IMG/VR virus record: IMGVR_UViG_3300023218_000040
Coordinates: 140,015 to 204,014 of that record
Length of the DNA stretch: 64,000 nt
Direction: 5' to 3' (one strand)
DNA from: a virus
Taxonomy: Duplodnaviria; Caudoviricetes
Shown: in pieces, positions 1 to 64,000 of the stretch
Layout of the letters: each line of letters starts with the position of its first letter
Position numbering within the stretch: the first letter of the stretch is position 1
Notes under the pieces: generated by a model
What the model was told of the DNA's origin: nothing
Database searches by the model: none
What the model saw: the letters and a program-made list of their open reading frames with translations, nothing else
Position numbers and translations under genes: made by a program

Positions 1-2
1 AG

Positions 3-209
3 AACCGATGGAAGGGCTGGGAATGTGCTGCTGGAGTTGAACAGGTAGTCGTAACCGTAGAAGGTGATGTGTTCATTGGCAGATGTCGTGTCGGTGGATC
101 AATCGGCAACCTCAATACCGGAGTGAATTTTCCTGACAAAAATGTAATCTGTACGAAAGATGAGTGTTGGTGTTTGACTGACATGTTGACTACGAAGGTA
201 AGGCGATGA
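3..209 (+). CDS. C-terminal SPASM/twitch-like Fe-S domain of a radical SAM protein (5' truncated by window)
   Basis: Manual translation NRWKGWECAAG...GDVFIGRCRVGGSIGNL...CTKDECWCLTD; the stop overlaps the next ATG (ATGA). Confidence 0.75.
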   Translation, partial: NRWKGWECAAGVEQVVVTVEGDVFIGRCRVGGSIGNLNTGVNFPDKNVICTKDECWCLTDMLTTKVRR

Positions 210-1117
210 TTTACATCAGGGTGTATGACGAGGATGGTGATTGGAATGTCGAAGATCCAATCAATTTGAAGGCTACGGGCAGAAACCGGTTTGAGGGTTG
301 GAAGTGTTCTGTGGGTCAAAGGAACCTGTATATCGATTGGGATGGTAACATTTTTCGTGGTACGTGTCGAGTAGGTGGCAAGGTTGGGAATGTATACGAG
401 GAAGACTTTCCGATGCCCGATGGTTGGGTCACTTGTGATAAGAAAACCTGCAACTGCGTGACTGAAGTTCAGCTACCGAAGGCAAAGGATTTACAAGACC
501 CAGAAAGAAACAGCATTATCCCCATGCAAGACTTCCCTGTCTATGTTCAGTGGGATGTAGGTCGTCGGTGCAATTTTGATTGCAGCTACTGTCCTTCCTT
601 TGTCCACAACGATCACGAGGAACATCAGAATCTTGATATCCTAAAGGACGTAGTGGTTCGACTTCATGATTCTTTTCGTGAGCCAATCACATTCAACTTC
701 GCTGGTGGTGAACCAACCACTCATCCGGACTTTATCGAGTGGTGCGAGTTCATCAAGAAGCTAGGGCACACAATCAATGTTCAGACGAATGGTGCTCAGG
801 TTGCAAGCTACTGGAAGAAACTGGCTGAAGTTGTCAATCACATCTCGATATCAGTGCATTTGGAGTTTATGACAGAAAAAAGATTGATGCAAACCATCAA
901 TGCCATCATGGAGACTTCTTGTCTAATAGAAGTGAAAATCATGGCACACCCTGACCATTGGGACAAAGCCATGCGTTTTAAGTCGCTGATGGAACAAATT
1001 CCGTTGAATAAGGGGGTGATGCTTCCGCTTCGAACGAGCCTTGGCCGCAACACAGAATTGATGGAATATACACCAGAGCAGATGAAGGAGATGGGAACGA
1101 TAAATACTCCTGATTAG
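206..1117 (+). CDS. Radical SAM protein with N-terminal SPASM-like domain
   Basis: CxxxCxxC (CNFDCSYC), GGEPT and TNG motifs; N-terminal Cys-rich domain resembles the upstream ORF's C-terminus. Confidence 0.85.
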   Translation: MIYIRVYDEDGDWNVEDPINLKATGRNRFEGWKCSVGQRNLYIDWDGNIFRGTCRVGGKVGNVYEEDFPMPDGWVTCDKKTCNCVTEVQLPKAKDLQDPERNSIIPMQDFPVYVQWDVGRRCNFDCSYCPSFVHNDHEEHQNLDILKDVVVRLHDSFREPITFNFAGGEPTTHPDFIEWCEFIKKLGHTINVQTNGAQVASYWKKLAEVVNHISISVHLEFMTEKRLMQTINAIMETSCLIEVKIMAHPDHWDKAMRFKSLMEQIPLNKGVMLPLRTSLGRNTELMEYTPEQMKEMGTINTPD

Positions 1118-1127
1118 GAGGTTTCCC

Positions 1128-1919
1128 ATGTCCGATATTGACCTACAATACACTTTGATGCTTGAAGGTAGATTAAATCTGATGCATCTGCCACCAGGAG
1201 CAATCGCATGGCTGTGGGATCGCCCTAGCAAGCAGGTAGATGCCGCTGAATCTTTGGCTATTGCGGCACGAGCTTACGATAATCCGATCACTGACGCTTC
1301 CCTACTTCGTACTGACCAGAATATCCTCATCTTGAAGTGTGAGGGTGGCGAGTGTTTCCGTATCTATCCTGATGGCGGATACAGCTATGATAACACTCCA
1401 ATGGACATGGGTGGCTGTTCGTCTGTGCTACGTGGTGACTGGTGTGGTTGTCCACACAAGGCTACTGAGACCAATCCACTTGCAGATCGTGAACATGATA
1501 GCATGGAAGAGAAGATGGGTAACGATGAGCACCTGGATGATGAAGATCCAATGGCTGCACAGGATGTGATTCATAATATTACCAACCTTGATGCTGAGCC
1601 ATATATGGATGAGGACGTAGGTAATGAAGAACACCTGGATGACGAAGACCCAGAAGCCGGATGGTCACCACACAATATCACCAATCTGGCTGGTGAGCCA
1701 ACCCGTGATGTAGATGAAGATCAGGGTGGAGATTGGGGTGGCCCAGGAACTGGTGATGGGATGGGAACTGGAACTCCGTATATCGGAGTAACCTTCATTC
1801 CGGATGAGGAGCTTGAGGCTGCTATGAACTATGAAGGCGATGATGAGTTCGCTAAGGAATGTGGTAATTATTCGGATGACGAGCTTGAGGAGCTAGCAAG
1901 GGTCACCGGGACGTATTAA
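1128..1919 (+). CDS. Acidic protein with two 34-aa tandem repeats, probably late/virion
   Basis: RBS GGAGG; TAAATA just upstream (~1101); repeated GN(D/E)EHLDDEDP...HNITNL. Confidence 0.6.
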   Translation: MSDIDLQYTLMLEGRLNLMHLPPGAIAWLWDRPSKQVDAAESLAIAARAYDNPITDASLLRTDQNILILKCEGGECFRIYPDGGYSYDNTPMDMGGCSSVLRGDWCGCPHKATETNPLADREHDSMEEKMGNDEHLDDEDPMAAQDVIHNITNLDAEPYMDEDVGNEEHLDDEDPEAGWSPHNITNLAGEPTRDVDEDQGGDWGGPGTGDGMGTGTPYIGVTFIPDEELEAAMNYEGDDEFAKECGNYSDDELEELARVTGTY

Positions 1920-2554
1920 GTTACGTATTCGATTTTCACACCAACCTCGTCTAGCATTTCTTTAGAAATTTTGAAGTCTTCTTTCCATCTATCAGGGATT
2001 GCAGTTTCTAGAATATAGACTGTTTCAATTTGAGATTGAATAATTGCCCTCGTACATCTTGTACACGGGTGTAAGGTGGTATAGATATCGCTACCAGTAA
2101 CTTTAGCACCTATTTTTGCTGCGTTAAGTATGGCGTTCTCTTCTGCATGACTAGTATATTCGTACTTCAGTGGTCTAACATGTCTTTCTTCTATATCGTC
2201 ATTGATACCACGAGGGAACCCATTATAACCGGTCGAAACGATAACTCGATCACGGACAATCAGAGCACCAACTTTTGTTGAACGATCCTTAGATCTGCTA
2301 GAAGCTAGTATCGCCATATTCATGAAATATTGATGCCATGATAAATTGGCACTCGCCATTAGATAACGTGTGGCATGTATTGTGCTGTCATCAAGCAAAC
2401 CTATACCTTGACTGCATTTATGACATAGAAGCCCACGAACTATTCCAGTAGAATGATTGTGATCTACACAAAGCGGATGTCCTCTATTTTCCGTTGTACC
2501 ACAAATAGCACATTTGTGACCCTGCTTTTCTAGTAATTCATCATATTGTTTCAT
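1916..2554 (-). CDS. Endonuclease VII-like domain fused to dCMP deaminase
   Basis: CAICG..VDHNH.TGIVRGLLCxxC then SWHQYFM..S.D.STKVGA..GYNG..HAEENA..PCTRC. Confidence 0.85.
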   Translation of the reverse strand: MKQYDELLEKQGHKCAICGTTENRGHPLCVDHNHSTGIVRGLLCHKCSQGIGLLDDSTIHATRYLMASANLSWHQYFMNMAILASSRSKDRSTKVGALIVRDRVIVSTGYNGFPRGINDDIEERHVRPLKYEYTSHAEENAILNAAKIGAKVTGSDIYTTLHPCTRCTRAIIQSQIETVYILETAIPDRWKEDFKISKEMLDEVGVKIEYVT

Positions 2555-2729
2555 GGTTAATCCGTAATAGTTTTCGAGTCGCCATTGCCTAATTTTGTCC
2601 GAATACTTTCCTGAATTTCGAACATGTCAATTCATACCTTTTGTTTGGTTTCCTAGTCATAAGCCGAAGATAGGGCTGGACAAACCACTCGTCAAATGCT
2701 ATACTTGCCTCACGAAATTGGAGAACCCC

Positions 2730-4028
2730 ATGAAGATCATTCCCATCGGACCATCGTTGGTTGTGCTGGTCGGCCCGTCTGGGTCGGGCAAGAGCACGTT
2801 TTGCGAGCGTCATTTTAACGCTCGTGAGGTCGTGTCGTCCGATGCCATCCGGGAGGAATTTACCGGGGATAAGCGCCGTCAGGACAAGAACGACGTAGTG
2901 TTCGCCGAATTCCATCGTCGAATCGCTGTTAAGATTCAGGCGGGTCAGCGGGTGGTGGCGGATGCCACGCATCTGCGGGACAAGGACCGCCGTGCGACTG
3001 CCGAGGTTGGGCTGGTACTCAATGTTCCGGTGACTTACGTTGTGATCGACCGTCCTGTGGAACAGAAGCTCCACACGGGCGGGTGGCGACTGGATGTCCG
3101 GATGAAGGGAGGAATCGGTCTCATTGAGGCTCACAGCGAGACCTTCAAGGCCAATGAGAACAAGATTCTCGCTGGCGACAACATCAAGGGAGTACAGGTC
3201 GTGGATACCCGTATCGACAACTTCGAAGTTGCACAGCCGATGGCTCGTGACGGGGCGGTCACGGCTCTGGCTTCCCGTGGCTTCAAGAACGTGCGGGTGA
3301 TCGGTGACGTTCACGGAAACGTGGAGGGTTTTGATCAGGCGACCGACGCTTCTTCGGACACGTTCTTCCTGTTCCTGGGTGACCTTCTGGACTACGATCC
3401 GAGGGGCATTCATGTAGTGTGTGAGGTTGTGTCCATGATGCGTCAGGGTCACGCCATCAACATTCGAGGTAACCACGAGAAGAAGATCACCAATTGGGTA
3501 ATCGGTGAGCGTGGCGACGGGTTCCGTGGTCGCATCTCGCATGGCAACGATGCCACCACGAATGTTGTCAAGGCGATGTCCCCGAGCCAGCGTGCCAAAT
3601 GGGAAGCTGATTTCCTGGCTCTGGTGGAGATGTCTCCGGACTGGATCCAGCTTGGTGAGTGGCTGTTTACGCACGGTGCGGTGCACCCGGATATGTGGGA
3701 CAACTCCATGTTCCGGGCGCACAAGAACTCCAAGCTGGAGTCCTTCGCCATGTTTGGTGAGACGACTGGTGAGGTCGTGAATGGCTTTCCGGTGCGGAAG
3801 TACGATTGGGTTGACCTGATCCCGGCACAGCACCATGCTGTGGTGGGTCACGCAATCCTCTCGGTCGATGACCCGGTTATCAAGACTGGAACGTTGGGTG
3901 GCGAGGCTGTATTCCTCGACACGGGTTCTTCCAAGGATCTCGATGGTGCCCCTGGCCATCTGTCCTGGATGGATTTCAGCATCAACCACAACCAACTGGT
4001 TTTCCAGGGCTTCGGTCGTCAGCAGTGA
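2730..4028 (+). CDS. pnkp: Polynucleotide kinase-phosphatase (P-loop kinase + metallophosphoesterase), no ligase domain
   Basis: GPSGSGKST, VADATH, RxxR; GDVHG, GDLLD, GNHE, GH; RBS GGAGA before ATG 2730. Confidence 0.85.
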   Translation: MKIIPIGPSLVVLVGPSGSGKSTFCERHFNAREVVSSDAIREEFTGDKRRQDKNDVVFAEFHRRIAVKIQAGQRVVADATHLRDKDRRATAEVGLVLNVPVTYVVIDRPVEQKLHTGGWRLDVRMKGGIGLIEAHSETFKANENKILAGDNIKGVQVVDTRIDNFEVAQPMARDGAVTALASRGFKNVRVIGDVHGNVEGFDQATDASSDTFFLFLGDLLDYDPRGIHVVCEVVSMMRQGHAINIRGNHEKKITNWVIGERGDGFRGRISHGNDATTNVVKAMSPSQRAKWEADFLALVEMSPDWIQLGEWLFTHGAVHPDMWDNSMFRAHKNSKLESFAMFGETTGEVVNGFPVRKYDWVDLIPAQHHAVVGHAILSVDDPVIKTGTLGGEAVFLDTGSSKDLDGAPGHLSWMDFSINHNQLVFQGFGRQQ

Positions 4029-4121
4029 TGCAATGCCGGGTGGGTGCTCCCACCCGGCGGTTGATTTCCTCTTTCCTTACCGTCATATTCATATAACGGT
4101 TCATGGAACCTAAATAAGTTC

Positions 4122-5606
4122 ATGAGGAAATCTAATATGTCTGTGATATCTCGGTTGCCTATTATAACAGCATGCACAGGAATCTTTTTGCTCATGCTAT
4201 CTGCTTTACTTTTCATACATGAAAAGTATTCTACTCCTACTATTCCCATTATTCCTTCTTCTGTAAACCTGGAAACAGATATTGCTTCTGCTCTGGATGA
4301 AGTCATACAACATCTGGAGAAAGAATTCGTTAACGAGACTCCCCTGAAACGAGAAGAGATGCATCAAATTGCAGTAGATGCAATTTTGAAAAAGATAGGA
4401 GACCAACACGGTAAATTTCTTACTAACGATGAATATGGTCGGTTAAAGGATCGGATGACACCGACACATTATGGTGGATTAAACATCCGAGTTGCAAAGC
4501 ACCTAAGTGGTAATGATAAAGCTGAGATATTGATCCTTGAAATATTTGATGGTTCTCCGGTAGGTACATTCGGAGTGCGCCCTGGAGATACTATTAGTCA
4601 TGTAAATGGGATTATGGTAACACCGGACAATTGGGAGGATATGGTCAAGAGTGTTCGTGGCCCAATTGGTTCAGATGTCCGTATCACTGTGAAACGTGAT
4701 AGTAGGGTGAAATTGGGAGAACTAACTTTTCAGCGAGTTCGTTCGAAGCTACAAACCATATTTGCTCATCATGAAAATTGCTACATGCATTTGCGTATTA
4801 GTTTGTTTATTAATAGCCCAGAACAACAGGTATTTGATGCGGTTGAACCCATTCTAAAGGAATGTGATGGTGGTGTTCGTGGTATCGTTCTTGATGTCAG
4901 AAATAATCCTGGTGGATCGTTGCTCGGAGCCATCAAGTTAGTTGACATGTTTCTTGATCCGGATGATGTGGTTGTTAAGACCATAGGTCGTGCAGCAGAG
5001 AACAATATGACCTATAAAGCCGAACATGAAGCTGTGTTCCCAAAATCAATTCCAATGGTTGCTTTGATAAATGGACGTTCAGCATCAGCATCTGAAATTC
5101 TTGTTGGTGCGTTGAAGAAGTATAGAACGCTTTTTGCTGTGCTAGGCGAGAAATCATATGGAAAGGGATCTGTGCAAACTGTGTTTCCAGTGAATGGTGG
5201 CACGTCGGCGGTGAAGATAACGACCGCCATATATCTGGCCGGTGGTACCATCGAAATCGATGGAGTAGGCATCAAGCCAAACGTAGAAGTGAAACAGACA
5301 ATCACTCCTGGTCAAACGGATATGCAGCGTGTAGTAAACACTACCTTGATTTTGAATTCCATGAACCCGGCAGTGGATCACCAACTGCGCATGGGATACC
5401 ATTTTGTTGCTCATCTGGCAAATAACAAAGCAGTAGTTTCCATATCACCTGACCGTGGTGTTCTTCAGGCGTTGGAGTCCGTCGAGGCTCAAAAGCCTGT
5501 GGTAGTTACCGGATCGTTGTGCAGGGAAGCTGGCTTGAGGGGATGCCCCCGACCAAGAGAGGTCTTGCAGGTTCCCTCCTTCGGGACACCAGGAAACCCT
5601 CCCTGA
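4122..5606 (+). CDS. S41 family C-terminal processing protease (CtpA/Prc/Tsp-like) with N-terminal TM helix and PDZ domain
   Basis: PDZ (GGLNIRV..PGD.I), LDVRNNPGG, SASASE catalytic Ser, GKGSVQ catalytic Lys, GIKPN. Confidence 0.9.
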   Translation: MRKSNMSVISRLPIITACTGIFLLMLSALLFIHEKYSTPTIPIIPSSVNLETDIASALDEVIQHLEKEFVNETPLKREEMHQIAVDAILKKIGDQHGKFLTNDEYGRLKDRMTPTHYGGLNIRVAKHLSGNDKAEILILEIFDGSPVGTFGVRPGDTISHVNGIMVTPDNWEDMVKSVRGPIGSDVRITVKRDSRVKLGELTFQRVRSKLQTIFAHHENCYMHLRISLFINSPEQQVFDAVEPILKECDGGVRGIVLDVRNNPGGSLLGAIKLVDMFLDPDDVVVKTIGRAAENNMTYKAEHEAVFPKSIPMVALINGRSASASEILVGALKKYRTLFAVLGEKSYGKGSVQTVFPVNGGTSAVKITTAIYLAGGTIEIDGVGIKPNVEVKQTITPGQTDMQRVVNTTLILNSMNPAVDHQLRMGYHFVAHLANNKAVVSISPDRGVLQALESVEAQKPVVVTGSLCREAGLRGCPRPREVLQVPSFGTPGNPP

Positions 5607-5740
5607 GTGCGTAATGCAATGTCCTGCGTCGATAGAAACGGAAGCTATGGTTACATGTTTATGCGTGATGGACACTCTTGACTAAAAATGTCTGCGGGTT
5701 TATACTACCCTTCCGACATAGCTTCCGTCTGGAGAATTCA

Positions 5741-7006
5741 GTGCGTTACTACAAGTTCCCGGAGATCGAAACCATCGATGATGTGCTTCCGGCCATTAAG
5801 GACCGGGATGAATTTGTCGTGGCCGAGCGAGATTGGGGAACGGTGATCGACTACCAGATCACCCTGCCGGATTCGTTCCCGTGTCCGGTTCGGGAGGCGC
5901 ATACCGCCAAGCAGCAATACAATTACATGGTGCGCCGTGAGTGCCGTGGCCTGAAGTTCGGCCTGAACGGCAAGCTGATCGCTCGTCCGTATCATAAGTT
6001 TTTCAATCTGGGCGAGCGTCCGGAGACCACCGACGACGAGCTTTCGTCTTTGGGTGCGTTCCATAAGAACTTCGTGATCATGCCGAAGCTGGATGGTTCA
6101 ATGATCCATCCGATCACTTGGAATGACACCATGTACTTTTGCACCCGTATGGGTATCACCGATGTTGCGAATCAGGCATACGAGTTCGCTGGAAACAACG
6201 GGATGTACGAGCGCTTTTCCTATGATATGTGCCAGCGTGGACTGACCCCAATCTTCGAGTGGTGCTCTCGCAAGCAACGCATCGTGCTGGACTATCCGCA
6301 GGACTCGTTAATCTTGACTGCCATTCGTGTGAATCGCACGGGTGAGTACCTGACCCGTGGCAAGATGCAGGCTTTGGCTGTTCCGTACGGGGTTCCGATG
6401 GTGGATCTGTACGACGGCTCATGGGACGGCATTGAGAAGTTTAGCAAACACGTTCGTGACATCGAAAACGCCGAGGGCTACGTCATTCGCTGGGATGACG
6501 GCAACATGATCAAGATGAAGGGTGAGTGGTACGTGGCGATCCATCGTGCCAAGGATTCCATCATGCACGAGAAGCGCATCATAGCTTTGATCTTGAACGA
6601 CAGTCTGGATGATGTGATGCCGCACCTGTTGCCGCAGGACTACGACCGTCTGGACCGGTACCGCAATGACTTCTGGCGTACCGTGGACCATGTGGAGAAA
6701 ACCCTGGACACCAAGGTTTCGATCTGTCGTTCGTTCACTGATGCCACTGGCATGGAAGAGAACGAGGCGAAGGGTTGGTTCGCACGTCAGGACGTGTCGC
6801 AGTACAAGGGGGTTCTGGCTCCGTGGAAGGGTCTTTTGTTCGCTACGTGGGACAAGAAGGATAAGACTCGGAACCTGTTCATCGATTACCTGCGCAAGCG
6901 GTTCTCGTTGGATGTAGATAACTCTAAGGCCAATGGCTCGCAGGCTGTAGTGGATGAGCTTCGTGACGCTTTCATGCTTCCGGAAAAGAAGTGGGAGGAT
7001 TACTGA
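5741..7006 (+). CDS. T4 Rnl1-like RNA ligase
   Basis: RPYHKFFNLGE, motif I KLDGS, FEW, EGYVI, KMKGEWY; GTG start after GGAGA. Confidence 0.85.
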   Translation: MRYYKFPEIETIDDVLPAIKDRDEFVVAERDWGTVIDYQITLPDSFPCPVREAHTAKQQYNYMVRRECRGLKFGLNGKLIARPYHKFFNLGERPETTDDELSSLGAFHKNFVIMPKLDGSMIHPITWNDTMYFCTRMGITDVANQAYEFAGNNGMYERFSYDMCQRGLTPIFEWCSRKQRIVLDYPQDSLILTAIRVNRTGEYLTRGKMQALAVPYGVPMVDLYDGSWDGIEKFSKHVRDIENAEGYVIRWDDGNMIKMKGEWYVAIHRAKDSIMHEKRIIALILNDSLDDVMPHLLPQDYDRLDRYRNDFWRTVDHVEKTLDTKVSICRSFTDATGMEENEAKGWFARQDVSQYKGVLAPWKGLLFATWDKKDKTRNLFIDYLRKRFSLDVDNSKANGSQAVVDELRDAFMLPEKKWEDY

Positions 7007-7007
7007 A

Positions 7008-7259
7008 ATGGATCATTCTGAATTCAGAGAGAAGGTTGAATGTGGCCATTTGACGGTTGCTGGTGTGAGCCAGTACATCATGCTGAACGTCGCAACGAGG
7101 AAGGAGCTTGACAAGCTTCGTGATGCTCGCATCTTCAGTGCCGTCGAGATCATCGAGGGTCGTTATCATGCCGAGCAGGTTCCAGTCGTCCGAGAAGTGG
7201 TCGAGGCGTGGAACAAGCGGCTGGGTTTTGAGTGCATCTACGAGGATTTTTTCCGATGA
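7008..7259 (+). CDS. Hypothetical protein
   Basis: ATG after GGAGG; co-oriented, C-ending codon bias. Confidence 0.6.
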   Translation: MDHSEFREKVECGHLTVAGVSQYIMLNVATRKELDKLRDARIFSAVEIIEGRYHAEQVPVVREVVEAWNKRLGFECIYEDFFR

Positions 7260-7585
7260 GCCACATCATGGACAACAACGACCATGTGATCTTCCGTGAG
7301 AAGTGCCAGAAGATTCTGGACGTTCTAGGTACGCCCAGCAACATGGGTCGTAAGTACGAGGACGAGAAGGTCACCATATCTTCCGGACAGTGGGCGCAAG
7401 GTCTAAGCTTGGAGGTCACGATCATGCCAAAGGCGCATCCCTACAACCTACACAACCCGTGCGTAATGGTTACCGAGAATGGTGAATGCATTCGTCATCA
7501 AGGCGAGTGGACCTACATCGAGGAACACATCGGTGACGTATACGAGGAAGCTCAGCGAGAAGCTATCAGCTTGGGCCTGGGGTAA
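7256..7585 (+). CDS. Hypothetical protein
   Basis: ATGA overlap with the upstream stop; codon bias. Confidence 0.6.
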   Translation: MSHIMDNNDHVIFREKCQKILDVLGTPSNMGRKYEDEKVTISSGQWAQGLSLEVTIMPKAHPYNLHNPCVMVTENGECIRHQGEWTYIEEHIGDVYEEAQREAISLGLG

Positions 7586-7600
7586 CAACATCCGAGAACA

Positions 7601-7921
7601 ATGCTAAAAGAAGAATTGGGTCCATGCCCGCTGTGCGGAATGGAGATGATTAAAGGTCAATCAATAGACCGCCATCATCTAATTCCAAAATGTAAAAAGG
7701 GAACTGAGGCAGAGTTGTGTCACGTCGTGTGCCACAGGAAGATCCACTCGACCTTATCTGAGGCCGAGCTTGATCATCATTGGCATACCTGGAGTCGGTT
7801 AAAGCAGCATCCGGAAATTCATAAATATATTCGATGGGTCAAGAAAAAGTTTCAGAAGAACCCGGAATACACCGACGTACATCGAGACACGAAAGACAGA
7901 AATAGGAGGCGTAGACGGTGA
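7601..7921 (+). CDS. Small HNH endonuclease
   Basis: CPLCG...HHLIPK...CHVVCHRKIH. Confidence 0.75.
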   Translation: MLKEELGPCPLCGMEMIKGQSIDRHHLIPKCKKGTEAELCHVVCHRKIHSTLSEAELDHHWHTWSRLKQHPEIHKYIRWVKKKFQKNPEYTDVHRDTKDRNRRRRR

Positions 7922-8106
7922 ACAGTGATGAAGGTCTTATTTACTGCATTGGATACTGCATTGGATTGATTATCCTCGCAGTGTCAATCGGTAACTACCT
8001 AAGTTCTGCATCGATTGGATTCATGGTTTTGGGTGGTGGAATCATCACCCCACCCATACTGTTATCGATTTTGCGATATCTCAATCGGGAGCGGACTGTC
8101 GAATAA
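7918..8106 (+). CDS. Small two-TM membrane protein
   Basis: GTG start overlapping the upstream stop after AGGAGG; two hydrophobic stretches. Confidence 0.55.
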   Translation: MNSDEGLIYCIGYCIGLIILAVSIGNYLSSASIGFMVLGGGIITPPILLSILRYLNRERTVE

Positions 8107-8404
8107 GCTTAGCTACGTGGCACATGAGAGCATCCTGAGCTTTTCTCAGTTCGCCCTTAGACCATTCGTCTGGTCCTTTCTGGAATACACCGAGGCGATA
8201 CAGGAACATCTTCATAAGCCTTTCTGCTTCGTCGTCCCATAGGTTATTATCCTGTAGAAAAGAAACCGAGGCACCGACATCACGACCAGGGATGCGTTCT
8301 ATCTCGTCGTTTAGATCAGGACGAAATTTCTTGAGTGTGTTGTAGATGGCGCACTTGGTTTCATTCAGAATAAAGTGTGCCTCCATCAGTTGTTGTATTC
8401 TCAT
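8081..8404 (-). CDS. Hypothetical protein, possible head-associated protein
   Basis: MRIQQLME-type N-terminus shared with other late genes. Confidence 0.55.
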   Translation of the reverse strand: MRIQQLMEAHFILNETKCAIYNTLKKFRPDLNDEIERIPGRDVGASVSFLQDNNLWDDEAERLMKMFLYRLGVFQKGPDEWSKGELRKAQDALMCHVAKLIRQSAPD

Positions 8405-8568
8405 TATGGTGTCATTGTGGTCGGGCGAACAACTGGGAAGTGTAACACCGTTGTTCCAGCAGGAACAACCATAGCGTTAACCCCTGGTAGACTGACAATA
8501 GTCCCGCCGTTAAATTGGGGCCATAACACTTCTTTCCAAAACTCTTCTTGTGCCATGTGTTGCTACTC

Positions 8569-9396
8569 TTACTGTGAGTCAAGGACCACTGGCCAACCAT
8601 GCCATGTAGTTCCACCGTCACGAGTCCAGAACTTCAAGATGTCAGTACCTGCTGCCGTTAGAGTAGGTGGAGTTCCACCAGCCCATTGAACTTCGGATCC
8701 CCAAGTTAATGTTCCCTGACCACCATTGGTTATTTCAACGGTCATTTCTGAACCGAATCCGGTCTTCATAGAACCGAGGGAAATTTGTGCGGTAGCAGCA
8801 GCACCAAACGTAAAAAAATGAGCCATGCCATCTGCTGGATCAAGCGTAATGTTGCCGGTTACTGTTCCGCTGTCATTAGTTTCAAATCCAAAAGCACCCT
8901 CTATATTAACGACACCCTCATCACCAGAAGTAACATCACCACCAGCTATTGTTACATCAGCACCATCACCAGAAGTCGATCCACCAATACCTCCAATGAG
9001 GGTTATTGCACCACCGGTACCAGTTGTTCCACCAGTACCAGCATTAACAACAAAGTTACCACCAGTTCCATTACCGTCACCATCACCAGTAGTAATTGTT
9101 ATGTTGCCACCAAGAGCCGCAGCACCAATCCCCGAACTACCAGAAGTGATGTTGATAGACCCACCAACACCTACTCCGGAACCGCCATCTCCTCCATCTC
9201 CAGCGGTGATATTAACGTCGGCACCGGGAGACGCACCATCGGATATGCCGGGTTGAATATTGATGGTACCTCCAGCAAATCCGGTGCCACCATCACCAGT
9301 TGTGATGGTAAGATTTCCACCGGCTGCGCTACTACCATCTTGCGTGGTAACGTCACTCGGTGTGCCAAGCAAGGTAAGTGAACCGTTTACATCCAT
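8569..9396 (-). CDS. Gly/Thr-rich tail fibre-like protein
   Basis: Repeats GG.I.ITAG.G; C-terminal LTW...W.GGTPPTLT..GTDIL.F.T.DGGTTW typical of phage fibre tips; late promoter TAAATA on the minus strand (~9427-9432). Confidence 0.75.
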   Translation of the reverse strand: MDVNGSLTLLGTPSDVTTQDGSSAAGGNLTITTGDGGTGFAGGTINIQPGISDGASPGADVNITAGDGGDGGSGVGVGGSINITSGSSGIGAAALGGNITITTGDGDGNGTGGNFVVNAGTGGTTGTGGAITLIGGIGGSTSGDGADVTIAGGDVTSGDEGVVNIEGAFGFETNDSGTVTGNITLDPADGMAHFFTFGAAATAQISLGSMKTGFGSEMTVEITNGGQGTLTWGSEVQWAGGTPPTLTAAGTDILKFWTRDGGTTWHGWPVVLDSQ

Positions 9397-9440
9397 TGGT
9401 TAAATCCTCGAACGTGATGAACTTAAGTATTTATCAATCC

Positions 9441-9471
9441 TTGACTTATTCACTTATATGGGATATAAATA
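9441..9471 (+). promoter_or_regulatory. Overlapping sigma70 and T4-like late promoter for tmRNA
   Basis: TTGACT(9441)-17 bp-TATAAATA(9464). Confidence 0.8.
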
Positions 9472-9476
9472 AAAGT

Positions 9477-9836
9477 ACAGTTGCTTGAGCGAACACTTGA
9501 AGCTCTACGGACGGCGGTTCGATTCCGCCCATCTCCACTAAACGATGGACATAGAGTAGCAGTGAGTGTACACCGGTACTCTATTTTCATTAGCGGCAGA
9601 TAACGCACAACTGCCACATCTCTGGGGATGCCCTGGTTTTGACGTGGTGATGGATGGCTAGTAGTGAGACTGTCGGGTTAGACTACCCCCGTAAAGGTTC
9701 ACCCAAAGTATCTGCAAACGATGCTGTATATGACGAGGAGGTTCTTCCTCTCGCTGCATAAGCGGGAGCCAAGAATTCCTACTGCGGCTTAACAACCCGC
9801 AACGTCCGGGGTCTAACGAGCCTTGTTACCAAAATC
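9477..9836 (+). ncRNA. ssrA: Circularly permuted two-piece tmRNA; tag (A)ANDAVYDEEVLPLAA* at 9714-9761
   Basis: T-arm GGCGG-TTCGATT-CCGCC and acceptor 3' strand CATCTCC-A (9530-9537) precede the 5' strand GGGGATG (9624); G3.U70 Ala identity; CTGGTTTTGAC; tag reading frame ending AA-stop. Confidence 0.93.
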
Positions 9837-9840
9837 CTAG

Positions 9841-9867
9841 AAAGGGGAGCCTGTGTGCTCCCCTTTT
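9841..9867 (+). terminator. Intrinsic terminator after tmRNA
   Basis: GGGGAGC/GCTCCCC stem followed by TTTT. Confidence 0.8.
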
Positions 9868-9972
9868 GCTTTCCGTAATATTACTCGTCAATCATTTCAC
9901 CAAGAAACTTTTATGCATAGTGAGTTTCAGGGATATATACTTTATGAAAAAATTAACGAGGAGACTCTAATA

Positions 9973-10293
9973 ATGGATACAAATAGCAAGATGAGCTATG
10001 CGACTGGTCGAAAGCTCAGAATTATTGAAGAAAACATTGGAGAGGATTGGCGAAATCTTCATCCGGGGAAGTCTATTGATGCTGTGTATAATATGATTAC
10101 CGGAGACAGTCGTAAGAACTTGTTCTGCAAGATCGACCCGGATATAAAGTGCAAGCTGGATGAGATGGTGGATTTCCATGATACAAAGATGGCCGAGCTT
10201 GTTGAAAAGCTGATCGAAGAGGAATATGATAGGTTTGTTATGATGCGCAATGCCAAAGTGAACGAGATGGCATCGCAGTTTGCCATTGGTTAA
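9973..10293 (+). CDS. Hypothetical protein, possible ribbon-helix-helix DNA-binding C-terminus
   Basis: RBS GAGGAG; KIDPDIKCKLDEMV...KMAELVEKLI pattern. Confidence 0.55.
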   Translation: MDTNSKMSYATGRKLRIIEENIGEDWRNLHPGKSIDAVYNMITGDSRKNLFCKIDPDIKCKLDEMVDFHDTKMAELVEKLIEEEYDRFVMMRNAKVNEMASQFAIG

Positions 10294-10307
10294 CATAGGA
10301 ATCAACC

Positions 10308-10553
10308 ATGTACGACATTGAGCTTTGCCCCTTTTGCGGTTCAAAAGCGTACCCAGAATTTTGTCAAGACCTGATGTTCTCATTTGTGGTGGAATGTATC
10401 AACCACAAGTGTAAGGCCCACGGCCCACGAGTGCGGGTGCCGATGGAAAAACAAGGTAGAAAGCGATGGGAGGAGTTCGCTTCTCCGTATAGAGAAGAAT
10501 CAGTCTTTCGTTGGAATGATCGTGTCTCTTGTGTAGCAAAGGCAGATTGTTGA
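10308..10553 (+). CDS. Lar-like (restriction alleviation family) Zn-finger protein
   Basis: LCPFCGSKA...VEC...C.A.GP...A..RWN.R. Confidence 0.65.
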   Translation: MYDIELCPFCGSKAYPEFCQDLMFSFVVECINHKCKAHGPRVRVPMEKQGRKRWEEFASPYREESVFRWNDRVSCVAKADC

Positions 10554-10584
10554 ACTTTAGCACACTGATACCTACATTCGAGTT

Positions 10585-10983
10585 ATGGAACAACTGGTGA
10601 CAGTATTTGAAGTGGATAAGCCCACGTACAACAACGTGGTCTACCCCCGTAAAGTTATCATGGCGGCTATAGAACAGTTTCAGACTCGTCTCAAAGAAAA
10701 TAACGATGCGATCCCTGGTGAATGCCAGATGGTTAATGTTGATGAAATGAACCCGGGGGCGATAATGAATATCAACCTAGGTAACGTGAGCCATGTCGTG
10801 AAATATATTTGGATGGATGGTAACAAGGTTGTAGCCAAGATCATGTTGGTAGGAAAATACGCCGAGCTGGCTAAAGCGGGCGTGAAGTTTTCAGTTATTC
10901 CAAGAGCGTTAGGTAGCCTATCACGTGATGATGTGTGTGATTCCTACTCTTTGATTACACTCGATCTTCACTACACGGAATGA
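10585..10983 (+). CDS. T4 gp21-like prohead protease homologue, probably catalytically degenerate
   Basis: N.VVYPR.V...GE...INL.NVSH.V..IW.DGN.V..K...GVKF.V.PRALGSL follows the U9 peptidase pattern. Confidence 0.6.
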   Translation: MEQLVTVFEVDKPTYNNVVYPRKVIMAAIEQFQTRLKENNDAIPGECQMVNVDEMNPGAIMNINLGNVSHVVKYIWMDGNKVVAKIMLVGKYAELAKAGVKFSVIPRALGSLSRDDVCDSYSLITLDLHYTE

Positions 10984-10987
10984 AAGC

Positions 10988-13150
10988 ATGCACATCAAAG
11001 AAGATATCAAGTTGGACTACTCGGACGTTCTTATTTGTCCCAAAAGGTCAACTCTTGGTAGTCGTTCTGCCGTAGAACTAATCCGAACCTACAAATTCCG
11101 TCACGGCAAGAAATATTGGAGTGGCGTGCCTATTATGGCAGCCAACATGGATGGCGTCGGTACTTTCTCCATGGCCAAGGTGCTTCAGAAGCATGGCATG
11201 ATGACAGTCATTCGAAAGCACTACACGTTGAACGATTGGCAGAAGAATGCTAATGATTTGGATTGGAACTACATTGTGGCATGCACGGGCAGCAATGCGA
11301 TCTTTGATAACGATGCAACCGACTATAAACTCCTTCATCAAGTATGCGAGCGTTGGCCAGTACGGCATATATGCATCGATGTTGCGAACGGTTACCAGGA
11401 GAACTTTGTCGAATTCGTTGAGCAAGTTCGCAACGACTTCCCTGAACATACTCTGATTGCTGGAAATGTCTGCACGCCCGAAATCACCGAGCAGTTGATC
11501 CTGAGCGGTGCCGACATTGTGAAGGTGGGTATTGGTCCAGGATGTCTTGCTGCTGGCAGTAGAATCCTCATGTCGAATGGGTTGTACAAAAACATTGAGG
11601 ATGTACAAGCGGGTGATCGGGTAATAGTACAAAGTGGTAATGCCGCTACAGTTAACCGGCAATTCTCTACCGGATATCGACAGGTCACTTCAGTGACAAA
11701 TGGTTCTTTTCATCGACCTTTGATTCTGACGCCAGATCATCGATGTTTCTTAGGAGACCTATCATCCACTTCGAAATCTACTGTTCAGTCTCGTGGCTAT
11801 CGAAAGATCTTAGAAAAGCCCACCAGAACCGGAGAATCCAAACTGCGATGGATGCCCATCGAAGATGCGGAACATACTGTAGCATTGATGCCTAAAACAA
11901 TCGAATTCGAATTGCCTGATTCTTTCGATGTAGACATTTCTGAACACTTTACTCGAAACCATGAGTATAAAACTTGTGTCGAGTCTAATTATGACTTCGG
12001 ATATGTACTTGGTTTCTTTCTTGGTGACGGAAATGCCAATGTTCGCACAAATCATACTGTGGATGGTGATTCCACATCCGGACAACTGCGTTGGTATCTG
12101 AATGCCAACGACACGGTGATGATTCAGAAGCTAGTGCAAGCAATCGGCAATGTAACCGGAAAGGAACCAGTATTGGAAACGAGTGGTTCGGTTACACATG
12201 TCGTTCTGTATTCCAAACAGTGGACTGAATTCTTTGCCACATTTGGGAAGCAAGAGAAAAAGCACATCCGAGAAGAATTCATGTGTCTGAACAAAGAATA
12301 CAATACCGGTCTTCTGGATGGATTGGTTGATTCTGATGGATTCACCAGTAATGATGGTCGCATCGGATTTACTAACACATCAGAATCATTGATTGAGTTG
12401 TTCGATGTGGTTTGCTATCTGGTGCATGGTAGCTTCCCGACATCTTCGTCTAAAGGAATCTGTCATTCTGCCCTTATACCGAATACTACGAAAGAAGCCT
12501 TCGTTAGTCGATTGAATGTTTCCCATGAGGCCCGACTGTTAGATGATTACGGTGTTGTAAAAATTCTAAACCGTACCGAACATAACATTGAGGTTGAGGT
12601 TTTTGATTTGGAAATCGATGACCCATCACATAGTTTCATTGCTAACAATATGATTGTTCATAATTCGGTCTGTACGACTCGCATCGTGACTGGCGTTGGC
12701 TATCCGCAGCTATCTGCGGTAATCGAGTGCGCTGACATTGCTCACCAACACAAAGGCATGGTCATCGCTGATGGTGGATGCACTGTTCCTGGTGACGTTG
12801 CCAAGGCTTTTGGTGGCGGTGCTGATTTCGTGATGCTTGGTGGTATGCTCGCTTTCCATGACGAGTCTGAAGAAGTTGATGAGTCTGATGGTACGGTGAA
12901 GTTCTACGGAATGAGCAGCAACGATGCAATGGGTCGTCATGGTGCTCGAAAGGATGGATATCGTACAGCCGAAGGTAAGGCTGTAGAGATGGAGTCCCGT
13001 GGTCCTGTGAACAACACTGTCGAGGAAATCTTGGGCGGTCTCAAGTCTACCTGCACGTATGTTGGTGCGGAGTCACTGAAGGAGCTAAGTAAGCGTACCA
13101 CATTCGTACGAGTCAACCGAACTCACAACAGAGTATTTGGAGACGGGTAA
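10988..13150 (+). CDS. guaC: GMP reductase interrupted by an intein
   Basis: LDYSDVLICPKRSTLGSRS, PIMAANMDGVGT, DVANGY, KVGIGPG|SVCTTR, ADGGC, AEGK; the exteins total 346 aa. Confidence 0.93.
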   Translation: MHIKEDIKLDYSDVLICPKRSTLGSRSAVELIRTYKFRHGKKYWSGVPIMAANMDGVGTFSMAKVLQKHGMMTVIRKHYTLNDWQKNANDLDWNYIVACTGSNAIFDNDATDYKLLHQVCERWPVRHICIDVANGYQENFVEFVEQVRNDFPEHTLIAGNVCTPEITEQLILSGADIVKVGIGPGCLAAGSRILMSNGLYKNIEDVQAGDRVIVQSGNAATVNRQFSTGYRQVTSVTNGSFHRPLILTPDHRCFLGDLSSTSKSTVQSRGYRKILEKPTRTGESKLRWMPIEDAEHTVALMPKTIEFELPDSFDVDISEHFTRNHEYKTCVESNYDFGYVLGFFLGDGNANVRTNHTVDGDSTSGQLRWYLNANDTVMIQKLVQAIGNVTGKEPVLETSGSVTHVVLYSKQWTEFFATFGKQEKKHIREEFMCLNKEYNTGLLDGLVDSDGFTSNDGRIGFTNTSESLIELFDVVCYLVHGSFPTSSSKGICHSALIPNTTKEAFVSRLNVSHEARLLDDYGVVKILNRTEHNIEVEVFDLEIDDPSHSFIANNMIVHNSVCTTRIVTGVGYPQLSAVIECADIAHQHKGMVIADGGCTVPGDVAKAFGGGADFVMLGGMLAFHDESEEVDESDGTVKFYGMSSNDAMGRHGARKDGYRTAEGKAVEMESRGPVNNTVEEILGGLKSTCTYVGAESLKELSKRTTFVRVNRTHNRVFGDG
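11543..12664 (+). mobile_element. Intein (374 aa) with LAGLIDADG homing endonuclease
   Basis: Starts CLAAGSRI, ends FIANNMIVHN before Ser+1; GFFLGDG and GLVDSDG blocks. Confidence 0.92.
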
Positions 13151-13157
13151 TGCCCGT

Positions 13158-13357
13158 TTGAAAGATGCTTGTCCCCTTTGTGGTAATGAGAAAGATAAGC
13201 GGTCACGGCGCTGTAAAAAGTGTTTCATGACAAAAATCAAACCAAGAAGTGGAACAGGAAACGGATGGGTGTTGCATTCCACTGGTTACATTACTGCATG
13301 ATATGGATAGCGAAACAGCTAAAGAACTAAGCAAACTAGGTCATTTGGAAAGATAGG
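13158..13357 (+). pseudogene. Probable HNH homing endonuclease remnant
   Basis: Fragment LKDACPLCGNEKDKRSRRCKKC...GNGWVLHSTGYITA* followed by a short MDSETAKELSKLGHLER*. Confidence 0.4.
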
Positions 13358-13360
13358 GTT

Positions 13361-13576
13361 ATGTGTCCAATTTATGAATACCGGTGTACTGTCTGTGGCC
13401 ATGAGCTAGAGGAGATACAGAAATTCAGTGATGATCCACTTGTGAAGTGCCCCAAGTGCAACAAGCCAAAGTTGGAAAAGCAGATCTCACTGAGTACCTT
13501 CCACCTGAAAGGTAGCGGTTGGTACAAGAAAAAGAACACCATTGAAATCAAGAAGCACGAATCGCTCAAAGATTGA
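13361..13576 (+). CDS. FmdB-family zinc-ribbon protein
   Basis: PIYEYRCTVCGH..E...CPKC...S...FHLKGSGWY. Confidence 0.85.
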   Translation: MCPIYEYRCTVCGHELEEIQKFSDDPLVKCPKCNKPKLEKQISLSTFHLKGSGWYKKKNTIEIKKHESLKD

Positions 13577-13630
13577 TTTCTGAATATTCGGTGTATACAT
13601 TCATAGTGGTCAATAACGAGGACCACTATC

Positions 13631-14140
13631 ATGCGTTGGTTTCATGTTGTAGCAAAAATTTGTAAGTCTCTAGGTCTCTACCATCTTATTCTGGATAGGG
13701 AGAATAATGAGCCATATCTTCACAGATACTACTTGTTGAATACCCGTTGGCTTGATCCAATTTTTCCCAAGCTGTCCTATCGACTAGTTCTTCACAACTG
13801 TGTGAAGTCTGATATTGATGGACTGCATGATCATCCGTGGGATTGGAAATCTATGATCCTGGAGGGTGGATATTGGGAGACCCTTCCGATAGTCAACAAT
13901 GACTCGATGACTGAAGATATTAAACCCCAGAAGGTTCGAAGGATTTGGCGTGGTCCGGGTAATGGTTGGCGTTCGTGCAAATCTACTGATTATCACCGAT
14001 TAGAGCTTCCGCATGAAGGTGCTGAATGTTGGTCTCTGTTCCTGATGGGTCCACGGAAGAAGGATTGGGGCTTTCAGGACCGTAATGGAAACTGGGTTCG
14101 GTGGGATGAATACATCAACAACCGAGAGAAGTATATCTGA
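13631..14140 (+). CDS. Conserved phage cupin-like protein
   Basis: YLHRYYL..LH...D...HDHPW..S.IL.GGY.E...H..E..WSLF.MG. Confidence 0.65.
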   Translation: MRWFHVVAKICKSLGLYHLILDRENNEPYLHRYYLLNTRWLDPIFPKLSYRLVLHNCVKSDIDGLHDHPWDWKSMILEGGYWETLPIVNNDSMTEDIKPQKVRRIWRGPGNGWRSCKSTDYHRLELPHEGAECWSLFLMGPRKKDWGFQDRNGNWVRWDEYINNREKYI

Positions 14141-14416
14141 CATCGTTCTACTAAAGTCCCAGAAAACTCCACATCATCCAGATGAGGATTTGAGAAAACC
14201 GATTAAATACCATCGGGAGCAACTGGATAGGGTATCAAAGAGTTTGGATTCGACAGTAGCATTGGCGACGTTAGCCGTAGGTTGGAGTATTCTGAGAATA
14301 AAAAGACTAAATTCTACAGTTTCCTGGGGAAAACCTAGACAATCGCCCAACGCTGTGTTATAGTATGCCTCACGCTGACAAAATGTTTCCCGTAACAGCA
14401 CACGAGGGCAGAACCA

Positions 14417-15820
14417 ATGAATGATGACAATACACCGGAGGTCGGGACCGACGGTCTAAAGGCTGCGATGGACCATGCCGTCACCCCTTCCGGGCTACTG
14501 ACTTGTCTGGAGCACCTTCTGAGTAGCCGAACCACTGACGGCGGATCCAAAGAGCAGGCAGCCGTGATGGTTTGGGGTGCCATGGGCATCGGCAAGACCG
14601 ACGTGGTTCGCAGCGTCGGCAAGCTGTGGGGCATGCGAATCGTGGCTCTCCACCTTCCGCAGTTCGATCCCACCGACATCAAGGGCATCCCCGTCAAGAT
14701 GGAGGACGACAAGGTGGTTTGGGTTCCGTCGAGCTACCTCCCGCAGTTCGTCACCCGGCGCATCACCGAGTCGAAGACCGCTGAGACCATCGATTTCCAC
14801 TGGCCCGCCGCCGATGGAGTCATGGTGCACGTTCGCAAGGACGGCAAGACCGTGGGTCGCTTCAACGACCAGATGAACGGCGACCTGAACAAGCTCGAAC
14901 TCAATGTCGAGATCAACGAGGGTGAAGTCACGGTCAGCGGTAAGGATCTTCAGGGTCTGGAGATCGAGGTCGTGGACAAGGCCATTATCTTCCTGGACGA
15001 GTTGAGCGCTGCGGTGCCCGAGGTCCAGAACGCTGCCCTCCAGCTTGTGCTGGACCGCCGGGTGGGCGAGTACGACGTGCCGCCCTTCACGCCCATCGTC
15101 GCCGCCGGTAACCGGGAGTCGGACGCTGCGTTCGTAAGCCCGATGTCGGCTCCGCTGTGCAACCGCTTCGTCCACCTTCGCCTCGTGCCGAGCCTGGACG
15201 ACTGGTTGGAGTGGGCGATGCTCAACCGGGTCCACCACGAAATCCTGGGCTACCTTCAGTGGAAGAAGAGCGGTCGCCTCTTTCAGTTCAACGCCGACTC
15301 GATGACCGAGGGTGACTGCGGATTCCCGACGCCCCGTTCGTGGTCGAAGCTCTCCGAGCAGATGCACGGCATCCACAGGTTGCCCAAGGCAGTGCAGGAT
15401 TCCATCATCACCGGCTTCGTCGGAAAGGCTGTCGGTCACGAGTTCATCCAGTATCGTGAGGTCTGCGAGCTACTGCCGAGCACTGACGATATTCTTCAGG
15501 GTAAGAACGTGGAAATCTCGGATGCTCTCGACGTGGGTGCGAAGTACGGTCTGGCGACGGCACTGTGCTACGCCATCAAGGAATACTTTGACAAATACTA
15601 CGACGAGAGCATCAGTGACGTAGAAAAGCAGCCTGATGAGTGGCGCACGGCGACCAAGGCGTTCTGTAACTTCATCGACCAGCACCTGGGTCGGGAGATG
15701 ACGGTGCTCTGCGTGCACATCGTGTCGAAGCACCTGGGTATCTCCTTCACCACGTTCCGTGGCACGGAGTTCCAGGGCTTCGCCAAGAAGTACCGCACCA
15801 TCCTCCGCAAGACCGTTTAA
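14417..15820 (+). CDS. MoxR-like AAA+ ATPase with an internal insertion
   Basis: Walker A GAMGIGKT, Walker B IIFLDE, VAAGNR, PLCNRF, PTPRSW. Confidence 0.85.
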   Translation: MNDDNTPEVGTDGLKAAMDHAVTPSGLLTCLEHLLSSRTTDGGSKEQAAVMVWGAMGIGKTDVVRSVGKLWGMRIVALHLPQFDPTDIKGIPVKMEDDKVVWVPSSYLPQFVTRRITESKTAETIDFHWPAADGVMVHVRKDGKTVGRFNDQMNGDLNKLELNVEINEGEVTVSGKDLQGLEIEVVDKAIIFLDELSAAVPEVQNAALQLVLDRRVGEYDVPPFTPIVAAGNRESDAAFVSPMSAPLCNRFVHLRLVPSLDDWLEWAMLNRVHHEILGYLQWKKSGRLFQFNADSMTEGDCGFPTPRSWSKLSEQMHGIHRLPKAVQDSIITGFVGKAVGHEFIQYREVCELLPSTDDILQGKNVEISDALDVGAKYGLATALCYAIKEYFDKYYDESISDVEKQPDEWRTATKAFCNFIDQHLGREMTVLCVHIVSKHLGISFTTFRGTEFQGFAKKYRTILRKTV

Positions 15821-15834
15821 CGAGAGATCATCTC

Positions 15835-17310
15835 ATGGTATACCCAATGGCAATGTCTGGCAGTATCGTGGACTCTCGGGGCAACCCGTTCTTCGGAGCG
15901 GGTAGCCCCGGCACTCCCGATGATGTCCACAAGTTCCAGGCGAAGCTCGCCAACCGAATGGGTAAGGCGTATCGCAAGGACGACTTCAAGGATGAGGATG
16001 CCTACAACGAGATGATCGTGGCAAAGGCCAGGATGCTCAAGGATCTGCCTTTCTGGGGCATCCTGGCCTTGACGGTCAAGCTGGTGGAAGTGGATGAGAT
16101 CCCAACACTGGCAACGGACGGCATTCACGTTTACTACAATGCCGAGTTCGTGAAGAAGCTCACCCGTGGCGAGCGTGTGTTCGCCATGGCCCACGAGATC
16201 TATCACTGTCTGTACGAACATGCAGGCAAGAACACTCGTGCCATGTCATACATTGGCTTCAATCCCAGTGAGCGTGACCCGGCAAAAGTCGCTGACATTC
16301 GAGATAAACTGGCACTGTGGAACTACGCTGCGGACTTCATCGTGAATGATGGTCTGGTGGAGGCACGTGTCGGTGAGTTCATCAAATCCATCGGAATCCT
16401 TCACGATGAGAAGTTTCGTGGATGGGCAGTGGAGGAGGTCTATGAACACCTTCAGCAGAACCCGAATGAGGTACCGAAGAACGCTCAGACGATGGACACA
16501 CATATCGAAGTTGAGGTCGTGCCTGATGATGAGATGGGCGAAGGTGACGGTGAACAGCCGCAGCCGGGTGATGGCAATGGTCCCATGAAGGTGCGAATCA
16601 AGCAGTCCGATTTCGAGAAGATGCAGAAAGACTGGCAAGACAACATGGTTTCGGCTGCGGCGGCTCAGAGGGAGCACGAGCAGCGCACTCGTTCCGCCGG
16701 TTGCATCCCGACCGGAGTACAGAGGCTCATCGATCAGCTTTCCAAGCCGAAAGTGGACTGGAAGCGTGCGCTGCGCCGCTACGTGATGGCGGTGACGCAT
16801 CATCGCTACAGCTTCAGCCGTCCGAACAAGTCTCTGTTTAGTAACGGCTGGACTCTACCTGGGTTCCGTGATCGAGTGCATGAGCTTGATATCGTGGTCA
16901 TGGTGGATACCAGTGGGTCCATCGGTCAGGAAGAATTGACAGCATTCGTGTCCGAACTTCAGGGTATCATGAATTCATGGAAGCGATACAAGATTCACGC
17001 ATGGTGCTTTGACGGCGCTGTCATCGAGGACAGCAAGGTCGAATTGGTCAAAGGCAGCCATGGTGCCTGGGACGACGTGAAGAAGTTCGCAGAGCGCATT
17101 GGTGGTGGCGGCGGTACTAACTTCGAAGTCAATTGGGATTATATGAAGGAGAACCGCATCAAGCCTCGGCTGGCTCTAATGCTCACGGACGGCATGCCGT
17201 TCGGTAGCTGGGGTGACGTGAGCTACTGCCCGACTATGTACATGATTATCGGGAATCCCCGAGCCGAGGGTCCGAAGGGTGCAATCACTATGCACTACGA
17301 GGATGCCTAA
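15835..17310 (+). CDS. DUF2201-type metallopeptidase + vWA domain protein
   Basis: TLATDG, HEIYH (HExxH), A.D..VN; MIDAS DTSGS, GGGGT.F, LTDG. Confidence 0.85.
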   Translation: MVYPMAMSGSIVDSRGNPFFGAGSPGTPDDVHKFQAKLANRMGKAYRKDDFKDEDAYNEMIVAKARMLKDLPFWGILALTVKLVEVDEIPTLATDGIHVYYNAEFVKKLTRGERVFAMAHEIYHCLYEHAGKNTRAMSYIGFNPSERDPAKVADIRDKLALWNYAADFIVNDGLVEARVGEFIKSIGILHDEKFRGWAVEEVYEHLQQNPNEVPKNAQTMDTHIEVEVVPDDEMGEGDGEQPQPGDGNGPMKVRIKQSDFEKMQKDWQDNMVSAAAAQREHEQRTRSAGCIPTGVQRLIDQLSKPKVDWKRALRRYVMAVTHHRYSFSRPNKSLFSNGWTLPGFRDRVHELDIVVMVDTSGSIGQEELTAFVSELQGIMNSWKRYKIHAWCFDGAVIEDSKVELVKGSHGAWDDVKKFAERIGGGGGTNFEVNWDYMKENRIKPRLALMLTDGMPFGSWGDVSYCPTMYMIIGNPRAEGPKGAITMHYEDA

Positions 17311-18281
17311 TGTTTGCCAAAGGCGCATCTGCTATTACGCATGAGCTAGGCAAAGCCCGCATCACTGATCACGGACTGTACATGGAAGTACTGTTCCGTG
17401 ATCGTGAGTTAATTGGTGACGTTATGGGGATAGGCGTCAGTACTGGTTTTCCCAAGCCAGTGAAGTTTGTAACCATCAAGAATTCCCCAACATCATACAG
17501 AATAGAATGGTGGACAAGAGGCAAGTGCCACAATCCCTTTGGCGGTCCATCTGTATACGTCCAATCACTAACGAATTTGAATGAGTATTACACTCAGCCA
17601 AATGGGACATATGGGAGGGACAACGGCCCCTGTATAATCGAACATCAGTATGGTGTTTCATATCGAGAAGAATGGGCAAACAAGCATGGCAAATTACATA
17701 GAGTTGGTGGTTCGTGCTATACCAATATTCGGTACGAAAAGGCGAACACCGAATTTGGTGAGTATCTGAAACATGTAGGTCATGATCCGGAATTCATAAT
17801 GTACATGCCGCCGATCACCAAGATTGATATCCTTCGTGATCAGACTTTCGAATGGAAACAGAATGGACAGTTCGTGGACAGCGATGATCATTGGAGCCAA
17901 CAAAGCGATCACAATGTTGCTGAAAGCATCCAAGTAACACCGGATCTTGATATTATTAAGACTTCAATAGTTGGCTCTCGTGAACTTCGTTGGTACAATT
18001 CCAATGGTGAACTAAATCGGTTGAACGGTCCTGCTGTGATCAAGTTCACTAATGTCAAGGAAGTATCTAAGAACGATAAATCCATGCCATGGCAATTCTC
18101 CGCCTGGAGAACCGAGTGGTTTATTAACGGAAAATTCATACCGTTTCTCAGAATAAACGATTGGGTGAAACGTAATGGGTTTCGAATTAACAACCATCCA
18201 TGTCATGACCGTAGAGCTTTCACTACGGATGAAGCTGAAGTTTGTTTCCTGGCTGATTTCGTGGGTGGTCATCCAAACTGA
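17310..18281 (+). CDS. Hypothetical protein with GxLHR/LNR.GPAVI-type repeats
   Basis: GKLHRVGG and GELNRLNGPAVI motifs; coupled start (TAATG). Confidence 0.6.
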   Translation: MFAKGASAITHELGKARITDHGLYMEVLFRDRELIGDVMGIGVSTGFPKPVKFVTIKNSPTSYRIEWWTRGKCHNPFGGPSVYVQSLTNLNEYYTQPNGTYGRDNGPCIIEHQYGVSYREEWANKHGKLHRVGGSCYTNIRYEKANTEFGEYLKHVGHDPEFIMYMPPITKIDILRDQTFEWKQNGQFVDSDDHWSQQSDHNVAESIQVTPDLDIIKTSIVGSRELRWYNSNGELNRLNGPAVIKFTNVKEVSKNDKSMPWQFSAWRTEWFINGKFIPFLRINDWVKRNGFRINNHPCHDRRAFTTDEAEVCFLADFVGGHPN

Positions 18282-18904
18282 CTTTTCAGTTCTCTGGCAA
18301 TCGCTGCGTTATTGAACGGCAACACACGCAGGGTTCGATTCAAATGCTTGCACACGATACCACGCTCGCCTGGATTTCTAATGCGTGGATATCTCTCTTC
18401 CGGATAGATCGCAGCATCTAGTACAGTACAAATGTACTGATATCCCCAATACAAAAATGATGGACATGTGCAGTGAAGTCTAATATTCCCGACCCACAGC
18501 AATAAACGTGCTCTTTCATTGTAATCAAAATCGGGGTCAGAGCCGATATTATCCCATTCTTCAAACATGAAGCTGTTAATGTAGTTGATACGGTTCTTCT
18601 CGAACTCGGATGATGGTACCCGAAAGTTCATCGTGTTTCTTGGCTTGAAACCAATAAAGAATGCTCCCTGAAGTTCATCAGACCGAATTTTCTGATTTAA
18701 GAATCCACCATCGATTTGCTGAGCCAACTGCTTGTACGTTGCTTCGTTGATCTGAGCAACTTCAGGCATAGACACCTGGACGTATGGAGAGAAATGCTCA
18801 CATACATCACGCTCACTATTCCAATTAAGGGATCCCAGGCCATGTTCATGATCTTGGAATCCCCATTGGTATGTTGGCTCTTTCCTCAGTTCACCAAGGT
18901 TCAT
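18269..18904 (-). CDS. SWIM-like Zn-finger protein of large phages
   Basis: HCTCPSFLYWG...VCKHL. Confidence 0.6.
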   Translation of the reverse strand: MNLGELRKEPTYQWGFQDHEHGLGSLNWNSERDVCEHFSPYVQVSMPEVAQINEATYKQLAQQIDGGFLNQKIRSDELQGAFFIGFKPRNTMNFRVPSSEFEKNRINYINSFMFEEWDNIGSDPDFDYNERARLLLWVGNIRLHCTCPSFLYWGYQYICTVLDAAIYPEERYPRIRNPGERGIVCKHLNRTLRVLPFNNAAIARELKSQFG

Positions 18905-18907
18905 ACT

Positions 18908-19435
18908 TTATACCGGCAGTCTGAAAGATTCCGCTCTACGTAGCCACCCCTTCAAGAACACTTTCTGGGATGGGTTGCCACTCACAATGGCAAGATAGAA
19001 CTTGATACGTTCTTCGACTAAAGCATTCTGTAGGTAGTTACCCATTTCAGCCTGTGCTTTTTCGCATGCACTGATAGTTTTGGGACCAATTACGCCGTCT
19101 GGATGACCGGATGGGAAACCCGCTTGGTTCAAGATCTTCTGTAACATTTTGATAGCACGACGTGGCCCACTGTTTACACCAATATCAAATACCTTGATAC
19201 CAGGGTTAGGCCAAGGTAGCTTATCAATCTTAGGACCGGTCAGGTACTTCTGACTGTAAATGGAACGAGCCTCTTCCTCAGTCATGTCACGCACTTCGTT
19301 AACCGAAACTGCGTATCCACGCCACTGAGAAAGAGTGTCCTGGGTGATACCGAAGTTCGTTGGACCGCCCCTATCGACCGAATTATTAACAAAGCCCCCT
19401 TCATGTTCTAATATGATGTCTATTGGATTTTTCAT
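18908..19435 (-). CDS. GH108 N-acetylmuramidase (endolysin-like) with peptidoglycan-binding domain
   Basis: HEGGFVN...DRGGPTNFGIT; DGVIGPKT; FLKGWLRRA. Confidence 0.9.
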   Translation of the reverse strand: MKNPIDIILEHEGGFVNNSVDRGGPTNFGITQDTLSQWRGYAVSVNEVRDMTEEEARSIYSQKYLTGPKIDKLPWPNPGIKVFDIGVNSGPRRAIKMLQKILNQAGFPSGHPDGVIGPKTISACEKAQAEMGNYLQNALVEERIKFYLAIVSGNPSQKVFLKGWLRRAESFRLPV

Positions 19436-19492
19436 GTAACCGCCCCTATATCAGTAAATATGATGAACTATCTACGTAGGAGTATTTATAGG

Positions 19493-21364
19493 ATGGGTGG
19501 CAAGGCGTTTACATTGGAAGTTTTTTTGGAGAGAGCTAGAAAAATACATGGACTAACATATGATTACGGTTTGGTTAATTTTTCTTCCAGATTAGAAAAG
19601 GTATGCATTAAGTGTCCTATTCATGGAATTTTTGAACAAACTCCTGCAATGCACGTTCATTCTACTAAAGCAACTGGATGCCCAGAGTGTGGCAAAAATA
19701 GATTAAAGGAAGACAAGAAAGACTGGTGTTTGGATGAGATAAAAGAGTCTGCCAGATTAGTTCACGGTGACAAGTATGAATATCTTTCCATTATCAGGTC
19801 ATCGCAGAAGCGTTTATTGATTAGATGCAAGAAACACGGAGAATTCGAGCAAACGGTACATTCTCACTTAAAGGGGCACGGTTGTTTCAAATGCAGTAGA
19901 GCTAAGGTATCTGAGAAGTTGAAGGATTCTTATTTAGATATCATTAAGAAAGCCAGACTTGTGCATGGAACAATATTTGATTACCTGTCTTACGATAGAA
20001 CTACTGGAAAATTGCTTTTGGTTTGCAAGAAGCACGGTAAATTTCAGCAAAACAAAGGAGATCATCTGAACGGAGCAGGATGTCCGGAATGCGCCAAAAT
20101 CAAAAAATCAAGCGCACATAAGAAATCATACGAAGAGCTAATTGAACGGTTTAATACCATTCATGATGGCAAATATGAGTATGGATATTTTGATGATGTA
20201 TTATCCAAGGATGTAATCGATATCGTTTGTAAAACACACGGAACATTTCAACAAACCGTGAAATATCATTTACAAGGTCAAGGGTGTCCTAGGTGTGCTG
20301 GCAAGTACATGACCACGAATGATTTTATTGAAAAATCAAAACAGGTTCATGGAACAAAGTATGATTATTCTCTTGCGTCATACACTAAATCTACAGAAAG
20401 GGTAAAAATCATTTGTAAGAACCATGGAGAATTCTGGAGAACTCCGGGACAACACCTTTATAATAAAGCTGGTTGCCCAACCTGTATGCGCAAAGGCGCA
20501 GAAAAGGAGATATCTCTGTTTTTAATGGAATACGGCATACAGTTCAAAAGGAATAGTAGAAAGATTGTACCTCCATATGAATTGGACATTTATATACCGA
20601 AAAAGAAAATAGCCATAGAGTTTAATGGACTGTGGTGGCATACCGAGACTTTTGGTAAAAAATCCCGCACTTACCATTTGAACAAAACTGAGTTATGCAG
20701 AAAAAAAGGCATCAGGTTGATTCATATATTTGAAGACGAATGGGTGTTCAAGAAGGAGATATGCAAAAGCAGATTATTAAACCTATTAGGATTGTCGGTT
20801 CGTGGTGCTGGTGCGAGGAAACATGATATCAAGAGAATAGAATGGAAAGAAGCTAGCAAATTCCTGGAGGCGTATCATTTACAAAGTAAAGGGACCAGCG
20901 GCGGCATCAATTATGGTTCTTATTTGGATGGTCAACTAGTATCCGTCATGACCTTCGGAAAAAGACGATTAGCATTGGGAGTCTCCAAGGATACGACGGG
21001 TTCTTATGAGTTATTGCGCTTTGCTAGCAATGGGATTGTGTACCCTGGTATAGCATCCCGGTTATTATTCCGATTCATCACAGAACATGAAGTAACATCG
21101 ATAGTCAGTTATTCCGACAACAGGTGGAGCGACGGAAATCTATATCAAAAATTGGGATTCATTTACTCACATGAATCACCACCTAGTTACTTCTATGTCA
21201 AACAACACGACCATGAACGGTTTCATCGTTTCAATTTCAGAAAGCAAATCGTGGTCGAAAAGTTAGGCGGGAACCCTGCGCTCACAGAATACCAAAATAT
21301 GCTCAACTTTGGCTACGACAGAATATGGGACTGCGGAACTAAAGTCTGGGTATACACCCAATGA
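19493..21364 (+). CDS. Putative free-standing homing endonuclease: five DUF723-like Zn repeats + PD-(D/E)xK nuclease + GNAT-like C-terminus
   Basis: 5x H....YDY...C..HG.F.Q....H..G.GCP.C; ELDIYIP..IAIEFNGLWWH; LLRFAS...SYSDNRWS.GNLYQKLGF; AT-rich. Confidence 0.75.
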   Translation: MGGKAFTLEVFLERARKIHGLTYDYGLVNFSSRLEKVCIKCPIHGIFEQTPAMHVHSTKATGCPECGKNRLKEDKKDWCLDEIKESARLVHGDKYEYLSIIRSSQKRLLIRCKKHGEFEQTVHSHLKGHGCFKCSRAKVSEKLKDSYLDIIKKARLVHGTIFDYLSYDRTTGKLLLVCKKHGKFQQNKGDHLNGAGCPECAKIKKSSAHKKSYEELIERFNTIHDGKYEYGYFDDVLSKDVIDIVCKTHGTFQQTVKYHLQGQGCPRCAGKYMTTNDFIEKSKQVHGTKYDYSLASYTKSTERVKIICKNHGEFWRTPGQHLYNKAGCPTCMRKGAEKEISLFLMEYGIQFKRNSRKIVPPYELDIYIPKKKIAIEFNGLWWHTETFGKKSRTYHLNKTELCRKKGIRLIHIFEDEWVFKKEICKSRLLNLLGLSVRGAGARKHDIKRIEWKEASKFLEAYHLQSKGTSGGINYGSYLDGQLVSVMTFGKRRLALGVSKDTTGSYELLRFASNGIVYPGIASRLLFRFITEHEVTSIVSYSDNRWSDGNLYQKLGFIYSHESPPSYFYVKQHDHERFHRFNFRKQIVVEKLGGNPALTEYQNMLNFGYDRIWDCGTKVWVYTQ

Positions 21365-21437
21365 AATTTCATTATGCGCTCTGATGCACGGCTTTTTCTT
21401 GGAGAAAAAGTATACTGCAATTTGTTTTCAGAAACCC

Positions 21438-21466
21438 TTGACCAAGGTATGCTAGTCGTCTACATT
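21438..21466 (+). promoter_or_regulatory. sigma70-type promoter for the secreted-protein pair
   Basis: TTGACC-17 bp-TACATT. Confidence 0.55.
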
Positions 21467-21548
21467 GAGCACTCAACCCAATATCGGGTTTCCGAGGGTA
21501 GCCAAGAAGGCTACAATTTAGTAACTGTTAACAGGAGTAATTCCAACA

Positions 21549-22268
21549 ATGCGTAAGACAATTATCGCAACAATCGCCACCTTGGCGCTGTCCGGTCCCG
21601 CTCTGGCAGCAAACGACGGCGTGATCGGTGGTGCCGTGGGCGGTGCCCAGGTTTCCAGCGGTGCATATGCCTCTTCTTCCGGCAACGGCTCGGCTTCCAC
21701 CGTGACCGGTGGCTCGCAGACTGCCATTCATGGCTTCAGCGGCTCATCTGGGGCCTCTTTCATCCGCCGGGAAGGTGAGGTCAATCTGGGTGGTGTCGCT
21801 GGTGCTCATGGCAATGCCTACTCGCACACCAAGACGACTGGTTCCGGTGTTGCCGGTTCCGGCACCAATGGCAAGAGCTTCGCCGTGACCGGTGGTAACG
21901 GCTACTTCGATACCCACGGTAAGAACCCCGAGGGTAAGGCTGATGGCTTCGCCAAGGCGTTCAACCGTAACGAGGCAGGGTCGGCCTCTGTGTATTACGG
22001 CAAGGCTGGCAAGTGGAACGAGTCGGGTACGACCAGCACGTTCCGTGCGTCTGCATCGGGTAACCGTGACGGGCACGGAACGTACCGTCACCCACACGTC
22101 GATACCGTCGCAACCGAGGCGCAGGCTACTTCCGATTCCTACGAGAACGGTGGTAGTTACCGCCACGGCTACTCCACCCGTTCGGGTGGTGCGGATACAT
22201 ACGGAGCTGCTGGTGCCAAGGCGACTGCGAAAGTCGGTAACAGGTACCGCCACAGCCTAAGCCGATGA
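21549..22268 (+). CDS. Secreted Gly/Ser/Ala-rich protein
   Basis: Signal peptide MRKTIIATIATLALSGPALA; RBS AGGAG. Confidence 0.75.
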   Translation: MRKTIIATIATLALSGPALAANDGVIGGAVGGAQVSSGAYASSSGNGSASTVTGGSQTAIHGFSGSSGASFIRREGEVNLGGVAGAHGNAYSHTKTTGSGVAGSGTNGKSFAVTGGNGYFDTHGKNPEGKADGFAKAFNRNEAGSASVYYGKAGKWNESGTTSTFRASASGNRDGHGTYRHPHVDTVATEAQATSDSYENGGSYRHGYSTRSGGADTYGAAGAKATAKVGNRYRHSLSR

Positions 22269-22337
22269 GGATCGGCGGGGAGGGATTTCCCTCCCCGACT
22301 CTCTCTAACTAACACACTCAAAAGGAGTAACAAACCA

Positions 22338-22982
22338 ATGAACGCAACTTTCAAGACAACCGCCGCTCTCGTCCTGGGTCTGGCTCTGACCGGTCCCGTG
22401 ATGGCCAATGGCGGTGCGACCGCAGTGGTCGGTGGTGTTGGCGCAACCTCGCACTCCACTCAGGGCAACAGCCAGGGTGTCAACATCACCACCAACAACG
22501 AGGCTGCTGATCTGGGCGATGCGGTTCCTACCGCCGTCGCTCCCGCCCTGACCACGACTCTCTCCGAGACGTGCATGGGCTCCACCAGCGCTGGAGCGTC
22601 GGGTTCGGGCTTCGGTCTGAGCTTCGGCTCCACCTGGACCGATGACGAGTGCGTACGTCGCCTGAACGCTCGTGAAGTCCGTTCGATGGGCTTCGCTCTG
22701 GCTGCCAAGGAACTAATGTGCGACAACGACGACGTTCGTGCGGCTTTCGAGCGTACTGCCAAGATGACTGGTAACGCTGATCTGCTGTGCCAGTCCACGG
22801 CTGACACGCAGGAGAAGACCGCTGGTAAGATCGACACCAATCGTTACGTCGAGACCGAGAACACCAGTCGCATCGGTGGCGAGCGCAGCACCTTCGTCGC
22901 CAATACCAGGGTCGAGACCACCCAGGTGGCCGAGGTCGAAGAGGCTCCAGTGGTTCGTCGGAATTCAGCCGACCTTAACTAA
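22338..22982 (+). CDS. Secreted protein with Cys-containing PTA.AP...C...G.S.G.T..D..C.R..L.C domain
   Basis: Signal peptide ending PVMA; RBS AAGGAG. Confidence 0.75.
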   Translation: MNATFKTTAALVLGLALTGPVMANGGATAVVGGVGATSHSTQGNSQGVNITTNNEAADLGDAVPTAVAPALTTTLSETCMGSTSAGASGSGFGLSFGSTWTDDECVRRLNAREVRSMGFALAAKELMCDNDDVRAAFERTAKMTGNADLLCQSTADTQEKTAGKIDTNRYVETENTSRIGGERSTFVANTRVETTQVAEVEEAPVVRRNSADLN

Positions 22983-23020
22983 TCCACGACGACTCTAGTT
23001 GCCTTCCGGCGACTATCTTT

Positions 23021-23059
23021 GGGGGGCTCTTGGCTTCGGCTTTGAGCCCCCTTGTTTTT
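23021..23059 (+). terminator. Intrinsic terminator
   Basis: GGGGGCTC/GAGCCCCC stem then TTGTTTTT. Confidence 0.7.
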
Positions 23060-23108
23060 CCTGGCAAACATGGTATGATACATACTATGACTGGCTAGGA
23101 GAAATTCC

Positions 23109-24014
23109 ATGAAATTTGATCTTATCAGTGATTTCCATGTCGAGATGAATACTCGATACGATGAGTCCCGGTTCTGGACCGAGGGCGAGCCAGAGCTTTA
23201 CGCCTGGAACAAGGACAGCAAATCCGACGTACTGGTAATCGCTGGTGACTCTGCCAACCACCACGAGGACGCTCTGGCTGTAGTCTTCGAGGCTGCGAAG
23301 CATTACAAGCACGTCGTGTGGACCGATGGCAACCACGAGCACTACAGCAACTACATGAACGGTTGGAACGTGATGCATGACATGGAATACTTCAACACCA
23401 TGTGCAATCACCGCAACAAGATTGCTGATAATATCACGTACCTGAACGGCGAGCAGACGTGGCAGAAGGACGGTACGCTGTTCATTGGTGCCAACGGTTG
23501 GTACGACTTCAGTTTCGCTTATGGAATCCCCGAGAAGCAGCAAATGCAAAACTGGCGACAAAGATCTAATGACTCAGCATGCATCAGGTTCGGTAAGAAA
23601 AACCGTCCTGAAAAGCTTGCAGAGCGCCAGTCAAGACAGCTAACTGAACTGGTCCAGGAGGCTCAGGACGACGACACCGTGCAGGAGATCGTGGTGGTGA
23701 CCCATACCCTTCCGATTGGTACTGCCTTCGGTCAGTTCAACAACCCGGCGCACCCGTTCTTTCCATTGAACGGTGCATACGGTAATGCTTTCATGCGCTA
23801 CGTGTGGGCTGCTGATAAGAAGGGCAAGATCAAGACGTGGTGCTTCGGTCACACACATGATCGCCGTGACTTCTTCGAGGAGGGAATCCACTTCGTGTGT
23901 AACCCACGTGGTTACAGGGGTGAGAATAAGATGTCTGGTGGGTTCGGAGGTATCCTCCAGGTGGACACCGAGGAAGTTGAGATCCAGTCCGCATTCGGTG
24001 AAGTCGAGGCTTGA
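23109..24014 (+). CDS. Calcineurin-like metallophosphoesterase
   Basis: SDFH, AGD, GNHEHY, THT.P, FGHTH, NPRGY. Confidence 0.85.
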   Translation: MKFDLISDFHVEMNTRYDESRFWTEGEPELYAWNKDSKSDVLVIAGDSANHHEDALAVVFEAAKHYKHVVWTDGNHEHYSNYMNGWNVMHDMEYFNTMCNHRNKIADNITYLNGEQTWQKDGTLFIGANGWYDFSFAYGIPEKQQMQNWRQRSNDSACIRFGKKNRPEKLAERQSRQLTELVQEAQDDDTVQEIVVVTHTLPIGTAFGQFNNPAHPFFPLNGAYGNAFMRYVWAADKKGKIKTWCFGHTHDRRDFFEEGIHFVCNPRGYRGENKMSGGFGGILQVDTEEVEIQSAFGEVEA

Positions 24015-24070
24015 TTTTTCCTTGCGAATATGGGATAATGCTCTCATCGGTTAAAGATGGAGAGCATCCT

Positions 24071-24388
24071 ATGAGCAGACGTGCCACAATCGTGAACGAC
24101 ATTGCCGAGTCCCTTCTGGTCCTTGGTCTGAGCGAGGTCCACGGCATCATGACCGGTACGAACCATGGATACCACTACGCCGACTTCGGCACTGCCCACA
24201 CCTTGGACGGTCAGGTTCGATACTACGACGACAAATTCGTCTGCGTGCAGTGGAAGACTGCCTACCGTGCGATGCCTCAGTACGGCAATCGGGTGTTCTC
24301 TAGCGTGGAAGATGCGCTTAAGTTCATCGAGCTTGCCTTCGTGAAGCACGAGTACGAGGCTGCATTCGAGGTTCCGATCAAGCCATGA
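24071..24388 (+). CDS. Hypothetical early protein
   Basis: RBS GGAG; strong C-ending codon bias. Confidence 0.6.
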   Translation: MSRRATIVNDIAESLLVLGLSEVHGIMTGTNHGYHYADFGTAHTLDGQVRYYDDKFVCVQWKTAYRAMPQYGNRVFSSVEDALKFIELAFVKHEYEAAFEVPIKP

Positions 24389-24469
24389 TCTTCATTGAGG
24401 AAGTAATGAGTGATTGACTTTTCGTGAGGAAAATGCGATACTACCGTGGACACGAACTGGAGAGACTAC

Positions 24470-24964
24470 ATGACCGTTAGCGGCTCCCGATACGTCGAGA
24501 TTGACGAGACCGAGATGCGTGATCTTTTGGAGTCCGAGATGGGCTTCACCCAGGTTCGCATCGACGGAACCTATGAGCTTGTCTTCGAGCGTCAGGTGGA
24601 GACCAAGGGCGGCAAGACCTTCCCCTATAAGGTCCGTGTTTATTCCAGCATCTTCGGTGGTGCCTCTCGTGGTTGCGGAGAGGATGCCATTCGGGTCGTC
24701 CTGGTGGACATGGAGACCGACCGCCCCATGAAGATCATGGGTGAAGGCAAGAAGGGCAAGGCCGGTCGTCGTATTTATCGCACCAAGTCCGCTCTCACCA
24801 ATTTGCGTGATCGTTGCCGTGACTACTTCCGCCACGTCATGTTGAATTCCTGCCCGAAGTGTGGTAAGGTGATGGCAATTCGCAAGGGTAAGAATGGAGA
24901 CTTCCTGGGATGCACTGGATACCCCGAGTGCAACGGGACCAAGCAATTAAAGAACGCAGCATAA
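24470..24964 (+). CDS. Protein with C-terminal topoisomerase-type C4 zinc ribbon
   Basis: CPKCGKVMAIRKGKNGDFLGCTGYPEC; upstream TTGACT-type promoter. Confidence 0.75.
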   Translation: MTVSGSRYVEIDETEMRDLLESEMGFTQVRIDGTYELVFERQVETKGGKTFPYKVRVYSSIFGGASRGCGEDAIRVVLVDMETDRPMKIMGEGKKGKAGRRIYRTKSALTNLRDRCRDYFRHVMLNSCPKCGKVMAIRKGKNGDFLGCTGYPECNGTKQLKNAA

Positions 24965-25022
24965 AAATCATAACGGATTGGATACAGGAGAATATCAACC
25001 TACTGGCCGATGGAGAAGCAGC

Positions 25023-25220
25023 ATGAACGATTACGATTTTCAGGAAGACCTTCAGTCCGTGCTTCAGGGAGACGACTACGACTGCCTGTTCGGTAGAGGC
25101 AAAAGCATCGAGTCGGTCGTGACCTACGATGACGCTGGAGTCTTGACGAGGGACAGAGGTCTGGTGGTTCGCATGGGAGATGGTTCCGTGTTCATGATTA
25201 CCATCGTGCAGGTGAAGTAA
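25023..25220 (+). CDS. Hypothetical protein
   Basis: RBS GGAG; codon bias. Confidence 0.55.
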   Translation: MNDYDFQEDLQSVLQGDDYDCLFGRGKSIESVVTYDDAGVLTRDRGLVVRMGDGSVFMITIVQVK

Positions 25221-25224
25221 ACCC

Positions 25225-25521
25225 GTGGCTAAGCTTACCGTCCCAACTCGTGCTATCGGCTTCAAGAAGGGCAAGCCGGGTAAGCGGAAGATGCCCAAGA
25301 CCGGCAAGTACCATCTTTTGAAGCATGGTAATGATCCGAACGGTGAAGGTTTTACGGTGTGCAATGCGATTGTCTGGGGCGAGGACAGGTTCCAACCTGA
25401 CGAGCATGGTTTTCGCATCAACGGAAAGAGAGAGGAATCGTACGAGATTGTTGACATTTCATCCATCACTACCGAGAAGCTTTGCAAGAAGTGCCTCGGT
25501 CCAATGAAAGCAGAGGACTAA
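25225..25521 (+). CDS. Hypothetical basic Zn-binding protein
   Basis: H...C...CKKC; GTG start. Confidence 0.55.
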   Translation: MAKLTVPTRAIGFKKGKPGKRKMPKTGKYHLLKHGNDPNGEGFTVCNAIVWGEDRFQPDEHGFRINGKREESYEIVDISSITTEKLCKKCLGPMKAED

Positions 25522-25525
25522 ACAC

Positions 25526-25774
25526 ATGAAGACCTTGATTCGAATGATTCGTGCCAATCCCAAGTTGGCCATTGCGGCTGCGTCCGCTGACGTTCTCCTG
25601 GGTAGCATCGCTGCCATCGTGGTGTATCTGGTTCTCAACGCCACGATGGCTCCAGTTCATATCCTGGGGATCCTGGTGCTGGCTGGAGTGTTCATCATCG
25701 GTATCGTCATGGTCGCCGCCGTCAAGGCCATGAAGAAAGCCATGATCTATGTTCCTCCGGTCGAGTCAGATTAA
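25526..25774 (+). CDS. Two-TM membrane protein
   Basis: Two hydrophobic helices; RBS GAGGA. Confidence 0.6.
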   Translation: MKTLIRMIRANPKLAIAAASADVLLGSIAAIVVYLVLNATMAPVHILGILVLAGVFIIGIVMVAAVKAMKKAMIYVPPVESD

Positions 25775-26031
25775 TGGAACCCGCATCAGTACTCGATGAG
25801 CTACGCTCGCTGCATCCCGACACCTTTAAGGGGTGGGATGATTTCGAAGTAACCATGAGCGCACGGGACCGCAAGGGAAACAAATGCGTCCTGATTCTCC
25901 TCTATAACAAGGGGAAACAACACGTGGTCGATCTCCATGCTTCCTTCCTCATCACCGATGATGACCAGATCAGAATCGGTGGTGAGGAACTGGTGGCCGA
26001 GTTCAACGAGGCATACGTCGTCAAGAAGTAA
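25774..26031 (+). CDS. Hypothetical protein
   Basis: TAATG coupling. Confidence 0.55.
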   Translation: MEPASVLDELRSLHPDTFKGWDDFEVTMSARDRKGNKCVLILLYNKGKQHVVDLHASFLITDDDQIRIGGEELVAEFNEAYVVKK

Positions 26032-26039
26032 GTACGGTT

Positions 26040-26234
26040 ATGTCTAATCCAAGATTTGAATTCAAGACAGGACCGTATCTGTTTGGTGATGTCACTGCGA
26101 CCCGACACGGAGCAATATGGCATATTGAGACCAAGCCTTCCTTGTGGTATCGAGTGTACTGTGTTAGTTTATTGACTTGTATGAAAATGTACTCACCGTC
26201 GAGGGATATTAGTGGTAGCAATCAACCAGAATGA
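26040..26234 (+). CDS. Hypothetical protein
   Basis: Co-oriented ORF filling the operon. Confidence 0.4.
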   Translation: MSNPRFEFKTGPYLFGDVTATRHGAIWHIETKPSLWYRVYCVSLLTCMKMYSPSRDISGSNQPE

Positions 26235-26871
26235 TTTAGATCTGAACCAGATAAGCGATGCTGCTCTTCGTCTTGCGCTCGCCCGAGCGCTGGAGCGTAA
26301 TGCGTTCATCGAGGGTTTGCTGGTTGACATCAATCGAGCAATCAGACATAGTGAGGAATGGGTTTTGCCCATTCAAGAAGAAACCTACGTCATGATCGCC
26401 GTGAATGCTGGTGCCGAGTACGAGTCTGTAAGCGAGTATCGTCAGTATTATAGCTACGTCGAGGAAGATAAGCAGAAGCATGAGGAAGAGCGCATCGGAT
26501 ACAAGTATCCTCATGAGTGCCCGTTTTTCTCTGAGATGTTCCTGTACGATCTCTTTGGTAAGGATGAAGCTCGAACCATTCTTTCACTGTTTAACAGCAT
26601 TCGTCGCCTTTCATCGGAAGAGACTGGTGAGATTCATGACCGTGCAAACCGGCAGAATAGTTTGGTCATCCAAGCTCAAAATGTATCGCACTACGAGAAG
26701 CAGATAGAGAAAGCGAAAAGATATCTCGATGCGTTCGATGACCCCAAGTCCTGGATCACTCCAAAAAAGACCAAGGAGGAGTACCAGAGTGACTTGGAAG
26801 AAGCACAGAAGAGGCTTATTCAAAGCGCTACAGACCTCGCACATTCGGTTCAGTGGCACTTCGAGAATTGA
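26212..26871 (+). CDS. Hypothetical coiled-coil protein
   Basis: Long ORF, RBS GAGGG. Confidence 0.55.
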   Translation: MVAINQNDLDLNQISDAALRLALARALERNAFIEGLLVDINRAIRHSEEWVLPIQEETYVMIAVNAGAEYESVSEYRQYYSYVEEDKQKHEEERIGYKYPHECPFFSEMFLYDLFGKDEARTILSLFNSIRRLSSEETGEIHDRANRQNSLVIQAQNVSHYEKQIEKAKRYLDAFDDPKSWITPKKTKEEYQSDLEEAQKRLIQSATDLAHSVQWHFEN

Positions 26872-26925
26872 TATAACACAACGGTTCGCCCATATAGGCA
26901 TTCTCGGTAAATATGATTATACCGA

Positions 26926-28221
26926 ATGCCTAAATGGGAGGCTGTTGGAACAATGTCACTAGCAACACAGCTAATAAAGAGAGTTCTTGAAGAAAAGAAG
27001 AAAACTGCTCAGGACGAAATGGGCGTACCGAAGTATGATAATTTTGACACTCCTGATAATCACGTCAAGGGCAAGCCTGGAACCAAGCCAGTATCAAATC
27101 CTGCCGCTGGTTTAGGAGATCGCAAGGACAAGAAGCCTACCGCCAATGTCGGTTCCGCCCATAAGGAGAAGGGACGTGACATGGAGGGCACCAAGACCAA
27201 GCCTAAGAAGGTAACCGAGCAGAGTGTTGGTAGACATCCTGCTATGAAGGCTCTTGGTATCAACATTAGCAATGGACTACTTCAGTTCCATCACCCAGGC
27301 AATCCAGATAAGATTTATACCATTGAGTATGGTCCTGAGTCTCATCAGTTTGTAGTTCGCACCATGGCACGCCATCAGGATGTCAGCACGGTGTTTGATA
27401 TGCTTTTAGATTACGCAGAGAGTGGTGCTGGATACGATCCAAGGAACACTGCTATTGGTGAAAATAGGGGTAAAATGGCTGAAGCTCTTGGTGAGCCAGA
27501 CGATGGTAAGTTCCTGATTGTTTGGAAAGGAGAGGTTATCGATTCGTTTGATGATAAGGATGAAGCCGAAGCTATGGTTAGCGAGTACAACATGGCTTTT
27601 GGTGACGGCGCTCGTGTCGCACGCAATCGCAACTGGAAGTCATCTACAAAGATGGGTGAGGCTCCAGACCAAGATCCATATCCTTTCCACAAGGATCGTC
27701 AGCAGGCACAGATGGGACGCCAGACTATGGGTCCACAAGGAAGCACGAATGTGCGTAGTAATGTAGGTGCTGGAATAAAGTCACAATTTGGCGGCGGTAA
27801 CGTTGGCAGAACTACCATGGATCTACGCAACAGAGTGGGTGAGAGCGCACACAAAACCGCTGATGGCGAAATGGACAAAGGTGCATACAGCACTGCAAAG
27901 AATGACCCGGCTCGTACCGCCAAGACACGTACGAACCAAAATGATGAGCCCGTTAACAAGGGCAATCCAGGCACGCCCAAGAAGGGAGAGAAACGTGCCT
28001 CGCAGGGTGGGCACATGGACCCGAACCCGACTACCGTTAAAGACTTCAAAGGGGGTGAAAACGAGCATAAATCCATGAAAAAGATGCACGAGACTGTACA
28101 AAGTCTTGAAAGTCTGCTGGGTCGTAAGTTACACTTCGAGATGAAACTGAATCAGTACGTGGACAAATCCGATAAGAAGCGGTTTAACAAGCATATGTCT
28201 GGTACAATGAAAGCTCGCTAA
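26926..28221 (+). CDS. Low-complexity late protein, probable internal head protein (start may be 26953)
   Basis: TAAATA late promoter (~26909); Lys/Gly-rich with repeated hydrophobic-x-E motifs. Confidence 0.65.
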   Translation: MPKWEAVGTMSLATQLIKRVLEEKKKTAQDEMGVPKYDNFDTPDNHVKGKPGTKPVSNPAAGLGDRKDKKPTANVGSAHKEKGRDMEGTKTKPKKVTEQSVGRHPAMKALGINISNGLLQFHHPGNPDKIYTIEYGPESHQFVVRTMARHQDVSTVFDMLLDYAESGAGYDPRNTAIGENRGKMAEALGEPDDGKFLIVWKGEVIDSFDDKDEAEAMVSEYNMAFGDGARVARNRNWKSSTKMGEAPDQDPYPFHKDRQQAQMGRQTMGPQGSTNVRSNVGAGIKSQFGGGNVGRTTMDLRNRVGESAHKTADGEMDKGAYSTAKNDPARTAKTRTNQNDEPVNKGNPGTPKKGEKRASQGGHMDPNPTTVKDFKGGENEHKSMKKMHETVQSLESLLGRKLHFEMKLNQYVDKSDKKRFNKHMSGTMKAR

Positions 28222-28247
28222 AGACATCGCAACAGGTAAGTGATAAA

Positions 28248-30002
28248 ATGAAACTCCTGGAGTTCCTGGACATCATTCGGGAGGATGACACCAGCGAACC
28301 CGGAAAGTTTGTTGGAGCCCGCCTTACCCGAGAATCTGAACGCAATCTCATGCACTGGATGCGTGAGACGGGCTTGCGTAAGCGTGTCCCACGTGCTCGT
28401 CTCCACATCACCGTCATTGGCGATAAGACTAGGAATTTCGATTGGACTCCCGCTGTATTTGATCCACCCCTAGAAGTCGATGCTTCTACGTATAAGCTTC
28501 AACGCTTCGGGGGTGAGAATGAGTGCGTCGTTCTGACGTTTTCCTGCCCTGAGCTAGAGAAACGTCATAACAAGGCACGTAAAGAACATGGTATCCATTA
28601 TGACCATGACCACTATCAGCCACACATTACTGTTAGTGTCGATCCCAAAGAACTGAATAACCTGGAGAGCCTCCTTCTTCCTACCTTCCCGCTGTATATC
28701 GACCGAGAATACGAGCAGCCTTGGGAACACAAATTCAATGAGAGTTCCGAGCGTCGTCGTAAAGAACGTACTAACGAAGATATTCTATTCGAGCGCAACC
28801 TGCTGAATCCTGAAATGGCGATAGATGCTGCTGATCGTTTCTCTGACTCTTTTGCTCAGTTCGGTGTGCATGTCGCTGAATGGGCAAAGAGATCCATGCG
28901 AAAGTATGTCATCAACAATTTCCCTGCTAAGAAAATCATACAGTACGAGTTGATGGATATCATCCCTCCTGACGCAGACAAACAGAAGATTGTTCAGGGT
29001 GCTGCTGTCATTCAATATCCAAACGACCCTGAAACATTCGGTATCCTGAGTGGACGCACTCAAGAGCAAACTCTGTCATTGCCAATCTGGGCTGCAAATG
29101 CTCTCCAACGGGGCGAAGAGATATACTTCCTGGACAGCAAAGCCATTTTTGGAAGGGGAGGACTGGATTATCAAACACGGATGGTTGCAGACTGGTTCAG
29201 AAATTTGTCACGTACTAATCCACAGTTGCTTGAGCCACATCGACTCAACAGAATGTCTTGGGCTCAAGCTCTTCAAGGTACCGAGAAATATCACGAAGAA
29301 CTCAAACGTAGAAAAGAAGCAGACATTGAGGAAGAGGGAGACAAAGAACTGTACCTGGACCTCGGACAGAATGGTCAATGGTGGAAGCTAACGGGACCAT
29401 CATGCCTTGACCGTGAAGGTAACTTGATGGGTCACTGTGTTGCAGATTACATCGATGATGTAGAAAGCGATGAAGCAATCATTCTGTCACTTCGTGACTC
29501 TAAAAACAATCCACATGTTACTGTGGAACTTCGTCCGTTTGAGATGAAGGATGCACAGGGTATTGCAATCGAACAAATCAAGGGTAAAGAAAACGAGCCC
29601 CCTGTGAAGAAGTATTGGCCGCAGGTTGAAGAATTACTCAAACACTTGAAGAGTGAGACCACCATCACGGCTGGTGATGGCATGGGAGAAGAAGACCTCT
29701 TAGCAATGGGTATCATCATTGTTCCATTTGATGACAACGCAATCATTCGAGTGTCAGCAACGGGAGATCCCGGTGACCCATTAGATTGGAGTATTGAAAT
29801 CAAGGGCGTGATTATCGACATGGGCAAGGAGATGGACTACGAGGAAGAAAGCACAGTGGAAGAATTCTCCAACGACAACAATTTGAATCCTCAAGAACTC
29901 ATCTACAACTTAGCCAAGACCGGTGAATATCGAATCGAGGGGTTTGATTCGGATCTCGTAGTCTATCCAACGTATTCATGGTCGATGAAAAAGATTGGTT
30001 AA
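28248..30002 (+). CDS. Fusion of an Acb1/gp57B-like 2H phosphoesterase and a PcfJ-like domain, probable virion protein
   Basis: VPRARLHITV and YQPHITVS HxT motifs and IDREYEQP match T4 gp57B as I recall it; EG..MGHCV..Y..SLRD..N.PHVT.E..QIKGK.N. Confidence 0.8.
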   Translation: MKLLEFLDIIREDDTSEPGKFVGARLTRESERNLMHWMRETGLRKRVPRARLHITVIGDKTRNFDWTPAVFDPPLEVDASTYKLQRFGGENECVVLTFSCPELEKRHNKARKEHGIHYDHDHYQPHITVSVDPKELNNLESLLLPTFPLYIDREYEQPWEHKFNESSERRRKERTNEDILFERNLLNPEMAIDAADRFSDSFAQFGVHVAEWAKRSMRKYVINNFPAKKIIQYELMDIIPPDADKQKIVQGAAVIQYPNDPETFGILSGRTQEQTLSLPIWAANALQRGEEIYFLDSKAIFGRGGLDYQTRMVADWFRNLSRTNPQLLEPHRLNRMSWAQALQGTEKYHEELKRRKEADIEEEGDKELYLDLGQNGQWWKLTGPSCLDREGNLMGHCVADYIDDVESDEAIILSLRDSKNNPHVTVELRPFEMKDAQGIAIEQIKGKENEPPVKKYWPQVEELLKHLKSETTITAGDGMGEEDLLAMGIIIVPFDDNAIIRVSATGDPGDPLDWSIEIKGVIIDMGKEMDYEEESTVEEFSNDNNLNPQELIYNLAKTGEYRIEGFDSDLVVYPTYSWSMKKIG

Positions 30003-30289
30003 GGTCCAGCGAATACGTCTGGTGAACCTTCAGCTACCGATGTGCATGCAGTGATAGCATCACCCACACGACCAGCACCCAGATTGTTCACAAATACTGT
30101 CGTGCTGCCAATAGCAATTGGAGCGGTGTGGGTAGGACATGGGACTGGTGGGAGCAAATGTGGAGTGTTGACATCGCTTTCACGGCTCCACGGAATTCCA
30201 TTGACAAACACATCGGGTGATCCTTCTGCCCTAACCATAGGCGAGCAGTGCGGAACGTCATCGTCACCAATTCTAGTTGCTGCTGGCAC
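29999..30289 (-). CDS. PAAR spike-tip protein (gp5.4-like)
   Basis: PAATRIGD..HC...GSPDVFVNG...H...GS.TVFVN...R.GD..C...GSPDVFAG; GTG start. Confidence 0.92.
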   Translation of the reverse strand: MPAATRIGDDDVPHCSPMVRAEGSPDVFVNGIPWSRESDVNTPHLLPPVPCPTHTAPIAIGSTTVFVNNLGAGRVGDAITACTSVAEGSPDVFAGP

Positions 30290-30479
30290 GCTCAATTTCC
30301 ATCAGTTGTTGTAGCTTATCATTGAAGGTAGCCATCTGTGCATGTTCTTCCTCCGTGTGAGGTTCAGACGGATACTCCGGAGCAAACTTGATTACATGCT
30401 CAAAATCGTGAGGAATGTCGTCGTATTCCGAATACGTCTCTAATTCCCCATTTCTAAGAATCACAAATTCACCTTTCAT
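30273..30479 (-). CDS. Small protein upstream of PAAR
   Basis: MKGEFVIL.NGEL.TY..Y.DIP..F.HVIKF.P..P.EPHTEE.H; TAAATA late promoter upstream. Confidence 0.65.
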   Translation of the reverse strand: MKGEFVILRNGELETYSEYDDIPHDFEHVIKFAPEYPSEPHTEEEHAQMATFNDKLQQLMEIERASSN

Positions 30480-30589
30480 ACTATTATTTACTGGTGACCG
30501 ATCCCACACTATTCCCAAATAGTTATTGACGAATAATCCTGTCTCCTGTATACTTCTTTCATAAACTTCGGAGACCAATCACGAACGCT

Positions 30590-30763
30590 ATGCAGATCGA
30601 AGACATTATCATCAAGGGCAAGTACAGCGTCGAGACCACAAACACCAACAACAATCCTCGTGAACTTCTTCGTCAGGCGGCTCTATTGGAACTTGAGCGT
30701 GGTAACTTCAGTGCCGCCAAGGACATCACCAGCATCCCGAACAACCACTACACCCGCCAGTAA
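30590..30763 (+). CDS. Hypothetical early protein (57 aa, not in ORF track)
   Basis: MQIEDIIIKGKYSVET...; upstream TTGACG..TATACT promoter and GGAG. Confidence 0.55.
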   Translation: MQIEDIIIKGKYSVETTNTNNNPRELLRQAALLELERGNFSAAKDITSIPNNHYTRQ

Positions 30764-30774
30764 GGAGAACTATC

Positions 30775-31191
30775 ATGGGATACCACTACGCAGAATACTC
30801 CTGCATCGGTCGGGGTCAGCACAACGGCGAGAACGTCACCTTGTGGCTCATCGGCACCAAGTGGCACGAAAGCGAGTCGCTGAACGAGGGTGTCGCTTAC
30901 ACCCGAGAGGACGAACACAACAAGATTCTGCGCTGGCAGTCCAACGATGCCGTCGTGCCCGCTGACATCATGGAGGTCGCCACCGGTCTCTTTGAAGAGA
31001 ACTGGCCCTTCCGTGCAGAGATGAATGAGGCTCGTGATGCTCAGATGGCTGCTACCATTGCTGCCTACAAGCAGGGTCGTGCCAACATGACCTCCGATCA
31101 GCGTGCCGAGGAAGCCTTCGAGCGACTTGCAGCCTTTGGACCCGGAAAGGAAGTAGTGAACGTCATTACAGGTGAGCGCTTCAATACTTGA
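30775..31191 (+). CDS. Hypothetical early protein
   Basis: RBS AAGGAG; codon bias. Confidence 0.65.
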   Translation: MGYHYAEYSCIGRGQHNGENVTLWLIGTKWHESESLNEGVAYTREDEHNKILRWQSNDAVVPADIMEVATGLFEENWPFRAEMNEARDAQMAATIAAYKQGRANMTSDQRAEEAFERLAAFGPGKEVVNVITGERFNT

Positions 31192-31240
31192 TTCTTCATG
31201 AAATTCGTGTAAGATATTTCATCAATCAAGGAAATCACTC

Positions 31241-31444
31241 ATGCGCTACGACACAGTAACCGTTTCCGCCCAGGTTCTTCAGGATCTCGTCTACAACGTC
31301 GAGCTTTTGACCGCTGGTCAAGGGCATACCACCATCGAGGCACAATGCCGTAAGCTCCAGGGTTACCTGGACGAGTCGGCTTCCGAGTACACCGGTCACA
31401 TCAATCGTGGCAACGTCACGTTCGCAGCATTCGGAGGAAAGTAA
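31241..31444 (+). CDS. Hypothetical early protein
   Basis: RBS AAGGA; codon bias. Confidence 0.6.
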   Translation: MRYDTVTVSAQVLQDLVYNVELLTAGQGHTTIEAQCRKLQGYLDESASEYTGHINRGNVTFAAFGGK

Positions 31445-31639
31445 ATGAGCAACAGTGAATACATCCTTATCAACGCCGCTGGGGTAAATCGAGTCACCAA
31501 GAAGCGATTCAACGCCAAGAGCGCCCTGGACATGGTTCCTCTCACACAATGGAGTCAGATCATCAAAAGGTCCGCTGCGGTGGACAGAATGATCGACGCC
31601 TTGCGAAGAAAGGAACGAACCATCACCGGACTGAAATGA
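31445..31639 (+). CDS. Hypothetical early protein
   Basis: Abuts the upstream stop; RBS GGAGG. Confidence 0.55.
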   Translation: MSNSEYILINAAGVNRVTKKRFNAKSALDMVPLTQWSQIIKRSAAVDRMIDALRRKERTITGLK

Positions 31640-31640
31640 A

Positions 31641-31666
31641 AAAGGGGGCCAAATGGCCCCCTTTTT
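31641..31666. terminator. Bidirectional intrinsic terminator
   Basis: AAA-GGGGGCC-aaat-GGCCCCC-TTTTT between convergent genes. Confidence 0.85.
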
Positions 31667-31688
31667 CTGTTTGGATTAAGCGTCAAGC

Positions 31689-34600
31689 TTAATCTTGGTT
31701 CACACCCATGATGGAAACTTGACCAGCAGTTGCTACTGCGAAGTTGATGGTTACCTGAGTTGCGCTGTTGGCAATAATTGTGGCCGGGATAACAACTTCA
31801 TCGTTGTCATCGTAAACCGTGATAACCGGATACTGCTGATTCAGGTTGTGTGTAACAACCCACTGCGTGGAAGAAGTGAAGGCTTCCGTATGGAAGATCT
31901 TCTTGGCTTCCCACGTCGATGCGGTTGCATCGAATACCAGAGCAAATCCAGCAGCCTCAGCCGTCGTGTCAACATCGTTGAGGTCACCAAGAGTTGTGGC
32001 ACCTTGAATTGCGCTAGCAAGCTGAGCAACTGTAACCTTCTTAACGTTGTTAGAGTCGTCAACGTCAGCGATTGCAATTTCATCACCAGTTGCTGGAGCA
32101 ACACCAAGAGCGGTTAGACTGTTGATGTTAACGTTGAAGGTGATAGTATCACTACCCGGGGTACCAACAGTGTCGATACCCGTTCCACCAACGAGGGTTA
32201 GAGTATCAGAATTGGTGTCGGCAACAATGTCACCACCACTGTCTGGAGTGATAGTGGTGAACGCTAGGCTACTAGCAGTCTCCCACGTTAGCACACCAGA
32301 ACCATCAGTCCGTAGGAATTGACCAACATCACCGTCATCGGCAGGTAGCGTCAGAGTAAAGCTTGTGGTGATTGTAGCAGGAGCCTGTAGTCCGACGAAT
32401 TCACCACCAGTATTATCCTCAAGACGAATGGCACCAGAAGAACCAGTAGTTGGTCCAATGATTCGGACAACACCGTTTTCACCAGTACCGTCACCAGCAC
32501 CAGGACGAAGCTCGATATCGCCACCACTTTCGTCACCACCACCAGCATCACCAGCAGTGATTACAACTGCACCACCATCACCATCAGTACCACCAGTACC
32601 GGCACTCAGATTGATAGCACCACCAGCACCAGTTGTGTTACCAGTTCCAGCAGTGAAGCTGATTGGAGCACCAGCAGTAGCAGCCGTATCGGCAGTACCC
32701 ATCGAAGCCGTCCAGCCAGAAGAGGCTAGAGTCATGATGTCTGCTACAGCACCGTATCCGGCAGGAGAATCACCAACATCGAAGCGGATGATGTCTTCAT
32801 CAGCATTTTCTTCGACCTGAATCTGAGTGTCACTATCAGCATCCGATAGCAGCACAGCAGAGTCTAGGCTAGACCAGGAGAGAACTCCAGCACCGTTGGA
32901 GACAAGAGCCTGAGTTCCGGTAGAGTCGGAATCAGGAAGCGTCCAGATTACGTTCGAAGTGATTGCATCAGGAGCCTTGAAACCAACATAGTTGTTTCCG
33001 CTGGCTACTAGTTCGAAGAATCGGAGTTCAGTAGTATCACCAGAATCCGTTCCGATAGGAAGAAGGTTTACGGAACCTTTATTACTACTAGCATTACCAG
33101 GAGTCAGGTTAATGTCACCACCGTCAGCCGCACCTGAAGAACCAGCAGTAAGATTAATGGAGCCACCTACTCCAGAGGAATTACCACCAGAGATGTCTAC
33201 ATTACCACCAGCACCGGTGCTGGAAGAAAAACCACCAGCCAGGACAAGATCACCAGCGTCAGCACCGGTGATACCAGTTCCAGCAGTGATTACAACATCA
33301 CCACCAACAGCACCACCATCGTTACCACCACCAGCACCAGCAGTCAGGTTGATAGCACCACCAACACCAGTACCATTACCATCACCAGCAGTAATGTCAA
33401 TAGAACCAGCATTACCCTCAGCCGTCTTATTACCAGTAGAAATACTGATCGCACCGGTATCAACGCCAGCAAGACCATTGCTTGGGGTACTGATAGTGAT
33501 TGTTCCAGCGGTACCGCTAGTAGCAGTATTGCTACCAGTAGAGATCGTTACTGAACCACTACTAGTATTACCATCACCACCAATAACAGAAACATCACCA
33601 CCATTTGCAGCGCTAGAATTACCACAACGCATAGTAACAAGACCACCATCACCACCAAGTAAACCACCAACACCACCTTGGACAGTAGTAGAGTGCCCGG
33701 CTAACGGAGTGCCGAGCATAGTAGTGTGACCAATCTGAATGGCAGTGTTGGAAATCGTTACGATGTCCTGACGAGCCACTCCGCCTGTGTCACCAACGTC
33801 GAAGCGGATGATGTCTTCATCAGCATTTTCTTCGACCTCAACCCTCGTGTCACCATCAGCATCAACCAACAATGTATTGTCAATTGACAGTTCGGTAGAA
33901 ACACCAGCAGCAACTTCGGCCAGAGTGAAGGTTTGGTTAGCTGTAGCCGAAACGTTGTACAACAGGAAGAGGTCACCCGTAGCAACATCTTCACCAGCCA
34001 ATGCGTTTCCAACAATATCCAAACCAATTGTTGGGTTACCAGCAACACCGTCACCATTGGTGACAGTCAGACCATCTTCGTTACCAGGACCAGAAACGGC
34101 AATGGAACGATTGACATAAGTTCCAGCAGCAGTCTGAACCGCAATACCGTTACCACCAAGAGAGTTAACGATATCCAGGTCACTCAGGAAGTCGGAGACC
34201 AAACGCTTACGGGAACCATTGTCAACACCACTATCGACAACCGATACATCATGGAACGTAATTTCGTCAGTTGTGGTAATAGCAGTATCTGTTAGGTCAC
34301 CGGTATCGAGGAAGATTGTGGAACCAGACTGTGCAAGACCAGCACCAGCAGTAAAGGAACCAGCACCAGCGAACTGAACCCAATTGATGTTATCGGTCTC
34401 AACCGTTAGTTGACCATCTCCAATGACCACCCATCCGCTATCAGCGTTGGTAGTACCTTCTTCAACGAACGTGAAGTTACCACCGGATACCTCGTTGGAT
34501 GGAGAACCGTCCTGGTCAGCAGCACGAGTAAGCTCAAGTGCAGTAGTACCATCAGATAGAACTGAAACAGTATAGATACCATTGTGAGTCGCATCAGCCT

Positions 34601-35246
34601 CGTTCTTGACAAGGATACGATCTCCAACAGCAAAACCGTTTGCGGCTGTGATATCCTCACCGTCAATGGTGACAACACCAACAGCGTCCATTGTCAGCGT
34701 AGCGCCAACGCCAGAACCATTCTGCGTATTAGCAGGTAGAGCAGCAGTGGTAGCTACACGAACCGATTCCTTCGGATCAAGACCAGCAGCCAGACTGTCA
34801 ACGTAGGACTTCGAAACAGCAGCCGTTGCTCCAGATGGAATTGCTGGAAGACCCAGAAGTTCACCACCACCAGACAGAGTAATGTCTACTCCGGAAGCAG
34901 CCGTGATTCCAGTAGTGTCAAAGCAAATTACTTCAGCACCGCCAGCAGAAACACAGATTTGATCTGCGCCACCAGAATATACACCACTATCAAGGTCACC
35001 CGTGAAAGTGACCGATGGAGCAACAGCAGTACCCGTCGGATGTACTATTGGGAGGGTGGAAGTTACAGCAGTCGTGCTAATAGAGACTCGCTCTGTACCA
35101 CCAGTAGAGATTCCGATGGTATCAGCAGCGCTACGATACAAACCAGTATCCGTATCACCGTTAAACGAAATTGATGGTGTAGCAGCCGTATTCAGTGCAT
35201 CATCAAATATCGCTTGTCCTCGGGCGTCAATCAAACCTATACGCAT
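31689..35246 (-). CDS. Long Gly/Thr/Asp-rich tail fibre-like protein (1185 aa)
   Basis: TPSISFNGDTDTGLY and ATKxYVD-like fibre motifs, LDPKESVRVATT, G-rich repeats, C-terminal VTHNLNQQYP. Confidence 0.8.
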   Translation of the reverse strand: MRIGLIDARGQAIFDDALNTAATPSISFNGDTDTGLYRSAADTIGISTGGTERVSISTTAVTSTLPIVHPTGTAVAPSVTFTGDLDSGVYSGGADQICVSAGGAEVICFDTTGITAASGVDITLSGGGELLGLPAIPSGATAAVSKSYVDSLAAGLDPKESVRVATTAALPANTQNGSGVGATLTMDAVGVVTIDGEDITAANGFAVGDRILVKNEADATHNGIYTVSVLSDGTTALELTRAADQDGSPSNEVSGGNFTFVEEGTTNADSGWVVIGDGQLTVETDNINWVQFAGAGSFTAGAGLAQSGSTIFLDTGDLTDTAITTTDEITFHDVSVVDSGVDNGSRKRLVSDFLSDLDIVNSLGGNGIAVQTAAGTYVNRSIAVSGPGNEDGLTVTNGDGVAGNPTIGLDIVGNALAGEDVATGDLFLLYNVSATANQTFTLAEVAAGVSTELSIDNTLLVDADGDTRVEVEENADEDIIRFDVGDTGGVARQDIVTISNTAIQIGHTTMLGTPLAGHSTTVQGGVGGLLGGDGGLVTMRCGNSSAANGGDVSVIGGDGNTSSGSVTISTGSNTATSGTAGTITISTPSNGLAGVDTGAISISTGNKTAEGNAGSIDITAGDGNGTGVGGAINLTAGAGGGNDGGAVGGDVVITAGTGITGADAGDLVLAGGFSSSTGAGGNVDISGGNSSGVGGSINLTAGSSGAADGGDINLTPGNASSNKGSVNLLPIGTDSGDTTELRFFELVASGNNYVGFKAPDAITSNVIWTLPDSDSTGTQALVSNGAGVLSWSSLDSAVLLSDADSDTQIQVEENADEDIIRFDVGDSPAGYGAVADIMTLASSGWTASMGTADTAATAGAPISFTAGTGNTTGAGGAINLSAGTGGTDGDGGAVVITAGDAGGGDESGGDIELRPGAGDGTGENGVVRIIGPTTGSSGAIRLEDNTGGEFVGLQAPATITTSFTLTLPADDGDVGQFLRTDGSGVLTWETASSLAFTTITPDSGGDIVADTNSDTLTLVGGTGIDTVGTPGSDTITFNVNINSLTALGVAPATGDEIAIADVDDSNNVKKVTVAQLASAIQGATTLGDLNDVDTTAEAAGFALVFDATASTWEAKKIFHTEAFTSSTQWVVTHNLNQQYPVITVYDDNDEVVIPATIIANSATQVTINFAVATAGQVSIMGVNQD
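32770..33838. repeat. Two near-identical 49-bp copies (32770-32818, 33790-33838) encoding VEENADEDIIRFDVGD
   Basis: One mismatch in 49 bp, 1020 bp apart. Confidence 0.85.
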
Positions 35247-35587
35247 TGTAATTTTCCTCGGTTATTTTTTATTTTTATGGCTCTGTAGGATCTATTTGAA
35301 GCCACAATACTTGCCCTTTTATTTAGTCGTTAGCTTCATACATAAGCACTGGAACCCAAAATCGTTGACTAATACTATTTCATTACGTAAACTCTATTAA
35401 ACCACGTTGAAAGGATGTGAGAGGTTTGGGATTTTTGTGCTTCAGAAGAACTGTCAACACTTCTGATGTAGAATCTAGCACATGGGAAGCCAGTCAATGA
35501 TGAGCACGGTGTTGCCACGGGGGAAAAGGAGGTCTACGATTACTTCGGGGGGTTGACTTCACTCCTGTCGAGTAGTACATTTCAATC

Positions 35588-36295
35588 ATGAAAAAGATCC
35601 AAGTGAAAAACGATGCGCTGAATGTTGGTCTACCAAAATGGCCAGCGTTGATTGTTGCTGGAGAAAAAGTCAGCGAGGATTTGGCTTCGGAGATCTTGAT
35701 TCGCACAGACTCAAATCTTCCTGATTACGAGTACGTTCTAAATGACACCGACTACGCCAACCAAATCATGTCTCTGTTTGGTATGCCTTCACGTTTCCGT
35801 GGTGCCAAGCGTGATGATTTCATGGCTCATTACGACAAGGTCGATGCTATTCGTAAAAAGCTAGGTATACTCGGATTGGACTATCTAAAGAATAGCCGCA
35901 TCGGATCTTCCTACATCGGTGGCCCGCATGGTTGGTGCGATTGGAGCGGAAACATCTTTTGCAACACGTACAATATCGGCAAGTGGCCAGAGGCCGATAC
36001 CGTGGCGAATGAGTGGGCTAAAATTGCATCAGTATTCCCTACCCTCAAGCTTCGTTGCCAGCTTTTGGATGCTGAGCAATGCGAGGACCATGGTGTACCC
36101 GCCGTAGAGTACATGGTTGCAAATGGAAAGGTGATCGTTGACAAGCCAAAGGGACAACTTCTTCCGGTTGTTAATGACATTACAGGCAATGTGATGGGTA
36201 TATTCAATCCCAGTCGTGAGCGAGGCATTCCTATCAATACGCTTGAAAATAAGCTGAAGAGTCTCTACGGGAAGATTCCGCAGTACAATGACTGA
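35588..36295 (+). CDS. Hypothetical protein
   Basis: 235-aa ORF; GGPHGWCDWSG motif. Confidence 0.6.
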   Translation: MKKIQVKNDALNVGLPKWPALIVAGEKVSEDLASEILIRTDSNLPDYEYVLNDTDYANQIMSLFGMPSRFRGAKRDDFMAHYDKVDAIRKKLGILGLDYLKNSRIGSSYIGGPHGWCDWSGNIFCNTYNIGKWPEADTVANEWAKIASVFPTLKLRCQLLDAEQCEDHGVPAVEYMVANGKVIVDKPKGQLLPVVNDITGNVMGIFNPSRERGIPINTLENKLKSLYGKIPQYND

Positions 36296-36458
36296 AGGAC
36301 GAGGCTTTCCGGGCGGCACTCGGTAAAGCCCTATACCGGTCGTAAGAACAAGAAAGGAAGTTCTTGATGTGCGAAGCAACCTTCGGAAACCATACTGTAA
36401 TCATGTAGCAAGGAGATCATTACACGAAAGGTTCCAGAAATGAGCGTAGTATGAAGAA

Positions 36459-37058
36459 ATGAATGACCGATTATTAAGTGAAGTCTTTTTCTCCGTGGAT
36501 GGAGAATTCGATGGACCATTTCCACCGAACCATTCCATGTTGTCAATTGGCTCTGTAGCGTTCACGTTGTCTGATGGCGTCATCGGTGAGTTCAGCGTAA
36601 ATATCAAACCACTTTCTGGAGCTACCATGGACCCCGTAGTCAAGCGGGAGTTCTGGGATAAGCATCCGGAAGCTTTGGCATCCACACTGGTCGATCAGCA
36701 GTCCCCAAAAGTTGCAATGCAGCAATTCAGGAATTTCTATAACCAGTATGCCAAGCCACGGGAGGGAGTTTTTCTGGAGTATCCTGGAGCAATCGATTAC
36801 TTCTGGTGTCATTGGTATTTTCTGAACTTCCTGGGTGAAGATCCCTTCGGACACTCGGGGCAGTTTGGAGTGAAAACATACGCCTCAGCAGCGCTCAAAC
36901 GCCCCCTACGCCATTCCACCAAGCGGAACATGCCCAAGCGTTGGTTTGCCTCGAAGTTGCCTCACACACACGTAGCGCTTGATGACGCAAGACAACAGGC
37001 CCATTTGGCCATTCGAATGATGTGTGATAATCTGGATATCGAGCTACCCCCTCTCTAA
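36459..37058 (+). CDS. DEDDh 3'-5' exonuclease
   Basis: SVDGEFDGP..SMLSIG...D..F...H.ALDDA. Confidence 0.8.
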   Translation: MNDRLLSEVFFSVDGEFDGPFPPNHSMLSIGSVAFTLSDGVIGEFSVNIKPLSGATMDPVVKREFWDKHPEALASTLVDQQSPKVAMQQFRNFYNQYAKPREGVFLEYPGAIDYFWCHWYFLNFLGEDPFGHSGQFGVKTYASAALKRPLRHSTKRNMPKRWFASKLPHTHVALDDARQQAHLAIRMMCDNLDIELPPL

Positions 37059-37281
37059 ATATCGATATAAACAAGTATGCTGCCAGATTGGAACTTAGAA
37101 ATGGTTTACCCTCATTTGATTTTCTTTCTCTATTACTAGGATGGTTTATGATGGATAAGGAAGAAAGACATTCTTGAAGAAATTGATAGACTAGAGAGGG
37201 AAGATCAGCCGACACTCAGGTAGAATCCGTTGACATATCGTCGGCACGGGGTTACAATAAAGAAAGCCGAGGGTATAACCA

Positions 37282-37926
37282 ATGGATAATGCAGAGCTTC
37301 AATATGTAAACGGATTGGGAAGCAAGGAGACCGGATCGCATTTGGACAGGTTCCGTGTGCTCCGTTTGAACGCTGACTTCCGTCCGATGTCTTATTATCC
37401 GCTGTCCACTTGGAACTGGCAGCAGGTAATGTTTTTGCTCGTCAAGGGCATGAACACTGGTACTCCTCGCATCAAGGTCGTGGAGGAGTACGATGATGTC
37501 TACGTCCGTGGTGCCCACAATAAGTTTCGGCTGCCGTCCGTCGTAGCTCACTTGGACTACGTTCCGCCGCCGACTAGAGTTCCGTACACGAAGTTCAACA
37601 TCTTCCTTCGTGACGACTTTACGTGCCAATATACTGGCGAGCGTTGCCGTCCGAGCGACCTGACGTTCGATCACGTGGTACCCCGTGCCAAGGGTGGACA
37701 GTCAACCTGGAACAACATCGTTGCGGCTCGACGTGATATCAACGAGCTAAAGGACCACATGTCGGCTGCGGAGTTTGCAAAGCGACATGGATACCATCTG
37801 ATTCGTAAGCCATACGAACCATCGTACCATGAGCTTCAAAACAAGGGGCGCAAGTACCCACCGCAATACCTGCATGATTCCTGGGAAGATTATCTTTACT
37901 GGAGTTCTGAACTAGAACAGGGTTAA
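37282..37926 (+). CDS. HNH endonuclease (McrA/HNH_5-like)
   Basis: VLRLNADFRPMSYYPLS, NIFLRDDFTCQY, TFDHVVPRAKGG.STWNNIV. Confidence 0.85.
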   Translation: MDNAELQYVNGLGSKETGSHLDRFRVLRLNADFRPMSYYPLSTWNWQQVMFLLVKGMNTGTPRIKVVEEYDDVYVRGAHNKFRLPSVVAHLDYVPPPTRVPYTKFNIFLRDDFTCQYTGERCRPSDLTFDHVVPRAKGGQSTWNNIVAARRDINELKDHMSAAEFAKRHGYHLIRKPYEPSYHELQNKGRKYPPQYLHDSWEDYLYWSSELEQG

Positions 37927-37947
37927 AGTGATTGAAGGTTAAAACCT

Positions 37948-38349
37948 ATGACACCGAGGTTCGCAAGAGATGTAAGGAGAGCACTACCGAAACTCTTGGT
38001 GGTGCTTTTCTTTATTGGTATAGTCTCTTTGTTCTGGAAGATCGCTTACGGTGGCGGTCTAACTATTGGACCGCTTTTTCCGAAAGAAGAGCCTGTAGCT
38101 GAGGTTGTACCGGTAGAACCACAACTAGAATGGATGGTGGTCAATGCCAACAACACTTTGGTGTGGCCATTCAAGAGAGGAACTTGTCAGAAGAACAAGG
38201 CGCACTCTCAGTGGCACAAAGGAGAAGTGGTTTTGGTAATCAGTCGCCAGGATAACTACATCGAAGTCGAATCAGATAAAGACCGTGGCCCGCTGAGCCG
38301 TGGTTGTATCAACGAGAAGCTACTGGACCCTTACCATAATAAGGATTGA
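37948..38349 (+). CDS. Membrane-anchored hypothetical protein
   Basis: N-terminal TM helix, small beta-rich C-terminus. Confidence 0.55.
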   Translation: MTPRFARDVRRALPKLLVVLFFIGIVSLFWKIAYGGGLTIGPLFPKEEPVAEVVPVEPQLEWMVVNANNTLVWPFKRGTCQKNKAHSQWHKGEVVLVISRQDNYIEVESDKDRGPLSRGCINEKLLDPYHNKD

Positions 38350-38358
38350 AATTTTCTC

Positions 38359-38500
38359 CATAAACATTTTAAAGTTTGGTACTGCCGGATCGGCAGGAAA
38401 TAACGCCTTTGGAGAGGACATAAGACCAAAGAAATCTAATAATTTCGGAGGCATCCTCGTTGAATTAGGAAGCTCCGCCCTTTAAGGGCGGGGTAGATCA
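38359..38500 (+). mobile_element. IS200/IS605-family remnant: tnpB 3' tail / omegaRNA region and right-end hairpin
   Basis: Reads INILKFGTAGSAGNNAFGEDIRP (TnpB C-terminal-like), then GAAGCT-CCGCCCT-TTA-AGGGCGG-GTAGATCAC. Confidence 0.7.
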
Positions 38501-38728
38501 CGACGGATTTGTTAGGCGCTCGTACAACTCAGGATCTATTTCTTTGACTTTATCCAAGAAGTTTATGAGTTCTCCAGCGCTGTAGAAAACTTCGGTTTTG
38601 TCTTGGGTACGGAAGGCCAACACGGTTTTCTTTCGAATACCACGAAAAGTCACAGGTTTTTGTCCGTTGAGTTCACGAATGTGATCAACGGTGTCTATTA
38701 AAGTATCGTTTGAATATTTGGTGCTCAT
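38498..38728 (-). CDS. Hypothetical protein
   Basis: RBS GGAGA; its TGA stop coincides with the element end TCAC. Confidence 0.6.
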   Translation of the reverse strand: MSTKYSNDTLIDTVDHIRELNGQKPVTFRGIRKKTVLAFRTQDKTEVFYSAGELINFLDKVKEIDPELYERLTNPS

Positions 38729-38851
38729 GAGGATCTGTCTCTCCAGATTGTCACGCCCGCTAATTTAATACTGTTGCTTGTCTGTCAAATCTCTACGGAT
38801 AGGACGACAGACTCATACTGGTCACGTTGACGTTTAGACCGCTGCTCGTTT

Positions 38852-38936
38852 TGGTGCCCCTGGAGGGAGTCGAACCCCCATGCCTTTCGGCGGCGGCTTT
38901 TGAGACCGCTGTGTCTGCCAATTCCACCACAAGGGC
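38852..38936 (-). tRNA. tRNA-Leu(CAA)
   Basis: Cloverleaf with long variable arm, GCGGT-CTCAAAA-GCCGC, encoded CCA. Confidence 0.93.
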
Positions 38937-39058
38937 ATTCAATTAGATTGTCCTACACAATCGTCCTTTACAACCTCGGACCTTTTCAGGTATCCATACC
39001 ATCTATCGGCTAAAGCTACGCTACCCATCGGATCTCTCCTATGGACGTAGCAATCGAT

Positions 39059-39144
39059 TGGTGCGGATGAAAGGACTCGAACCTTCACGGGGTTTCCCCC
39101 ACTAGCCCCTCAAGCTAGCGTGTCTACCATTTCACCACATCCGC
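39059..39144 (-). tRNA. tRNA-Leu(GAG)
   Basis: CTAGC-TTGAGGG-GCTAG, long variable arm, CCA. Confidence 0.93.
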
Positions 39145-39316
39145 ATGGTTTAGTATTTATCATAGTAGCATCATTAACTTCTAAATTCAAGAGCCTGTTT
39201 CAGAATAGCAATAGACTTCTCGTATCTCCTGAGCAATTCTATCCGGTGCTCCCAGTCGCATGTTGTCTGTCATCTTTACCGTAAGTCTTCCCTAGTTTCT
39301 TCGAAGATGAGAATGG

Positions 39317-39667
39317 TTATGCCCTTGTTGATAGTGTTGATCTAGTTTCAGATGAAGCAGCATCGGTGTCGGCGTATGCATCAGCAGCACGTTGCTGCTC
39401 TGCGTTTACTTTCTGAGCACGTTGTTGCTGTTGACGACCCATCTGTGTTAACTGCTGATTACGCTGACGAAGCACACCAATCATCTGAGCACGACGATCT
39501 ACAGGAAGAATTTGACTTAGAACTTGCATCATGCGATTGTTGAAATCGATATCTCCATTTACCAACTTCATCATTTGATCGTGCGTAGCCGTATCAAACG
39601 TCTCGCCTTGCTCTTTCAGCTTGCGCTTCTCGGGATAGCTGGTTTCGTAGATGACTTTCTTGCTCAT
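39317..39667 (-). CDS. Hypothetical Gln-rich late protein
   Basis: TAAATA just upstream. Confidence 0.6.
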   Translation of the reverse strand: MSKKVIYETSYPEKRKLKEQGETFDTATHDQMMKLVNGDIDFNNRMMQVLSQILPVDRRAQMIGVLRQRNQQLTQMGRQQQQRAQKVNAEQQRAADAYADTDAASSETRSTLSTRA

Positions 39668-39675
39668 ACAAGTAT

Positions 39676-39849
39676 TTATTCGTCAGCTTCTACTTCCACC
39701 ACGACGCCTGCCGGAAGATCCAAAACTTCCTGTAGAGTAGCGTCTATTAGCTGAAGGTGTTCAGCACTCAAAGTTCCTTCTACATCCTCATTATTTCTCA
39801 CCAGACGACTAAACTTCACCGTCACTCTTTCTTCCACAATCTTTGCCAT
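39676..39849 (-). CDS. Hypothetical 57-aa protein (not in ORF track)
   Basis: MAKIVEERVTVKFSRLV...GVVVEVEADE; RBS GAGGA. Confidence 0.6.
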   Translation of the reverse strand: MAKIVEERVTVKFSRLVRNNEDVEGTLSAEHLQLIDATLQEVLDLPAGVVVEVEADE

Positions 39850-39877
39850 GATGATTCCTCATTAAACAACAAGAATT

Positions 39878-40397
39878 CCTAGTAGAAATTGCTTGACATT
39901 TGCTTTTTACGCTGTATAATGTGTACCGTTGAGTTAGAGAAAGCAAGAGGAATTCGTAATGAGCAACACCCTTACTCGCAACGATGTCCTTGACCTGATT
40001 GGTGACGGCACCTTCTTCAGTGTCGAGTTCACCAAGCGTCCGAAGCCCCTTGGCAAGCGTGCCCTTGCCCGAGGCGAGGTCCAGCCGACCGAGGGTGAGT
40101 ACCGGGTCTATCCTACGTGTCGCACGGGCGTCAAGAAGTACGTTACAGGCGTCGGCAAGAAGTTCGATGATGGCGACAAGAACATCGTCACGGTGTTCGT
40201 GTTCAAGGAGGGCATCAAGGTCGATGACCGTACCGAGATGACCGCCGAGACCGGTGCCTACCGCTCCATCCCCTGCGAGAACGTGAAGGTTCTCAGGACG
40301 CACAGCAAGACCTTCGAGGTCGTGGACGGTTCCCTAGTAGAAATTGCTTGACATTTGCTTTTTACGCTGTATAATGTGTACCGTTGAGTTAGAGAAA
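39878..40397 (+). repeat. 65-bp perfect direct repeat (39878-39942, 40333-40397) containing an early promoter
   Basis: Identical copies with TTGACA-16 bp-TATAAT; extends to the RBS with one mismatch. Confidence 0.92.
39959..40351 (+). CDS. Phage SH3/WYL-like beta-barrel protein
   Basis: FFSVEFTK...RTGVKKYVTG...TV..F...YRSI. Confidence 0.6.
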   Translation: MSNTLTRNDVLDLIGDGTFFSVEFTKRPKPLGKRALARGEVQPTEGEYRVYPTCRTGVKKYVTGVGKKFDDGDKNIVTVFVFKEGIKVDDRTEMTAETGAYRSIPCENVKVLRTHSKTFEVVDGSLVEIA

Positions 40398-40413
40398 ACA
40401 AGAGGAAGATGAA

Positions 40414-40689
40414 ATGAACAAGTCCAAAGAGCTTTACATCGAGCCCGGTGCCAAGAATGGCTGGTTCGAGCCCAGACTGTCCAAGAAGGGGCAGTCCGGT
40501 ATTGTCACGACCATCAGCTATCAGGGTCTCGTAGACATTTTGAAGGAGGCTGGTGTCATCGGTAGCGACCAAGAGGCAGAGCGCCTCCGCATCACCCAGC
40601 AGGGCATCGATGTGTTCCTGGATGGCCCTCCACGCACCGTGGGTGAAGCCATAACCCAGCGCACTCGTAATCGAGAGTTCCGGCGATGA
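40414..40689 (+). CDS. Hypothetical early protein
   Basis: RBS GAGGA behind the repeated promoter. Confidence 0.6.
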   Translation: MNKSKELYIEPGAKNGWFEPRLSKKGQSGIVTTISYQGLVDILKEAGVIGSDQEAERLRITQQGIDVFLDGPPRTVGEAITQRTRNREFRR

Positions 40690-40818
40690 GCGACAAGACC
40701 ATCCTTCTGGAGCCGAACGAGCGAGATAACTGACTCTATCCTCGCAAAGATATTCGGCAGAATATGGACTAAATCTATTGACTTCCAATTCAAGGAGTGA
40801 TAAATATACAAAACACAT

Positions 40819-40907
40819 GGGTGTTTTTCCCCACTCTGGTCTGTAAAACCAGCGTCAAAAAACCGTGGGGTGGTAGACGGGAGGTTCGATTCCTTGAACA
40901 CCCACCA
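40819..40907 (+). ncRNA. Non-canonical tRNA-like RNA with GTA (Tyr) anticodon and no D-arm in the normal position
   Basis: GGGTGTT/AACACCC acceptor, A73, CCA; CTGGT-CTGTAAA-ACCAG; T-loop TTCGATT; own TAAATA promoter and terminator. Confidence 0.75.
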
Positions 40908-40910
40908 AAT

Positions 40911-40936
40911 AAAAAGGCTCCTTCGGGAGCCTTTTT
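40911..40936. terminator. Intrinsic terminator
   Basis: AAAAAGGCTCC-TTCG-GGAGCCTTTTT. Confidence 0.88.
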
Positions 40937-41018
40937 CATTTGTGACACAGTTCACAGACATTTCCTGAAGAATAGTGTAGGATACATCTATCGACCCAAC
41001 AACCATGAGGAGATAGAG

Positions 41019-41246
41019 ATGTACAAGGACGCTTACGCAATTCTGGAGGAGGAGTCGCCGTGCGACACGTGCGAGAACTTCATGCAGTGCCGTTACGAGC
41101 CGCTCGCCTGCAAGGACTTCCTGGACTACACGAACGACGGCAAACTGGTCCGCTACGACGACGAGGGCAACGAGATCGAGGGCAACAAGGAGCCGAAGCG
41201 ACGCTACTACAAAGTGCTCTTCCCGAATGACCAGATCACCGCCTGA
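41019..41246 (+). CDS. Small Cys-rich hypothetical protein
   Basis: RBS GAGGAG; PCDTC...C...C. Confidence 0.65.
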   Translation: MYKDAYAILEEESPCDTCENFMQCRYEPLACKDFLDYTNDGKLVRYDDEGNEIEGNKEPKRRYYKVLFPNDQITA

Positions 41247-41252
41247 AAACAC

Positions 41253-41281
41253 TTGACAAACGGGATAGAGGAGAGTATAGT
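41253..41281 (+). promoter_or_regulatory. Near-consensus sigma70 promoter driving the long non-coding region
   Basis: TTGACA-17 bp-TATAGT. Confidence 0.8.
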
Positions 41282-41287
41282 ACACAC

Positions 41288-41922
41288 CATAGCAGAGAAT
41301 ACTATACAAAGAACCACGGATTCACAGGGATTAATAGGGTTGCGTTCGAATAATACACGCACCCGGCGACCTGGGGTAACGTCGCCATTCAAAGACCCCC
41401 TTGACATTTGGGTGGCTCTACGGACCTACCCGGCGACCTGAGCACGTCGCCTGACGAATAAAAGGCTCCCCGAATTTTTGAATTCGGTGGCATCTTCGAC
41501 TGAGACGGTACCGTGATACAGCACGGGGAAAGTGGAGAATAACTGTACGCCAACGTAGTCGAACCTCTGCCACCGACTTACAATCGGAGACGTACATCGT
41601 TTCCGGGCGACCTCGGCAAGTCGCCTGACGAAAAAACTGCCCTTTGAACACGGTCTTTTGTTTCTGGATTCGCCCATGGGATGACCGGGAAATCATAACC
41701 GGGTGTTAGCGAGCCTTGGGAAGAGACATCGAATGTAATGGAGTCCGACTAGCCATACAGTGTCGGTGACAGGCTGGAAAGACAGCGGTTTGAGACAAGT
41801 CGGGCCAAGAGCGGCCAACCTGACAGCCGGTGTGAGTCCGGGCAGCCCGACGACTTGAATTGCAGGGTGCCGCACCTGGGAACAGGTGGCCGCTGGAGGC
41901 TCGATCCCTCAACTCTGCTCCA
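41288..41922 (+). ncRNA. Candidate long structured ncRNA with three pseudoknot modules and a 3' tRNA-like CCA domain
   Basis: ~660 bp with no credible CDS; 3x GGCGAC/GTCGCC stems with covarying loop-downstream pairing; multiple long helices. Confidence 0.65.
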
Positions 41923-41951
41923 ATCAACGCCAAATTCGGAGATAAGACCTA

Positions 41952-42281
41952 ATGGCAACAAAGACAACCAAACTGGCTGGACCCGATAGCAAAGGCAACT
42001 ACAAGGTGCTCTCGGTCACCAATCATCTCGGCGTGAAGCCCGGTGAGGTTTACACCGAACGCTATGTTCGAAACCACATCATGCACTCCAACGGTCCCAA
42101 CGTGACCATCGTCCAGCCGAAGTACGAGGGCATGGTCGAGAAGCAGCGGAAGTGCTTCACGGATAAGCCCGTCAACCATGACTTCTGGTCGAGCCCATTC
42201 GCTGAGGAAGTAGATGGCAGCCAAGAGAGTCTGGATGCAGCTTACGCAAAGTTCGCTGCTTTTCTGAAAGAAAATTCTTGA
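41952..42281 (+). CDS. Hypothetical early protein
   Basis: RBS GGAGA; codon bias. Confidence 0.65.
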   Translation: MATKTTKLAGPDSKGNYKVLSVTNHLGVKPGEVYTERYVRNHIMHSNGPNVTIVQPKYEGMVEKQRKCFTDKPVNHDFWSSPFAEEVDGSQESLDAAYAKFAAFLKENS

Positions 42282-42312
42282 TAAAAAGAAGATATCTTGA
42301 TAGGATGTCAGT

Positions 42313-42642
42313 ATGATTCTAGTATTCACCATCGCCAACGGACGGACTCGCATTATCACTGGTGTGACGAATTTCTATGCGTTTGGTGATACTTTCGTCT
42401 TCAACCGTGAGGGTCAGAAGCAGCCCGTCAATGTACCGAACAACTACAATTTCGGTCTTGCGCTGGATATTTCATTTTTACTGAAGCGGTACTCAGCGAT
42501 CTACGCCATTTGTGGTTTGGACGATTGCAACAAGTTTGGTGTTGGGAATGGTTTGATCAAGTGGATCGCTTGGGGTGGTGAATTCATCGCAGGCATGACC
42601 GAGGATGAGGCACACAAGTTCCTCAAGGAGAACCCGTTATGA
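42313..42642 (+). CDS. Hypothetical protein
   Basis: Co-oriented ORF with RBS AGGA. Confidence 0.55.
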   Translation: MILVFTIANGRTRIITGVTNFYAFGDTFVFNREGQKQPVNVPNNYNFGLALDISFLLKRYSAIYAICGLDDCNKFGVGNGLIKWIAWGGEFIAGMTEDEAHKFLKENPL

Positions 42643-42866
42643 ACGTGACAACGACCGCTGAGGAGACATTCACCCTTGAGGACAGCCAGGACATGGCGCT
42701 TATGGTCTACCGTCGATTCGGCTACGATCTGTGCGCCGCCACGGCTGCCTGGAGGCGCATGCTTCAGAACAATGCCACTCGTGGGGATTATCTGGATCTC
42801 CTAATCGGTGCTGCGGCTCGTCAACCGGCAAATCGTGACATCGCTTCTATTCTCAGAAAGGATTAA
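42639..42866 (+). CDS. Hypothetical protein
   Basis: ATGA overlap, RBS AAGGAG. Confidence 0.55.
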   Translation: MNVTTTAEETFTLEDSQDMALMVYRRFGYDLCAATAAWRRMLQNNATRGDYLDLLIGAAARQPANRDIASILRKD

Positions 42867-43954
42867 ACCACAACCAGTCCGTGCGAGGGCAGTAGCTCTC
42901 GCAGGACGTAATGACGATAGTAGCTGGCTGCTTTCATGAATCGGTAGACCGGTAAGTTTAGAATATCGGAACTGGTCTTCATATTCTTGAAGTTGTTCCA
43001 CTGCTTATGCCAGTGAACTGAATTATACTCTGGCATTCCATCCTGAAACCCAAATTCGAACCTACGTGCTGCTTTCTTCCAGGCTTCGGCTCTGGTTTTT
43101 TTGTTACCCACGGTAGCCAAGATCCTCTCGATGCGCTGCTTGTGTCCCAAGAACCGCATCTTGCTCTTGCGATCATAAACCTCGGGATGAACATCTACAT
43201 ATTCAACTAGCTTGTCATAAACTGTCTCACACGCTTGCATGTATGTCTGTGGATTATTTCTCCAAATGCGTTCTGCATTCTTTGGATATTCTGGAATATA
43301 GCTCCACTCCAAGAATGGGATATCGGGATACGTAGATACTCCACCGTGGCCTAGTGCTCCACTATAGATTTCACTGACACCACTAATCACGGAACGAATA
43401 TTAGACAGCAGACCACCTTGGTAGCCGTATTCGTTGAACCATTCTGAAATAGTACGACCCAAAGCCATACGTACTACTTCTTCTGATTGTCTTAGCTTGA
43501 AGGAATCTCCACGAACACGATTTCGACGGGAAGACACTCCAGAGAATCTATAATGAGCGAAGGTATCCTGGAATGTATGAAGACTGATGCCCATCAATTC
43601 TGCATGGTAGTCAGCTTGGCAGTTGATACTGTTTTGTATCATCTCTTGTGCGATAAGAGAATTCTTTCTACAGAGGAGACGTTCGGTCCACGCTTCGCCC
43701 TGATTACCTGGAATGAAATGAAATGGAACCCAGATGAAACGTTGGTCATCCTCATCTCTATTTCTTAGATTGCCAGGGTGATGAGCGGTCGGGATAGCGA
43801 CTATTTTTCCGCCATCCTCGTGATCACCGATTTCACGAGCGGTATTATCATCAACGTACTGGGTCGAGTACGCTATGATGTGTGAAGTTTCAGCATTGAT
43901 CCCAGCGATACGTGATAAACAATACGTACCGTAATAATGCATGTCTACCTGCAT
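42863..43954 (-). CDS. DUF6765-like His-rich protein (possible Zn-dependent phospholipase C/P1 nuclease fold)
   Basis: MQ.DMHYYGTY, SQYVDD-like, TAHH, PFHFIPG, LHTFQDTFAH, LGHG. Confidence 0.6.
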   Translation of the reverse strand: MQVDMHYYGTYCLSRIAGINAETSHIIAYSTQYVDDNTAREIGDHEDGGKIVAIPTAHHPGNLRNRDEDDQRFIWVPFHFIPGNQGEAWTERLLCRKNSLIAQEMIQNSINCQADYHAELMGISLHTFQDTFAHYRFSGVSSRRNRVRGDSFKLRQSEEVVRMALGRTISEWFNEYGYQGGLLSNIRSVISGVSEIYSGALGHGGVSTYPDIPFLEWSYIPEYPKNAERIWRNNPQTYMQACETVYDKLVEYVDVHPEVYDRKSKMRFLGHKQRIERILATVGNKKTRAEAWKKAARRFEFGFQDGMPEYNSVHWHKQWNNFKNMKTSSDILNLPVYRFMKAASYYRHYVLRELLPSHGLVVV

Positions 43955-44001
43955 GGGCCTTTTTCTTGTTATTTGCCGTGGCTCTATGGCCACACAGGTA
44001 T

Positions 44002-44742
44002 TTAGTCTAAGAAGTTGCTGGAGAACTCCACTGCGTTTTCACTCTGGGCCTTGGTGTATTTGGTAAGTCCGGTCCAGTCGCCATCAAAGATCTCATCAGC
44101 CAATCCCCAATCCACTGTTTCCTTGGCAGTCAGAAATACATCGTCTTTTCGGCGCATCTGTTCCATGAGCATGTCAGCAATCCATTCTGATTTTTTCTTG
44201 GAGAACTTTCCACCTTGCTTCATGCGACGGACATAGATTTCCAACATCAGGCGGTTAGTATCTTTGTAGAACTCCATCCCGGACATGACAGTACGCATGT
44301 TTCCTTCATCCCCATAGGTTCCCTCATGAAACATGAAGTGCGAATTGGGCATCATGACTCTCTTAGTCACAGCCTGGAAAATGATGGAAGACATCGACCG
44401 GGCGTGAGAATAGTTCAGGATCGTGGTATCATGAGGATAGGAGATGAGCATATCGAACATGGCCATGCCTTCGATCCAATCTCCACCGTTGGTCTTCATG
44501 TGGATCACGACTGGACTTTGAGAGGTCTTCATACACAGATGCATATTCAAAACAAAGCGATTGGCCATCGTGAAATTGACACCGGGTTCAGCATCTCCAT
44601 AAGCATCAGTTCCGGCCAGATTGTGATCACCGAACAGATAGATGTGGTTGTTTTGAATATCCAGATGATATTCTTGCATGCGATAAACCGGATCTTCCGC
44701 CTTATTCAATTTCACCTTATCGGTATTGTCAAATTTAGCCAT
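44002..44742 (-). CDS. clpP: ClpP-like protease
   Basis: TNGGD, ARSMSS (Ser), FMFHEG (His), DVFLTAKE..WGLADEI. Confidence 0.8.
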   Translation of the reverse strand: MAKFDNTDKVKLNKAEDPVYRMQEYHLDIQNNHIYLFGDHNLAGTDAYGDAEPGVNFTMANRFVLNMHLCMKTSQSPVVIHMKTNGGDWIEGMAMFDMLISYPHDTTILNYSHARSMSSIIFQAVTKRVMMPNSHFMFHEGTYGDEGNMRTVMSGMEFYKDTNRLMLEIYVRRMKQGGKFSKKKSEWIADMLMEQMRRKDDVFLTAKETVDWGLADEIFDGDWTGLTKYTKAQSENAVEFSSNFLD

Positions 44743-44821
44743 CGAAATGCCTCCTATGTGGTGTCTGAAATATATGGCTACCCGATCCGGCTGTCAAACA
44801 TCAAATTCCTCAAGAAAAAGC

Positions 44822-44850
44822 TTGACATTGGATCGTGAATTTGATAAGAT
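44822..44850 (+). promoter_or_regulatory. sigma70 promoter
   Basis: TTGACA-17 bp-TAAGAT. Confidence 0.7.
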
Positions 44851-44856
44851 ACTTGT

Positions 44857-45050
44857 GTTGTGGGAGGCGACTCCCTTGCGGATGCCCACACCAAAGGTTG
44901 GTAGAAGCCTGTTCCTTTCGCCTGGAACTAATAGCACGCTCATCCTTAATTGGATGTGAAGACCGGGATCTGGTGGGTATTAACCTCACCAGTCATGGGT
45001 AGGCTCCACCGGGTTGTGGCTGACCGTCGCATCGAGTGTTGACCAACCGG
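44857..45050 (+). ncRNA. Candidate multi-helix ncRNA
   Basis: GGTTGGT/ACCAACC closing stem, AGCCT/AGGCT, three internal hairpins, GNRA-capped 5' hairpin. Confidence 0.5.
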
Positions 45051-45098
45051 TTTCTCTTGACTTTCGAGTCGAGTCGATATAAATATACTGTACGCAAC

Positions 45099-45177
45099 GC
45101 TCCGTTGGACTAGTCTGGTTTAGGTCGTCACCCTCTCAAGGTGAAGGTCGTGGGTTCGAATCCCACACGGAGTGCCA
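45099..45177 (+). tRNA. tRNA-Glu(CTC)
   Basis: TCACC-CTCTCAA-GGTGA, cloverleaf, CCA. Confidence 0.9.
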
Positions 45178-45179
45178 AT

Positions 45180-45256
45180 GCACCGTTCGTCTAGTGGCCT
45201 AGGATGCCTGCCTTTCAAGCAGGAAGACGCCGGTTCGAATCCGGCACGGTGTACCA
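45180..45256 (+). tRNA. tRNA-Glu(TTC)
   Basis: CCTGC-CTTTCAA-GCAGG, cloverleaf, CCA. Confidence 0.93.
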
Positions 45257-45264
45257 AATTCTCT

Positions 45265-45344
45265 GCCCCTGTATCCCCTCGGGTTTCTACCCCGATGAAA
45301 GGGTAATTGGACACATGCGGGTTCGAATCCTGTCTGGGGCTCCA
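45265..45344 (+). ncRNA. Non-canonical tRNA-like RNA with TCT (Arg) anticodon and no D-arm in the normal position
   Basis: GCCCCTG/CTGGGGC acceptor + TCCA; TCGGG-TTTCTAC-CCCGA; GCGGG-TTCGAAT-CCTGT; D-loop-like AATTGGA lies after the anticodon arm. Confidence 0.75.
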
Positions 45345-45451
45345 CGCCATTGATCCCACCAAAAGGATGGAAACATCCGAAATTGACACTGGACAAACGA
45401 CCGTTCTGTGTGATACTATATACTCCCTGATATTTTTGGAGAGCTAGAGTC

Positions 45452-46663
45452 ATGGCCACATTTTCAGTTCCAGTCGTCCGTATCGACGCCATCGAGGACC
45501 ATCCCAATGCCGACGCCTTGGAGATCGCCAAGGTGCGTGACTTCGATTGCATCACCCGCATCGGTGAGTACAAGGCTGGTGATATCGCTGTGTACATCCC
45601 CGAGGCTGCGGTCATGCCCGAGTGGCTGCTGAAGCGCATGGGTCTGTGGGATGAGGAGAAAGGCAAAGGCAAGCTGGCAGGCAAAGAAGGCAATCGTGTC
45701 AAGGCTGTCAAGCTGCGTGGCGTCGTGAGTCAGGGTCTGTTGTACCCGGTGTCTTGGGATGACCCAGATCTGTCTCAGGGAGAGACTGTCGGTCTGCCTC
45801 GTGTCGATCTGAGCGACGGCGAAAGCTACCTGCTGTATGACTGGAACGACGTGGACATCGAGACCATCAAGTCTCGTTGCATCGACGTGGACGTGGGAGA
45901 CGTGCTTGGCATCACCAAGTGGGAGCCTCCCATTCCGACGCACATGGCTGGTGAGGTCTGCAACATCTTCGGCCACACTCTGAAGTTCGACATCGAGAAC
46001 ATCCAGAAGCACAACGAGGTTCTGGTTTCGGGCGAGGAGGTCGTGATCACCGAGAAGCTTCACGGCACCTGGACGTGCTTTGGCTTCGATCCGGACCTGG
46101 ATCACGAGGAACTTCTTCACGGTGGCACCATCATCAACTCTAAGGGTCTGAGCGAGCAGGGTTTGGCATTCAAGTGGAACGACGCCAATGACAAGAACCT
46201 GTACGTTCGGATGTTCAAGCAGTACATGCTGGATACTGGTAGATGGAACAAGGTGATGGACATGGCCGTTCGTCGTGGCGAGCCCGTGTTCATCCTGGGT
46301 GAGACCTTCGGTCCTGGTGTACAAGATCTGCACTACGGTCTGAAGGAGAAGAGTTTTCTGGTGTTCGGCATCTACGTCGGCAAGCCGGGTCAGGGTCAAT
46401 ACCTCGATCACGTGGAGTTCAAGCAGACGTGCTCCTGGCTAGAGGTTTCCACGGTACCGGTCCTGTACCATGGTCCGTTCAGCATGGATACTGCCAAGAG
46501 CTTTCGTGACGGAAAGGATACCATCACCGGAGCCAACATTCGGGAGGGTATCGTGATTACTCCGGTTAAAGAACGAAACGATTTCGTGCTGGGTCGGGTG
46601 ACTCTCAAGATGATCAGCCCGGACTACCTGCTGCGGAAGGGCAATGCCACGGAATTCAACTGA
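45452..46663 (+). CDS. RNA ligase, DRB0094/Rnl2-like family with N-terminal OB-like domain
   Basis: HPNADALE, VYIPEAAV, VKAVKLRGVVSQGL, TEKLHGT, GETFG, REGIV, LK.ISPDYL. Confidence 0.88.
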   Translation: MATFSVPVVRIDAIEDHPNADALEIAKVRDFDCITRIGEYKAGDIAVYIPEAAVMPEWLLKRMGLWDEEKGKGKLAGKEGNRVKAVKLRGVVSQGLLYPVSWDDPDLSQGETVGLPRVDLSDGESYLLYDWNDVDIETIKSRCIDVDVGDVLGITKWEPPIPTHMAGEVCNIFGHTLKFDIENIQKHNEVLVSGEEVVITEKLHGTWTCFGFDPDLDHEELLHGGTIINSKGLSEQGLAFKWNDANDKNLYVRMFKQYMLDTGRWNKVMDMAVRRGEPVFILGETFGPGVQDLHYGLKEKSFLVFGIYVGKPGQGQYLDHVEFKQTCSWLEVSTVPVLYHGPFSMDTAKSFRDGKDTITGANIREGIVITPVKERNDFVLGRVTLKMISPDYLLRKGNATEFN

Positions 46664-46819
46664 AATGTGATGTGGTCACGTACATGATGGGGGTGTTCTG
46701 CGAACACCCCATCAGTTGAGGCAATGCTGGAGACACCGCATGATCGACCTACACACCGCTGCTATCGTTAACCTCAAGATGGTCGCTACCTGGGAGCCTC
46801 GTCCTCTCCCGGATGCGAA

Positions 46820-47002
46820 GTGAGCATCCTTATCCCGACCTTAGTGAGCCTGGGGTTCGGGATTTTCGGAATGATGCAACATCATCGAGGGGATTTCTAC
46901 TGGTTTCAGTGTGGGTGGATGTGGGTAGGGATCATTTCCATCATCGGAGCCGTCACGGGACTCGGTGTGTTTTGTGTCACAAAACTGATCGGAATCTCTT
47001 GA
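46820..47002 (+). CDS. Small membrane protein
   Basis: Two hydrophobic segments; GTG start. Confidence 0.45.
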   Translation: MSILIPTLVSLGFGIFGMMQHHRGDFYWFQCGWMWVGIISIIGAVTGLGVFCVTKLIGIS

Positions 47003-47368
47003 CGAGATTAGGGTACCTCTGTATACTACTTCCATCAGTTGAGGCAATCCCAGGAAATTCACATGACCGCATTCACGAAGTGGTTCGCAGAGAGGGTAAA
47101 TCGGATAGCGTAATGCGAAACAGCACAAAACGGTTCATGGTCACTTTCACGGTCGAAGGTGTCCCCGGTGATCCCATCACCCAAACCTTCATGGACTGGA
47201 TAGGGACCACCCGCAAGGATTTGAAATCCCGTCTCACGAGGCAGTACGGTGGGAGAAAGGTGACAATCATCGAATTCAAACAAACCCCGTGATTTAGGCC
47301 ACATTCCACGAGAAAGTTCTTGACGAATAAGTTGGAGTAGCGTATACTACTTCCATCAGTTGAGGCAA
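46999..47368 (+). promoter_or_regulatory. Two early promoters sharing a 26-nt -10/leader motif
   Basis: TTGACG-17-TATACTACTTCCATCAGTTGAGGCAA at 46999 and 47320. Confidence 0.8.
47113..47292 (+). CDS. Hypothetical early protein, coupled to a 16-aa uORF (47063-47113)
   Basis: TAATG overlap; the uORF carries the RBS. Confidence 0.5.
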   Translation: MRNSTKRFMVTFTVEGVPGDPITQTFMDWIGTTRKDLKSRLTRQYGGRKVTIIEFKQTP

Positions 47369-47385
47369 CCACCCCGGAGAGACAC

Positions 47386-47688
47386 ATGGCCAAGACCACC
47401 CCCGAGTTCGACACCGCCTTGGAAACCTTCCTGACCCGCTGCCGGGAGATCGTGGAGGCGAACGACGGCAAGCTGGTGCCCCAGCCCGGTCGCCGCTACA
47501 TCCGCATCGTCAAGAGGCAGCACGGTCAGGAGCACGGCAGCGCCTGGGCTTTCATCGACACTACCAACGGCGACGTGCTCAAGCCCGCCAGCTACAAGGC
47601 TCCCGCCAAGCATGCTCGTGGCAACATCTTCAACAACGACAACGGGCTCGGCTGCATGGGCAAGTACGGTGTGGCTTATCTGCGCTGA
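47386..47688 (+). CDS. Conserved phage hypothetical protein
   Basis: RYIRIV...SAWAFID..NGDVLKPASYKAPAKHARGNIF. Confidence 0.75.
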   Translation: MAKTTPEFDTALETFLTRCREIVEANDGKLVPQPGRRYIRIVKRQHGQEHGSAWAFIDTTNGDVLKPASYKAPAKHARGNIFNNDNGLGCMGKYGVAYLR

Positions 47689-47698
47689 GAAAAACATC

Positions 47699-48019
47699 AT
47701 GAAGCTCATCACCAAGGAAATCGAGAAGAAGCTGGAGAAGACCCCTATCGGAACGACCGATGGGATGGGCAAGGATGCACCGGTCATCGTCAAGTTCTTC
47801 GATCTCTACGGCGTCAGCAAGTGGTTGATCGTGGAGGCCGAGAAGCAAGAGGACGGCGACTGGCTCCTCTATGGTGCTGCCGATATCGGCCACGGCTACG
47901 AGTGGGGTTACACGATGCTTAGCGATCTTAAGAGCATCCGGAAATTCGGCAGGCCAGTTATCGAGCGTGAGTTGTACTGCCCGCCCAAGACTGTGAATGA
48001 GGAGTGGAAGGACGCATGA
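47699..48019 (+). CDS. DUF2958-like protein
   Basis: MKLITKEI..L...VKFF....W...E...G...G.GY.EWGY..L.DL..IERE.Y. Confidence 0.7.
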   Translation: MKLITKEIEKKLEKTPIGTTDGMGKDAPVIVKFFDLYGVSKWLIVEAEKQEDGDWLLYGAADIGHGYEWGYTMLSDLKSIRKFGRPVIERELYCPPKTVNEEWKDA

Positions 48020-48198
48020 CCGTCTACAAGTTCAAGGCTCTCCATGTACCGACTGGAACCGTCCACGAAAAAATGGGTGAGTTCCAGTCGGCCCTGGCTT
48101 TCTATCAAGCTCTGGAGGAATACAATAGACTGGCGGCGCTCCAGTCCTGTCGCCGGGAAGATCGAAGACTGTGGGTTTACTATTCTGACGGAAACTGA
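48016..48198 (+). CDS. Hypothetical early protein
   Basis: ATGA overlap. Confidence 0.55.
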   Translation: MTVYKFKALHVPTGTVHEKMGEFQSALAFYQALEEYNRLAALQSCRREDRRLWVYYSDGN

Positions 48199-48265
48199 TA
48201 CGTAGATCACAGACTTTCTGTACGAACTAATATATAATATCTTCATCAATTGAGGAGATACCACG

Positions 48266-48547
48266 ATGGGCCGAGTCACCACCCCGAAGTACCGTGCCGA
48301 GTTCCGCACCAACGCCAAGACCTACTTGACCCCAGCGTGTTGGAACTGCCGCACCATGGGTCGCCCCACGGCTGAGAACGCCGAGAAGTATCGGCAGCGT
48401 CTCAACGCAAGCTTCCAGCCGGGTGGCGTCAACGGACCACGCTATCCCGGAGATGTGATCGTCCACGTCAACCGAGTTCTCATCGTGAATCAGTTCACCA
48501 ATCAGGTCGTGGCCGAGGCCAACGCCCCCATGTTCGAGGTCGTCTGA
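48266..48547 (+). CDS. Hypothetical early protein
   Basis: RBS GAGGAG after TATAAT; codon bias. Confidence 0.65.
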   Translation: MGRVTTPKYRAEFRTNAKTYLTPACWNCRTMGRPTAENAEKYRQRLNASFQPGGVNGPRYPGDVIVHVNRVLIVNQFTNQVVAEANAPMFEVV

Positions 48548-48753
48548 GATGTTCAAGAACAACTATGAGCATCTTCAAAGATCAGTGGAAAGCACTCTCT
48601 GAATCTTCTTAATCTGTGAGTTGATCTTTCTATTCTCATTCAAATCATGATAATACTTACAAACTATGAACCATGCATCATTTTGTGTTCTTGACTAAAA
48701 CTATAGGTCTGGTAGGCTAGTTCTAACGTTAATCAGACTTGATGGGGGGCAAG

Positions 48754-49038
48754 ATGACCAATCAACAGGATTATGAGTCCGGTGTCGCAAGAATCGTAAG
48801 TGCTCTGCGCCATCGCAGCACTCTGGATTTGATGGCATACCGTGAGTCGCTTCGGAATCGTAAACTCTCCCATCCTCGGATGTTGCGGGAGACCGACGAG
48901 AAGCTCATCGTGCCCACCACCAAAATCTGGGATCTGAGCTGCCCGAGTTTCTACGAAATCGTCGGCACTCACGAACAGGCAATCAATCATCACATCGCCA
49001 CGAACTACGTGCTTCGTGAGCGTAACGTCAACACCTGA
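48754..49038 (+). CDS. Hypothetical protein
   Basis: RBS GGGGG; codon bias. Confidence 0.55.
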   Translation: MTNQQDYESGVARIVSALRHRSTLDLMAYRESLRNRKLSHPRMLRETDEKLIVPTTKIWDLSCPSFYEIVGTHEQAINHHIATNYVLRERNVNT

Positions 49039-49058
49039 GCACAAGGAAGATCATCACC

Positions 49059-49493
49059 ATGAAAGTTGTACAGAAAATGATTCTTCGAGTTCGTCTGGCC
49101 CTCAGCCCCAAGGCTCGCAAGCGATACAATGACCTTCAGGAGCAACTGGAGCGAGATCGTATTCTACTCAAAGCCACGAGAAACTGGGAGGAGAAGCAGC
49201 GAGTCATTGCCGAGGCCGGGGCGACCCATCTCGTGGAAGCGGGTGATGCACGCCTGATGGGTGACCGCATCCTCATGCACCGGGAGTGTCTTCCCCCAAA
49301 TCCGAAACATGACTTTCTGGCGGATACGCTGAGCAGCATTCATGTTTCCGACCTGGAAATGACGGAGGAGGAAGCTGTCTGGTTGTTACGTCATCATTCC
49401 GAGGCCAGGAACAACCGCCGGATGAAAACTCTTCAGCCCTCCGATATGGTATCCAAGGATGCCGATCCGTGGATGAAGTTTCACCTTCGATGA
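49059..49493 (+). CDS. Hypothetical protein
   Basis: RBS AAGGA. Confidence 0.6.
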   Translation: MKVVQKMILRVRLALSPKARKRYNDLQEQLERDRILLKATRNWEEKQRVIAEAGATHLVEAGDARLMGDRILMHRECLPPNPKHDFLADTLSSIHVSDLEMTEEEAVWLLRHHSEARNNRRMKTLQPSDMVSKDADPWMKFHLR

Positions 49494-49756
49494 AATACCA
49501 AACGGCAAGCGGACTTCAACTGGAGGATGCCTACATCGTGGGCATCCTCCAGTATTCCTTTCGTGCTGGTGGAGAAGCAGCGAAAATCATCAATGTAATG
49601 TATGCAACTCCTTTGAACATTAGCGGTCGTGCATGCTTCGTTGTTAGATTTGATGATGGTGCGGAAGAATACATTGCAGTAGAGGATTACGCACACTATC
49701 GAATTATTTCCGAGGAGGATTACAAGCAGGGTCATCTACCTCCTGTAACTGAGTAA
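49490..49756 (+). CDS. Hypothetical protein
   Basis: ATGA overlap. Confidence 0.55.
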   Translation: MKYQTASGLQLEDAYIVGILQYSFRAGGEAAKIINVMYATPLNISGRACFVVRFDDGAEEYIAVEDYAHYRIISEEDYKQGHLPPVTE

Positions 49757-49783
49757 ATATTTCAATACCACGAGAGTTTGTAG

Positions 49784-50518
49784 ATGCCTAAAGAGAAGCC
49801 AGATTATGGCACCATTGCTGCCAAGACAGCGATGTCACGCCGAGCAGTGTCTGTTCCTACCAGAGAACTCATCTCTGGTGGTCGTATTCCTCCGAATGCT
49901 ACAGTCCTACATCACGGTCGTGGTCGTGCAGATGATGATGCACAAGCTCTAGCTTCTGCTGCCGCAGCATACGCCGAATACGATCCAAATTACGCCCCTG
50001 ACCGTACAGTCTTCGATGATCGCTATGATGTGGTAATCAGCAACTATGTCCTTAACGTCCTTCCACCTGACATTCGCAAGAATGCCTGGGAAGATATCGC
50101 TCGTGCCACGGGTGGTACCGCCTACATCACAGTCCGCAGCACTGGAGACAAGAGCATCCGTGGTAAGAAGTACAAGGATGGCGTGATCACTTCTTCTAAA
50201 ACTTTTCAAAAGTCATACACTGCTGAAGCTCTAATACGTGAAGCCAAACGTTACTTCAATAGTGTTGAAGTGATCATGGGTAGAAAGGGAGGCATTTACT
50301 GGACAATCGCTGCATCAGGGTCTAAGTTAGCTGGTGACGGAGAGCCAAAACGACCGAAGGCAAAGCCTGCACCACGCAAGTCTGCATCAAAAACTAAAAA
50401 GCATGCAGCACCAAAAGCGAATAGAGTAACACCAAGAAAGGCTGTACAGCCAGAGGTAGATAATGACTTCGAATCAGAAATCACCGACATTAAGCGTCGT
50501 GCAGGAATCGATATCTGA
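49784..50518 (+). CDS. Class I SAM-dependent methyltransferase-like protein with basic C-terminal tail
   Basis: VLHHGRGRADD (motif I variant), YDPNY, YDVVISNYVLNV, TFQKSY; TAAATA late promoter upstream. Confidence 0.65.
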   Translation: MPKEKPDYGTIAAKTAMSRRAVSVPTRELISGGRIPPNATVLHHGRGRADDDAQALASAAAAYAEYDPNYAPDRTVFDDRYDVVISNYVLNVLPPDIRKNAWEDIARATGGTAYITVRSTGDKSIRGKKYKDGVITSSKTFQKSYTAEALIREAKRYFNSVEVIMGRKGGIYWTIAASGSKLAGDGEPKRPKAKPAPRKSASKTKKHAAPKANRVTPRKAVQPEVDNDFESEITDIKRRAGIDI

Positions 50519-50918
50519 TGTTTTTCCGCTGGAAAAGAAACTACCACCAGTCACAGTTGCCGTGACCCCAGACAGGGTAGATGCCTTCGGGTACATTAGC
50601 ACTGACCAGAATCCTCTCCACTTCGTTGAGTCTTTCGCAGCTAAAACCATGTTTGGCAAACGCATTGCTCATGGGATGCTGTCAGCTTCTTTCATCTCTG
50701 CAATTTTCGGTAACATCGAGGGTGCCGTGTATCTCAAGCAATCTCTGGAGTTCATGAAGCCGGTATACATTGGTGATATTATCACGGCAACCGCAATCGT
50801 TCAGGGATATGGAAAGAAGAAAGCCACCGTGGATTTCTTTACTGTATGCAAGAACAGCGATGGTGATGTTGTCATCAGGGGTGAAGCCCTCATTTGGTTT
50901 CCGTCCTTGACTTCTTAA
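50499..50918 (+). CDS. MaoC/PhaJ-like hot-dog-fold dehydratase (start uncertain)
   Basis: DQNPLH...FGKRIAHGML...YLKQSLEFMKPVYIGD. Confidence 0.85.
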   Translation: MQESISDVFPLEKKLPPVTVAVTPDRVDAFGYISTDQNPLHFVESFAAKTMFGKRIAHGMLSASFISAIFGNIEGAVYLKQSLEFMKPVYIGDIITATAIVQGYGKKKATVDFFTVCKNSDGDVVIRGEALIWFPSLTS

Positions 50919-50953
50919 TGTCCAGTTGCTATATATACATAGGAAGACTCTTG

Positions 50954-51028
50954 GGCCGGGTGGCAGAGTCTGGTTATGCGGTGGCCTGCAAAGCCATGTC
51001 AACGTCGGTTCAAATCCGACTCCGGCCT
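50954..51028 (+). tRNA. tRNA-Cys(GCA), CCA not encoded
   Basis: GTGGC-CTGCAAA-GCCAT, U73. Confidence 0.9.
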
Positions 51029-51032
51029 CAAA

Positions 51033-51194
51033 ATGGAATTAGTACTAGTCCTCGCCTTTTTCATATTTGTCGTTGTTCTAACGACTCTGTCCAATCGTCC
51101 TCGAAGAACAGAATCCAATCCCATTTATCACAAGAAGTTCTGGCGTGAAGTTAGGGAGGATGACGATTACTACCCTGGACCTATACCAATGTAA
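51033..51194 (+). CDS. Small membrane protein
   Basis: N-terminal TM helix. Confidence 0.45.
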   Translation: MELVLVLAFFIFVVVLTTLSNRPRRTESNPIYHKKFWREVREDDDYYPGPIPM

Positions 51195-51210
51195 GACCTA
51201 CATTGGTTGA

Positions 51211-51438
51211 ATGAAATCCTCATTCGAAATTACCTCCGAAGGAACCTTGCACGAGATCTTGTGTAATGGTAGAGTATCCTATCGATTCCGTGGCGATGAC
51301 GACGCTTACATGTTTATCATCACGAATAATGAGCCATCGGTCGATGGTACAGTCGTTGCTAAGTACAGAAAAGCCAAGATCCAGGTTATCATCGACTATG
51401 ACGATCAACATGCAGACTACGAAGGAATCGAAACATGA
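51211..51438 (+). CDS. Hypothetical protein
   Basis: Co-oriented ORF. Confidence 0.5.
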   Translation: MKSSFEITSEGTLHEILCNGRVSYRFRGDDDAYMFIITNNEPSVDGTVVAKYRKAKIQVIIDYDDQHADYEGIET

Positions 51439-51529
51439 ACATTCATCCTAGATTGGTAGCAGAACTCGCCCTACTAGTCGTGTGCATTCTTCTATGGGCA
51501 GGGGTTACCACACTGTAAGTAGTCTATAA

Positions 51530-51620
51530 GGAAAGGCTACCGGATTGGCGACCGGCGCTGCCTCGAAAGCAGTTTGAGCCAGCAATGGCTTTGTGGGTTC
51601 GAATCCCACCCCTTCCGCCA
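51530..51620 (+). tRNA. tRNA-Ser(CGA)
   Basis: GCTGC-CTCGAAA-GCAGT, long variable arm, G73, CCA; A5.C68 mismatch. Confidence 0.85.
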
Positions 51621-51706
51621 CTTCTTGACATTTACCCCGAGATCCCTAAATATAGTGTAAGACCAAGGGATAGACCTTTGGCAATCACAACATTGGAGGA
51701 TTTCCA

Positions 51707-52627
51707 ATGGCTACATTAATCTTAGCCCATTATTACGCTCCCATCGAAGTACAGCGTATCGCTGACCACACGGGCGATAGCCTGGAACTAGCCCGAGTAG
51801 CACAAGAAGAGAAAGCAGACCGCATTGTGTTTGCTGGTGTTCGCTTCATGGCTGAAACAGCTAAGGTGCTCAACCCGGAATCCGAAGTCATCCTACCAGA
51901 TTGGGGATCTACCTGTTCCTTGGTCGAACAGACCGATACCAACGATCTCCAGAGATGGAGGGATGAACATTCGGACCACACCCATGTGATGTACATCAAT
52001 TCCAGCGTAGCTCAGAAGGCTATGGCGGACTGGATCGTGACCTCACGTAACGTGGAACCAATTATTACAAGCTTACTCAACGAGGGTAAAAAGGTGATGT
52101 TTTCACCTGACCGAAACATGGGAGCATACTACAGACGTAAACTTGATATCGATATGCCTATCTGGTTTGCTGTCTGTGAGGTCCATGACCGATTTGATAT
52201 CGAGATGTTACAAGAACGATTCGAGCAACATCCAAATCGATTCTTGATTGCTCACCCAGAAAGTCCAATGGCTATCTTGGACGAGTCGGACTTCATCGCA
52301 TCCACCAAGGGCATGCTTGAATGGGTCAAAATGTATGATGGTCCATCCGATGCAACGATCTTTGTGGCAACGGAATACGAGCTTCTGGAAATCATGAAGG
52401 AAGAGCGTCCAGACCTGAAGATTTCCCAGGTACCAGAGTTCTTGGGATGTCGTTGTGTAAAGTGTCCGTACATGAAGCTCAACACGATGCAGAAGGTTCA
52501 GGATGCCATCAACGGAAAGTCTGGTGTTCCAATTGACTACATTACCGATGAGCAAGCAGAACGTGCGAGGACACCAATCGAAAGGATGGTGTCCTTTAAG
52601 GAGACTGTGCCAGTCATGGGTATCTAA
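51707..52627 (+). CDS. nadA: Quinolinate synthase
   Basis: ILAHYY, GDSL.LA, GVRFMAETAK.LNP, three Fe-S Cys (TCSL, CEVH, CPYM), AHPE, ST.GM. Confidence 0.93.
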   Translation: MATLILAHYYAPIEVQRIADHTGDSLELARVAQEEKADRIVFAGVRFMAETAKVLNPESEVILPDWGSTCSLVEQTDTNDLQRWRDEHSDHTHVMYINSSVAQKAMADWIVTSRNVEPIITSLLNEGKKVMFSPDRNMGAYYRRKLDIDMPIWFAVCEVHDRFDIEMLQERFEQHPNRFLIAHPESPMAILDESDFIASTKGMLEWVKMYDGPSDATIFVATEYELLEIMKEERPDLKISQVPEFLGCRCVKCPYMKLNTMQKVQDAINGKSGVPIDYITDEQAERARTPIERMVSFKETVPVMGI

Positions 52628-52635
52628 ATACATGC

Positions 52636-53529
52636 ATGAAATTAGCATCCAAGACCCGTCGCTTAATTGAATTGCTCCGTGACTGCGTTCGTGCAGAAGA
52701 TGGCACATGCAAGGATCTTGTGCAAACTCTGTCTCGACTTCCTGATTTTCAGGATTCGACAGTAACTTCCGGGTTCTTTGTAACACGTAACGGTCGAATT
52801 GAGGATGGTCATATCTGGCTAGTGATGCCAGATATGACCATCGTGGACCCGTGGCAGGATGCCTTTGGTGAAGAAGGGTTTGGTGATGTAGTTTCTGCAT
52901 CGGAGAAAGACCCCAAGGCTCAACACTATTTTCCGTATACCGGTGAGCCCGGTATTCCTATGGAAGTGCTGAACTCCGCTGACAAGGCACAAGCCCGTGT
53001 ACGTACTCAGAAGAACCGTAGAAGCTTCAGAGAGATGATTGAGGATACCGGTCCATCCATTGACCCCAACCCGTACAGAGACTCTTGGGAAAGCCTGGAT
53101 GACGTATTGGAGGATTGGGGTGGTCGCCCTGTTGGCGATCCGAACGCCCAACAGGCAGACACCATGCCAGACTACCTAACTGTAGGTGGTCACGAGGGAG
53201 TTCCGCAAGAGGAAGAGGATAAAGAGTTCAAGCCAGAGGAATTCGGTGAGCTTCTACATCGCATGGAACTTGACAATAACGGTTCCCCATCTGAGGTTGA
53301 CCACGTTGGTGAAGATCCAACGATGTTAAATATGGACGATTTGTCTGATACAATTGATGATGACGAGTTATCGCTATCCGATTTGGAGGATGATGACGAC
53401 TTGAAAGAAGTAGATCATCCGGAATTCATGCCGGGTGGCGAAGAGAGCCCAAGATACGATCCAGAGGTAGACCTTGGACGTGCTGGGCAACGTAATCCAA
53501 CCTACAACAGAGGACATCCAGAACCATGA
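52636..53529 (+). CDS. Hypothetical late protein with acidic C-terminus
   Basis: TAAATA just upstream; GHIW...IVDP motif. Confidence 0.6.
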   Translation: MKLASKTRRLIELLRDCVRAEDGTCKDLVQTLSRLPDFQDSTVTSGFFVTRNGRIEDGHIWLVMPDMTIVDPWQDAFGEEGFGDVVSASEKDPKAQHYFPYTGEPGIPMEVLNSADKAQARVRTQKNRRSFREMIEDTGPSIDPNPYRDSWESLDDVLEDWGGRPVGDPNAQQADTMPDYLTVGGHEGVPQEEEDKEFKPEEFGELLHRMELDNNGSPSEVDHVGEDPTMLNMDDLSDTIDDDELSLSDLEDDDDLKEVDHPEFMPGGEESPRYDPEVDLGRAGQRNPTYNRGHPEP

Positions 53530-53591
53530 TACGAAAGACTAGTTAGGCTACCACTCTTCGGGGCGGTAGCCGCCAACAAAGGAGAAGTATC

Positions 53592-53849
53592 ATGCGTCGA
53601 GCATCTCTCGAACGTGCCCGTGCGCTCCGCACATGGCGTGAACATAATCATATCATACATGGAAACGAGGATACTGGTTGCGTCTGCGAACAGCAGCCTA
53701 ATCGGTTTCGTAAGGGTCAAAAACGTGGAGGCTGTGGTAAGCCCCGCTGCTATATATGCCATGGCGAAAAACTACTCGGGATTCCTACCCATAAGGATCG
53801 TATCGCTGATGAAATTTTCTCATATGAACTTGAGGAAATCTCACGGTAA
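53592..53849 (+). CDS. Small basic Cys/His-rich protein
   Basis: RBS AAGGAG; C.C...CGKPRCYICH. Confidence 0.6.
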   Translation: MRRASLERARALRTWREHNHIIHGNEDTGCVCEQQPNRFRKGQKRGGCGKPRCYICHGEKLLGIPTHKDRIADEIFSYELEEISR

Positions 53850-53930
53850 AATCACTGTAATACAGGTATCCTTGACGAATGGTGCAGTGCAATATATATT
53901 GCGGTAATCTAAACAATCGAGGTAATAGAA

Positions 53931-54062
53931 ATGACTAGTATTGCACAAATCAAGGACGTGATTTTCATGAAGATCCTACCGCCAATTATTGCGTTGATCG
54001 TAATGATTGGTATGTTGGCTGGCATAATGTTTCTAAGCATCTTGCCTTACATGCCGAAGTAA
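53931..54062 (+). CDS. 43-aa single-TM protein (not in ORF track)
   Basis: RBS GAGG; hydrophobic core. Confidence 0.5.
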   Translation: MTSIAQIKDVIFMKILPPIIALIVMIGMLAGIMFLSILPYMPK

Positions 54063-54076
54063 GCTATATTAAGTAT

Positions 54077-54444
54077 GTGCAGGTATTCAAGCTATCGCTC
54101 GGCCCATTTTATTGGGAGAGAGGAAGTTCGGGACACCATAGTGCAGACCAGTGGGGAAATCCCACCCGGCGTAATGCTGAGGACAAGTGCCATAGAGACA
54201 GACAGCCGATGGCTCACCCTTCGGGTAGGTTGAGCACAGGCAATAGGTGGAACGGTGGTGTAAGAGACCACACGTAGCATGGCGACATGTTGCGGAAGCA
54301 AACTCTGGTCGGTGCAACTCCAGACAGCTCTGATGACTCGGCACGACGAGGGGCGGGTAGGGGGCGAAGAGGGGTGCTGAAAAGCATACCCCAAGATGAA
54401 TGATAGCTCTTGACAGAATCCCGGCTATAGATATCGTAAAGCAC
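54077..54444 (+). ncRNA. rnpB: RNase P RNA, bacterial type A
   Basis: P2 AGCTATC/GATAGCT, GAGGAAGTTCGGG, AGTGCCATAGAGA, CGATGGC, GGTAAGAG-like, AGATGAATGA, ACAGAATCCCGGCTATA. Confidence 0.92.
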
Positions 54445-54470
54445 CTTTAACTACTATAAGACAACATCAT

Positions 54471-54665
54471 ATGAAACTTCTAAGCGACAAGGAACTCAAC
54501 ATCATCCGTGGCAAGGCATCAGTGGGTCATGCCACTACCGATGAAATCATGAGTGTTTTTGGACACCTGGATGCTTTGGAAATGAAACTGGACGAATACG
54601 AGATGGAGGATATCTTCGGCACTGAAGGATGGCGTCATTCATTCGGGCATCCGGATTCGGACTGA
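54471..54665 (+). CDS. Hypothetical protein
   Basis: LSD.EL..IRGK...FG.EGWR. Confidence 0.6.
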   Translation: MKLLSDKELNIIRGKASVGHATTDEIMSVFGHLDALEMKLDEYEMEDIFGTEGWRHSFGHPDSD

Positions 54666-55195
54666 TGGATTGCATGGTAGACATCGAAACGCTCGATACT
54701 GAGCCCACTTCAGCGGTGCTTAGTATCGGTGCGGTGTTATTCAATATTGATAGAGAGGGAACGATTGACGCTCCCTTCCATCAGAACATTACATTCGAGT
54801 CTGCCTTGACCTATGGCACCTTCTCAGAGTCCACAGTATCGTGGTGGGAGAAGCAAGGGGATGATGCTAAAGCATCGTTGTTTGATCCAGAGCCAGTAGA
54901 ATTGAAGGCTGCTCTTGACGACTTCTATAAGTGGTGCAAGCAGATGAAGGCAAAGAGGGTGTGGGCAAACAGTCCATCATTTGATGTCATCATACTGAGA
55001 AACGCCTGTAAGGAAGTTGGCTCCAAATGGCCTTTTTCTCCATGGGTTGAAATGGATGTGAGAACAATCAAGAATTTGATGCCGGAAGCTAAGAAGAAAA
55101 CATTTAAGGGTACAGTTCACCATCCAGTTGACGATGCGGTAAATCAAGTTGAAATCGTTCAAGCGTTCCATCGTTGGGTTTATAGTGACCGCTAG
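54665..55195 (+). CDS. DEDDh 3'-5' exoribonuclease (Rv2179c/DUF5051-like)
   Basis: MVDIETL...VLSIGAV, WANSPSFD, DVRT, H.PVDDA..Q. Confidence 0.85.
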   Translation: MDCMVDIETLDTEPTSAVLSIGAVLFNIDREGTIDAPFHQNITFESALTYGTFSESTVSWWEKQGDDAKASLFDPEPVELKAALDDFYKWCKQMKAKRVWANSPSFDVIILRNACKEVGSKWPFSPWVEMDVRTIKNLMPEAKKKTFKGTVHHPVDDAVNQVEIVQAFHRWVYSDR

Positions 55196-55424
55196 TCTGT
55201 CATTTCCGGCAGTCGCAAGAGATCCAAACCCACATATTTGGCGTATCTGTGTTTACTATGAGGAGACGCAGGAGACCCGATGTGGAGTTCATCTATTCAC
55301 TGAGCTTCAGTCTTGTGAAAAGGCAAAGGAATGGTTTGAGAAACGGTCGGAATGGCATGAAAAGAATGTCTTCGAGTGCAATACCTTGACTGAAATTTCG
55401 AAACTACCTATATTTGGAAGATGA
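55149..55424 (+). CDS. Hypothetical, possibly secreted Cys protein
   Basis: Signal-like N-terminus, four Cys. Confidence 0.45.
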   Translation: MKSFKRSIVGFIVTASLSFPAVARDPNPHIWRICVYYEETQETRCGVHLFTELQSCEKAKEWFEKRSEWHEKNVFECNTLTEISKLPIFGR

Positions 55425-55615
55425 AACCGAAGACTCTAACAGTAGGACGAACGATGACGATCAATCTCGGCAACTACGAGAGTGACCGTCCGCACGCCGA
55501 AATCACCGTGGAACTGGAGGAGGGCGATGACATTGCTCGTTGCACAGCCAGTCTCATAGATCAAGTTAACGCAACCTTGATGGCAATCCATGAATCAGAA
55601 TCCCCAAGCTCTTAG
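55421..55615 (+). CDS. Hypothetical protein
   Basis: ATGA overlap; TINLGNYES motif. Confidence 0.6.
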   Translation: MKPKTLTVGRTMTINLGNYESDRPHAEITVELEEGDDIARCTASLIDQVNATLMAIHESESPSS

Positions 55616-56183
55616 CAGTTATATTTCAACTAGTCACCTGAAAAGCTCCACCCTACTTCTTCGTCAAGTGTTAGCATCCAGGTACGTACATGATTGTGAT
55701 CATGTAATAGAGATTGGTGGTGGTGATTTGCCAATTGCCCCTTATCTTTTAGAGTTTTCTAAAAGACCCATGAGCTATGTTACGGTAGACTTACGATACC
55801 GTGATGATTCTAAGCTACCCGGAATGAAAGGAGAATACACGTTAATACCTTTCCCTAAAATGGGTGATGAACAACGAGCGATTTGTGGTAGGCATGATGA
55901 TGTCGGTCTAGAAGAACTGGCACGTTGCAAGGGACAAGGCGAAACAATCGGGTTAGTCATCCTGGGATGCTCCATTCGTACCGGATACGATGTCTTACTT
56001 GATATGGCGTTGCAAAGCACTAGAGTTGTTTTCGAGTATCGCAAGGGGAAATCCATAGAGAGCAACAGAAGATTGGAAAACGATCTCACTGCCCAGGGGT
56101 TCAAAGCATTAGTAGAACTGAGTTATGTTTGCCCTGACCCGATGCATAAGAGACGTTTGGTAATACTTGACAAATCCAAGTGA
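55590..56183 (+). CDS. Hypothetical, possible degenerate methyltransferase fold
   Basis: VIEIGGG...TVD. Confidence 0.45.
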   Translation: MNQNPQALSSYISTSHLKSSTLLLRQVLASRYVHDCDHVIEIGGGDLPIAPYLLEFSKRPMSYVTVDLRYRDDSKLPGMKGEYTLIPFPKMGDEQRAICGRHDDVGLEELARCKGQGETIGLVILGCSIRTGYDVLLDMALQSTRVVFEYRKGKSIESNRRLENDLTAQGFKALVELSYVCPDPMHKRRLVILDKSK

Positions 56184-56197
56184 TGGTTCTATAAATA
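56167..56197 (+). promoter_or_regulatory. Dual sigma70/late promoter for tRNA pair
   Basis: TTGACA-17-TATAAATA. Confidence 0.8.
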
Positions 56198-56206
56198 AGG
56201 TTTTAT

Positions 56207-56280
56207 GCCCTTGTAGCTCAACTGGACAGAGCACTCGGCTCCTACCCGAAAGGTTACAGGTTCGACTCCTGTCAAGGGCG
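56207..56280 (+). tRNA. tRNA-Arg(CCT), CCA not encoded
   Basis: GCTC-AACTGGACA-GAGC, TCGG-CTCCTAC-CCGA. Confidence 0.88.
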
Positions 56281-56286
56281 CAAAAT

Positions 56287-56362
56287 GCTGCCGTAGCTCA
56301 GTTGGCAGAGTACTTCATTGGTAATGAAGAGGTCGTGAGTTCGAATCTCACCGGTAGCACCA
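56287..56362 (+). tRNA. tRNA-Thr(GGT)
   Basis: CTTCA-TTGGTAA-TGAAG, CCA. Confidence 0.93.
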
Positions 56363-56442
56363 AATTTGTTACATTGTCTTGACTCATGTTTTATCCCCTA
56401 TAAATATAGGGGAAATCGTTCCCAATAATGGAGGAAAAAATC

Positions 56443-56574
56443 ATGGGTTTTGACAAAAAGTGGATTCTATACGGCGCACTAGCCGTTGTTGTGCTTCTAG
56501 CCGTACTAGGTTTTTCTGGATTCCTACCGGGACCAGATAGCCTTGGTGGCGAGGCACCAGGATCGCTCAACTAA
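56443..56574 (+). CDS. 43-aa single-TM protein (not in ORF track)
   Basis: RBS GGAGG; TATAAATA upstream. Confidence 0.55.
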   Translation: MGFDKKWILYGALAVVVLLAVLGFSGFLPGPDSLGGEAPGSLN

Positions 56575-56604
56575 GCGAGTCGGGGGCATCAGTTGCCCCC
56601 AAAT

Positions 56605-56678
56605 GCGGGATTGGTATAGAGGTTGTGCCTCAGCCTTCCAAGCTGAAGAGGCGGGTTCGAGTCCCGCATCCCGCTCCA
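56605..56678 (+). tRNA. tRNA-Gly(TCC)
   Basis: TCAGC-CTTCCAA-GCTGA, U73, CCA. Confidence 0.92.
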
Positions 56679-56700
56679 ATCTATTTCAGTGAATACCTTC

Positions 56701-57069
56701 ATGAGAGAGTATTACAAGCCCCGAGACAACAGAACCCCACCGATTTCGTTCACTACGGATGGATGCTCAGGTGGTATGTCTTGGTTCTGGCAGACATTCG
56801 TCAAGCCTTTTACAAAGACCGATCTTCCCTGGCATGGTTGTTGTGTTGAGCACGACCGTAAATACTGGAGAGGAGGAACTTGGGCAGATCGGGTTCAAGC
56901 AGATCTAGATCTCTATAAGTGCGTGAAGGACAATGGTTATCCAATTTGGGCGTACTTGATGTATCACGGTGTTCGATTTGGTGGGAGCCCATTCTACCCG
57001 TTCGGATGGAGATGGGGGTACGGATACGAATACCCACTGTGGAAAAAATGGTTCAGTGGCATGAATTGA
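56701..57069 (+). CDS. Prokaryotic phospholipase A2-like protein
   Basis: FTTDGCS...CCVEHD..YW.GG...R..AD..L..CV. Confidence 0.6.
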   Translation: MREYYKPRDNRTPPISFTTDGCSGGMSWFWQTFVKPFTKTDLPWHGCCVEHDRKYWRGGTWADRVQADLDLYKCVKDNGYPIWAYLMYHGVRFGGSPFYPFGWRWGYGYEYPLWKKWFSGMN

Positions 57070-57144
57070 GGAAATTGCCTGTTGACGTTTGTGTTGCCAC
57101 TACCTATATATTAGGATACGAAACACTAAAAGAGGTAACTCAAC

Positions 57145-57735
57145 ATGTTATCAACTCGTGGTAATGACGCCATTCTCTCAAAATGGGTTATCGTTAACAC
57201 ACTTTGGACTTCGCTGGTGGCAGCGGCTTGGCACCAAGGGTGGATTTCGTATATTTTCGAGAAGGACATCACCTATATCTCCCATGGTATTGCAGTTAGT
57301 TTTCTTCTTGTTCTAGCTGTAAGCGCTTACCGAGCAGTTCAGCTTCGTAATTTCTTCAGGATTTCGGATAGTATCCGAGAAGCATATCTCAAAGCGTCAA
57401 ACCGAGAAGGTTCCGACCGTTCAGAATCTCGTGATGCTCTCAAGACCGAACTCATAAGCAACGCATCTTTCATCGACTTCTTCGCAACCGCTGCTTTGGC
57501 AGTAGGTGTCATGGGCACGGTTGTAGGACTGATTTTCGGATTTTCGCATGTCAATCCGGAAGACATCTCCAACGCAGCGAATGCTGGTGCGGTAGTGGGT
57601 GGTCTCCTGAAAGGACTATCCGTAGCATTCCATACTACTCTGGTTGGTGGCGTAGTGAACTTGTGGCTTCGAACCAATCATTACATTTTAATGCAAGGCA
57701 ACGCATACTTGTACTCCAAGGTACTCGGAGGATAA
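57145..57735 (+). CDS. MotA/TolQ/ExbB-like membrane protein
   Basis: Four TM segments; GVMGTVVGL and AFHTTLVG. Confidence 0.75.
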   Translation: MLSTRGNDAILSKWVIVNTLWTSLVAAAWHQGWISYIFEKDITYISHGIAVSFLLVLAVSAYRAVQLRNFFRISDSIREAYLKASNREGSDRSESRDALKTELISNASFIDFFATAALAVGVMGTVVGLIFGFSHVNPEDISNAANAGAVVGGLLKGLSVAFHTTLVGGVVNLWLRTNHYILMQGNAYLYSKVLGG

Positions 57736-57739
57736 CATC

Positions 57740-58381
57740 ATGCTGGACAATTCCTGGTTCAGCGGATCTTTTGGTGACGAACGCACCACCAATACCCTAT
57801 TTCGAGATTTGATTTTGGGCGCTTTGGGTGGTGTCATGGTGGCATTGCTCATTCTGATCTTCCACATCAACCCACCAAAAGAGAACGACGCTGAGAAAGA
57901 GCGGTCTCGTGGTAATATTCGAGTTGAGATCATTTGGCCACAAGACCTAAACGTAGACATTGATCTATGGTCCAAAGCTCCTGGTGATACTCCAGTAGGA
58001 TATTCAAACCTCACGGGTGTAGTGTTCAACCTAGTTCGTGATGACCTGGGTAATTACGCCGACCTATCTGAAATGAACTACGAGGTTTCATTCTCCCGTG
58101 GCATTCCGCCGGGAGAATACATTATCAATCTCCATTGGTTTAGTAACGCTCATGGCGCAACATCGGTGCCTGTGAAGGTTTTGATCACTATGAGGAAGGA
58201 TGACACCGAATCATCTACATCTTCTTCGATCAAGGTGTTAAGTAAGATCGTTACACTAAATCATGTAACCGAAGAAGTTACAGCAATACGGTTCAAGATT
58301 GATGATAACAGAAATCTTGTGAAGGATAGTTTCTCAACCGTATTCAAGTCTATCAGAACTGGTGATAAATATGGAAATTGA
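57740..58381 (+). CDS. MotB/ExbD-like single-TM partner with beta-sandwich periplasmic domain
   Basis: TM with Asp (LFRDLIL), then VEIIWP..VDIDLW...DDLG..NYE...GEYIINLH. Confidence 0.6.
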   Translation: MLDNSWFSGSFGDERTTNTLFRDLILGALGGVMVALLILIFHINPPKENDAEKERSRGNIRVEIIWPQDLNVDIDLWSKAPGDTPVGYSNLTGVVFNLVRDDLGNYADLSEMNYEVSFSRGIPPGEYIINLHWFSNAHGATSVPVKVLITMRKDDTESSTSSSIKVLSKIVTLNHVTEEVTAIRFKIDDNRNLVKDSFSTVFKSIRTGDKYGN

Positions 58382-58925
58382 AACATTAACGTTATTCAGC
58401 GAACGAACCGATATGACGCTATACACACTGTTTGCATCATTAGGCATTGCAGTGTTCTTGGTGTCGATACTTGGAATATTCGATAAGTTTCCACTCCGAC
58501 GTTCAATCATTTCGGTTTTCTTCATGGTGGCACTAGGTGTCGGGTATGTCGCCATGGGAGAACTATTAAGTAGACCAAAACCGGTGGACATTCTAACCTG
58601 GGAGCGTCCCGACGTTGAGGACGCTACAATCTTGGCACAATTTCTACAAGAAGGTAAAGCTATCTATCTTCTGTTGATGTATGAAGGCATCATTGTACCG
58701 AGGTACTATCAGTTTCCTTGGAATCAAGAGATGGCTGAGAAGTTGCAACGTGGTCAACGTGCTACTGCGCTGGGTGATATACAGGGTATGATGTTGAAAT
58801 TCCCGTTTCAAAATTCTTTGGAAGGACGAGAGCATCCAGAAGTATATGAGCTTCCATGGCCCAAACCTCCTGAAAAGAGAGATCCTAACGAGCGAGAAGT
58901 TATAGATTTGGATAAGATGGTTTAA
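58371..58925 (+). CDS. Two-TM membrane protein, third gene of the triad
   Basis: Two TM helices, LLSRPKP, IYL....PRYY..PW. Confidence 0.6.
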   Translation: MEIETLTLFSERTDMTLYTLFASLGIAVFLVSILGIFDKFPLRRSIISVFFMVALGVGYVAMGELLSRPKPVDILTWERPDVEDATILAQFLQEGKAIYLLLMYEGIIVPRYYQFPWNQEMAEKLQRGQRATALGDIQGMMLKFPFQNSLEGREHPEVYELPWPKPPEKRDPNEREVIDLDKMV

Positions 58926-59254
58926 GCAGAACCGTCTGCCAGTTCTGAAAACTTTTTCTTTGGCTTCGGAAGAGGGTGCTTTTGTCCAGCACGTAGGAAG
59001 CGGTTGAGGCTTTCCCCACGAAGAAGAGCCACAACCCTGGAATTTTTTGCTGCGCTGTAGATGACAGTATCCACTGAACCAATCTTCTTTTCGACAATCA
59101 ATCTAGCCAAGTATCTGGATGCGATCTCTTGTTTTGAACAAATGATACGAACGATATGACGATCAACGTCACACCGCACCTGAACCTTGTGATTCAGAAA
59201 CTTCGCTGATTCAAACTTCTTGGTTGCGCCCATGTAATGTTTTCCTGTGGTCAT
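58922..59254 (-). CDS. Hypothetical basic protein
   Basis: TAAATA late promoter upstream on the minus strand. Confidence 0.55.
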   Translation of the reverse strand: MTTGKHYMGATKKFESAKFLNHKVQVRCDVDRHIVRIICSKQEIASRYLARLIVEKKIGSVDTVIYSAAKNSRVVALLRGESLNRFLRAGQKHPLPKPKKKFSELADGSA

Positions 59255-59412
59255 TACACAACGTATTTACAAAATTAAGCCCCGAAGGGATGAACCCAGC
59301 GGGGCTTATGGCGAAATCCGCCGAATCTTGTCAGGAGACAAGAACAATGACCATGACCAATGTAAATACTAGGAGCTTGTAAATCAAGCGTTGTGTGATT
59401 ACTATTGCTGAC

Positions 59413-60102
59413 ATGAGCACCATAGAAGTCCTGAAAAACGTCTATGTAGACGACAGCGTTACACAACTCTTCGATAATCCAATAAAATGGATTGAAGGAA
59501 GAGAGAATTTCATCGTCCGTACGGTTGGTGGAATTCATAATCTTAGTCACCATGACAAAGAAGCCTGGGCCAAGAACGAAGGAAATCCAATCCGAATGGT
59601 CGAATTAGAAACCGGTCGTGAAGAAATTTGGTTTCCTTCTATTATGTCGGGTGCGCCATCCTACATTTCTCTGAACGTTGATGGTGAGATTCAGTCTCAC
59701 GTGAAATACAGTCGCATCATGCCTGCTGTATCTTTGGACAATTTCAACATGTCGGTGAAGATGTGGTACGAAAACGGTGTCATCTCTCGTGACGACCAGA
59801 ACCCCTCTTTGGAAGCCAATCGACTCATGCTTAGTATACAAGACGAAGATTTGAAAGATTTCGTCACTGCTATCATCTTCAAGAAATTCTCCGAGACTTG
59901 GGAAGATGGAAAATGGAAGAGAACCGAAACCTACGACATGGAATTCGTGTTTTCTGATTCTGCTTTGAACAGACCGAAGATAAAGGAAAAAGCCACCAAG
60001 TGGATCTCTGATCACTGCAAAGGGGGCTTTTTCCCATTATCGAAGAATTTGTTTCGAGAGAAGGATGAAGAATTTATGTTCATCTCTGACTTTTCTTCTT
60101 GA
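59413..60102 (+). CDS. Hypothetical protein
   Basis: Long ORF. Confidence 0.55.
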   Translation: MSTIEVLKNVYVDDSVTQLFDNPIKWIEGRENFIVRTVGGIHNLSHHDKEAWAKNEGNPIRMVELETGREEIWFPSIMSGAPSYISLNVDGEIQSHVKYSRIMPAVSLDNFNMSVKMWYENGVISRDDQNPSLEANRLMLSIQDEDLKDFVTAIIFKKFSETWEDGKWKRTETYDMEFVFSDSALNRPKIKEKATKWISDHCKGGFFPLSKNLFREKDEEFMFISDFSS

Positions 60103-60156
60103 CAATTGTAATCCATCCTTATACATTGCTTCTGTAATTCAACGAGGGAGTTCCCC

Positions 60157-60489
60157 GTGCGTAAAGACATCATCGATTGGTTCGCAAACGGCGAGACCGG
60201 TCTATCATCTTCGGCTATGGCTGCCGCAGTGGCAGGTATCACCCCTAAGCGTCCGTTGTTTCCGCTGGATCCCGCTGACCTTCGCCGTTGTGTTTGGTTT
60301 TTGGAGGCTGTACCCCAGGCTCGTCGGCATCTCAACAAGGTGCGAAAACTCGGTCCCGTGTGGAACGACCTCATCGACAACTGGCAGGAACTGGAGACAC
60401 TTCTGCGTGAGGAGATGGCAACGGGCAACAAAGCTCCTCGCACGTACGAGCGCATGAAGGAAATCATCGGAGACCGGCCATGGATTTGA
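60157..60489 (+). CDS. Conserved phage hypothetical protein
   Basis: W..NGETGLSS..M...P.DPAD..RC..L..VP; early promoter upstream. Confidence 0.7.
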   Translation: MRKDIIDWFANGETGLSSSAMAAAVAGITPKRPLFPLDPADLRRCVWFLEAVPQARRHLNKVRKLGPVWNDLIDNWQELETLLREEMATGNKAPRTYERMKEIIGDRPWI

Positions 60490-60908
60490 TGAAAGAGCCA
60501 AACCCGTATCTGTACATCCTGATGCGGTCGGACCTGGACAGCATGAACCCTGGCAAGAAGGTTGCTCAGGGCGCACATGCTGCCAACCAGTTCGTGTTCG
60601 AGTTCATGCGGGATACCGAAAAACCAAACTATCCCAATCGCATGATCATGATGTTTGAGCAGTGGCAGACTTCCACTCCACAAGGTTTCGGTGTGACCAT
60701 CACCCTGGACATCGACGGCAACAAGCTTCCGCTGGTGTACAAGGCTGCCAAGAAGATGGGCTTCCCGGCTGGTGTGACACATGATCCGAGCTACCCCATC
60801 ACCGATGGTCTGGTCACTCACCTGATTCCGCTGGATACCTGTGGTTACGTTTTCGGTGACAAGGACGATCTGAAGATCCTTCTAGGCCAGTTGAACCTGC
60901 TCCCGTAA
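60480..60908 (+). CDS. Peptidyl-tRNA hydrolase type 2-like protein
   Basis: YILMRSDL.SMNPGK..AQ.AHA, V.DPSY, TCGYVFG. Confidence 0.7.
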   Translation: MDLMKEPNPYLYILMRSDLDSMNPGKKVAQGAHAANQFVFEFMRDTEKPNYPNRMIMMFEQWQTSTPQGFGVTITLDIDGNKLPLVYKAAKKMGFPAGVTHDPSYPITDGLVTHLIPLDTCGYVFGDKDDLKILLGQLNLLP

Positions 60909-60960
60909 GGAGGGTATCATGACGGCACAAAATCGAAGACGGAATTAAGGAAATTATGGT

Positions 60961-61503
60961 ATGATCTATCCGGAAGTACAGAAGTTCATTGATGCAGTTC
61001 GTCCGAAGCTCAATCTTTTTGACGAGACCGCAGACGATAAGATCAAGGATGATATCCATCAAGCCATTGAGGTCGCATACGAGAAGCATATCTCCGATGC
61101 GATGCTGAGTAAAGATTCTTTCCTCTCCATGGTGCACCAGGAAGACTCGGAGGTCTTCACATGGACTGTAAACCACTTGTTCGCTCCAATCAATTGGAGT
61201 CGGGTGACGATGCACAAACTGTGGGGTGTCAAGAATACAACCACGGGGAACCTTGTTTCTCTCGGCGTCAGCAAGCAAGACGATGGAACCTTCGTTCTTC
61301 GTGATGGTGGAAGTGAGATGAGCTTTTCACCAATGACCAGTGGCAATCAACAGCACATCGTAGAATTCTTGAAGTTACTACAGCAAAATCCACGGGGAGA
61401 GAATATGCCAGTGGCTTCATCCAATGAGGTTTTGGTGGCAATCGACTTTGAGGGAGTCAATCCTATGAACCTGGAAGTCGTGGAAATCAAGGTCATTTTC
61501 TGA
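60961..61503 (+). CDS. Hypothetical protein
   Basis: RBS AAGGA. Confidence 0.55.
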   Translation: MIYPEVQKFIDAVRPKLNLFDETADDKIKDDIHQAIEVAYEKHISDAMLSKDSFLSMVHQEDSEVFTWTVNHLFAPINWSRVTMHKLWGVKNTTTGNLVSLGVSKQDDGTFVLRDGGSEMSFSPMTSGNQQHIVEFLKLLQQNPRGENMPVASSNEVLVAIDFEGVNPMNLEVVEIKVIF

Positions 61504-61621
61504 TGGAAGCAACCATTCTAATTTTGATGTGGTCATTCGGCATTGCCTTGGTTTTGGTTCCGGAACTGGAAAACCCCGTGGCAGGTAGCTAAGAGGTTCT
61601 GGAAAGAATTCCGTGGAAACC

Positions 61622-61652
61622 TTGACAACAAAAGATAAAAGAACTATAAATA
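61622..61652 (+). promoter_or_regulatory. Dual sigma70/late promoter for the tRNA-Ala pair
   Basis: TTGACA-17-TATAAATA. Confidence 0.8.
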
Positions 61653-61733
61653 CATTATAGAGACGCTCCGTAGCCCCAACATAGAATAGTACCTTAGTGC
61701 AGCGTGTGTGGAGGCGGGTCGGTTTCGGTAATT

Positions 61734-61809
61734 GGGGAGTTCATATAACCTGGGATTATGCTGCCTTTGCACGGCAGTCATGCGGGTTCAAATCCCGCAC
61801 TCTCCACCA
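61734..61809 (+). tRNA. tRNA-Ala(TGC)
   Basis: G3.U70, CTGCC-TTTGCAC-GGCAG, CCA. Confidence 0.9.
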
Positions 61810-61814
61810 AATTT

Positions 61815-61887
<73 letters not shown>

Positions 61888-62041
61888 CAAAAGGTTTCTT
61901 GCTTCCTTAAAAAGCAGTCGTGTCCCCCCAAATTTTACCAAGAAGCGACCCTTGGTCTAACTCTTCGATTGACTTCTTGACTTCTTGACTTCTCTCAAGA
62001 AAACCGCTATCATCAAGTAAATAATCACATTAGAGGGCATG

Positions 62042-62440
62042 AACATGAATACCACCTATTTCAAGACAGCTTTCCGAGTGCTGATGGGCATTTTCATCGC
62101 CATCTCTCTCTACGCCGTTGTTATGAAAGATGCCAGCGCACACCACGTCGGTCGTGTTATCGTGGAGCATCACTACCCGTACGGTGTGACTCGTCATAGT
62201 GGGCGACATGGCAGCCGCCATTACCATCACGGTGGTCACTACGGCCCGAATACGTGCTACCGAGAGTGCTTCCATCAGCCCCGCTACGGTCATGGGTATG
62301 GACATTACAAGCACCGTAAGTATGGACATTACAAGCACCGTAAGTATGGACATCACCGTGGTTCCAGCGTGCAGTTCGGTTTCTCGGTGGGTGGTCATGG
62401 TCACCATGGCTTTAGATTCGGATTCAGCCAGCGTCGATGA
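62042..62440 (+). CDS. Exported His/Gly/Tyr-rich protein
   Basis: Signal peptide ending DASA; YGHYKHRK x2 from a 24-bp tandem repeat (62297-62344). Confidence 0.7.
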   Translation, partial: NMNTTYFKTAFRVLMGIFIAISLYAVVMKDASAHHVGRVIVEHHYPYGVTRHSGRHGSRHYHHGGHYGPNTCYRECFHQPRYGHGYGHYKHRKYGHYKHRKYGHHRGSSVQFGFSVGGHGHHGFRFGFSQRR

Positions 62441-62593
62441 TCATCCGGGACAAATTGGGATGGCCGGTGGTTCGTATCAAAATCGGCCAGTCCTGACTGC
62501 AATTAGATACATACTGATAGGCGATATCTACCAGACCTAGAGACTTCGCCACGAAGGCTGTCCACAACAGGAACCAGATCAAAACGTACAGCA

Positions 62594-62668
62594 GGGTCCG
62601 TAACTCAGAGGCAGAGTGCTACCGTGACATGGTAGAAGTCGTAGGTTCGATTCCTACCGGACCCACCA
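62594..62668 (+). tRNA. tRNA-Val(GAC)
   Basis: CTACC-GTGACAT-GGTAG, CCA. Confidence 0.93.
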
Positions 62669-62682
62669 TACAGGATAGTTGA

Positions 62683-63444
62683 ATGAGACTAGCGATCTTC
62701 GGTGTACCAAGAAACGGAACATCACTTCTGTATACTACCATTCGACCCCACTTTCGATACTCTATCAACGAGCCCTTCCCACCGAAGTCTGAAAACATTT
62801 TGGTTGAGGAGGGTGGTCAGTTAGTCAATCATTATACCAGTGACAAAGCTCTTAAAAGCCTAGAGCAAAGCCGTGATGAGCGTCTATTGCTGATGATGAA
62901 ATATCAGCATCACGATTATTTCACTAAGGTTTTCCCTCATGACGTTGCTCATCGTCCTATTTTCGAATGGTTGATGAGAGAGGGTTATGAATTCATCGCA
63001 GTGGAAAGAAAACGGCCAATCGATGCAGTGATTTCGGCGGTGATTGCATATGAAACTGAAGTATGGACTGTTCGTCAAGAAGATAACATTGAGCCTGTTG
63101 ACAAAGCTATTCCTTTCACTATTGCTATGGGTAATTACATGCGGGAATCATACCGCATCTATTATGAATTCGTAGACCGAGGTCCAGTGCGAGCCATTCG
63201 AAAGGTTCTCTACTATGAAGATTTGTCCAAATTAAAGACTCGTGGTGAAATTATGCAAGCCACGGGACTAAGTAGGGGTACGGATGATACTCAGTTGCCG
63301 AGACTCAAAAAGCCAAGAACGGAACATCAGAAACGCAAGTTGATACCCAATATGCCTGAACTGGTTAAATGGTACAAGCGTGACATGCTGCCGATTTTGC
63401 CGGAACGGGCAAAGCAGTTCAACATTGATGAATACACGAGTTAA
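62683..63444 (+). CDS. Sulfotransferase-like protein
   Basis: 5'-PSB loop GVPRNGTSLL, NEPF, ER.RP.D...S..IA, YYED. Confidence 0.7.
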   Translation: MRLAIFGVPRNGTSLLYTTIRPHFRYSINEPFPPKSENILVEEGGQLVNHYTSDKALKSLEQSRDERLLLMMKYQHHDYFTKVFPHDVAHRPIFEWLMREGYEFIAVERKRPIDAVISAVIAYETEVWTVRQEDNIEPVDKAIPFTIAMGNYMRESYRIYYEFVDRGPVRAIRKVLYYEDLSKLKTRGEIMQATGLSRGTDDTQLPRLKKPRTEHQKRKLIPNMPELVKWYKRDMLPILPERAKQFNIDEYTS

Positions 63445-63637
63445 ATATCATCGCCTTCGAGATGTTCACGGACATATGTGGGCTATGATGAAAAGCGAAC
63501 GGCCATTTCCTCATCCACTAGCAATTTATGAGGAAATTACTGAAACTGAGTTTGAAGCAATGCGTCCCTTCGCAACATACGAGCGAGATATGTGTGACGG
63601 TGGGATTTGGGTTTCATTTGATGAACACAAGACATGA
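63428..63637 (+). CDS. Hypothetical protein
   Basis: Overlapping co-oriented ORF. Confidence 0.45.
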   Translation: MNTRVKYHRLRDVHGHMWAMMKSERPFPHPLAIYEEITETEFEAMRPFATYERDMCDGGIWVSFDEHKT

Positions 63638-63697
63638 ATCACTACAGAGAGGACATCGATCATTTCTTTTAGGTTAATCACCTAAAGGAGATGATCA

Positions 63698-64000
63698 ATG
63701 AAACATTACACTCGTACCTGGAAGGGCGGTCTTCGCTGGCTACCCTTTGAATATCGTTACGATCCCGTTCCACATACCCACTGTTGGCGTGGCGGTGGTT
63801 ACGGTTCCATTCTACGAAATCCACGCACCACACAAGAACGCCGAGCCTCTTACCTCACCGAAGATGAAATTTACTACGGTGTGAATATTCGTGGTCGTCG
63901 TAAGTCACACAGCCTACCCAACGCTTGGGATGATTACGTTCGTTCCGACTTCAACTGCAAAAACTGGAAGAAACACCGTCGAACTCAGTGGAAACCTTCT
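63698..64000 (+). CDS. Conserved basic phage protein (3' truncated by window)
   Basis: RBS AAGGAG; RT.QERR...IRGRR..LPNAWDD...WKKHR.TQWK. Confidence 0.65.
   Translation, partial: MKHYTRTWKGGLRWLPFEYRYDPVPHTHCWRGGGYGSILRNPRTTQERRASYLTEDEIYYGVNIRGRRKSHSLPNAWDDYVRSDFNCKNWKKHRRTQWKPS

Follow-up and report, generated by a model that had tools for sequence, protein, structure and literature searches.

The 64,000-nt stretch of phage DNA analysed here (the window) carries what is probably a set for the supply, maturation and repair of stable RNAs that relies on SmpB, RnpA and proteases of the host, the two proteases encoded alongside it being separate cargo. The first-pass annotation had read the same genes as a full ribosome-rescue loop rebuilt by the phage against abortive infection. 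The RNA half of that proposal is intact and parts of it recur in other phages, but dedicated disposal of tagged proteins did not stand and, because only the RNA parts recur as a set, the genes do not amount to a complete loop of rescue and disposal built by the phage. The 204-kb contig on which the window lies (G000, completeness 55% by CheckV) is from a T4-like jumbo phage with a genome of roughly 360–375 kb, its T4-like identity resting on gp23 and gp21, which are both encoded on the contig. It was compared with 24 other large phage records (25 in all), seven of the 24 being at least 90% complete; the nearest near-complete relative is G001 (93% complete, MCP 84% identical). Only 22 of the 95 window ORFs have a homologue in G001, compared with 76 of 129 on the rest of the contig, and the window appears from its gene content to be a hypervariable accessory arm of the phage genome. 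The parts listed in Table 1 are present and intact, with recurrence and synteny as given below, and we infer the biochemical steps that would connect them.

Table 1. Positions in the window of the RNA and protein genes discussed in the text.
Feature	Position	Strand	Basis
Pnkp-like polynucleotide kinase with calcineurin-type phosphoesterase (end-healing half)	2595..4028	+	PF13671 AAA_33 63.8 bits; PF00149
Membrane-anchored S41 C-terminal processing protease, CtpA type	4122..5606	+	PF03572 121 bits and PDZ
Rnl1-type RNA ligase (sealing half)	5678..7006	+	PF09511 103.5 bits; phrog_562 206 bits; TIGR02308 125 bits
Two-piece (circularly permuted) tmRNA gene	9441..9872	+	RF04321, RF01850, sequence reading
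100-aa all-helical protein	9991..10293	+	Immediately 3' of tmRNA in G000 and G001
Second, weaker Rv2179c-like 3'-5' exoribonuclease	36459..37058	+	PF16473 34.1 bits
tRNA-Leu(CAA), tRNA-Leu(GAG)	38852..39144	-	ARAGORN and Rfam; CCA encoded in both
ClpP-superfamily serine protease	44002..44742	-	PF00574 63.7 bits
tRNA-Glu(CTC), tRNA-Glu(TTC)	45099..45256	+	ARAGORN and Rfam
DRB0094-type ATP-dependent RNA ligase, N-terminal OB fold	45452..46663	+	TIGR02306 212.6 bits (cut-off 151); PF09414 and PF21189
tRNA-Cys(GCA), tRNA-Ser(CGA)	50954..51620	+	ARAGORN and Rfam
Class A RNase P RNA and promoter-like site	54042..54439	+	RF00010; promoter scan
Rv2179c-like 3'-5' exoribonuclease	54629..55195	+	PF16473 148.1 bits; phrog_255 147 bits
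tRNA-Arg(CCT), tRNA-Thr(GGT), tRNA-Gly(TCC)	56207..56678	+	ARAGORN and Rfam
Pth2-fold protein, candidate peptidyl-tRNA hydrolase	60480..60908	+	PF01981 30.7 bits (cut-off 23); phrog_1866 73.6 bits
tRNA-Ala(TGC), tRNA-Ala(GGC), tRNA-Val(GAC)	61734..62668	+	ARAGORN and Rfam

The tmRNA is present as annotated, with a tag ending in -LAA. It matches the Rfam model tmRNA_permuted (RF04321) at 9477–9761(+) with 95.4 bits, where the gathering score is 47, and a match to RF01850 spans 9427–9867, promoter and terminator included. Read from the sequence, the gene runs from a promoter-like TTGACT-17-TATAAA through the acceptor/T-arm piece, an 86-nt spacer and the coding piece to a terminator hairpin. The tag frame, read directly at 9716–9763, gives ANDAVYDEEVLPLAA followed by a stop, and the resume codon (GCA) aligns with the model consensus; the frame given by ARAGORN differs and is wrong. 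The acceptor stem pairs GGGGAUG with CAUCUCC, the G3:U pair included, and CCA is not encoded as the 3' end reads A-CUA. Host AlaRS would charge this tmRNA, host SmpB and EF-Tu would deliver it, and the tag, which ends in PLAA, may be readable by host ClpXP-type proteases. Among phage genomes, Buchholz et al. (2022) reported tmRNAs in 402 of 18,146, of which 53 were two-piece (PMC9004378). The arrangement here resembles that of Melnitz and the pelagimyophages in the same study, with a permuted ssrA as its own transcription unit in a T4-like phage, a small regulatory-looking gene directly 3' of it and no phage SmpB reported; it differs in the longer tag, in the failure of an Rfam search to detect a glutamine riboswitch, and in having RNA-repair genes as neighbours, in a genome that encodes an RNase P RNA as well. 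The small downstream gene encodes a protein 60% identical to the product of G001:148656-148898, for which AF2 predicts helices throughout (pLDDT 94.9); the predicted structure had no significant PDB match and the family is small (31 representatives). It is not SmpB. The order in G001 is tmRNA, the 100-aa ORF and then Pnkp.

The RNase P RNA is likewise present, of class A and full length (54082–54439(+), RF00010, 168.3 bits against 100, model positions 1–367 of 367), and the promoter scan placed a promoter-like TTGCCT-17-TATATT at 54042–54070, just 5' of it. As in bacterial class A RNase P RNA (RF00010; E. coli M1 RNA), the catalytic and specificity domains are both covered; unlike it, this RNA is viral, lies within a tRNA array without rnpA, and has a P4 region that departs from the near-universal bacterial consensus. 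The P4 variant GAGGAAGUUCGGGAC is common to this contig and G004 only, the paired 3' strand is identical in the two and both strands have changed together, and the variant occurs in 0 of 185,579 species (cellular) genomes, so that it is not a recent capture. Given its P4 region we treat the RNA as a putative catalyst, which together with RnpA borrowed from the host would cut 5' leaders and would also release the coding piece of the tmRNA at its 5' end. Our literature search found no paper describing a phage RNase P RNA.

The departure of P4 from consensus and the lack of RnpA or SmpB genes on the contig might alternatively mean that the RNase P RNA, the tmRNA or both are not working RNAs but either inactive relics of host origin or decoys that sequester the RnpA or SmpB of the host; a phage tmRNA consisting of the tRNA-like domain only, which may titrate SmpB, has been discussed (PMC4131195). 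We regard this as highly improbable given that both RNAs match their Rfam models over the full length with scores well clear of the thresholds, that P4 is altered on both strands in two diverged phage records and in no cellular genome searched, that the acceptor stem with G3:U, the T arm and an open tag frame with the canonical end are all retained in the tmRNA, and that there are promoter-like sites at both RNAs and a terminator-like element at the tmRNA.

All 10 viral records carrying the RNase P RNA (this contig and nine others) have it inside a tRNA array, and they include complete genomes with terminal repeats (G010 and G014) that are without tmRNA. A tmRNA is also present in 5 of the 10, an overlap that is biased because the records were chosen for carrying RNase P. 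The RNase P RNA is missing both from G001, the closest relative, which has 47 tRNAs and a tmRNA, and from all of eight independently sampled tmRNA-bearing large phages, and is thus dispensable and not tightly coupled to tmRNA. These absences, together with the small share of window ORFs found in G001, are consistent with no coupling at all, each item being independent cargo in a fast-turnover region, of small benefit on its own or in transit, and the common theme reflecting the general enrichment of huge phages in translation genes, which they are already known to carry in assortment (PMC7162821). This seems to us rather unlikely, since the constant position of the RNase P RNA in tRNA arrays is hard to explain without a tRNA-linked role, the tmRNA–Pnkp neighbourhood is kept between this contig and G001, and the repair enzymes and the Pth2-like gene are kept across the lineage. 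In the phages of >200 kb described by Al-Shayeb et al. (2020), as here, large tRNA complements accompany tmRNAs and other translation genes; there SmpB was reported alongside tmRNAs and RNase P was never mentioned, whereas the present contig lacks SmpB and has a full-length RNase P RNA (PMC7162821).

In the stable-RNA set that we favour, the phage would transcribe its own tRNAs and its two-piece tmRNA. All twelve annotated tRNAs were found in the window by ARAGORN, in an order that corresponds to the start of the G001 tRNA region; tRNA-Cys(GCA) and tRNA-Ser(CGA) open the plus-strand series of tRNAs in which the RNase P RNA lies, and the whole phage genome probably has about 45 tRNAs. CCA is not encoded in 3 of the 12. 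A search of the rest of the genome for smpB, clpX and a CCA-adding enzyme had been suggested; the first two were not found on the 204-kb contig, and a PolyA_pol/CCA gene was found within the tRNA region of G001. Tail ends (3') would be finished by this type of CCA enzyme, probably encoded past the end of our contig, and by the stronger of the two Rv2179c-like exoribonucleases, which starts 190 nt beyond the 3' end of the RNase P RNA, has no homologue in G001 and is a candidate 3'-trailer trimmer.

The Pth2-like hydrolase of the annotation held up as a candidate: the Pfam match is above its cut-off, the AF2 model (pLDDT 91.1) has the fold, and 13 of 13 significant Foldseek matches are Pth2 entries, including 1xty, 2zv3 and 1q7s, with a target TM of 0.72–0.81 over the ten best chains listed. 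Two residues, K26 and D102, do not vary in 45 homologues (of 550 found; the one in G001 is 43% identical) and correspond in alignment to GK and D in the Pth2 of M. jannaschii. Fold and GK...D candidate catalytic residues are thus those of archaeal and eukaryotic Pth2 (S. solfataricus 1XTY, M. jannaschii 2ZV3, human Bit1 1Q7S), from which the phage protein differs in being only about 20% identical with extra insertions, in scoring 21 bits against a cut-off of 126 for the Pth2 NCBIfam equivalog, and in its membership of a phage family (phrog_1866) whose annotation gives no function. It may recycle dropped peptidyl-tRNA.

The absence of SmpB and ClpX noted for the window extends to the whole contig, which also lacks an RF-1/ArfB domain, bacterial Pth and RnpA. 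For SmpB, ClpX and RnpA these statements cover the contig (about 55% of the genome) and relatives: SmpB was found in 0 of 25 records, ClpX was absent from G001 and G009 as well, and RnpA was found in no tested phage. Dependence on the host for SmpB and RnpA is therefore required.

The two proteases fared differently from the RNAs. What had been called ClpP belongs to the ClpP superfamily of proteases and has its Ser-His-Asp triad intact (aligned to S. aureus ClpP), but assignment as the ClpP orthologue was rejected (TIGR00493 clpP, 30.3 bits against a cut-off of 308.6), and in NCBIfam and PHROG it matched ClpP-related head-maturation proteases best. It shares the ClpP fold family and triad with the latter (NF045542, phrog_94) and with canonical ClpP (TIGR00493) but falls below the curated cut-offs of both groups; its gene does not adjoin capsid genes, and no ClpX is encoded on this contig. 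The family has 207 members, many on contigs of 100–366 kb; no neighbouring gene is conserved, and G001 lacks the gene. That the proteases serve virion maturation only is unlikely, since a T4-type gp21 protease of the phage's own is encoded next to gp23. The membrane-anchored S41/Tsp-like protease is indeed an S41 enzyme with an N-terminal hydrophobic anchor segment, but the long Tsp/Prc type was rejected (PRK11186, 68 against 825) in favour of the shorter CtpA-type enzymes (TIGR00225, 209 bits, cut-off 218.6). Among solved structures it is best matched by P. aeruginosa CtpA (7RPQ), and it retains both the serine (SASASE) and the lysine (GKGS) motif; it shares PDZ and S41 domains, the Ser/Lys dyad and a predicted exported location with CtpA and B. 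subtilis CtpB (4C2C), differing from E. coli Tsp/Prc in its short Ctp type. Long Tsp/Prc degrades ssrA-tagged periplasmic proteins, whereas CtpA, in work on P. aeruginosa CtpA–LbcA, reportedly cuts cell-wall hydrolases and not ssrA-tagged proteins. The protease was found in 0 of the 24 other phage records, G001 among them, and matched no PHROGs family, and on these searches appears almost unknown in phages.

An integrated toolkit, in which the tmRNA tags stalled products, phage ClpP and S41 dispose of them in cytoplasm and periplasm, tRNA is recycled by Pth2 and the RNAs are matured by RNase P, with the joint effect of defeating abortive-infection systems, would fit the intact appearance of all parts (the ClpP-like triad, the S41 dyad, the LAA ending). 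It would also fit the position of the S41 gene, which, in a departure from the T4 repair set, is inserted between Pnkp and Rnl1 and may be co-transcribed with these RNA-repair genes, as the three share a strand and are separated by 94 and 72 nt. Homologues of the two proteases (P0122 for S41, P0252 for the ClpP-like protein) each list a 52,773-bp contig with the same sources, possibly the same contig, and G009 (463 kb) combines RNase P RNA, tmRNA and canonical ClpP. We nevertheless consider such a toolkit very unlikely. G001 keeps tmRNA, Pnkp, both ligases, the Pth2-like gene, its tRNAs and the CCA enzyme without the ClpP-like gene, S41 or RNase P RNA; G005 (about 65% complete) has ClpX and ClpP and no tmRNA was found in it; and of the eight independent tmRNA-bearing large phages only two have a ClpP-family gene and none has S41. 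To these are added the lack of SmpB and ClpX, the weak equivalog score and unconserved neighbourhood of the ClpP-like protein, and the kinship of the S41 protease to CtpA. The co-occurrence predicted across jumbo phages applies to parts of the RNA-centred set, which recur together; the proteases, which the annotation had counted among them, do not, an outcome it had itself named as evidence against its reading. Nothing ties either protease to the tmRNA tag, and the ClpP-superfamily enzyme, of a jumbo-phage family, and the exported S41 protease would have been acquired separately.

The RNA ligases of the annotation are two, of Rnl1 and DRB0094 type, with homologues in G001 that are 35% and 41% identical; that of the Pnkp-like gene is 51% identical. 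The Pnkp-like gene has no ligase domain, as its match to TIGR04075 covers 8–390 of 851 (131 bits). T4 Pnkp and Rnl1 mend tRNA cut by the PrrC anticodon nuclease, and the same pairing of a kinase/phosphatase with an Rnl1-family ligase is seen here in a T4-like phage; by this analogy Pnkp and the two ligases would heal the ends of tRNAs cleaved by anticodon nucleases of the host and rejoin them, apparently the one element of the anti-abortive-infection idea for which a precedent is established. The set departs from that of T4 in that its phosphatase domain is of the calcineurin type found in bacterial Pnkp and not of T4 type, and in having the second, DRB0094-type ligase.

All the parts from which the first-pass annotation had assembled a full loop of ribosome rescue and tagged-protein disposal, rebuilt by the phage against abortive infection, are present in the window, and we lean towards reading them as two separate cargoes, namely a set for the supply, maturation and repair of stable RNAs and two proteases unrelated to that set. 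The window corresponds to bases 140015-204014 of its IMG/VR source record, which is linear, 204,014 bp long and 55% complete (CheckV estimate), about 45% of the genome lying outside this 204-kb contig, to which the absences reported here refer. A 10-kb piece gave no match by megablast. The contig encodes a T4-type major capsid protein (gp23; PF07068, 283 bits) and, adjoining it, a T4-type gp21 prohead protease (PF03420, 88 bits), and it is therefore assigned to a T4-like jumbo phage with a genome of roughly 370 kb. This size is consistent both with G001, the nearest near-complete relative (375,937 bp, 93% complete), whose capsid protein is 84% identical, and with a 360,469-bp contig on which three proteins of the window (the Pth2-like protein, the S41 protease and the ClpP-like protein) recur in identical form. 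Homologues in G001 were found for 22 of the 95 ORFs in the window as against 76 of the 129 ORFs elsewhere on the contig, and the window is therefore taken to be an accessory region of fast turnover. The tRNA genes at the 3′ end of the window follow the same order as those at the start of the 110-kb tRNA region of G001, where the contig probably breaks off; G001 has a PolyA_pol/CCA gene within its tRNA region, and the CCA enzyme of the present phage is probably encoded beyond the break. For comparison 24 other viral records were used, many of them fragments: set A (16 records) was reached via the capsid protein, the ClpP-like protein, the Pth2-like protein or a P4-region pattern for RNase P RNA and is biased by this collection, whereas set B (eight records of 91–160 kb) was drawn from the tmRNA 3′-end pattern matches listed and was chosen independently of the other parts.

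Features of the window discussed in the text, with further genes of interest (positions in the window unless prefixed)
Feature	Coordinates	Strand	Remarks
Endonuclease VII/deaminase fusion	1916-2554	-	N-terminal endonuclease VII domain fused to a dCMP/cytidine deaminase domain
Pnkp-like kinase/phosphoesterase	2595-4028		AAA_33 and Metallophos; phosphatase of the bacterial Pnkp type, not the T4 type
S41 and PDZ protease	4122-5606		N-terminal hydrophobic anchor
Rnl1-type RNA ligase	5678-7006		PF09511, 103.5 bits
Permuted tmRNA	9477-9761		RF04321, 95.4 bits (gathering score 47), model positions 1-213
100-aa all-helical protein	9991-10293	+	AF2 model, pLDDT 95; directly 3′ of the tmRNA here and in G001
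IMP dehydrogenase/GMP reductase	10988-13150	+	Gene split by an intein (Hint and LAGLIDADG matches); not in G001
MoxR-like AAA ATPase, then DUF2201 metallopeptidase/VWA protein	14417-17310	+	Pair kept in G001 (40% and 34% identity)
584-aa protein	28248-30002	+	Acb1 anti-CBASS domain (78 bits) and PcfJ-like domain; G001 homologue for the Acb1 part only
1185-aa ORF	31689-35246	-	No Pfam match; likeness to G001 limited to a 141-residue stretch
DUF6765 protein	42863-43993	-	287 bits; directly follows the ClpP-like gene; bacterial family, no PHROG match
ClpP-family protein	44002-44742		Profile match
DRB0094-type RNA ligase	45452-46663		Scores over its equivalog cut-off
NadA quinolinate synthase	51707-52627	+	283 bits; between tRNA-Ser and RNase P RNA; not in G001
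RNase P RNA, class A	54082-54439		RF00010, 168.3 bits (against 100), model positions 1-367
Rv2179c-like 3′-5′ exoribonucleases (two)			Stronger one 190 nt after RNase P RNA
MotA/ExbB-family protein and next two ORFs	57145-58925	+	Three-gene block kept in G001 (G001:325412-327174), beside tRNA genes
PTH2 match	60480-60908		Pfam, 30.7 bits; weak by sequence

The new element in this region is a full-length RNase P ribozyme, apparently a viral gene of a kind not yet described; big phages are already known to carry tmRNAs, tRNAs and RNA-repair enzymes. A phrase search of the literature found no paper on a phage or viral RNase P RNA, and blastn of this RNA, like that of the tmRNA, against 50,697 GenBank phage records gave no match. 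As the match covers the whole model, the catalytic and specificity domains are both present, and a promoter-like element (TTGCCT-17-TATATT) ends 12 nt upstream. The minimum free energy fold was uninformative (z = −0.6), and MAFFT alignments of two RNase P RNAs and of four phage tmRNAs were too divergent for covariation. In place of the near-universal bacterial GAGGAAAGUCCGGGC, the 5′ strand of P4 (54122-54136 region) reads GAGGAAGUUCGGGAC, and the 3′ strand (54411-54429 region), which reads AUCCCGGCUAU, is also altered; judged by eye, the pairing seems to have been kept by changes on both strands. Both variant strands are common to G004, a comparison record whose RNase P RNA is otherwise diverged and the one other viral record in which the 5′ variant was found, and the pattern did not occur in any of 185,579 species-representative genomes, a distribution that argues against recent capture from a host and for maintenance within phages. 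RNase P RNA is present in nine of the 16 records of set A (those nine were found by it) as against none of the eight in set B, and all nine copies (156–262 bits) are embedded in dense tRNA arrays, 4–17 tRNAs being found within 1.5 kb. Among the positive records are two complete genomes, of 94 kb and 168 kb, that have terminal repeats; five of the ten, counting the present contig, also carry tmRNA (three two-piece and two one-piece). RnpA (PF00825) gave no match on the contig and the phage RNA is presumed to use the host protein. The window has twelve tRNAs, nine of which encode CCA; no ORF in the window was seen to end inside a downstream tRNA, the gaps being 23–35 nt. Among the 47 tRNAs of G001, one with the anticodon CTA (L096, G001:301027-301103; labelled Pyl by ARAGORN) would read the amber stop.

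The tmRNA is of the two-piece type. As read from the sequence, the T arm and CAUCUCC-A come first (about 9515-9543), followed by an 86-nt spacer and then by GGGGAUG (9624), which pairs with the CAUCUCC strand to form an acceptor stem containing the G3:U alanine identity pair. The 3′ end is CUA and CCA must therefore be added. The betaproteobacterial two-piece model RF01850 spans 9427-9867, taking in promoter-like and terminator elements; these signals were missed by a simple promoter/terminator scan and were taken from the sequence and the RF01850 alignment. From the resume codon GCA at 9716 the tag frame gives ANDAVYDEEVLPLAA and then the stop UAA, by sequence and Rfam alignment alike, which agrees exactly with the tag proposed earlier; the ARAGORN tag was in the wrong frame and was discarded. 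In G001 too the tmRNA is two-piece (96 bits, tag ANVANDNFAPMAMAA); the gene for the 100-aa protein and then Pnkp come after it. Phages with ssrA have been listed before (PMC4131195), tmRNAs have been reported in 402 of 18,146 phage genomes, 53 of these being two-piece, and two-piece tmRNAs in T4-like phages were described for Melnitz (PMC9004378). Huge phages with tmRNAs and SmpB have also been described by Al-Shayeb et al. (PMC7162821), where RNase P is not mentioned. None of the 25 phage records in our material (the contig and the 24 others of sets A and B) has SmpB; 13 of them carry tmRNA and one further has the tmRNA 3′-end pattern only. It therefore appears that phage tmRNAs feed into the rescue and proteolysis systems of the host and do not replace them, and SmpB for the present tmRNA would come from the host.

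By sequence all the parts of T4-type tRNA repair are predicted in the window, namely a P-loop polynucleotide kinase, a 3′-phosphatase and an Rnl1-family ligase. The Pth2-like protein falls short of equivalog level (NCBIfam PRK04322, 21.3 bits against a cut-off of 126) and the PHROG corresponding to its family of 550 members is annotated ‘unknown function’. Its AlphaFold (AF2) model, built from 45 homologues, has a pLDDT of 91, and in Foldseek all 13 significant matches were Pth2 entries (Sulfolobus solfataricus, Methanocaldococcus jannaschii and human Bit1 included), with target TM values of 0.72–0.81 for the ten best chains listed, so that on the predicted structure the assignment holds up at the level of the fold. 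Two residues, K26 and D102, do not vary among the 45 homologues; they line up with the GK and D of the M. jannaschii structure 2ZV3 and are taken to be candidate catalytic residues.

By profile score the two proteases appear to be of other kinds than those that degrade ssrA-tagged proteins in the loop proposed earlier. In the ClpP-like protein the Ser-His-Asp triad is kept and aligns with the triad motifs of Staphylococcus aureus ClpP, but neither the ClpP equivalog TIGR00493 (30.3 bits against a cut-off of 308.6) nor the best ClpP-type model, PRK00277 (45 bits against 249), is reached, and in NCBIfam and PHROG it comes closest to ClpP-related head-maturation proteases, again without reaching the cut-off (NF045542, 62.9 bits against 120). 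The gene lies about 120 kb from those for gp23 and gp21 and not beside capsid genes, and a role in head maturation was rejected as unlikely for both proteases, the T4-type gp21 (an S77 protease) being encoded beside gp23 elsewhere on the contig. The family has about 200 proteins, many of them on contigs of 100–366 kb. No conserved neighbour of the gene was found in five phages, and DUF6765 was ruled out as a conserved partner since it was not adjacent in five other phages; in an Atlas structure search the DUF6765 protein weakly resembled phospholipase C/D-domain proteins (TM 0.54–0.58). The S41 enzyme has the PDZ and S41 domains and the Ser/Lys dyad and scores slightly below the cut-off of the CtpA-type model TIGR00225 (209.1 bits against 218.6), whereas the long Tsp/Prc models are not approached (PRK11186, 67.9 bits against 825; Tsp CT441, 93.7 against 700), and its best solved relative is Pseudomonas aeruginosa CtpA, with both the Ser and Lys motifs intact. 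By these profile scores it is classed with the short CtpA type and not with long Tsp/Prc. Those CtpA-type relatives that have been characterised have cell-envelope proteins as their substrates. For the present enzyme the nearest relatives from any source share only 36–38% identity, and a scan for close relatives found none in viral contigs. One S41 homologue (P0122) and one ClpP-like homologue may lie on a common contig of 52,773 bp, but a metagenome scan for P0122 did not bring this contig up.

Across the comparison records the RNA-side genes recur together and the proteases do not. G001 keeps the tmRNA, the 100-aa gene, Pnkp, both ligases, the Pth2-like protein (43% identical) and a large tRNA complement, and is without RNase P RNA, the ClpP-like gene, DUF6765, S41 and the exoribonucleases; a phage that keeps tmRNA without either protease goes against the co-occurrence expected of them. 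Members of the ClpP family occur in seven of 16 records in set A and in two of eight in set B, and canonical ClpP genes (about 250 bits) are mostly in records without tmRNA (G005–G008). When ClpX was looked for in five records only G005 (228 kb, about 65% complete) was positive, with a canonical ClpX (403 bits, G005:70705-71883) and ClpP (250 bits, G005:91509-92054); this record has a Pth2-like homologue, and searches of it yielded neither tmRNA nor RNase P RNA. The absence of SmpB and ClpX, noted earlier for the window, extends to the whole 204-kb contig, on which no PolyA_pol/CCA enzyme, RnpA, RF-1/ArfB domain or bacterial Pth was found either, and the idea of a complete rebuilt rescue loop is thus not borne out. 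As an integrated toolkit the proposal finds support for its RNA half, which is coherent, but not for the tagged-protein disposal half, as S41 and SmpB are each found in none of the 24 other records and the contig has no ClpX.

From the presence, integrity, synteny and recurrence of these parts we infer the following activities. The phage would make tRNA and tmRNA precursors, and 5′ cuts, including that at the 5′ end of the tmRNA coding piece, would be made by the phage ribozyme with borrowed host RnpA, while 3′ ends would be finished by the neighbouring exoribonuclease and a CCA enzyme. Nuclease-cut tRNAs could be repaired by Pnkp and the ligases, for which T4 and PrrC provide the precedent, and peptidyl-tRNA may be recycled by the Pth2-fold enzyme. 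The tmRNA would work via host AlaRS, SmpB and EF-Tu, its PLAA-ending tagged products going to host proteases. A jumbo-phage ClpP-superfamily enzyme and a rare, presumably exported, CtpA-type enzyme would make up the protease cargo, each separate from the RNA set. More tentatively, it is possible that in large phages with tRNA arrays the phage's own RNase P ribozyme works in a virus-encoded line with a 3′-5′ exoribonuclease, a CCA enzyme and repair enzymes, and that in the present lineage this line also yields the two-piece tmRNA, so that the supply of phage tRNA and rescue RNA would be independent of the host rnpB transcript. If this is true, it would add a class of viral ribozyme gene of which no description was found in the literature searched. 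An active phage ribozyme would put the initial step in the maturation of tRNA and tmRNA under phage control, which would have consequences for surviving host shut-off and RNA-targeting defences.

The 100-aa protein encoded after the tmRNA is 60% identical between the contig and G001; its family is small (31 representatives) and matches neither Pfam nor PHROG, and an Atlas search was uninformative. That it might be a hidden SmpB was rejected on account of its size and its all-helical model, which has no significant structural match in the PDB. A role as a small regulator is possible; the gene after ssrA in phage Melnitz encodes a transcription coactivator.

Follow-up and report, generated by a model that had tools for sequence, protein, structure and literature searches.

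The window analysed here, the final 64 kb of an IMG/VR virus record of 204 kb whose completeness is estimated at ~55%, encodes on its plus strand an 89-nt tRNA-Tyr(GUA)-like RNA (positions 40819-40907, encoded CCA included) that has no local D hairpin. Judged from its sequence and from those of its relatives, its tRNA-like architecture is conserved in ~40 phages and mobile tRNA arrays. We consider it probable (about 0.72) that this RNA is a working elongator tRNA-Tyr in which the 5' strand of the D helix and the D loop have been transposed, with the D helix pairing as a pseudoknot.

Read in order, the gene consists of GGGTGTT-T, TT, CCCCAC, T, CTGGT-CTGTAAA-ACCAG, CGTC, AAAAAACC, GTGGGG, TGGTA, GACG, G, GAGG-TTCGATT-CCTT, G-AACACCC, A and CCA (Table 1). 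Only 10 nt lie between the acceptor stem, when this is counted as 7 bp, and the anticodon stem. GTGGGG, a perfect complement of CCCCAC, sits inside the enlarged variable loop; the two strands of the D helix are 30 nt apart, with the anticodon arm between them. All the elements that the sequence-only reading had picked out, namely the acceptor stem GGGTGTT/AACACCC with G1-C72, A73 and CCA, the GTA anticodon arm, CGTC/GACG, CCCCAC/GTGGGG, TGGTA and the T arm, were found where that reading had placed them.

Table 1. Features of the rewired tRNA-Tyr gene, its transcription signals and a second rewired tRNA in the 64-kb window.
Feature	Position	Strand	Basis
Sigma-70-like promoter: TTGACT (40778-83), 17-nt spacer, extended -10 TG-n-TAAATA (40798-40806)	40778-40806	+	By eye from the sequence
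Whole rewired tRNA-Tyr(GUA) gene	40819-40907	+	Sequence; 93.6 bits with family model R1
Acceptor stem, 5' strand, 8 nt (partner 40896-40903)	40819-40826	+	8/8 pairs covary
UU linker, acceptor stem to in-place D strand	40827-40828	+	Near-invariant: T in 38/44 at column 9 and in 41/44 at column 10
In-place D-helix strand CCCCAC, equivalent of positions 20a-25	40829-40834	+	Pairs with 40865-40870
T replacing position 26	40835	+	Single nt between D strand and anticodon arm
Anticodon arm: 5-bp stem, loop CUGUAAA, anticodon GUA at 40843-40845	40836-40852	+	5/5 stem pairs covary
Variable stem, 5' strand CGTC (partner GACG, 40876-40879)	40853-40856	+	97.7% paired; double changes at 3/4 pairs
A-rich linker AAAAAACC back toward D helix	40857-40864	+	7-14 nt and A/U-rich among relatives
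Transposed D-helix strand GUGGGG, equivalent of positions 10-15	40865-40870	+	18 fully complementary hexamer pairs family-wide; covariation
Transposed D-loop remnant UGGUA; G40872-G40873 equivalent to G18-G19	40871-40875	+	GG/U55 versus AG/G55; column 60 is G in 43/44
Variable stem, 3' strand GACG	40876-40879	+	Pairing counts in family alignment
Unpaired spacer G	40880	+	Alignment
T arm: 4-bp stem GAGG/CCTT, loop TTCGATT	40881-40895	+	Sequence, alignment
Acceptor 3' strand (40896-40903), discriminator A73 (40904), CCA (40905-40907)	40896-40907	+	Sequence
Intrinsic terminator: hairpin GGCTCC-TTCG-GGAGCC, then TTTTT	40916-40936	+	By eye; terminator-like Rfam match at 40911-40943
Second rewired tRNA of the phage, tRNA-Arg(UCU), 7/5 type	45265-45344	+	Sequence; 22 relatives

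Relatives were collected by scanning IMG/VR viral contigs and prokaryotic genome assemblies for the anticodon loop CTGTAAA, a long spacer and the T-loop motif, with both D strands left unconstrained; as the scans demanded CTGTAAA, it is in part an effect of ascertainment that the anticodon loop does not vary. The T-arm filter was relaxed to keep a subgroup with a U-U mismatch. A scan with the variable stem fixed as CGTC/GACG returned a single locus, since this stem varies, and a scan with TTCCCCAC fixed returned 67 loci, mostly coding-sequence noise, which were excluded from the covariation argument. The family comprises at least 42 distinct Tyr members, drawn from IMG/VR phages, one cultured Pseudomonas phage and tRNA arrays in Planctomycetaceae and other metagenome-assembled genomes (MAGs), and most of its members encode CCA. 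In megablast and blastn searches of the region against cultured phages, the single true homologue was that of Pseudomonas phage Rembedalsseter, which is unannotated and has another acceptor stem and another anticodon stem but the same architecture. A match in phiAS5 covers the terminator hairpin only and was rejected as a homologue, and a second, A-type query gave no match among cultured phages. The covariance model (R1), built from 33 members without the pseudoknot, gave 64-95 bits to the 42 Tyr members, 46-50 bits to two 8/4 tRNA-Arg(UCU) sequences and at most 33 bits to the ordinary tRNAs of the same 421 kb.

The long-range helix was assessed in an alignment of 44 sequences (42 Tyr and 2 Arg) that was made with the model and not fitted to this helix. 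Columns 11-16 pair with columns 51-56 in 94.7% of cells, and five of the six pairs are changed on both sides; the unpaired cells stem from a few rows that are offset by one column. When the partners were slid by one column, pairing fell to ~47%, and none of 500 shuffles matched the values observed for the whole structure. Read sequence by sequence, the family holds 18 distinct hexamer pairs that are each complementary at 6/6 positions, and one more at 5/6; they include CCCCAC/GUGGGG, CCCUAC/GUAGGG, CCUCAC/GUGAGG, CUCUAC/GUAGAG, CCACAC/GUGUGG and CCUAUU/AAUAGG. Every helix, including the acceptor, anticodon and variable stems, shows compensatory changes among 44 sequences from unrelated contigs. 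The earlier proposal that the D stem forms as a pseudoknot, for which a covariance model and a search for CCCCAC/GTGGGG covariation in homologues had been suggested as the check, is thus strongly borne out.

The same alignment corrects the sequence-only reading on how the acceptor and T stems divide their branch. Positions 8 and 65 (T40826 and G40896 in the window) always form a standard pair, and one that covaries (GC in 25 sequences, UG in 10, AU in 6, UA in 2 and CG in 1). Therefore, 8 bp belong to the acceptor stem and 4 bp to the T stem, giving a 12-bp branch; across the family the T stem has either 4 bp or, in one subgroup, 3 bp and a U-U. The moved strand is followed by GG in 39 sequences with U55, and by AG in exactly four with G55; neither GG with G55 nor AG with U55 occurs. 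Put more fully, N-G-G follows the moved strand wherever the T loop starts UUC, except in Rembedalsseter (UGUGU), and (N)U-A-G follows it in the four G55 sequences. The equivalent of G19 is kept in 43 of the 44 sequences and C56 is invariant. An elbow contact with the T loop is supported by this switch from G18:U55 to A18:G55, taken with the next G (near-invariant) and C56 (invariant), and so the suggestion, made before any homologue was at hand, that the displaced GG rebuilds the elbow agrees with the covariation.

The sequence-only reading also held that the D arm had been relocated into the variable region. This is correct for the D 5' strand and the D loop, but the connectivity indicates that the equivalent of the D 3' strand stays in place. 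The in-place strand is joined to the anticodon stem through one nucleotide, just as positions 25-26-27 are joined in any tRNA; because one nucleotide cannot span a 6-bp helix, it must correspond to the D 3' strand. After the moved strand comes N-G-G-N, as at positions 15-16-18-19-20 of the D arm (6 bp, 4 nt) that tRNA-Sec and allo-tRNAs have. We infer that blocks 10-21 and 22-45 are swapped relative to an ordinary tRNA. The core of known tRNAs contains the triples 9:23:12, 45:10:25, 46:22:13 and U8:A14:A21, and reasoning from those structures suggests that the three new joints (9 to 22, 45 to 10 and 20/21 to 46) would link core neighbours.

In the fold that we propose, the RNA would be a functional elongator tRNA-Tyr whose backbone is joined up in permuted order: block 10-21, which holds the D 5' strand and the D loop, would have been transposed from its usual place next to the acceptor stem to the far side of the anticodon arm. 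The RNA chain would lead from the 5' strand of the 8-bp acceptor stem through UU, the D 3' equivalent, position 26, the anticodon arm, the variable 5' strand and the A-rich linker, and onward through the D 5' equivalent, N-G18-G19-N-N, the variable 3' strand, the 4-bp T arm and the acceptor 3' strand to A73 and CCA. The D strands would pair over 30 nt as a pseudoknot stacking on the anticodon stem, and the GG would be offered to the T loop, restoring the usual L shape with its 12-bp acceptor/T branch. The gene would presumably be transcribed from its own sigma-70-type promoter; the transcript would undergo RNase P and CCA maturation, be charged by the host TyrRS, for which it offers A73, G1-C72, GUA and a long variable arm, and serve in translation on ribosomes. 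Processing to a normal cloverleaf by excision, intron removal or circular permutation was rejected on inspection, the anticodon arm lying between the D strands and the termini being acceptor ends already.

Both transcription signals that had been noted earlier can be read in the sequence; the promoter is sigma-70-like (TTGACT-17-TG-n-TAAATA), which lends no support to its earlier label 'late'. Transcription is predicted to start ~6 nt before G1 of the tRNA-Tyr gene, and the Rembedalsseter homologue likewise has a sigma-70-like promoter upstream (TTGACA-17-TATACT). A scan of the window for promoters and terminators listed neither the promoter at 40778-40806 nor the terminator at 40916-40936; the promoter is absent from the list because its -10 ends in A. 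A search of RNA-seq runs turned up none that contains this DNA.

As had been anticipated, tRNA finders miss the gene: ARAGORN called 12 tRNAs and one tmRNA in the window, and 40819-40907 was not among them. At gathering thresholds no Rfam family, RF00005 included, matched this interval, and in a permissive search its sole tRNA-clan match was tRNA-Sec (24.8 bits; cut-off 47). A nested fold of the 89 nt with ViennaRNA contained no cloverleaf and was no more stable than shuffled sequences (z = -0.43), nested folding being blind to a pseudoknot; an unremarkable energy is expected because the key helix would be one. Set against the canonical tRNA, then, the RNA lacks an RF00005 match at the gathering score, an ARAGORN call and a local D hairpin, while the acceptor stem, the 7-nt anticodon loop, the T arm, the discriminator and CCA are all present.

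Identity elements and genomic context both point to tyrosine. The determinants of bacterial tRNA-Tyr include A73 and G1-C72 (PMC9976931), and the gene carries A73, G1-C72, G34-U35 and a long variable arm. A73 is present in 42/42 Tyr members, with a discriminator G in the two Arg members, and G1-C72 in 39 of the 44 aligned sequences. Most relatives lie inside tRNA clusters. Tyr is the one amino acid that the ARAGORN sets of the 12 tRNA-richest loci all lack, and the rewired gene fills the gap; two of the clusters, of 36 and 31 tRNAs, miss Tyr alone. According to ARAGORN, a canonical tRNA-Tyr accompanies the rewired Tyr gene in only 3 of 48 loci (L003, L047 and L164). Neither a canonical tRNA-Tyr nor a TyrRS gene was found in the 204-kb record of the phage. 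In the MAGs of Planctomycetaceae, the rewired gene lies within arrays of 14-34 tRNA genes, and it occurs in single copy in 7 of 121 genomes of that family. That it might be the normal tRNA-Tyr of Planctomycetes was rejected, since these genomes keep a canonical tRNA-Tyr elsewhere and only 7/121 carry the rewired one; it is therefore an accessory rather than a housekeeping tRNA in Planctomycetaceae, and in their arrays is probably mobile. Elsewhere in the window, an RNA ligase gene (45452-46663) directly follows the tRNA cluster, and a protein with an Acb1 anti-CBASS domain is encoded at 28248-30002; such neighbours fit a setting of conflict.

The rewiring extends beyond this family. The second rewired tRNA of the phage has a 7/5 branch and reads U8-A9, in-place UCCC, anticodon arm, GAAA linker, moved GGG-U and a textbook D loop, AAUUGGA. 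Its 22 distinct relatives, all from one narrow scan, have the anticodons UCU, UCG, ACG and CCU (Arg) and GAU (Ile). Where it can be counted, the 3-bp long-range helix of these Arg and Ile genes is 100% paired, with double changes at 3/3 pairs (CCC/GGG, ACC/GGU, CGC/GCG, GCC/GGC, CAC/GUG, CUC/GAG and ACA/UGU); a subgroup (five scan sequences, four of them aligned) has a C-A mismatch at the third pair, in gapped cells that were consequently uncounted. In all Arg versions, the two of 8/4 type included, an A directly follows the GG. The main ArgRS determinant is A20 (PMC9976931); that this A is kept speaks for the moved segment being read as a D loop by a synthetase. A 7/5 tRNA-Tyr also exists, in the order U8-A9, in-place ACNNN and moved NNNGU + AUUGG, with a 5-bp helix that is 100% paired in eight sequences. 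Bacteroides phage crAss001 has an unannotated copy at about 4142-4238 of NC_049977.1, and 30 related records have it too; in crAss001 it lies within a cluster of 23 tRNAs that has no other Tyr, in the gap from tRNA-Lys to tRNA-Phe.

Among the nearest known relatives in shape are the allo-tRNAs and the (8/4) tRNA-Ser and tRNA-His, which occur in bacteria and also in alpha-proteobacterial phages (Mukai et al. 2017, PMC5389517). They share with the rewired tRNA-Tyr the 12-bp 8/4 branch, the 2-nt linker, the 6-bp D helix followed by N-G-G-N, the long variable arm and a place in phage tRNA clusters, and 8/4 tRNAs translate in E. coli (PMC5389517). However, their D helix is a local hairpin, whereas in the rewired Tyr its strands are split by the anticodon arm and form a pseudoknot; furthermore, theirs is a Ser, His or suppressor identity (Ser with G73/U73) and not Tyr (A73, GUA). 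The best sub-threshold Rfam match, tRNA-Sec (RF01852), similarly has an extended acceptor stem, a 6-bp D helix and a long variable arm, but its branch is of 13 bp (8/5 or 9/4) rather than 12 bp and its anticodon is UCA rather than GUA; the D helix of the rewired RNA is no hairpin, and 24.8 bits is well below the cut-off of 47. Bacterial class II tRNA-Tyr has the same GUA within CUGUAAA, A73, G1-C72 and a variable stem right after the anticodon stem, which in E. coli presumably starts CGUC.. likewise, but the rewired form differs in lacking the D hairpin, in being 8/4 instead of 7/5 and in having a 19-nt variable loop that holds a D strand and GG.

Four further systems resemble it in single respects. 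As in the D-armless mitochondrial tRNAs of nematodes and mites, only ~10 nt separate the acceptor and anticodon stems. Those tRNAs have lost the D helix and the elbow contacts and are floppy, whereas here the relocated segment supplies a 6-bp covarying D helix and a contact of GG with the T loop. Circularly permuted and split tRNA genes (red algae, archaea) also have tRNA segments in a non-standard order. Permuted genes, however, are processed back to a normal cloverleaf, while the mature rewired RNA must itself be permuted because its termini are the normal acceptor ends. In viral tRNA-like structures (TYMV, BMV) a pseudoknot likewise mimics a tRNA arm, but theirs forms the acceptor arm at the 3' end of the genome and they do no decoding. 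Finally, the tRNA-Tyr of T5-like phages is phage-encoded and comes with a promoter of its own and a variable loop that is altered and longer (PMC11555353, PMC12673091), but, unlike the rewired form, it retains a normal cloverleaf.

The likeness to T5 bears on what the rewiring might be for. PtuA-PtuB of Retron-Eco7 and a Septu system cut tRNA-Tyr within its variable loop at U47/C48 (PMC12673091, PMC13096335), and T5-like phages escape by means of their own tRNA-Tyr, for which a longer variable loop is required (PMC11555353, PMC12673091, PMC13096335). On this analogy we tentatively suggest, at somewhat less than even odds, that the benefit of the gene would be a replacement tRNA-Tyr whose variable region and core are a misfit for nucleases that target tRNA-Tyr, like PtuAB of Retron-Eco7 or Septu; by hypothesis, a pseudoknot-locked variable region could be an extreme form of the T5-like escape. 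Variable-loop cutting of the PtuAB/Septu kind would be a better-matched threat than the anticodon nucleases that the sequence-only reading had in mind, the latter being a poorer match because the anticodon loop is an ordinary CUGUAAA; evasion of anticodon-loop nucleases through loop changes is not indicated by the sequence. A broader idea, which we hold more loosely still, is that there exists a general class of segment-transposed tRNAs, spanning at least the 8/4 and 7/5 designs and the Tyr, Arg and Ile families, which would be active in translation, invisible to finders and selected because immunity nucleases can neither recognise nor cut them.

It is also possible, if rather unlikely, that the RNA is a working tRNA-Tyr whose rewiring is unrelated to immunity, being a tolerated variant that spread with mobile clusters or one that brings stability, altered modification or faster folding. 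The occurrence of two designs in at least three isoacceptor families (Tyr, Arg and Ile), and so not in a known nuclease target alone, would agree with this, as would the phage 8/4 tRNA-Ser and tRNA-His, which have no known link to defence (PMC5389517). On the other hand, the restriction to phages and to patchy accessory arrays (7/121), in genomes that keep a canonical tRNA-Tyr, fits a spread driven by conflict and not a neutral one. Moreover, Tyr and Arg tRNAs are both known targets of nucleases, Arg tRNA being that of colicin D.

A decoy or sponge, in which a tRNA-Tyr look-alike unused in translation would occupy a host nuclease or sensor directed at tRNA-Tyr, seems improbable. The body has been strongly remodelled just where PtuAB and Septu cut, in the variable loop, and overexpressed tRNA-Tyr neutralises PtuAB toxicity (PMC12673091); but a decoy does not account for the retention of a 12-bp branch of acceptor and T stems, of A73-CCA, of an anticodon loop with the normal 7 nt and of the elbow pair, nor for the gene's occupying the empty Tyr slot of near-complete tRNA sets, nor for the synthetase determinant A20 kept in Arg tRNAs with the same rewiring. 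Still less probable is a tRNA-shaped regulatory or priming RNA that is not a functional tRNA: rejection by tRNA finders and possession of its own promoter and terminator could be read in that way, but the location of most relatives in tRNA clusters, the tRNA-type ends and the Tyr identity elements speak against it. A decayed pseudogene with chance complementarity, to which the nested fold (no better than random at z = -0.43) might seem to point, is refuted by compensatory changes in every helix of 44 sequences, the nested test being blind to the pseudoknot, and can be given practically no weight.

We found no description of the rewired architecture in the open-access literature searched, in keeping with the earlier remark that its topology was not a recognised one. 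A 2020 review of non-canonical tRNAs mentions neither pseudoknots nor phages, and the architecture is absent from the allo-tRNA paper (PMC5389517) and from a survey of structured RNAs in phages. As tRNA finders miss such genes, tRNAs are under-counted in inventories of phages and tRNA arrays; the tRNA-Tyr that seemed 'missing' from the well-studied gut phage crAss001 is a case in point. The proposed link to defence by variable-loop cutting offers a testable idea for how phages may escape tRNA-targeting immunity and, with crAss001 and Rembedalsseter both in culture, tests are feasible. If the rewired RNAs decode, the cloverleaf would not be the sole backbone path to a working cellular tRNA, and its helices and contacts could be threaded in another order. 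This would bear on tRNA evolution, on the design of orthogonal tRNAs and on how the shape of a tRNA is read by RNase P, the CCA enzyme, synthetases, EF-Tu and the ribosome.

In addition to the tRNA-Tyr gene, the same phage carries a second tRNA that is rewired, with its D 5' strand and D loop moved behind the anticodon arm and pairing back as a pseudoknot. This tRNA-Arg(UCU), of the design with a 7/5 acceptor/T branch, lies directly 3' of two tRNA-Glu genes and was not called by ARAGORN or Rfam; the long-range helix of its type covaries across 22 relatives. Furthermore, tRNA-Arg(UCU) genes of the 8/4 design were found in two of the collected loci (L034 and L101), from phages that each also have a rewired tRNA-Tyr. 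Both genes score 46-50 bits with the Tyr-derived covariance model, and both have an A after the GG and a G as discriminator.

Features of the window and of other phage loci (L-numbers denote collected loci)
Feature	Position	Strand	Remarks
Circularly permuted (two-piece) tmRNA	window 9477-9761	+	Rfam RF04321, 95 bits
584-aa protein	window 28248-30002	+	N-terminal Acb1 (anti-CBASS) domain, PcfJ-like domain
Promoter TTGACA-17-TATAGT	41253-41281 (within window 41253-41922)	+	perfect-looking
Rewired tRNA-Arg(UCU)	window 45265-45344	+	7/5 type
RNA ligase	window 45452-46663	+	PF09414 and PHA02142 OB fold; immediately 3' of tRNA cluster
tRNA-Ser(CGA)	window 51530-51620	+	only 33.9 bits with Rfam tRNA
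Quinolinate synthase (NadA) gene	window 51707-52627	+	3' of tRNA-Ser(CGA)
Bacterial class A RNase P RNA	window 54082-54439	+	full-length; 168 bits, E 1.6e-52
Rewired tRNA-Arg(UCU)	L034:7007-7095	-	8/4 type
Rewired tRNA-Arg(UCU)	L101:13635-13722	+	8/4 type
Rewired tRNA-Tyr	L347:2494-2592 = NC_049977.1 about 4142-4238		7/5 type; unannotated; Bacteroides phage crAss001

The rewired tRNA-Tyr of crAss001 fills the gap between tRNA-Lys and tRNA-Phe in a cluster otherwise lacking a tRNA-Tyr, and its sequence matches 31 crAss-like phage records. Another phage locus, L164 (IMG/VR contig 3300030339_000134), has one rewired and one canonical Tyr. Its candidate rewired tRNAs of the 7/5 type, at about 4010-4186 and 8200-8283, are those of Ile(UAU), Ile(GAU) and Arg(UCG), each containing a complementary strand pair (CGU/ACG, ACAG/CUGU, AUA/UAU).

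Within the tRNA-Tyr family, tandem G-A/A-G mismatches occupy acceptor pairs 4:69 and 5:68 in L069:1179-1270 (-) and L070:3688-3779 (+). The first acceptor pair is C1-G72, the archaeal/eukaryotic-type Tyr pair, in L069 and L119. One subgroup (L086, L096, L121, L122, L127, L143, L158, L173 and L185) has the T-arm UUAGG...CCUU(C/U), in which a U50-U64 mismatch leaves only three Watson-Crick pairs in the T stem.

Rewired tRNA-Tyr genes were also seen inside dense arrays of 14-34 tRNA genes spanning no more than 8 kb on large chromosomal contigs of Planctomycetaceae/Planctomycetota MAGs (L200, L222, L293, L299, L226 and L300), where the array genes do not encode CCA. Their distribution is patchy (7/121 Planctomycetaceae genomes).

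The window holds further RNA features. The permuted tmRNA was also called by ARAGORN (9448-9883), tRNA-Ser(CGA) may likewise be non-standard, and the promoter just 3' of the tRNA-Tyr unit precedes a stretch without a long ORF. The phage-encoded RNase P RNA, near the phage's tRNA genes, might aid the processing of unusual tRNAs. Finally, the RNA ligase and the Acb1-domain protein suggest that this phage invests in RNA repair and counter-defence.

Follow-up and report, generated by a model that had tools for sequence, protein, structure and literature searches.

A candidate large non-coding RNA gene of huge phages with an anticodon-less tRNA-like 3' terminus and hairpin–pseudoknot modules

The region 41288–41922 of the window, the 64,000-nt stretch of phage DNA that was analysed, probably encodes (probability about 0.6) a large, structured non-coding RNA from a family of huge-phage RNAs, which would be matured as a stable, trans-acting RNA with a tRNA-like tail. 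The RNA ends in an anticodon-less tRNA-like 3' terminus without a D arm, and upstream of this element it carries three modules, each composed of a hairpin and an H-type pseudoknot (Table 1). Homologues were found in about ten metagenome contigs, each time upstream of the same small gene. Just some 11 distinct sequences, each of metagenomic origin, made up the family; the RNA lengths were about 0.45 to 1.3 kb, and on these sequences the family of huge-phage structured RNAs is apparently undescribed. The form in the window was without the ~450–600-nt 5' domain of its relatives, and this domain was not found elsewhere in the available 204 kb.

Table 1. Features of the RNA locus, in coordinates of the window
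Feature	Position	Strand	Basis and remarks
Sigma-70-type promoter, TTGACA-17-TATAGT	41253–41281	+	11 of 12 consensus matches; expected start about 41286–41289
Non-coding RNA, ~635 nt, short form of the family	41288–41922	+	MFE; no Rfam or Pfam match; homologous blocks in L009, L002, L013, L133 and others
Module 1	41337–41399	+	R2 41.4 bits; hairpin 41337–41364; stem 1 41365–41370/41381–41386
Module 1, stem 2	GGGGU 41373–41377/ACCCC 41395–41399	+	loop/tail pairing
Module 2	41410–41468	+	R2 59.7 bits; hairpin 41410–41431; stem 1 41432–41437/41446–41451
Module 2, stem 2	GAGC 41440–41443/GCUC 41465–41468	+	loop/tail pairing
Long irregular hairpin domain	41484–41576	+	z = −4.3; 0 of 200 shuffles as good
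Module 3	41585–41641	+	R2 51.4 bits; hairpin 41585–41605; stem 1 41606–41611/41620–41625
Module 3, stem 2	GGCA 41615–41618/UGCC 41638–41641	+	loop/tail pairing
Conserved middle block	41659–41792	+	contains GGAUUCGCCC motif (41666–41675), mini hairpin 41726–41736 and GGAGUCCGACUAGCC block
Helix GUCGGGC/GCCCGAC around AAGAGCGGCC block, and hairpin with conserved UGUGAG loop (41827–41841)	41799–41851	+	
tRNA-like element	41862–41922	+	MFE fold of segment; RNAalifold consensus
Acceptor stem, 7 bp	41862–41868/41912–41918	+	
Long arm capped by GGAA (41879–41882), replacing D and anticodon arms	41869–41893	+	
T stem with T-like loop CUCGAUC	41896–41899/41907–41910	+	
Discriminator U; CCA	41919; 41920–41922	+	
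Small gene, conserved N-terminus MATKTTKLAGPD...	41952–42281	+	synteny

The initial annotation of this DNA had described a structured RNA transcribed from a consensus sigma70 promoter with no credible coding sequence inside it, and this description held. The promoter was near-consensus, and sites with 9–12 of 12 matches were also present in L009, L002, L017, and L016 at the same spacing from the conserved 5' end; its position was kept in the five full-length members scanned. None of the six ORFs (60–92 aa) overlapping the region matched Pfam at E ≤ 1. The minimum free energy (MFE) of the + strand gave a z value of −3.4 against shuffled sequences and that of the − strand a z value of −1.45, so only the + strand folded better than shuffled sequence. 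The comparison with Rfam that the annotation had named recognised no known family: a cmscan of 41100–42100 against all families of Rfam 15 at E ≤ 10 returned nothing but a meaningless 16-bit snoRNA match, and no family matched L009, L002, L016, or L017 at E ≤ 1. The sequence was present in none of the RNA sequencing runs searched for the locus.

In the tRNA-like element, the acceptor stem has 7 bp and the T stem carries a T-like loop of 7 nt; a discriminator base and CCA complete it. In the alignment of this element across the family, 94% of cells were paired and 9 of 20 pairs were compensated, while none of 500 shuffles was as good. The covariance model built for it, R1, scored family members at 25–95 bits and the true tRNAs of the window at 13–19 bits, a weak cross-match. 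Neither a D arm nor the 7-nt anticodon loop of a tRNA cloverleaf was found, and ARAGORN and the Rfam tRNA model made no call. The first base of the T-like loop is C rather than U, and a D loop with which to build a tRNA elbow is missing. The encoded end was U/A-CCA in six lineages, and CCA was not encoded in the L014/L015/L016 and L129 lineages. In L132, the family blocks were present with no tRNA-like element detected by model R1; the tRNA-like end is therefore common, not universal.

In the MFE fold of the window RNA, the 5' end AGCAGAG (41291–41297) was paired with the 3' strand of the acceptor stem, which would compete with the tRNA-like fold; this pairing was absent from the relatives. 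A divergent one-piece tmRNA or an intron-bearing tRNA closed by 41291–41297/41913–41919 was rejected, the closure not being conserved and the acceptor stem being local. A group I or group II intron in a tRNA-like gene was likewise rejected, as no model matched and the element was contiguous and complete without splicing.

The combination of an anticodon-less acceptor/T-arm module ending in CCA with several H-type pseudoknots containing A-rich loops is shared with tmRNA, and the phage invests heavily in RNAs of translation. A chargeable RNA of this kind, in which the tRNA-like element would be aminoacylated and the RNA would act on ribosomes, is nevertheless highly improbable. In the acceptor stem, the 5' strand precedes its partner by 44 nt; the stem is local and backed by covariation, and it is not formed by the two termini of the RNA. 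The G3–U70 pair was absent, the third acceptor pair being A–U, G–C, C–G, or U–A, and no tag-like reading frame was found. ARAGORN and the Rfam tmRNA models, which identified a permuted tmRNA at 9477–9761 of the window, were silent at this locus. The tRNA-like ends of the TYMV and TMV RNA genomes, with an acceptor arm formed by a pseudoknot, are aminoacylated and are preceded by upstream pseudoknot domains. The phage RNA has the same order of pseudoknot(s) followed by a tRNA-like structure ending in CCA, whereas it is a non-coding RNA of a DNA phage, with an ordinary 7-bp acceptor helix and no evident identity elements.

The GGCGAC...GTCGCC stem, reported three times by the initial annotation, was found by a regular expression at exactly three sites of the 204,014-bp record (41365–41386, 41432–41451, and 41606–41625), and the module covariance model R2 detected only the same three copies in the record, at 41–60 bits. 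The hairpins noted directly before each stem all folded, with energies of −8.6 (41337–41364), −10.3 (41410–41431), and −10.5 kcal/mol (41585–41605) and z values of −2.0 to −3.9. Loop 3 was UGACGAAUAAAAG in module 2 and UGACGAAAAAAC in module 3, and in module 1 it was short and divergent (AUUCAAAG). Considered singly, none of the three loop/tail pairings stood out (shuffle p about 0.2). Shuffle tests of single modules were weak (p = 0.04–0.32; Fisher's combination about 0.015), and the case for the pseudoknot rests on the covariation tests.

The module was found in every relative examined except L132, with one copy per relative versus three in the window; among the sequences compared, the threefold arrangement is peculiar to the window phage. 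Module 3 occupied the position of the single module in L133, L009, and L013, and the order of long hairpin, hairpin, and module was the same in L133 as in the window. Across the family, stem 2 was formed by seven different complementary sequences and stem 1 by three versions. The anchored module alignment had 91% of cells paired and five compensated pairs, a result equalled by 1 of 500 shuffles, and slid controls gave 31–49% of cells paired. Only 6 of 5040 permutations of the loops and tails were as good as the cognate combinations. Furthermore, the modules of L017, L129, and L133 were recovered at 23–49 bits by models built without them. Each loop thus pairs with sequence 3' of its hairpin, and covariation keeps the pairing, as in an H-type pseudoknot. 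The loop pairing past an A-rich linker that the annotation had proposed was borne out once homologues were included, and its repeated fold is real and selected, with compensatory changes in both stems. Its three-module picture stands for the modules themselves; it had overlooked the tRNA-like end, the family homology, and the restriction of the threefold repeat to this phage.

The same covariation bears on a role at the DNA level, in which the three palindromes would be protein sites (operators, iterons, or an origin) and the RNA folds incidental. The three spaced inverted repeats are unique in the genome, but the covarying pairs between loop and non-palindromic tail and within the tRNA-like element include G–U, and they are meaningful only in the + strand RNA. 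In addition, the relatives have one copy and the folding signal differs between the strands, and this explanation is scarcely credible.

Small pseudoknot riboswitches of the preQ1-I and SAM-II type are composed of stem 1, a short loop, stem 2, and an A-rich loop 3 that runs along stem 1. The module is alike in topology. Here, however, the conserved part was loop 3 (UGACGAA-A-rich, 8–16 nt) and the junction loops were not conserved: L1 was CU, CUC, UG, CGAC, or CGAUA, and L2 ranged from 0 to 4 nt. No Rfam family was matched, and the module was embedded in a long RNA with no adjoining expression platform. The variation of L1 and L2 argues against a ligand pocket of the preQ1 type. The ligand array suggested at first is conjectural, as is the protein sponge against host defence or regulators that was put forward with it.

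The distance between module and tRNA-like element differed between two sets of family members. The module lay 0–90 nt upstream of the element in L002, L017, L129, and L014–L016, directly abutting it in the first three, and 215–450 nt away in the window, L009, L013, and L133. The initial annotation had suggested roadblocks against a 5' exonuclease (RNase J). This idea fits poorly with relatives whose single module lies at variable positions, in several of them beside the 3' end. A broader form, in which enzymes of the RNase J, RNase E, or 3'-exonuclease type would be halted at the knots and leave nested stable fragments, has only a slim likelihood. Folds of this kind, in which a compact pseudoknot containing an A-rich strand stacks on a hairpin, are hard to unwind, and a module close to the tRNA-like element could guard the 3' end after an RNase P cut; the arrangement recalls MALAT1, in which a triple helix adjoins mascRNA. 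Against this stand the 215–450-nt gap in four members, the single module in all relatives, and the ring-like three-way-junction fold of known exonuclease-resistant RNAs, which was not evident here.

Three further domains were conserved between or beside the modules and the tRNA-like element. The long hairpin aligned to L133 (1640–1725) and L002 (4050–4135), with 5 of 23 pairs compensated. In the middle block, the GGAUUCGCCC motif was common to the window, L009, and L002, and the mini hairpin was a site of variable insertions, the relatives having a longer hairpin at this position by reading of the sequences. A sediment metagenome from a separate study yielded a 272-nt contig with ~95% identity over 41659–41727 and 41732–41792, in which 96 nt replaced 4 nt at the tip of the mini hairpin. 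The blocks of 41799–41851 were 79–89% identical to L013 and L009. The 7-bp helix there had two compensated pairs (RNAalifold, window and L013), and the stem of the UGUGAG hairpin reads CCGG/CCGG in the window and CCAG/CUGG in L013. Six SNPs between strain copies fell in none of the supported pairs. Strain copies occur in SRR23862439 and in JGI 3300023214.

Several other pairings were considered and rejected. A group I core with P7 formed by 41744–41751/41798–41805 failed since the second strand pairs instead with 41845–41851, with covariation, and no model matched an RNase P-like P4. The pairing of GCGGCCA (41811–41817) with UGGCCGC (41887–41893) in the MFE fold was mismatched in L013 and L009.

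The small gene was always located downstream of the RNA in the family. Neither a promoter-like nor a terminator-like site was found on the + strand of 41922–41952, and the gene is probably co-transcribed with the RNA, to judge from the sequence. In L009, an extra gene lies between the two, and the small gene there has its own promoter-like site by reading of the sequence. The small protein, of 109 aa, had no Pfam or PHROG family. Its AlphaFold model had a pLDDT of 68 and matched no fold in the PDB at E ≤ 0.001, the top rows being insignificant matches to small ribosomal-protein chains.

The constant position directly upstream of one gene family, with no terminator between, would also suit a giant cis-acting leader, that is, a 5' UTR whose modules act as ligand or protein switches of preQ1-I-like topology on translation or read-through. 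The stem, loop, and A-rich tail of small pseudoknot riboswitches are present, and 41467–41477 of the window is 91% complementary to the Shine-Dalgarno region 41932–41942. A leader is, however, distinctly unlikely. The extra gene and promoter-like site of L009 split the RNA from the small gene while the tRNA-like end is kept, and the module lies from about 70 to about 600 nt from the gene, in one to three copies. L1 and L2 are not conserved, no riboswitch family of Rfam was matched, and the tRNA-like element is placed between the supposed sensor and the ribosome-binding site. A length of 0.45–1.3 kb also far exceeds that of any leader known to us.

In the preferred reading, that of a tRNA-tailed stable RNA, the RNA and the small gene would be transcribed together, and the tRNA-like element would serve as a handle for tRNA-maturation enzymes, with RNase P acting at its 5' boundary and, at its 3' boundary, RNase Z or exonucleases together with the CCA-adding enzyme. 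These enzymes would free the RNA from the mRNA, and the RNA, or a released tRNA-like piece of ~60 nt, would gain a protected tRNA-type end. The conservation of the A-rich loop 3, while both stems covary, suggests that the modules are compact pseudoknots, in which the A-rich strand probably lies in the groove of stem 1; they may provide rigid points at which a protein or RNA partner docks or assembles. The RNA would act in trans and be abundant and stable during infection, as proposed for GOLLD and ROOL. The processing by RNase P and RNase Z, the repair of CCA, the triple-helix geometry, and the partner are what we infer.

In MALAT1/mascRNA and in the tRNA punctuation of polycistronic transcripts, which are eukaryotic or organellar systems, RNA ends are set by RNase P and RNase Z at a tRNA-like element. 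The layout of the phage RNA is similar, in that a tRNA-shaped structure closes a long non-coding RNA and further transcript follows; here, such cleavage is a prediction. The upstream stabiliser, if any, would be a pseudoknot module at variable distance here, in contrast to the U-rich/A-rich triple helix of MALAT1.

GOLLD and ROOL form homo-oligomeric nanocages. As in these RNAs, the RNA described here is phage-encoded, lies in or next to a tRNA cluster, has a length of hundreds of nucleotides with many helices and pseudoknots, and has no known protein partner or function. A self-assembling scaffold or cage of the GOLLD/ROOL kind, in which many copies would join by loop–loop and A-minor contacts to form an RNA-only particle, with the modules as connectors and the tRNA-like element on display, was judged unlikely. 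It would agree with the position within a tRNA island, the size of 0.45–1.3 kb with many pseudoknots and hairpins, the conserved 3' part and variable or dispensable 5' part, the covalently attached tRNA-like element, and a module copy number of one to three, as connectors might vary. GOLLD itself lies near tRNA islands, is conserved in its 3' part and less conserved in its 5' part, and sometimes has tRNAs in its linker (bioRxiv 10.1101/2024.12.08.627333). The likeness extends to genomic context and general style and does not amount to membership: the covariance models of GOLLD, ROOL, and all other Rfam families failed to match the window at E ≤ 10 or four relatives at E ≤ 1. The phage RNA also differs from both by its anticodon-less tRNA-like 3' end, its repeated module, a pseudoknot whose A-rich loop is conserved, its constant linkage to a small protein gene, and its occurrence so far only in metagenomic huge-phage contigs. 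As to function, the best guess is that tRNA-processing enzymes mature it into a stable RNA, comparable to GOLLD and ROOL although a member of neither.

More speculatively, and with doubt outweighing belief, the RNA could represent a third giant phage RNA class after GOLLD and ROOL, a machine or particle combining an anticodon-less tRNA mimic with pseudoknot docking modules and acting on the tRNA-handling or translation apparatus of the host. Conceivable targets for recruitment or titration include RNase P, the CCA-adding enzyme, EF-Tu, and a defence enzyme directed at tRNA ends; alternatively, the RNA might form an RNP with the adjacent small protein. To our knowledge, very few bacterial or phage non-coding RNA classes longer than 500 nt exist, and those studied have turned out to be exceptional in structure. 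The present family would add an RNA class whose main domains covary and which has a defined promoter, a tRNA-like 3' end, and a compact pseudoknot module that differs between phages in copy number and position. Giant structured RNAs keep company with phage tRNA islands for reasons as yet unexplained, and the family would carry this pattern over to huge phages of the environment. The tRNA-like end invites biochemical tests of RNase P cleavage, CCA addition, and charging, the neighbouring gene provides a candidate protein partner, and short, well-delimited constructs of about 440–635 nt, from the L129 form to that of the window, suit cryo-EM.

Direct searches returned few family members. A blastn search with the region as query found no relatives among 50,697 phage records, and none came from locus searches that used the flanking genes or DUF6765 as single-protein queries. 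The upstream 75-aa protein had no relatives either. Scans of viral contigs for the exact module pattern and for the T-arm pattern gave no match, and neither of two 22-mers taken from the middle block was found in the viral, genome, and metagenome contigs scanned. Searching with the pattern GGGACCGGCNCGCGATNGCCG returned 100 GTDB and 2 IMG/VR matches in GC-rich DNA, which were judged to be chance because nothing else in them resembled the RNA. The module pattern scan identified one JGI contig (L015) and zero GTDB genomes.

The 204,014-bp record is viral and 55% complete. In addition to the RNA, the window encodes a class A RNase P RNA (54082–54439) and 12 tRNAs, and a tRNA-Tyr gene is located upstream of the RNA in the window, L009, and L002.

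Comparison with its relatives showed that the putative non-coding RNA at 41288–41922 (+) belongs to a family of predicted promoter-driven, strongly structured RNAs that contain a pseudoknot module and have a tRNA-like element at the 3′ end. The initial annotation had described a promoter-driven, non-coding transcript with three modules of hairpin and H-type pseudoknot, and these elements were recovered in the window (Table). The GGCGAC...GTCGCC stem occurred three times and nowhere else in the whole 204-kb record. Each stem was directly preceded by a hairpin (z −2.0 to −3.9), a sigma70 promoter (TTGACA-17-TATAGT) was located upstream, and the ORFs of the region (60–92 aa) gave no Pfam match. 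Each loop was complementary to 4–5 bases of the tail, 8–13 nt past the stem (GGGGU/ACCCC, GAGC/GCUC, and GGCA/UGCC). One rival explanation regards the stems as DNA-level repeats; compared with shuffled sequence, the + strand folded better (z = −3.4) and the − strand did not (z = −1.45). The proposed Rfam check gave no family matching at E ≤ 10. Since each loop/tail match in the window was weak by itself (shuffle p about 0.2 each), relatives were required.

No homologues of the RNA were found by DNA searches or by close-relative protein searches. Homologues of the small gene directly 3′ of the RNA were found in a collection of 5.8 billion proteins, and the non-coding gaps on their contigs contained homologues of the RNA. 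These measured about 0.44 kb (contig L129), 0.78 kb (L017), 1.03 kb (L002), 1.05 kb (L016), 1.1 kb (L009), and 1.27 kb (L133), with partial copies in L013, L014, L015, and L132. L007 and L008 were strain copies of the window, 99% identical, and the six SNPs between strain copies all fell outside supported pairs. The family comprised about 11 distinct sequences, all metagenomic, and the Rfam search of the relatives' RNAs gave no match. A 272-nt contig from a sediment metagenome of another study was about 95% identical to 41659–41792 and had 96 nt at the tip of a mini-hairpin where the window has 4 nt, an insertion pattern typical of structured RNA. Two contigs of NCBI assembly GCA_905168365.1, L004 and L017, differed clearly in their versions of the RNA locus; the assembly thus combines related phages and does not represent a single genome. 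L132 (1–503) was a more distant relative, with the UGUGAG hairpin and GGCUAAUCGGG...CCCGAUGAA blocks upstream of the small gene.

A module model built from seven instances matched three sites in the window and exactly one per relative, and it also recovered the modules of L017, L129, and L133, none of which had been used in building. Stem 1 occurred in three versions (GGCGAC/GUCGCC, CGCGAC/GUCGCG, and AGCGUC/GACGCU) and stem 2 in seven different complementary sequences, while loop 3 was almost constant (UGACGAA, then an A-rich run). In the anchored alignment, 91% of cells were paired and 5 pairs were compensated, which was matched by 1 of 500 shuffles; slid controls gave 31–49%. When loops and tails were swapped among the seven types, 6 of 5040 permutations, and none of the derangements, equalled the real total, and the covariation claimed for the loop/tail pairs was thus borne out. 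Because the A-rich loop 3 is conserved while the stems freely covary, the module may be a compact knot serving as a docking or assembly node; nuclease roadblocks, suggested in the initial annotation, are a rival reading. In L002, L017, L129, and L014–L016, the module adjoined the 3′ element; in the window and in L009, L013, and L133, it was 5′ of the middle block.

The tRNA-like element formed the 3′ end of all members except L132, in which its covariance model, R1, detected none (1–503). The tRNA-like fold was both the MFE fold of the segment and the RNAalifold consensus. Scores with model R1 were 25–95 bits for the family members, among them L129 and L133, neither of which had contributed to the model, and 13–19 bits for the true tRNAs of the window. 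In the nine-sequence alignment, 94% of cells were paired with compensatory changes in 9 of 20 pairs, whereas 0 of 500 shuffles were as good and slid controls gave 42–52%. The element had no D arm or anticodon loop, and neither ARAGORN nor the Rfam tRNA model identified it. RNase P, RNase Z, and the CCA-adding enzyme would probably recognise the element as a signal for cleavage and for protection of the RNA end; a tmRNA-like chargeable RNA is a rival reading. The layout resembles that of mascRNA-type 3′ processing, in which a long RNA has a tRNA-like 3′ end, and that of plant-virus ends, in which a pseudoknot is joined to a tRNA-like structure. The MFE fold of the full molecule was dominated by a perfect 7-bp complement between the 5′ end (AGCAGAG, 41291–97) and the acceptor 3′ strand (CUCUGCU, 41913–19), which would compete with the tRNA-like fold. 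This complementarity was missing from the relatives, and the closure was therefore considered fortuitous, or a local alternative at best. Model R1 also gave a weak match (16 bits) at 40863–40910 (+), in the 3′ half of an odd tRNA-Tyr-like gene.

Features in and around the RNA (window positions)
Feature	Position	Strand	Remark
Permuted (two-piece) tmRNA gene	9477–9761	+	95 bits, Rfam tmRNA_permuted
Sigma70 promoter	41253–81		
Hairpins 5′ of the stems	41337–64; 41410–31; 41585–605		
GGCGAC...GTCGCC stems	41365; 41432; 41606		
Acceptor stem	41862–68/41912–18		
Long arm	41869–93		capped by GGAA
T stem	41896–99/41907–10		loop CUCGAUC
Discriminator	41919		U
CCA	41920–22		
Small gene	41952–42281	+	109 aa
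DUF6765 (−), ClpP-like protease (−), two tRNA-Glu, RNA ligase (+)	42863–46663		ligase with PHA02142 OB domain
Quinolinate synthase NadA	51707–52627		
Class A bacterial RNase P RNA, full-length	54082–54439	+	168 bits, model positions 1–367

A sigma-70-like promoter (9–12 of 12 matches) was present 7–10 nt before the conserved 5′ end in all five full-length members scanned. A 5′ domain opened the long forms; in its main helix, 4 of 11 pairs were compensated. This domain was missing from the window copy and was not found in the rest of the available 204 kb; the window copy is a short form. Its parts were ordered as promoter, leader of about 50 nt, module 1, module 2, long hairpin, module 3, middle block, UGUGAG helix, and tRNA-like element, the same order as in L133 from the long hairpin onward, and modules 1 and 2 are additional copies. 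The long hairpin (41484–41576) could be aligned with L133 and L002, and 5 of its pairs were compensated. The helix of the 3′ domain (41799–805/41845–51), which encloses the conserved UGUGAG-loop hairpin, had 2 compensated pairs when compared with L013. In the variable part of the L016 RNA (about 2255–2345), a T arm and acceptor 3′ strand ending in UUCCA were directly followed by a 5′-acceptor/D-arm-like sequence (GGGUAGCUCAGCGGU). This segment looks like a permuted tRNA-like insert, on which ARAGORN made no call.

No + strand promoter or terminator was found between the CCA and the small gene, and in L009, where a 69-aa gene and a promoter-like site (TTGACT-17-TAGGAT) are inserted at this point (2216–2553), the small gene has this promoter-like site of its own. 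For these reasons, the RNA and the small gene probably form one transcript; a giant cis-acting leader is a rival reading of this arrangement. In L009, a copy of the CUCCA-UUCACGCC junction was repeated just 5′ of the small gene. The closest known kind is represented by GOLLD and ROOL, large ornate phage RNAs likewise found near tRNA islands; in GOLLD, the 3′ part is conserved and the 5′ part variable, and a tRNA is sometimes embedded (bioRxiv 10.1101/2024.12.08.627333). A self-assembling particle like those of GOLLD and ROOL is a further rival, and the model test for membership failed, with no match in Rfam. No description of the RNA was found in the literature.

The window was the final 64 kb of the 204-kb IMG/VR viral record (completeness 55% by CheckV) and encoded 12 tRNAs. 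A homologue of the small gene was also present on a 360-kb contig, which therefore indicates a huge phage; no recognisable fold was found for its 109-aa protein. Synteny was kept among the relatives' contigs as tRNA-Tyr/ligase, the long non-coding gap, the small gene, and DUF6765 (−) and ClpP (−). The DUF6765/ClpP pair was 3′ of the RNA in all sufficiently long contigs except L016, in which DUF6765 alone was called. A normal tRNA-Tyr(GTA) was located upstream of the RNA in L009 (845–929) and L002 (2288–2372), and tRNA-Tyr thus belongs to the conserved neighbourhood. The class A RNase P RNA of the window is unusual for a phage, and would matter here if RNase P acts on the tRNA-like element. The tag peptide given by ARAGORN for the permuted tmRNA appeared implausible. 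A 584-aa protein (28248–30002, +) was a fusion of an Acb1 (anti-CBASS phosphodiesterase) domain at the N-terminus (E = 6e-22) with a PcfJ-like domain. In L015 (− strand, about 536–120) and L016 (3368–3637), the gene after the small gene began with an N-terminal methylation motif like that of type IV pilins (a weak N_methyl match).
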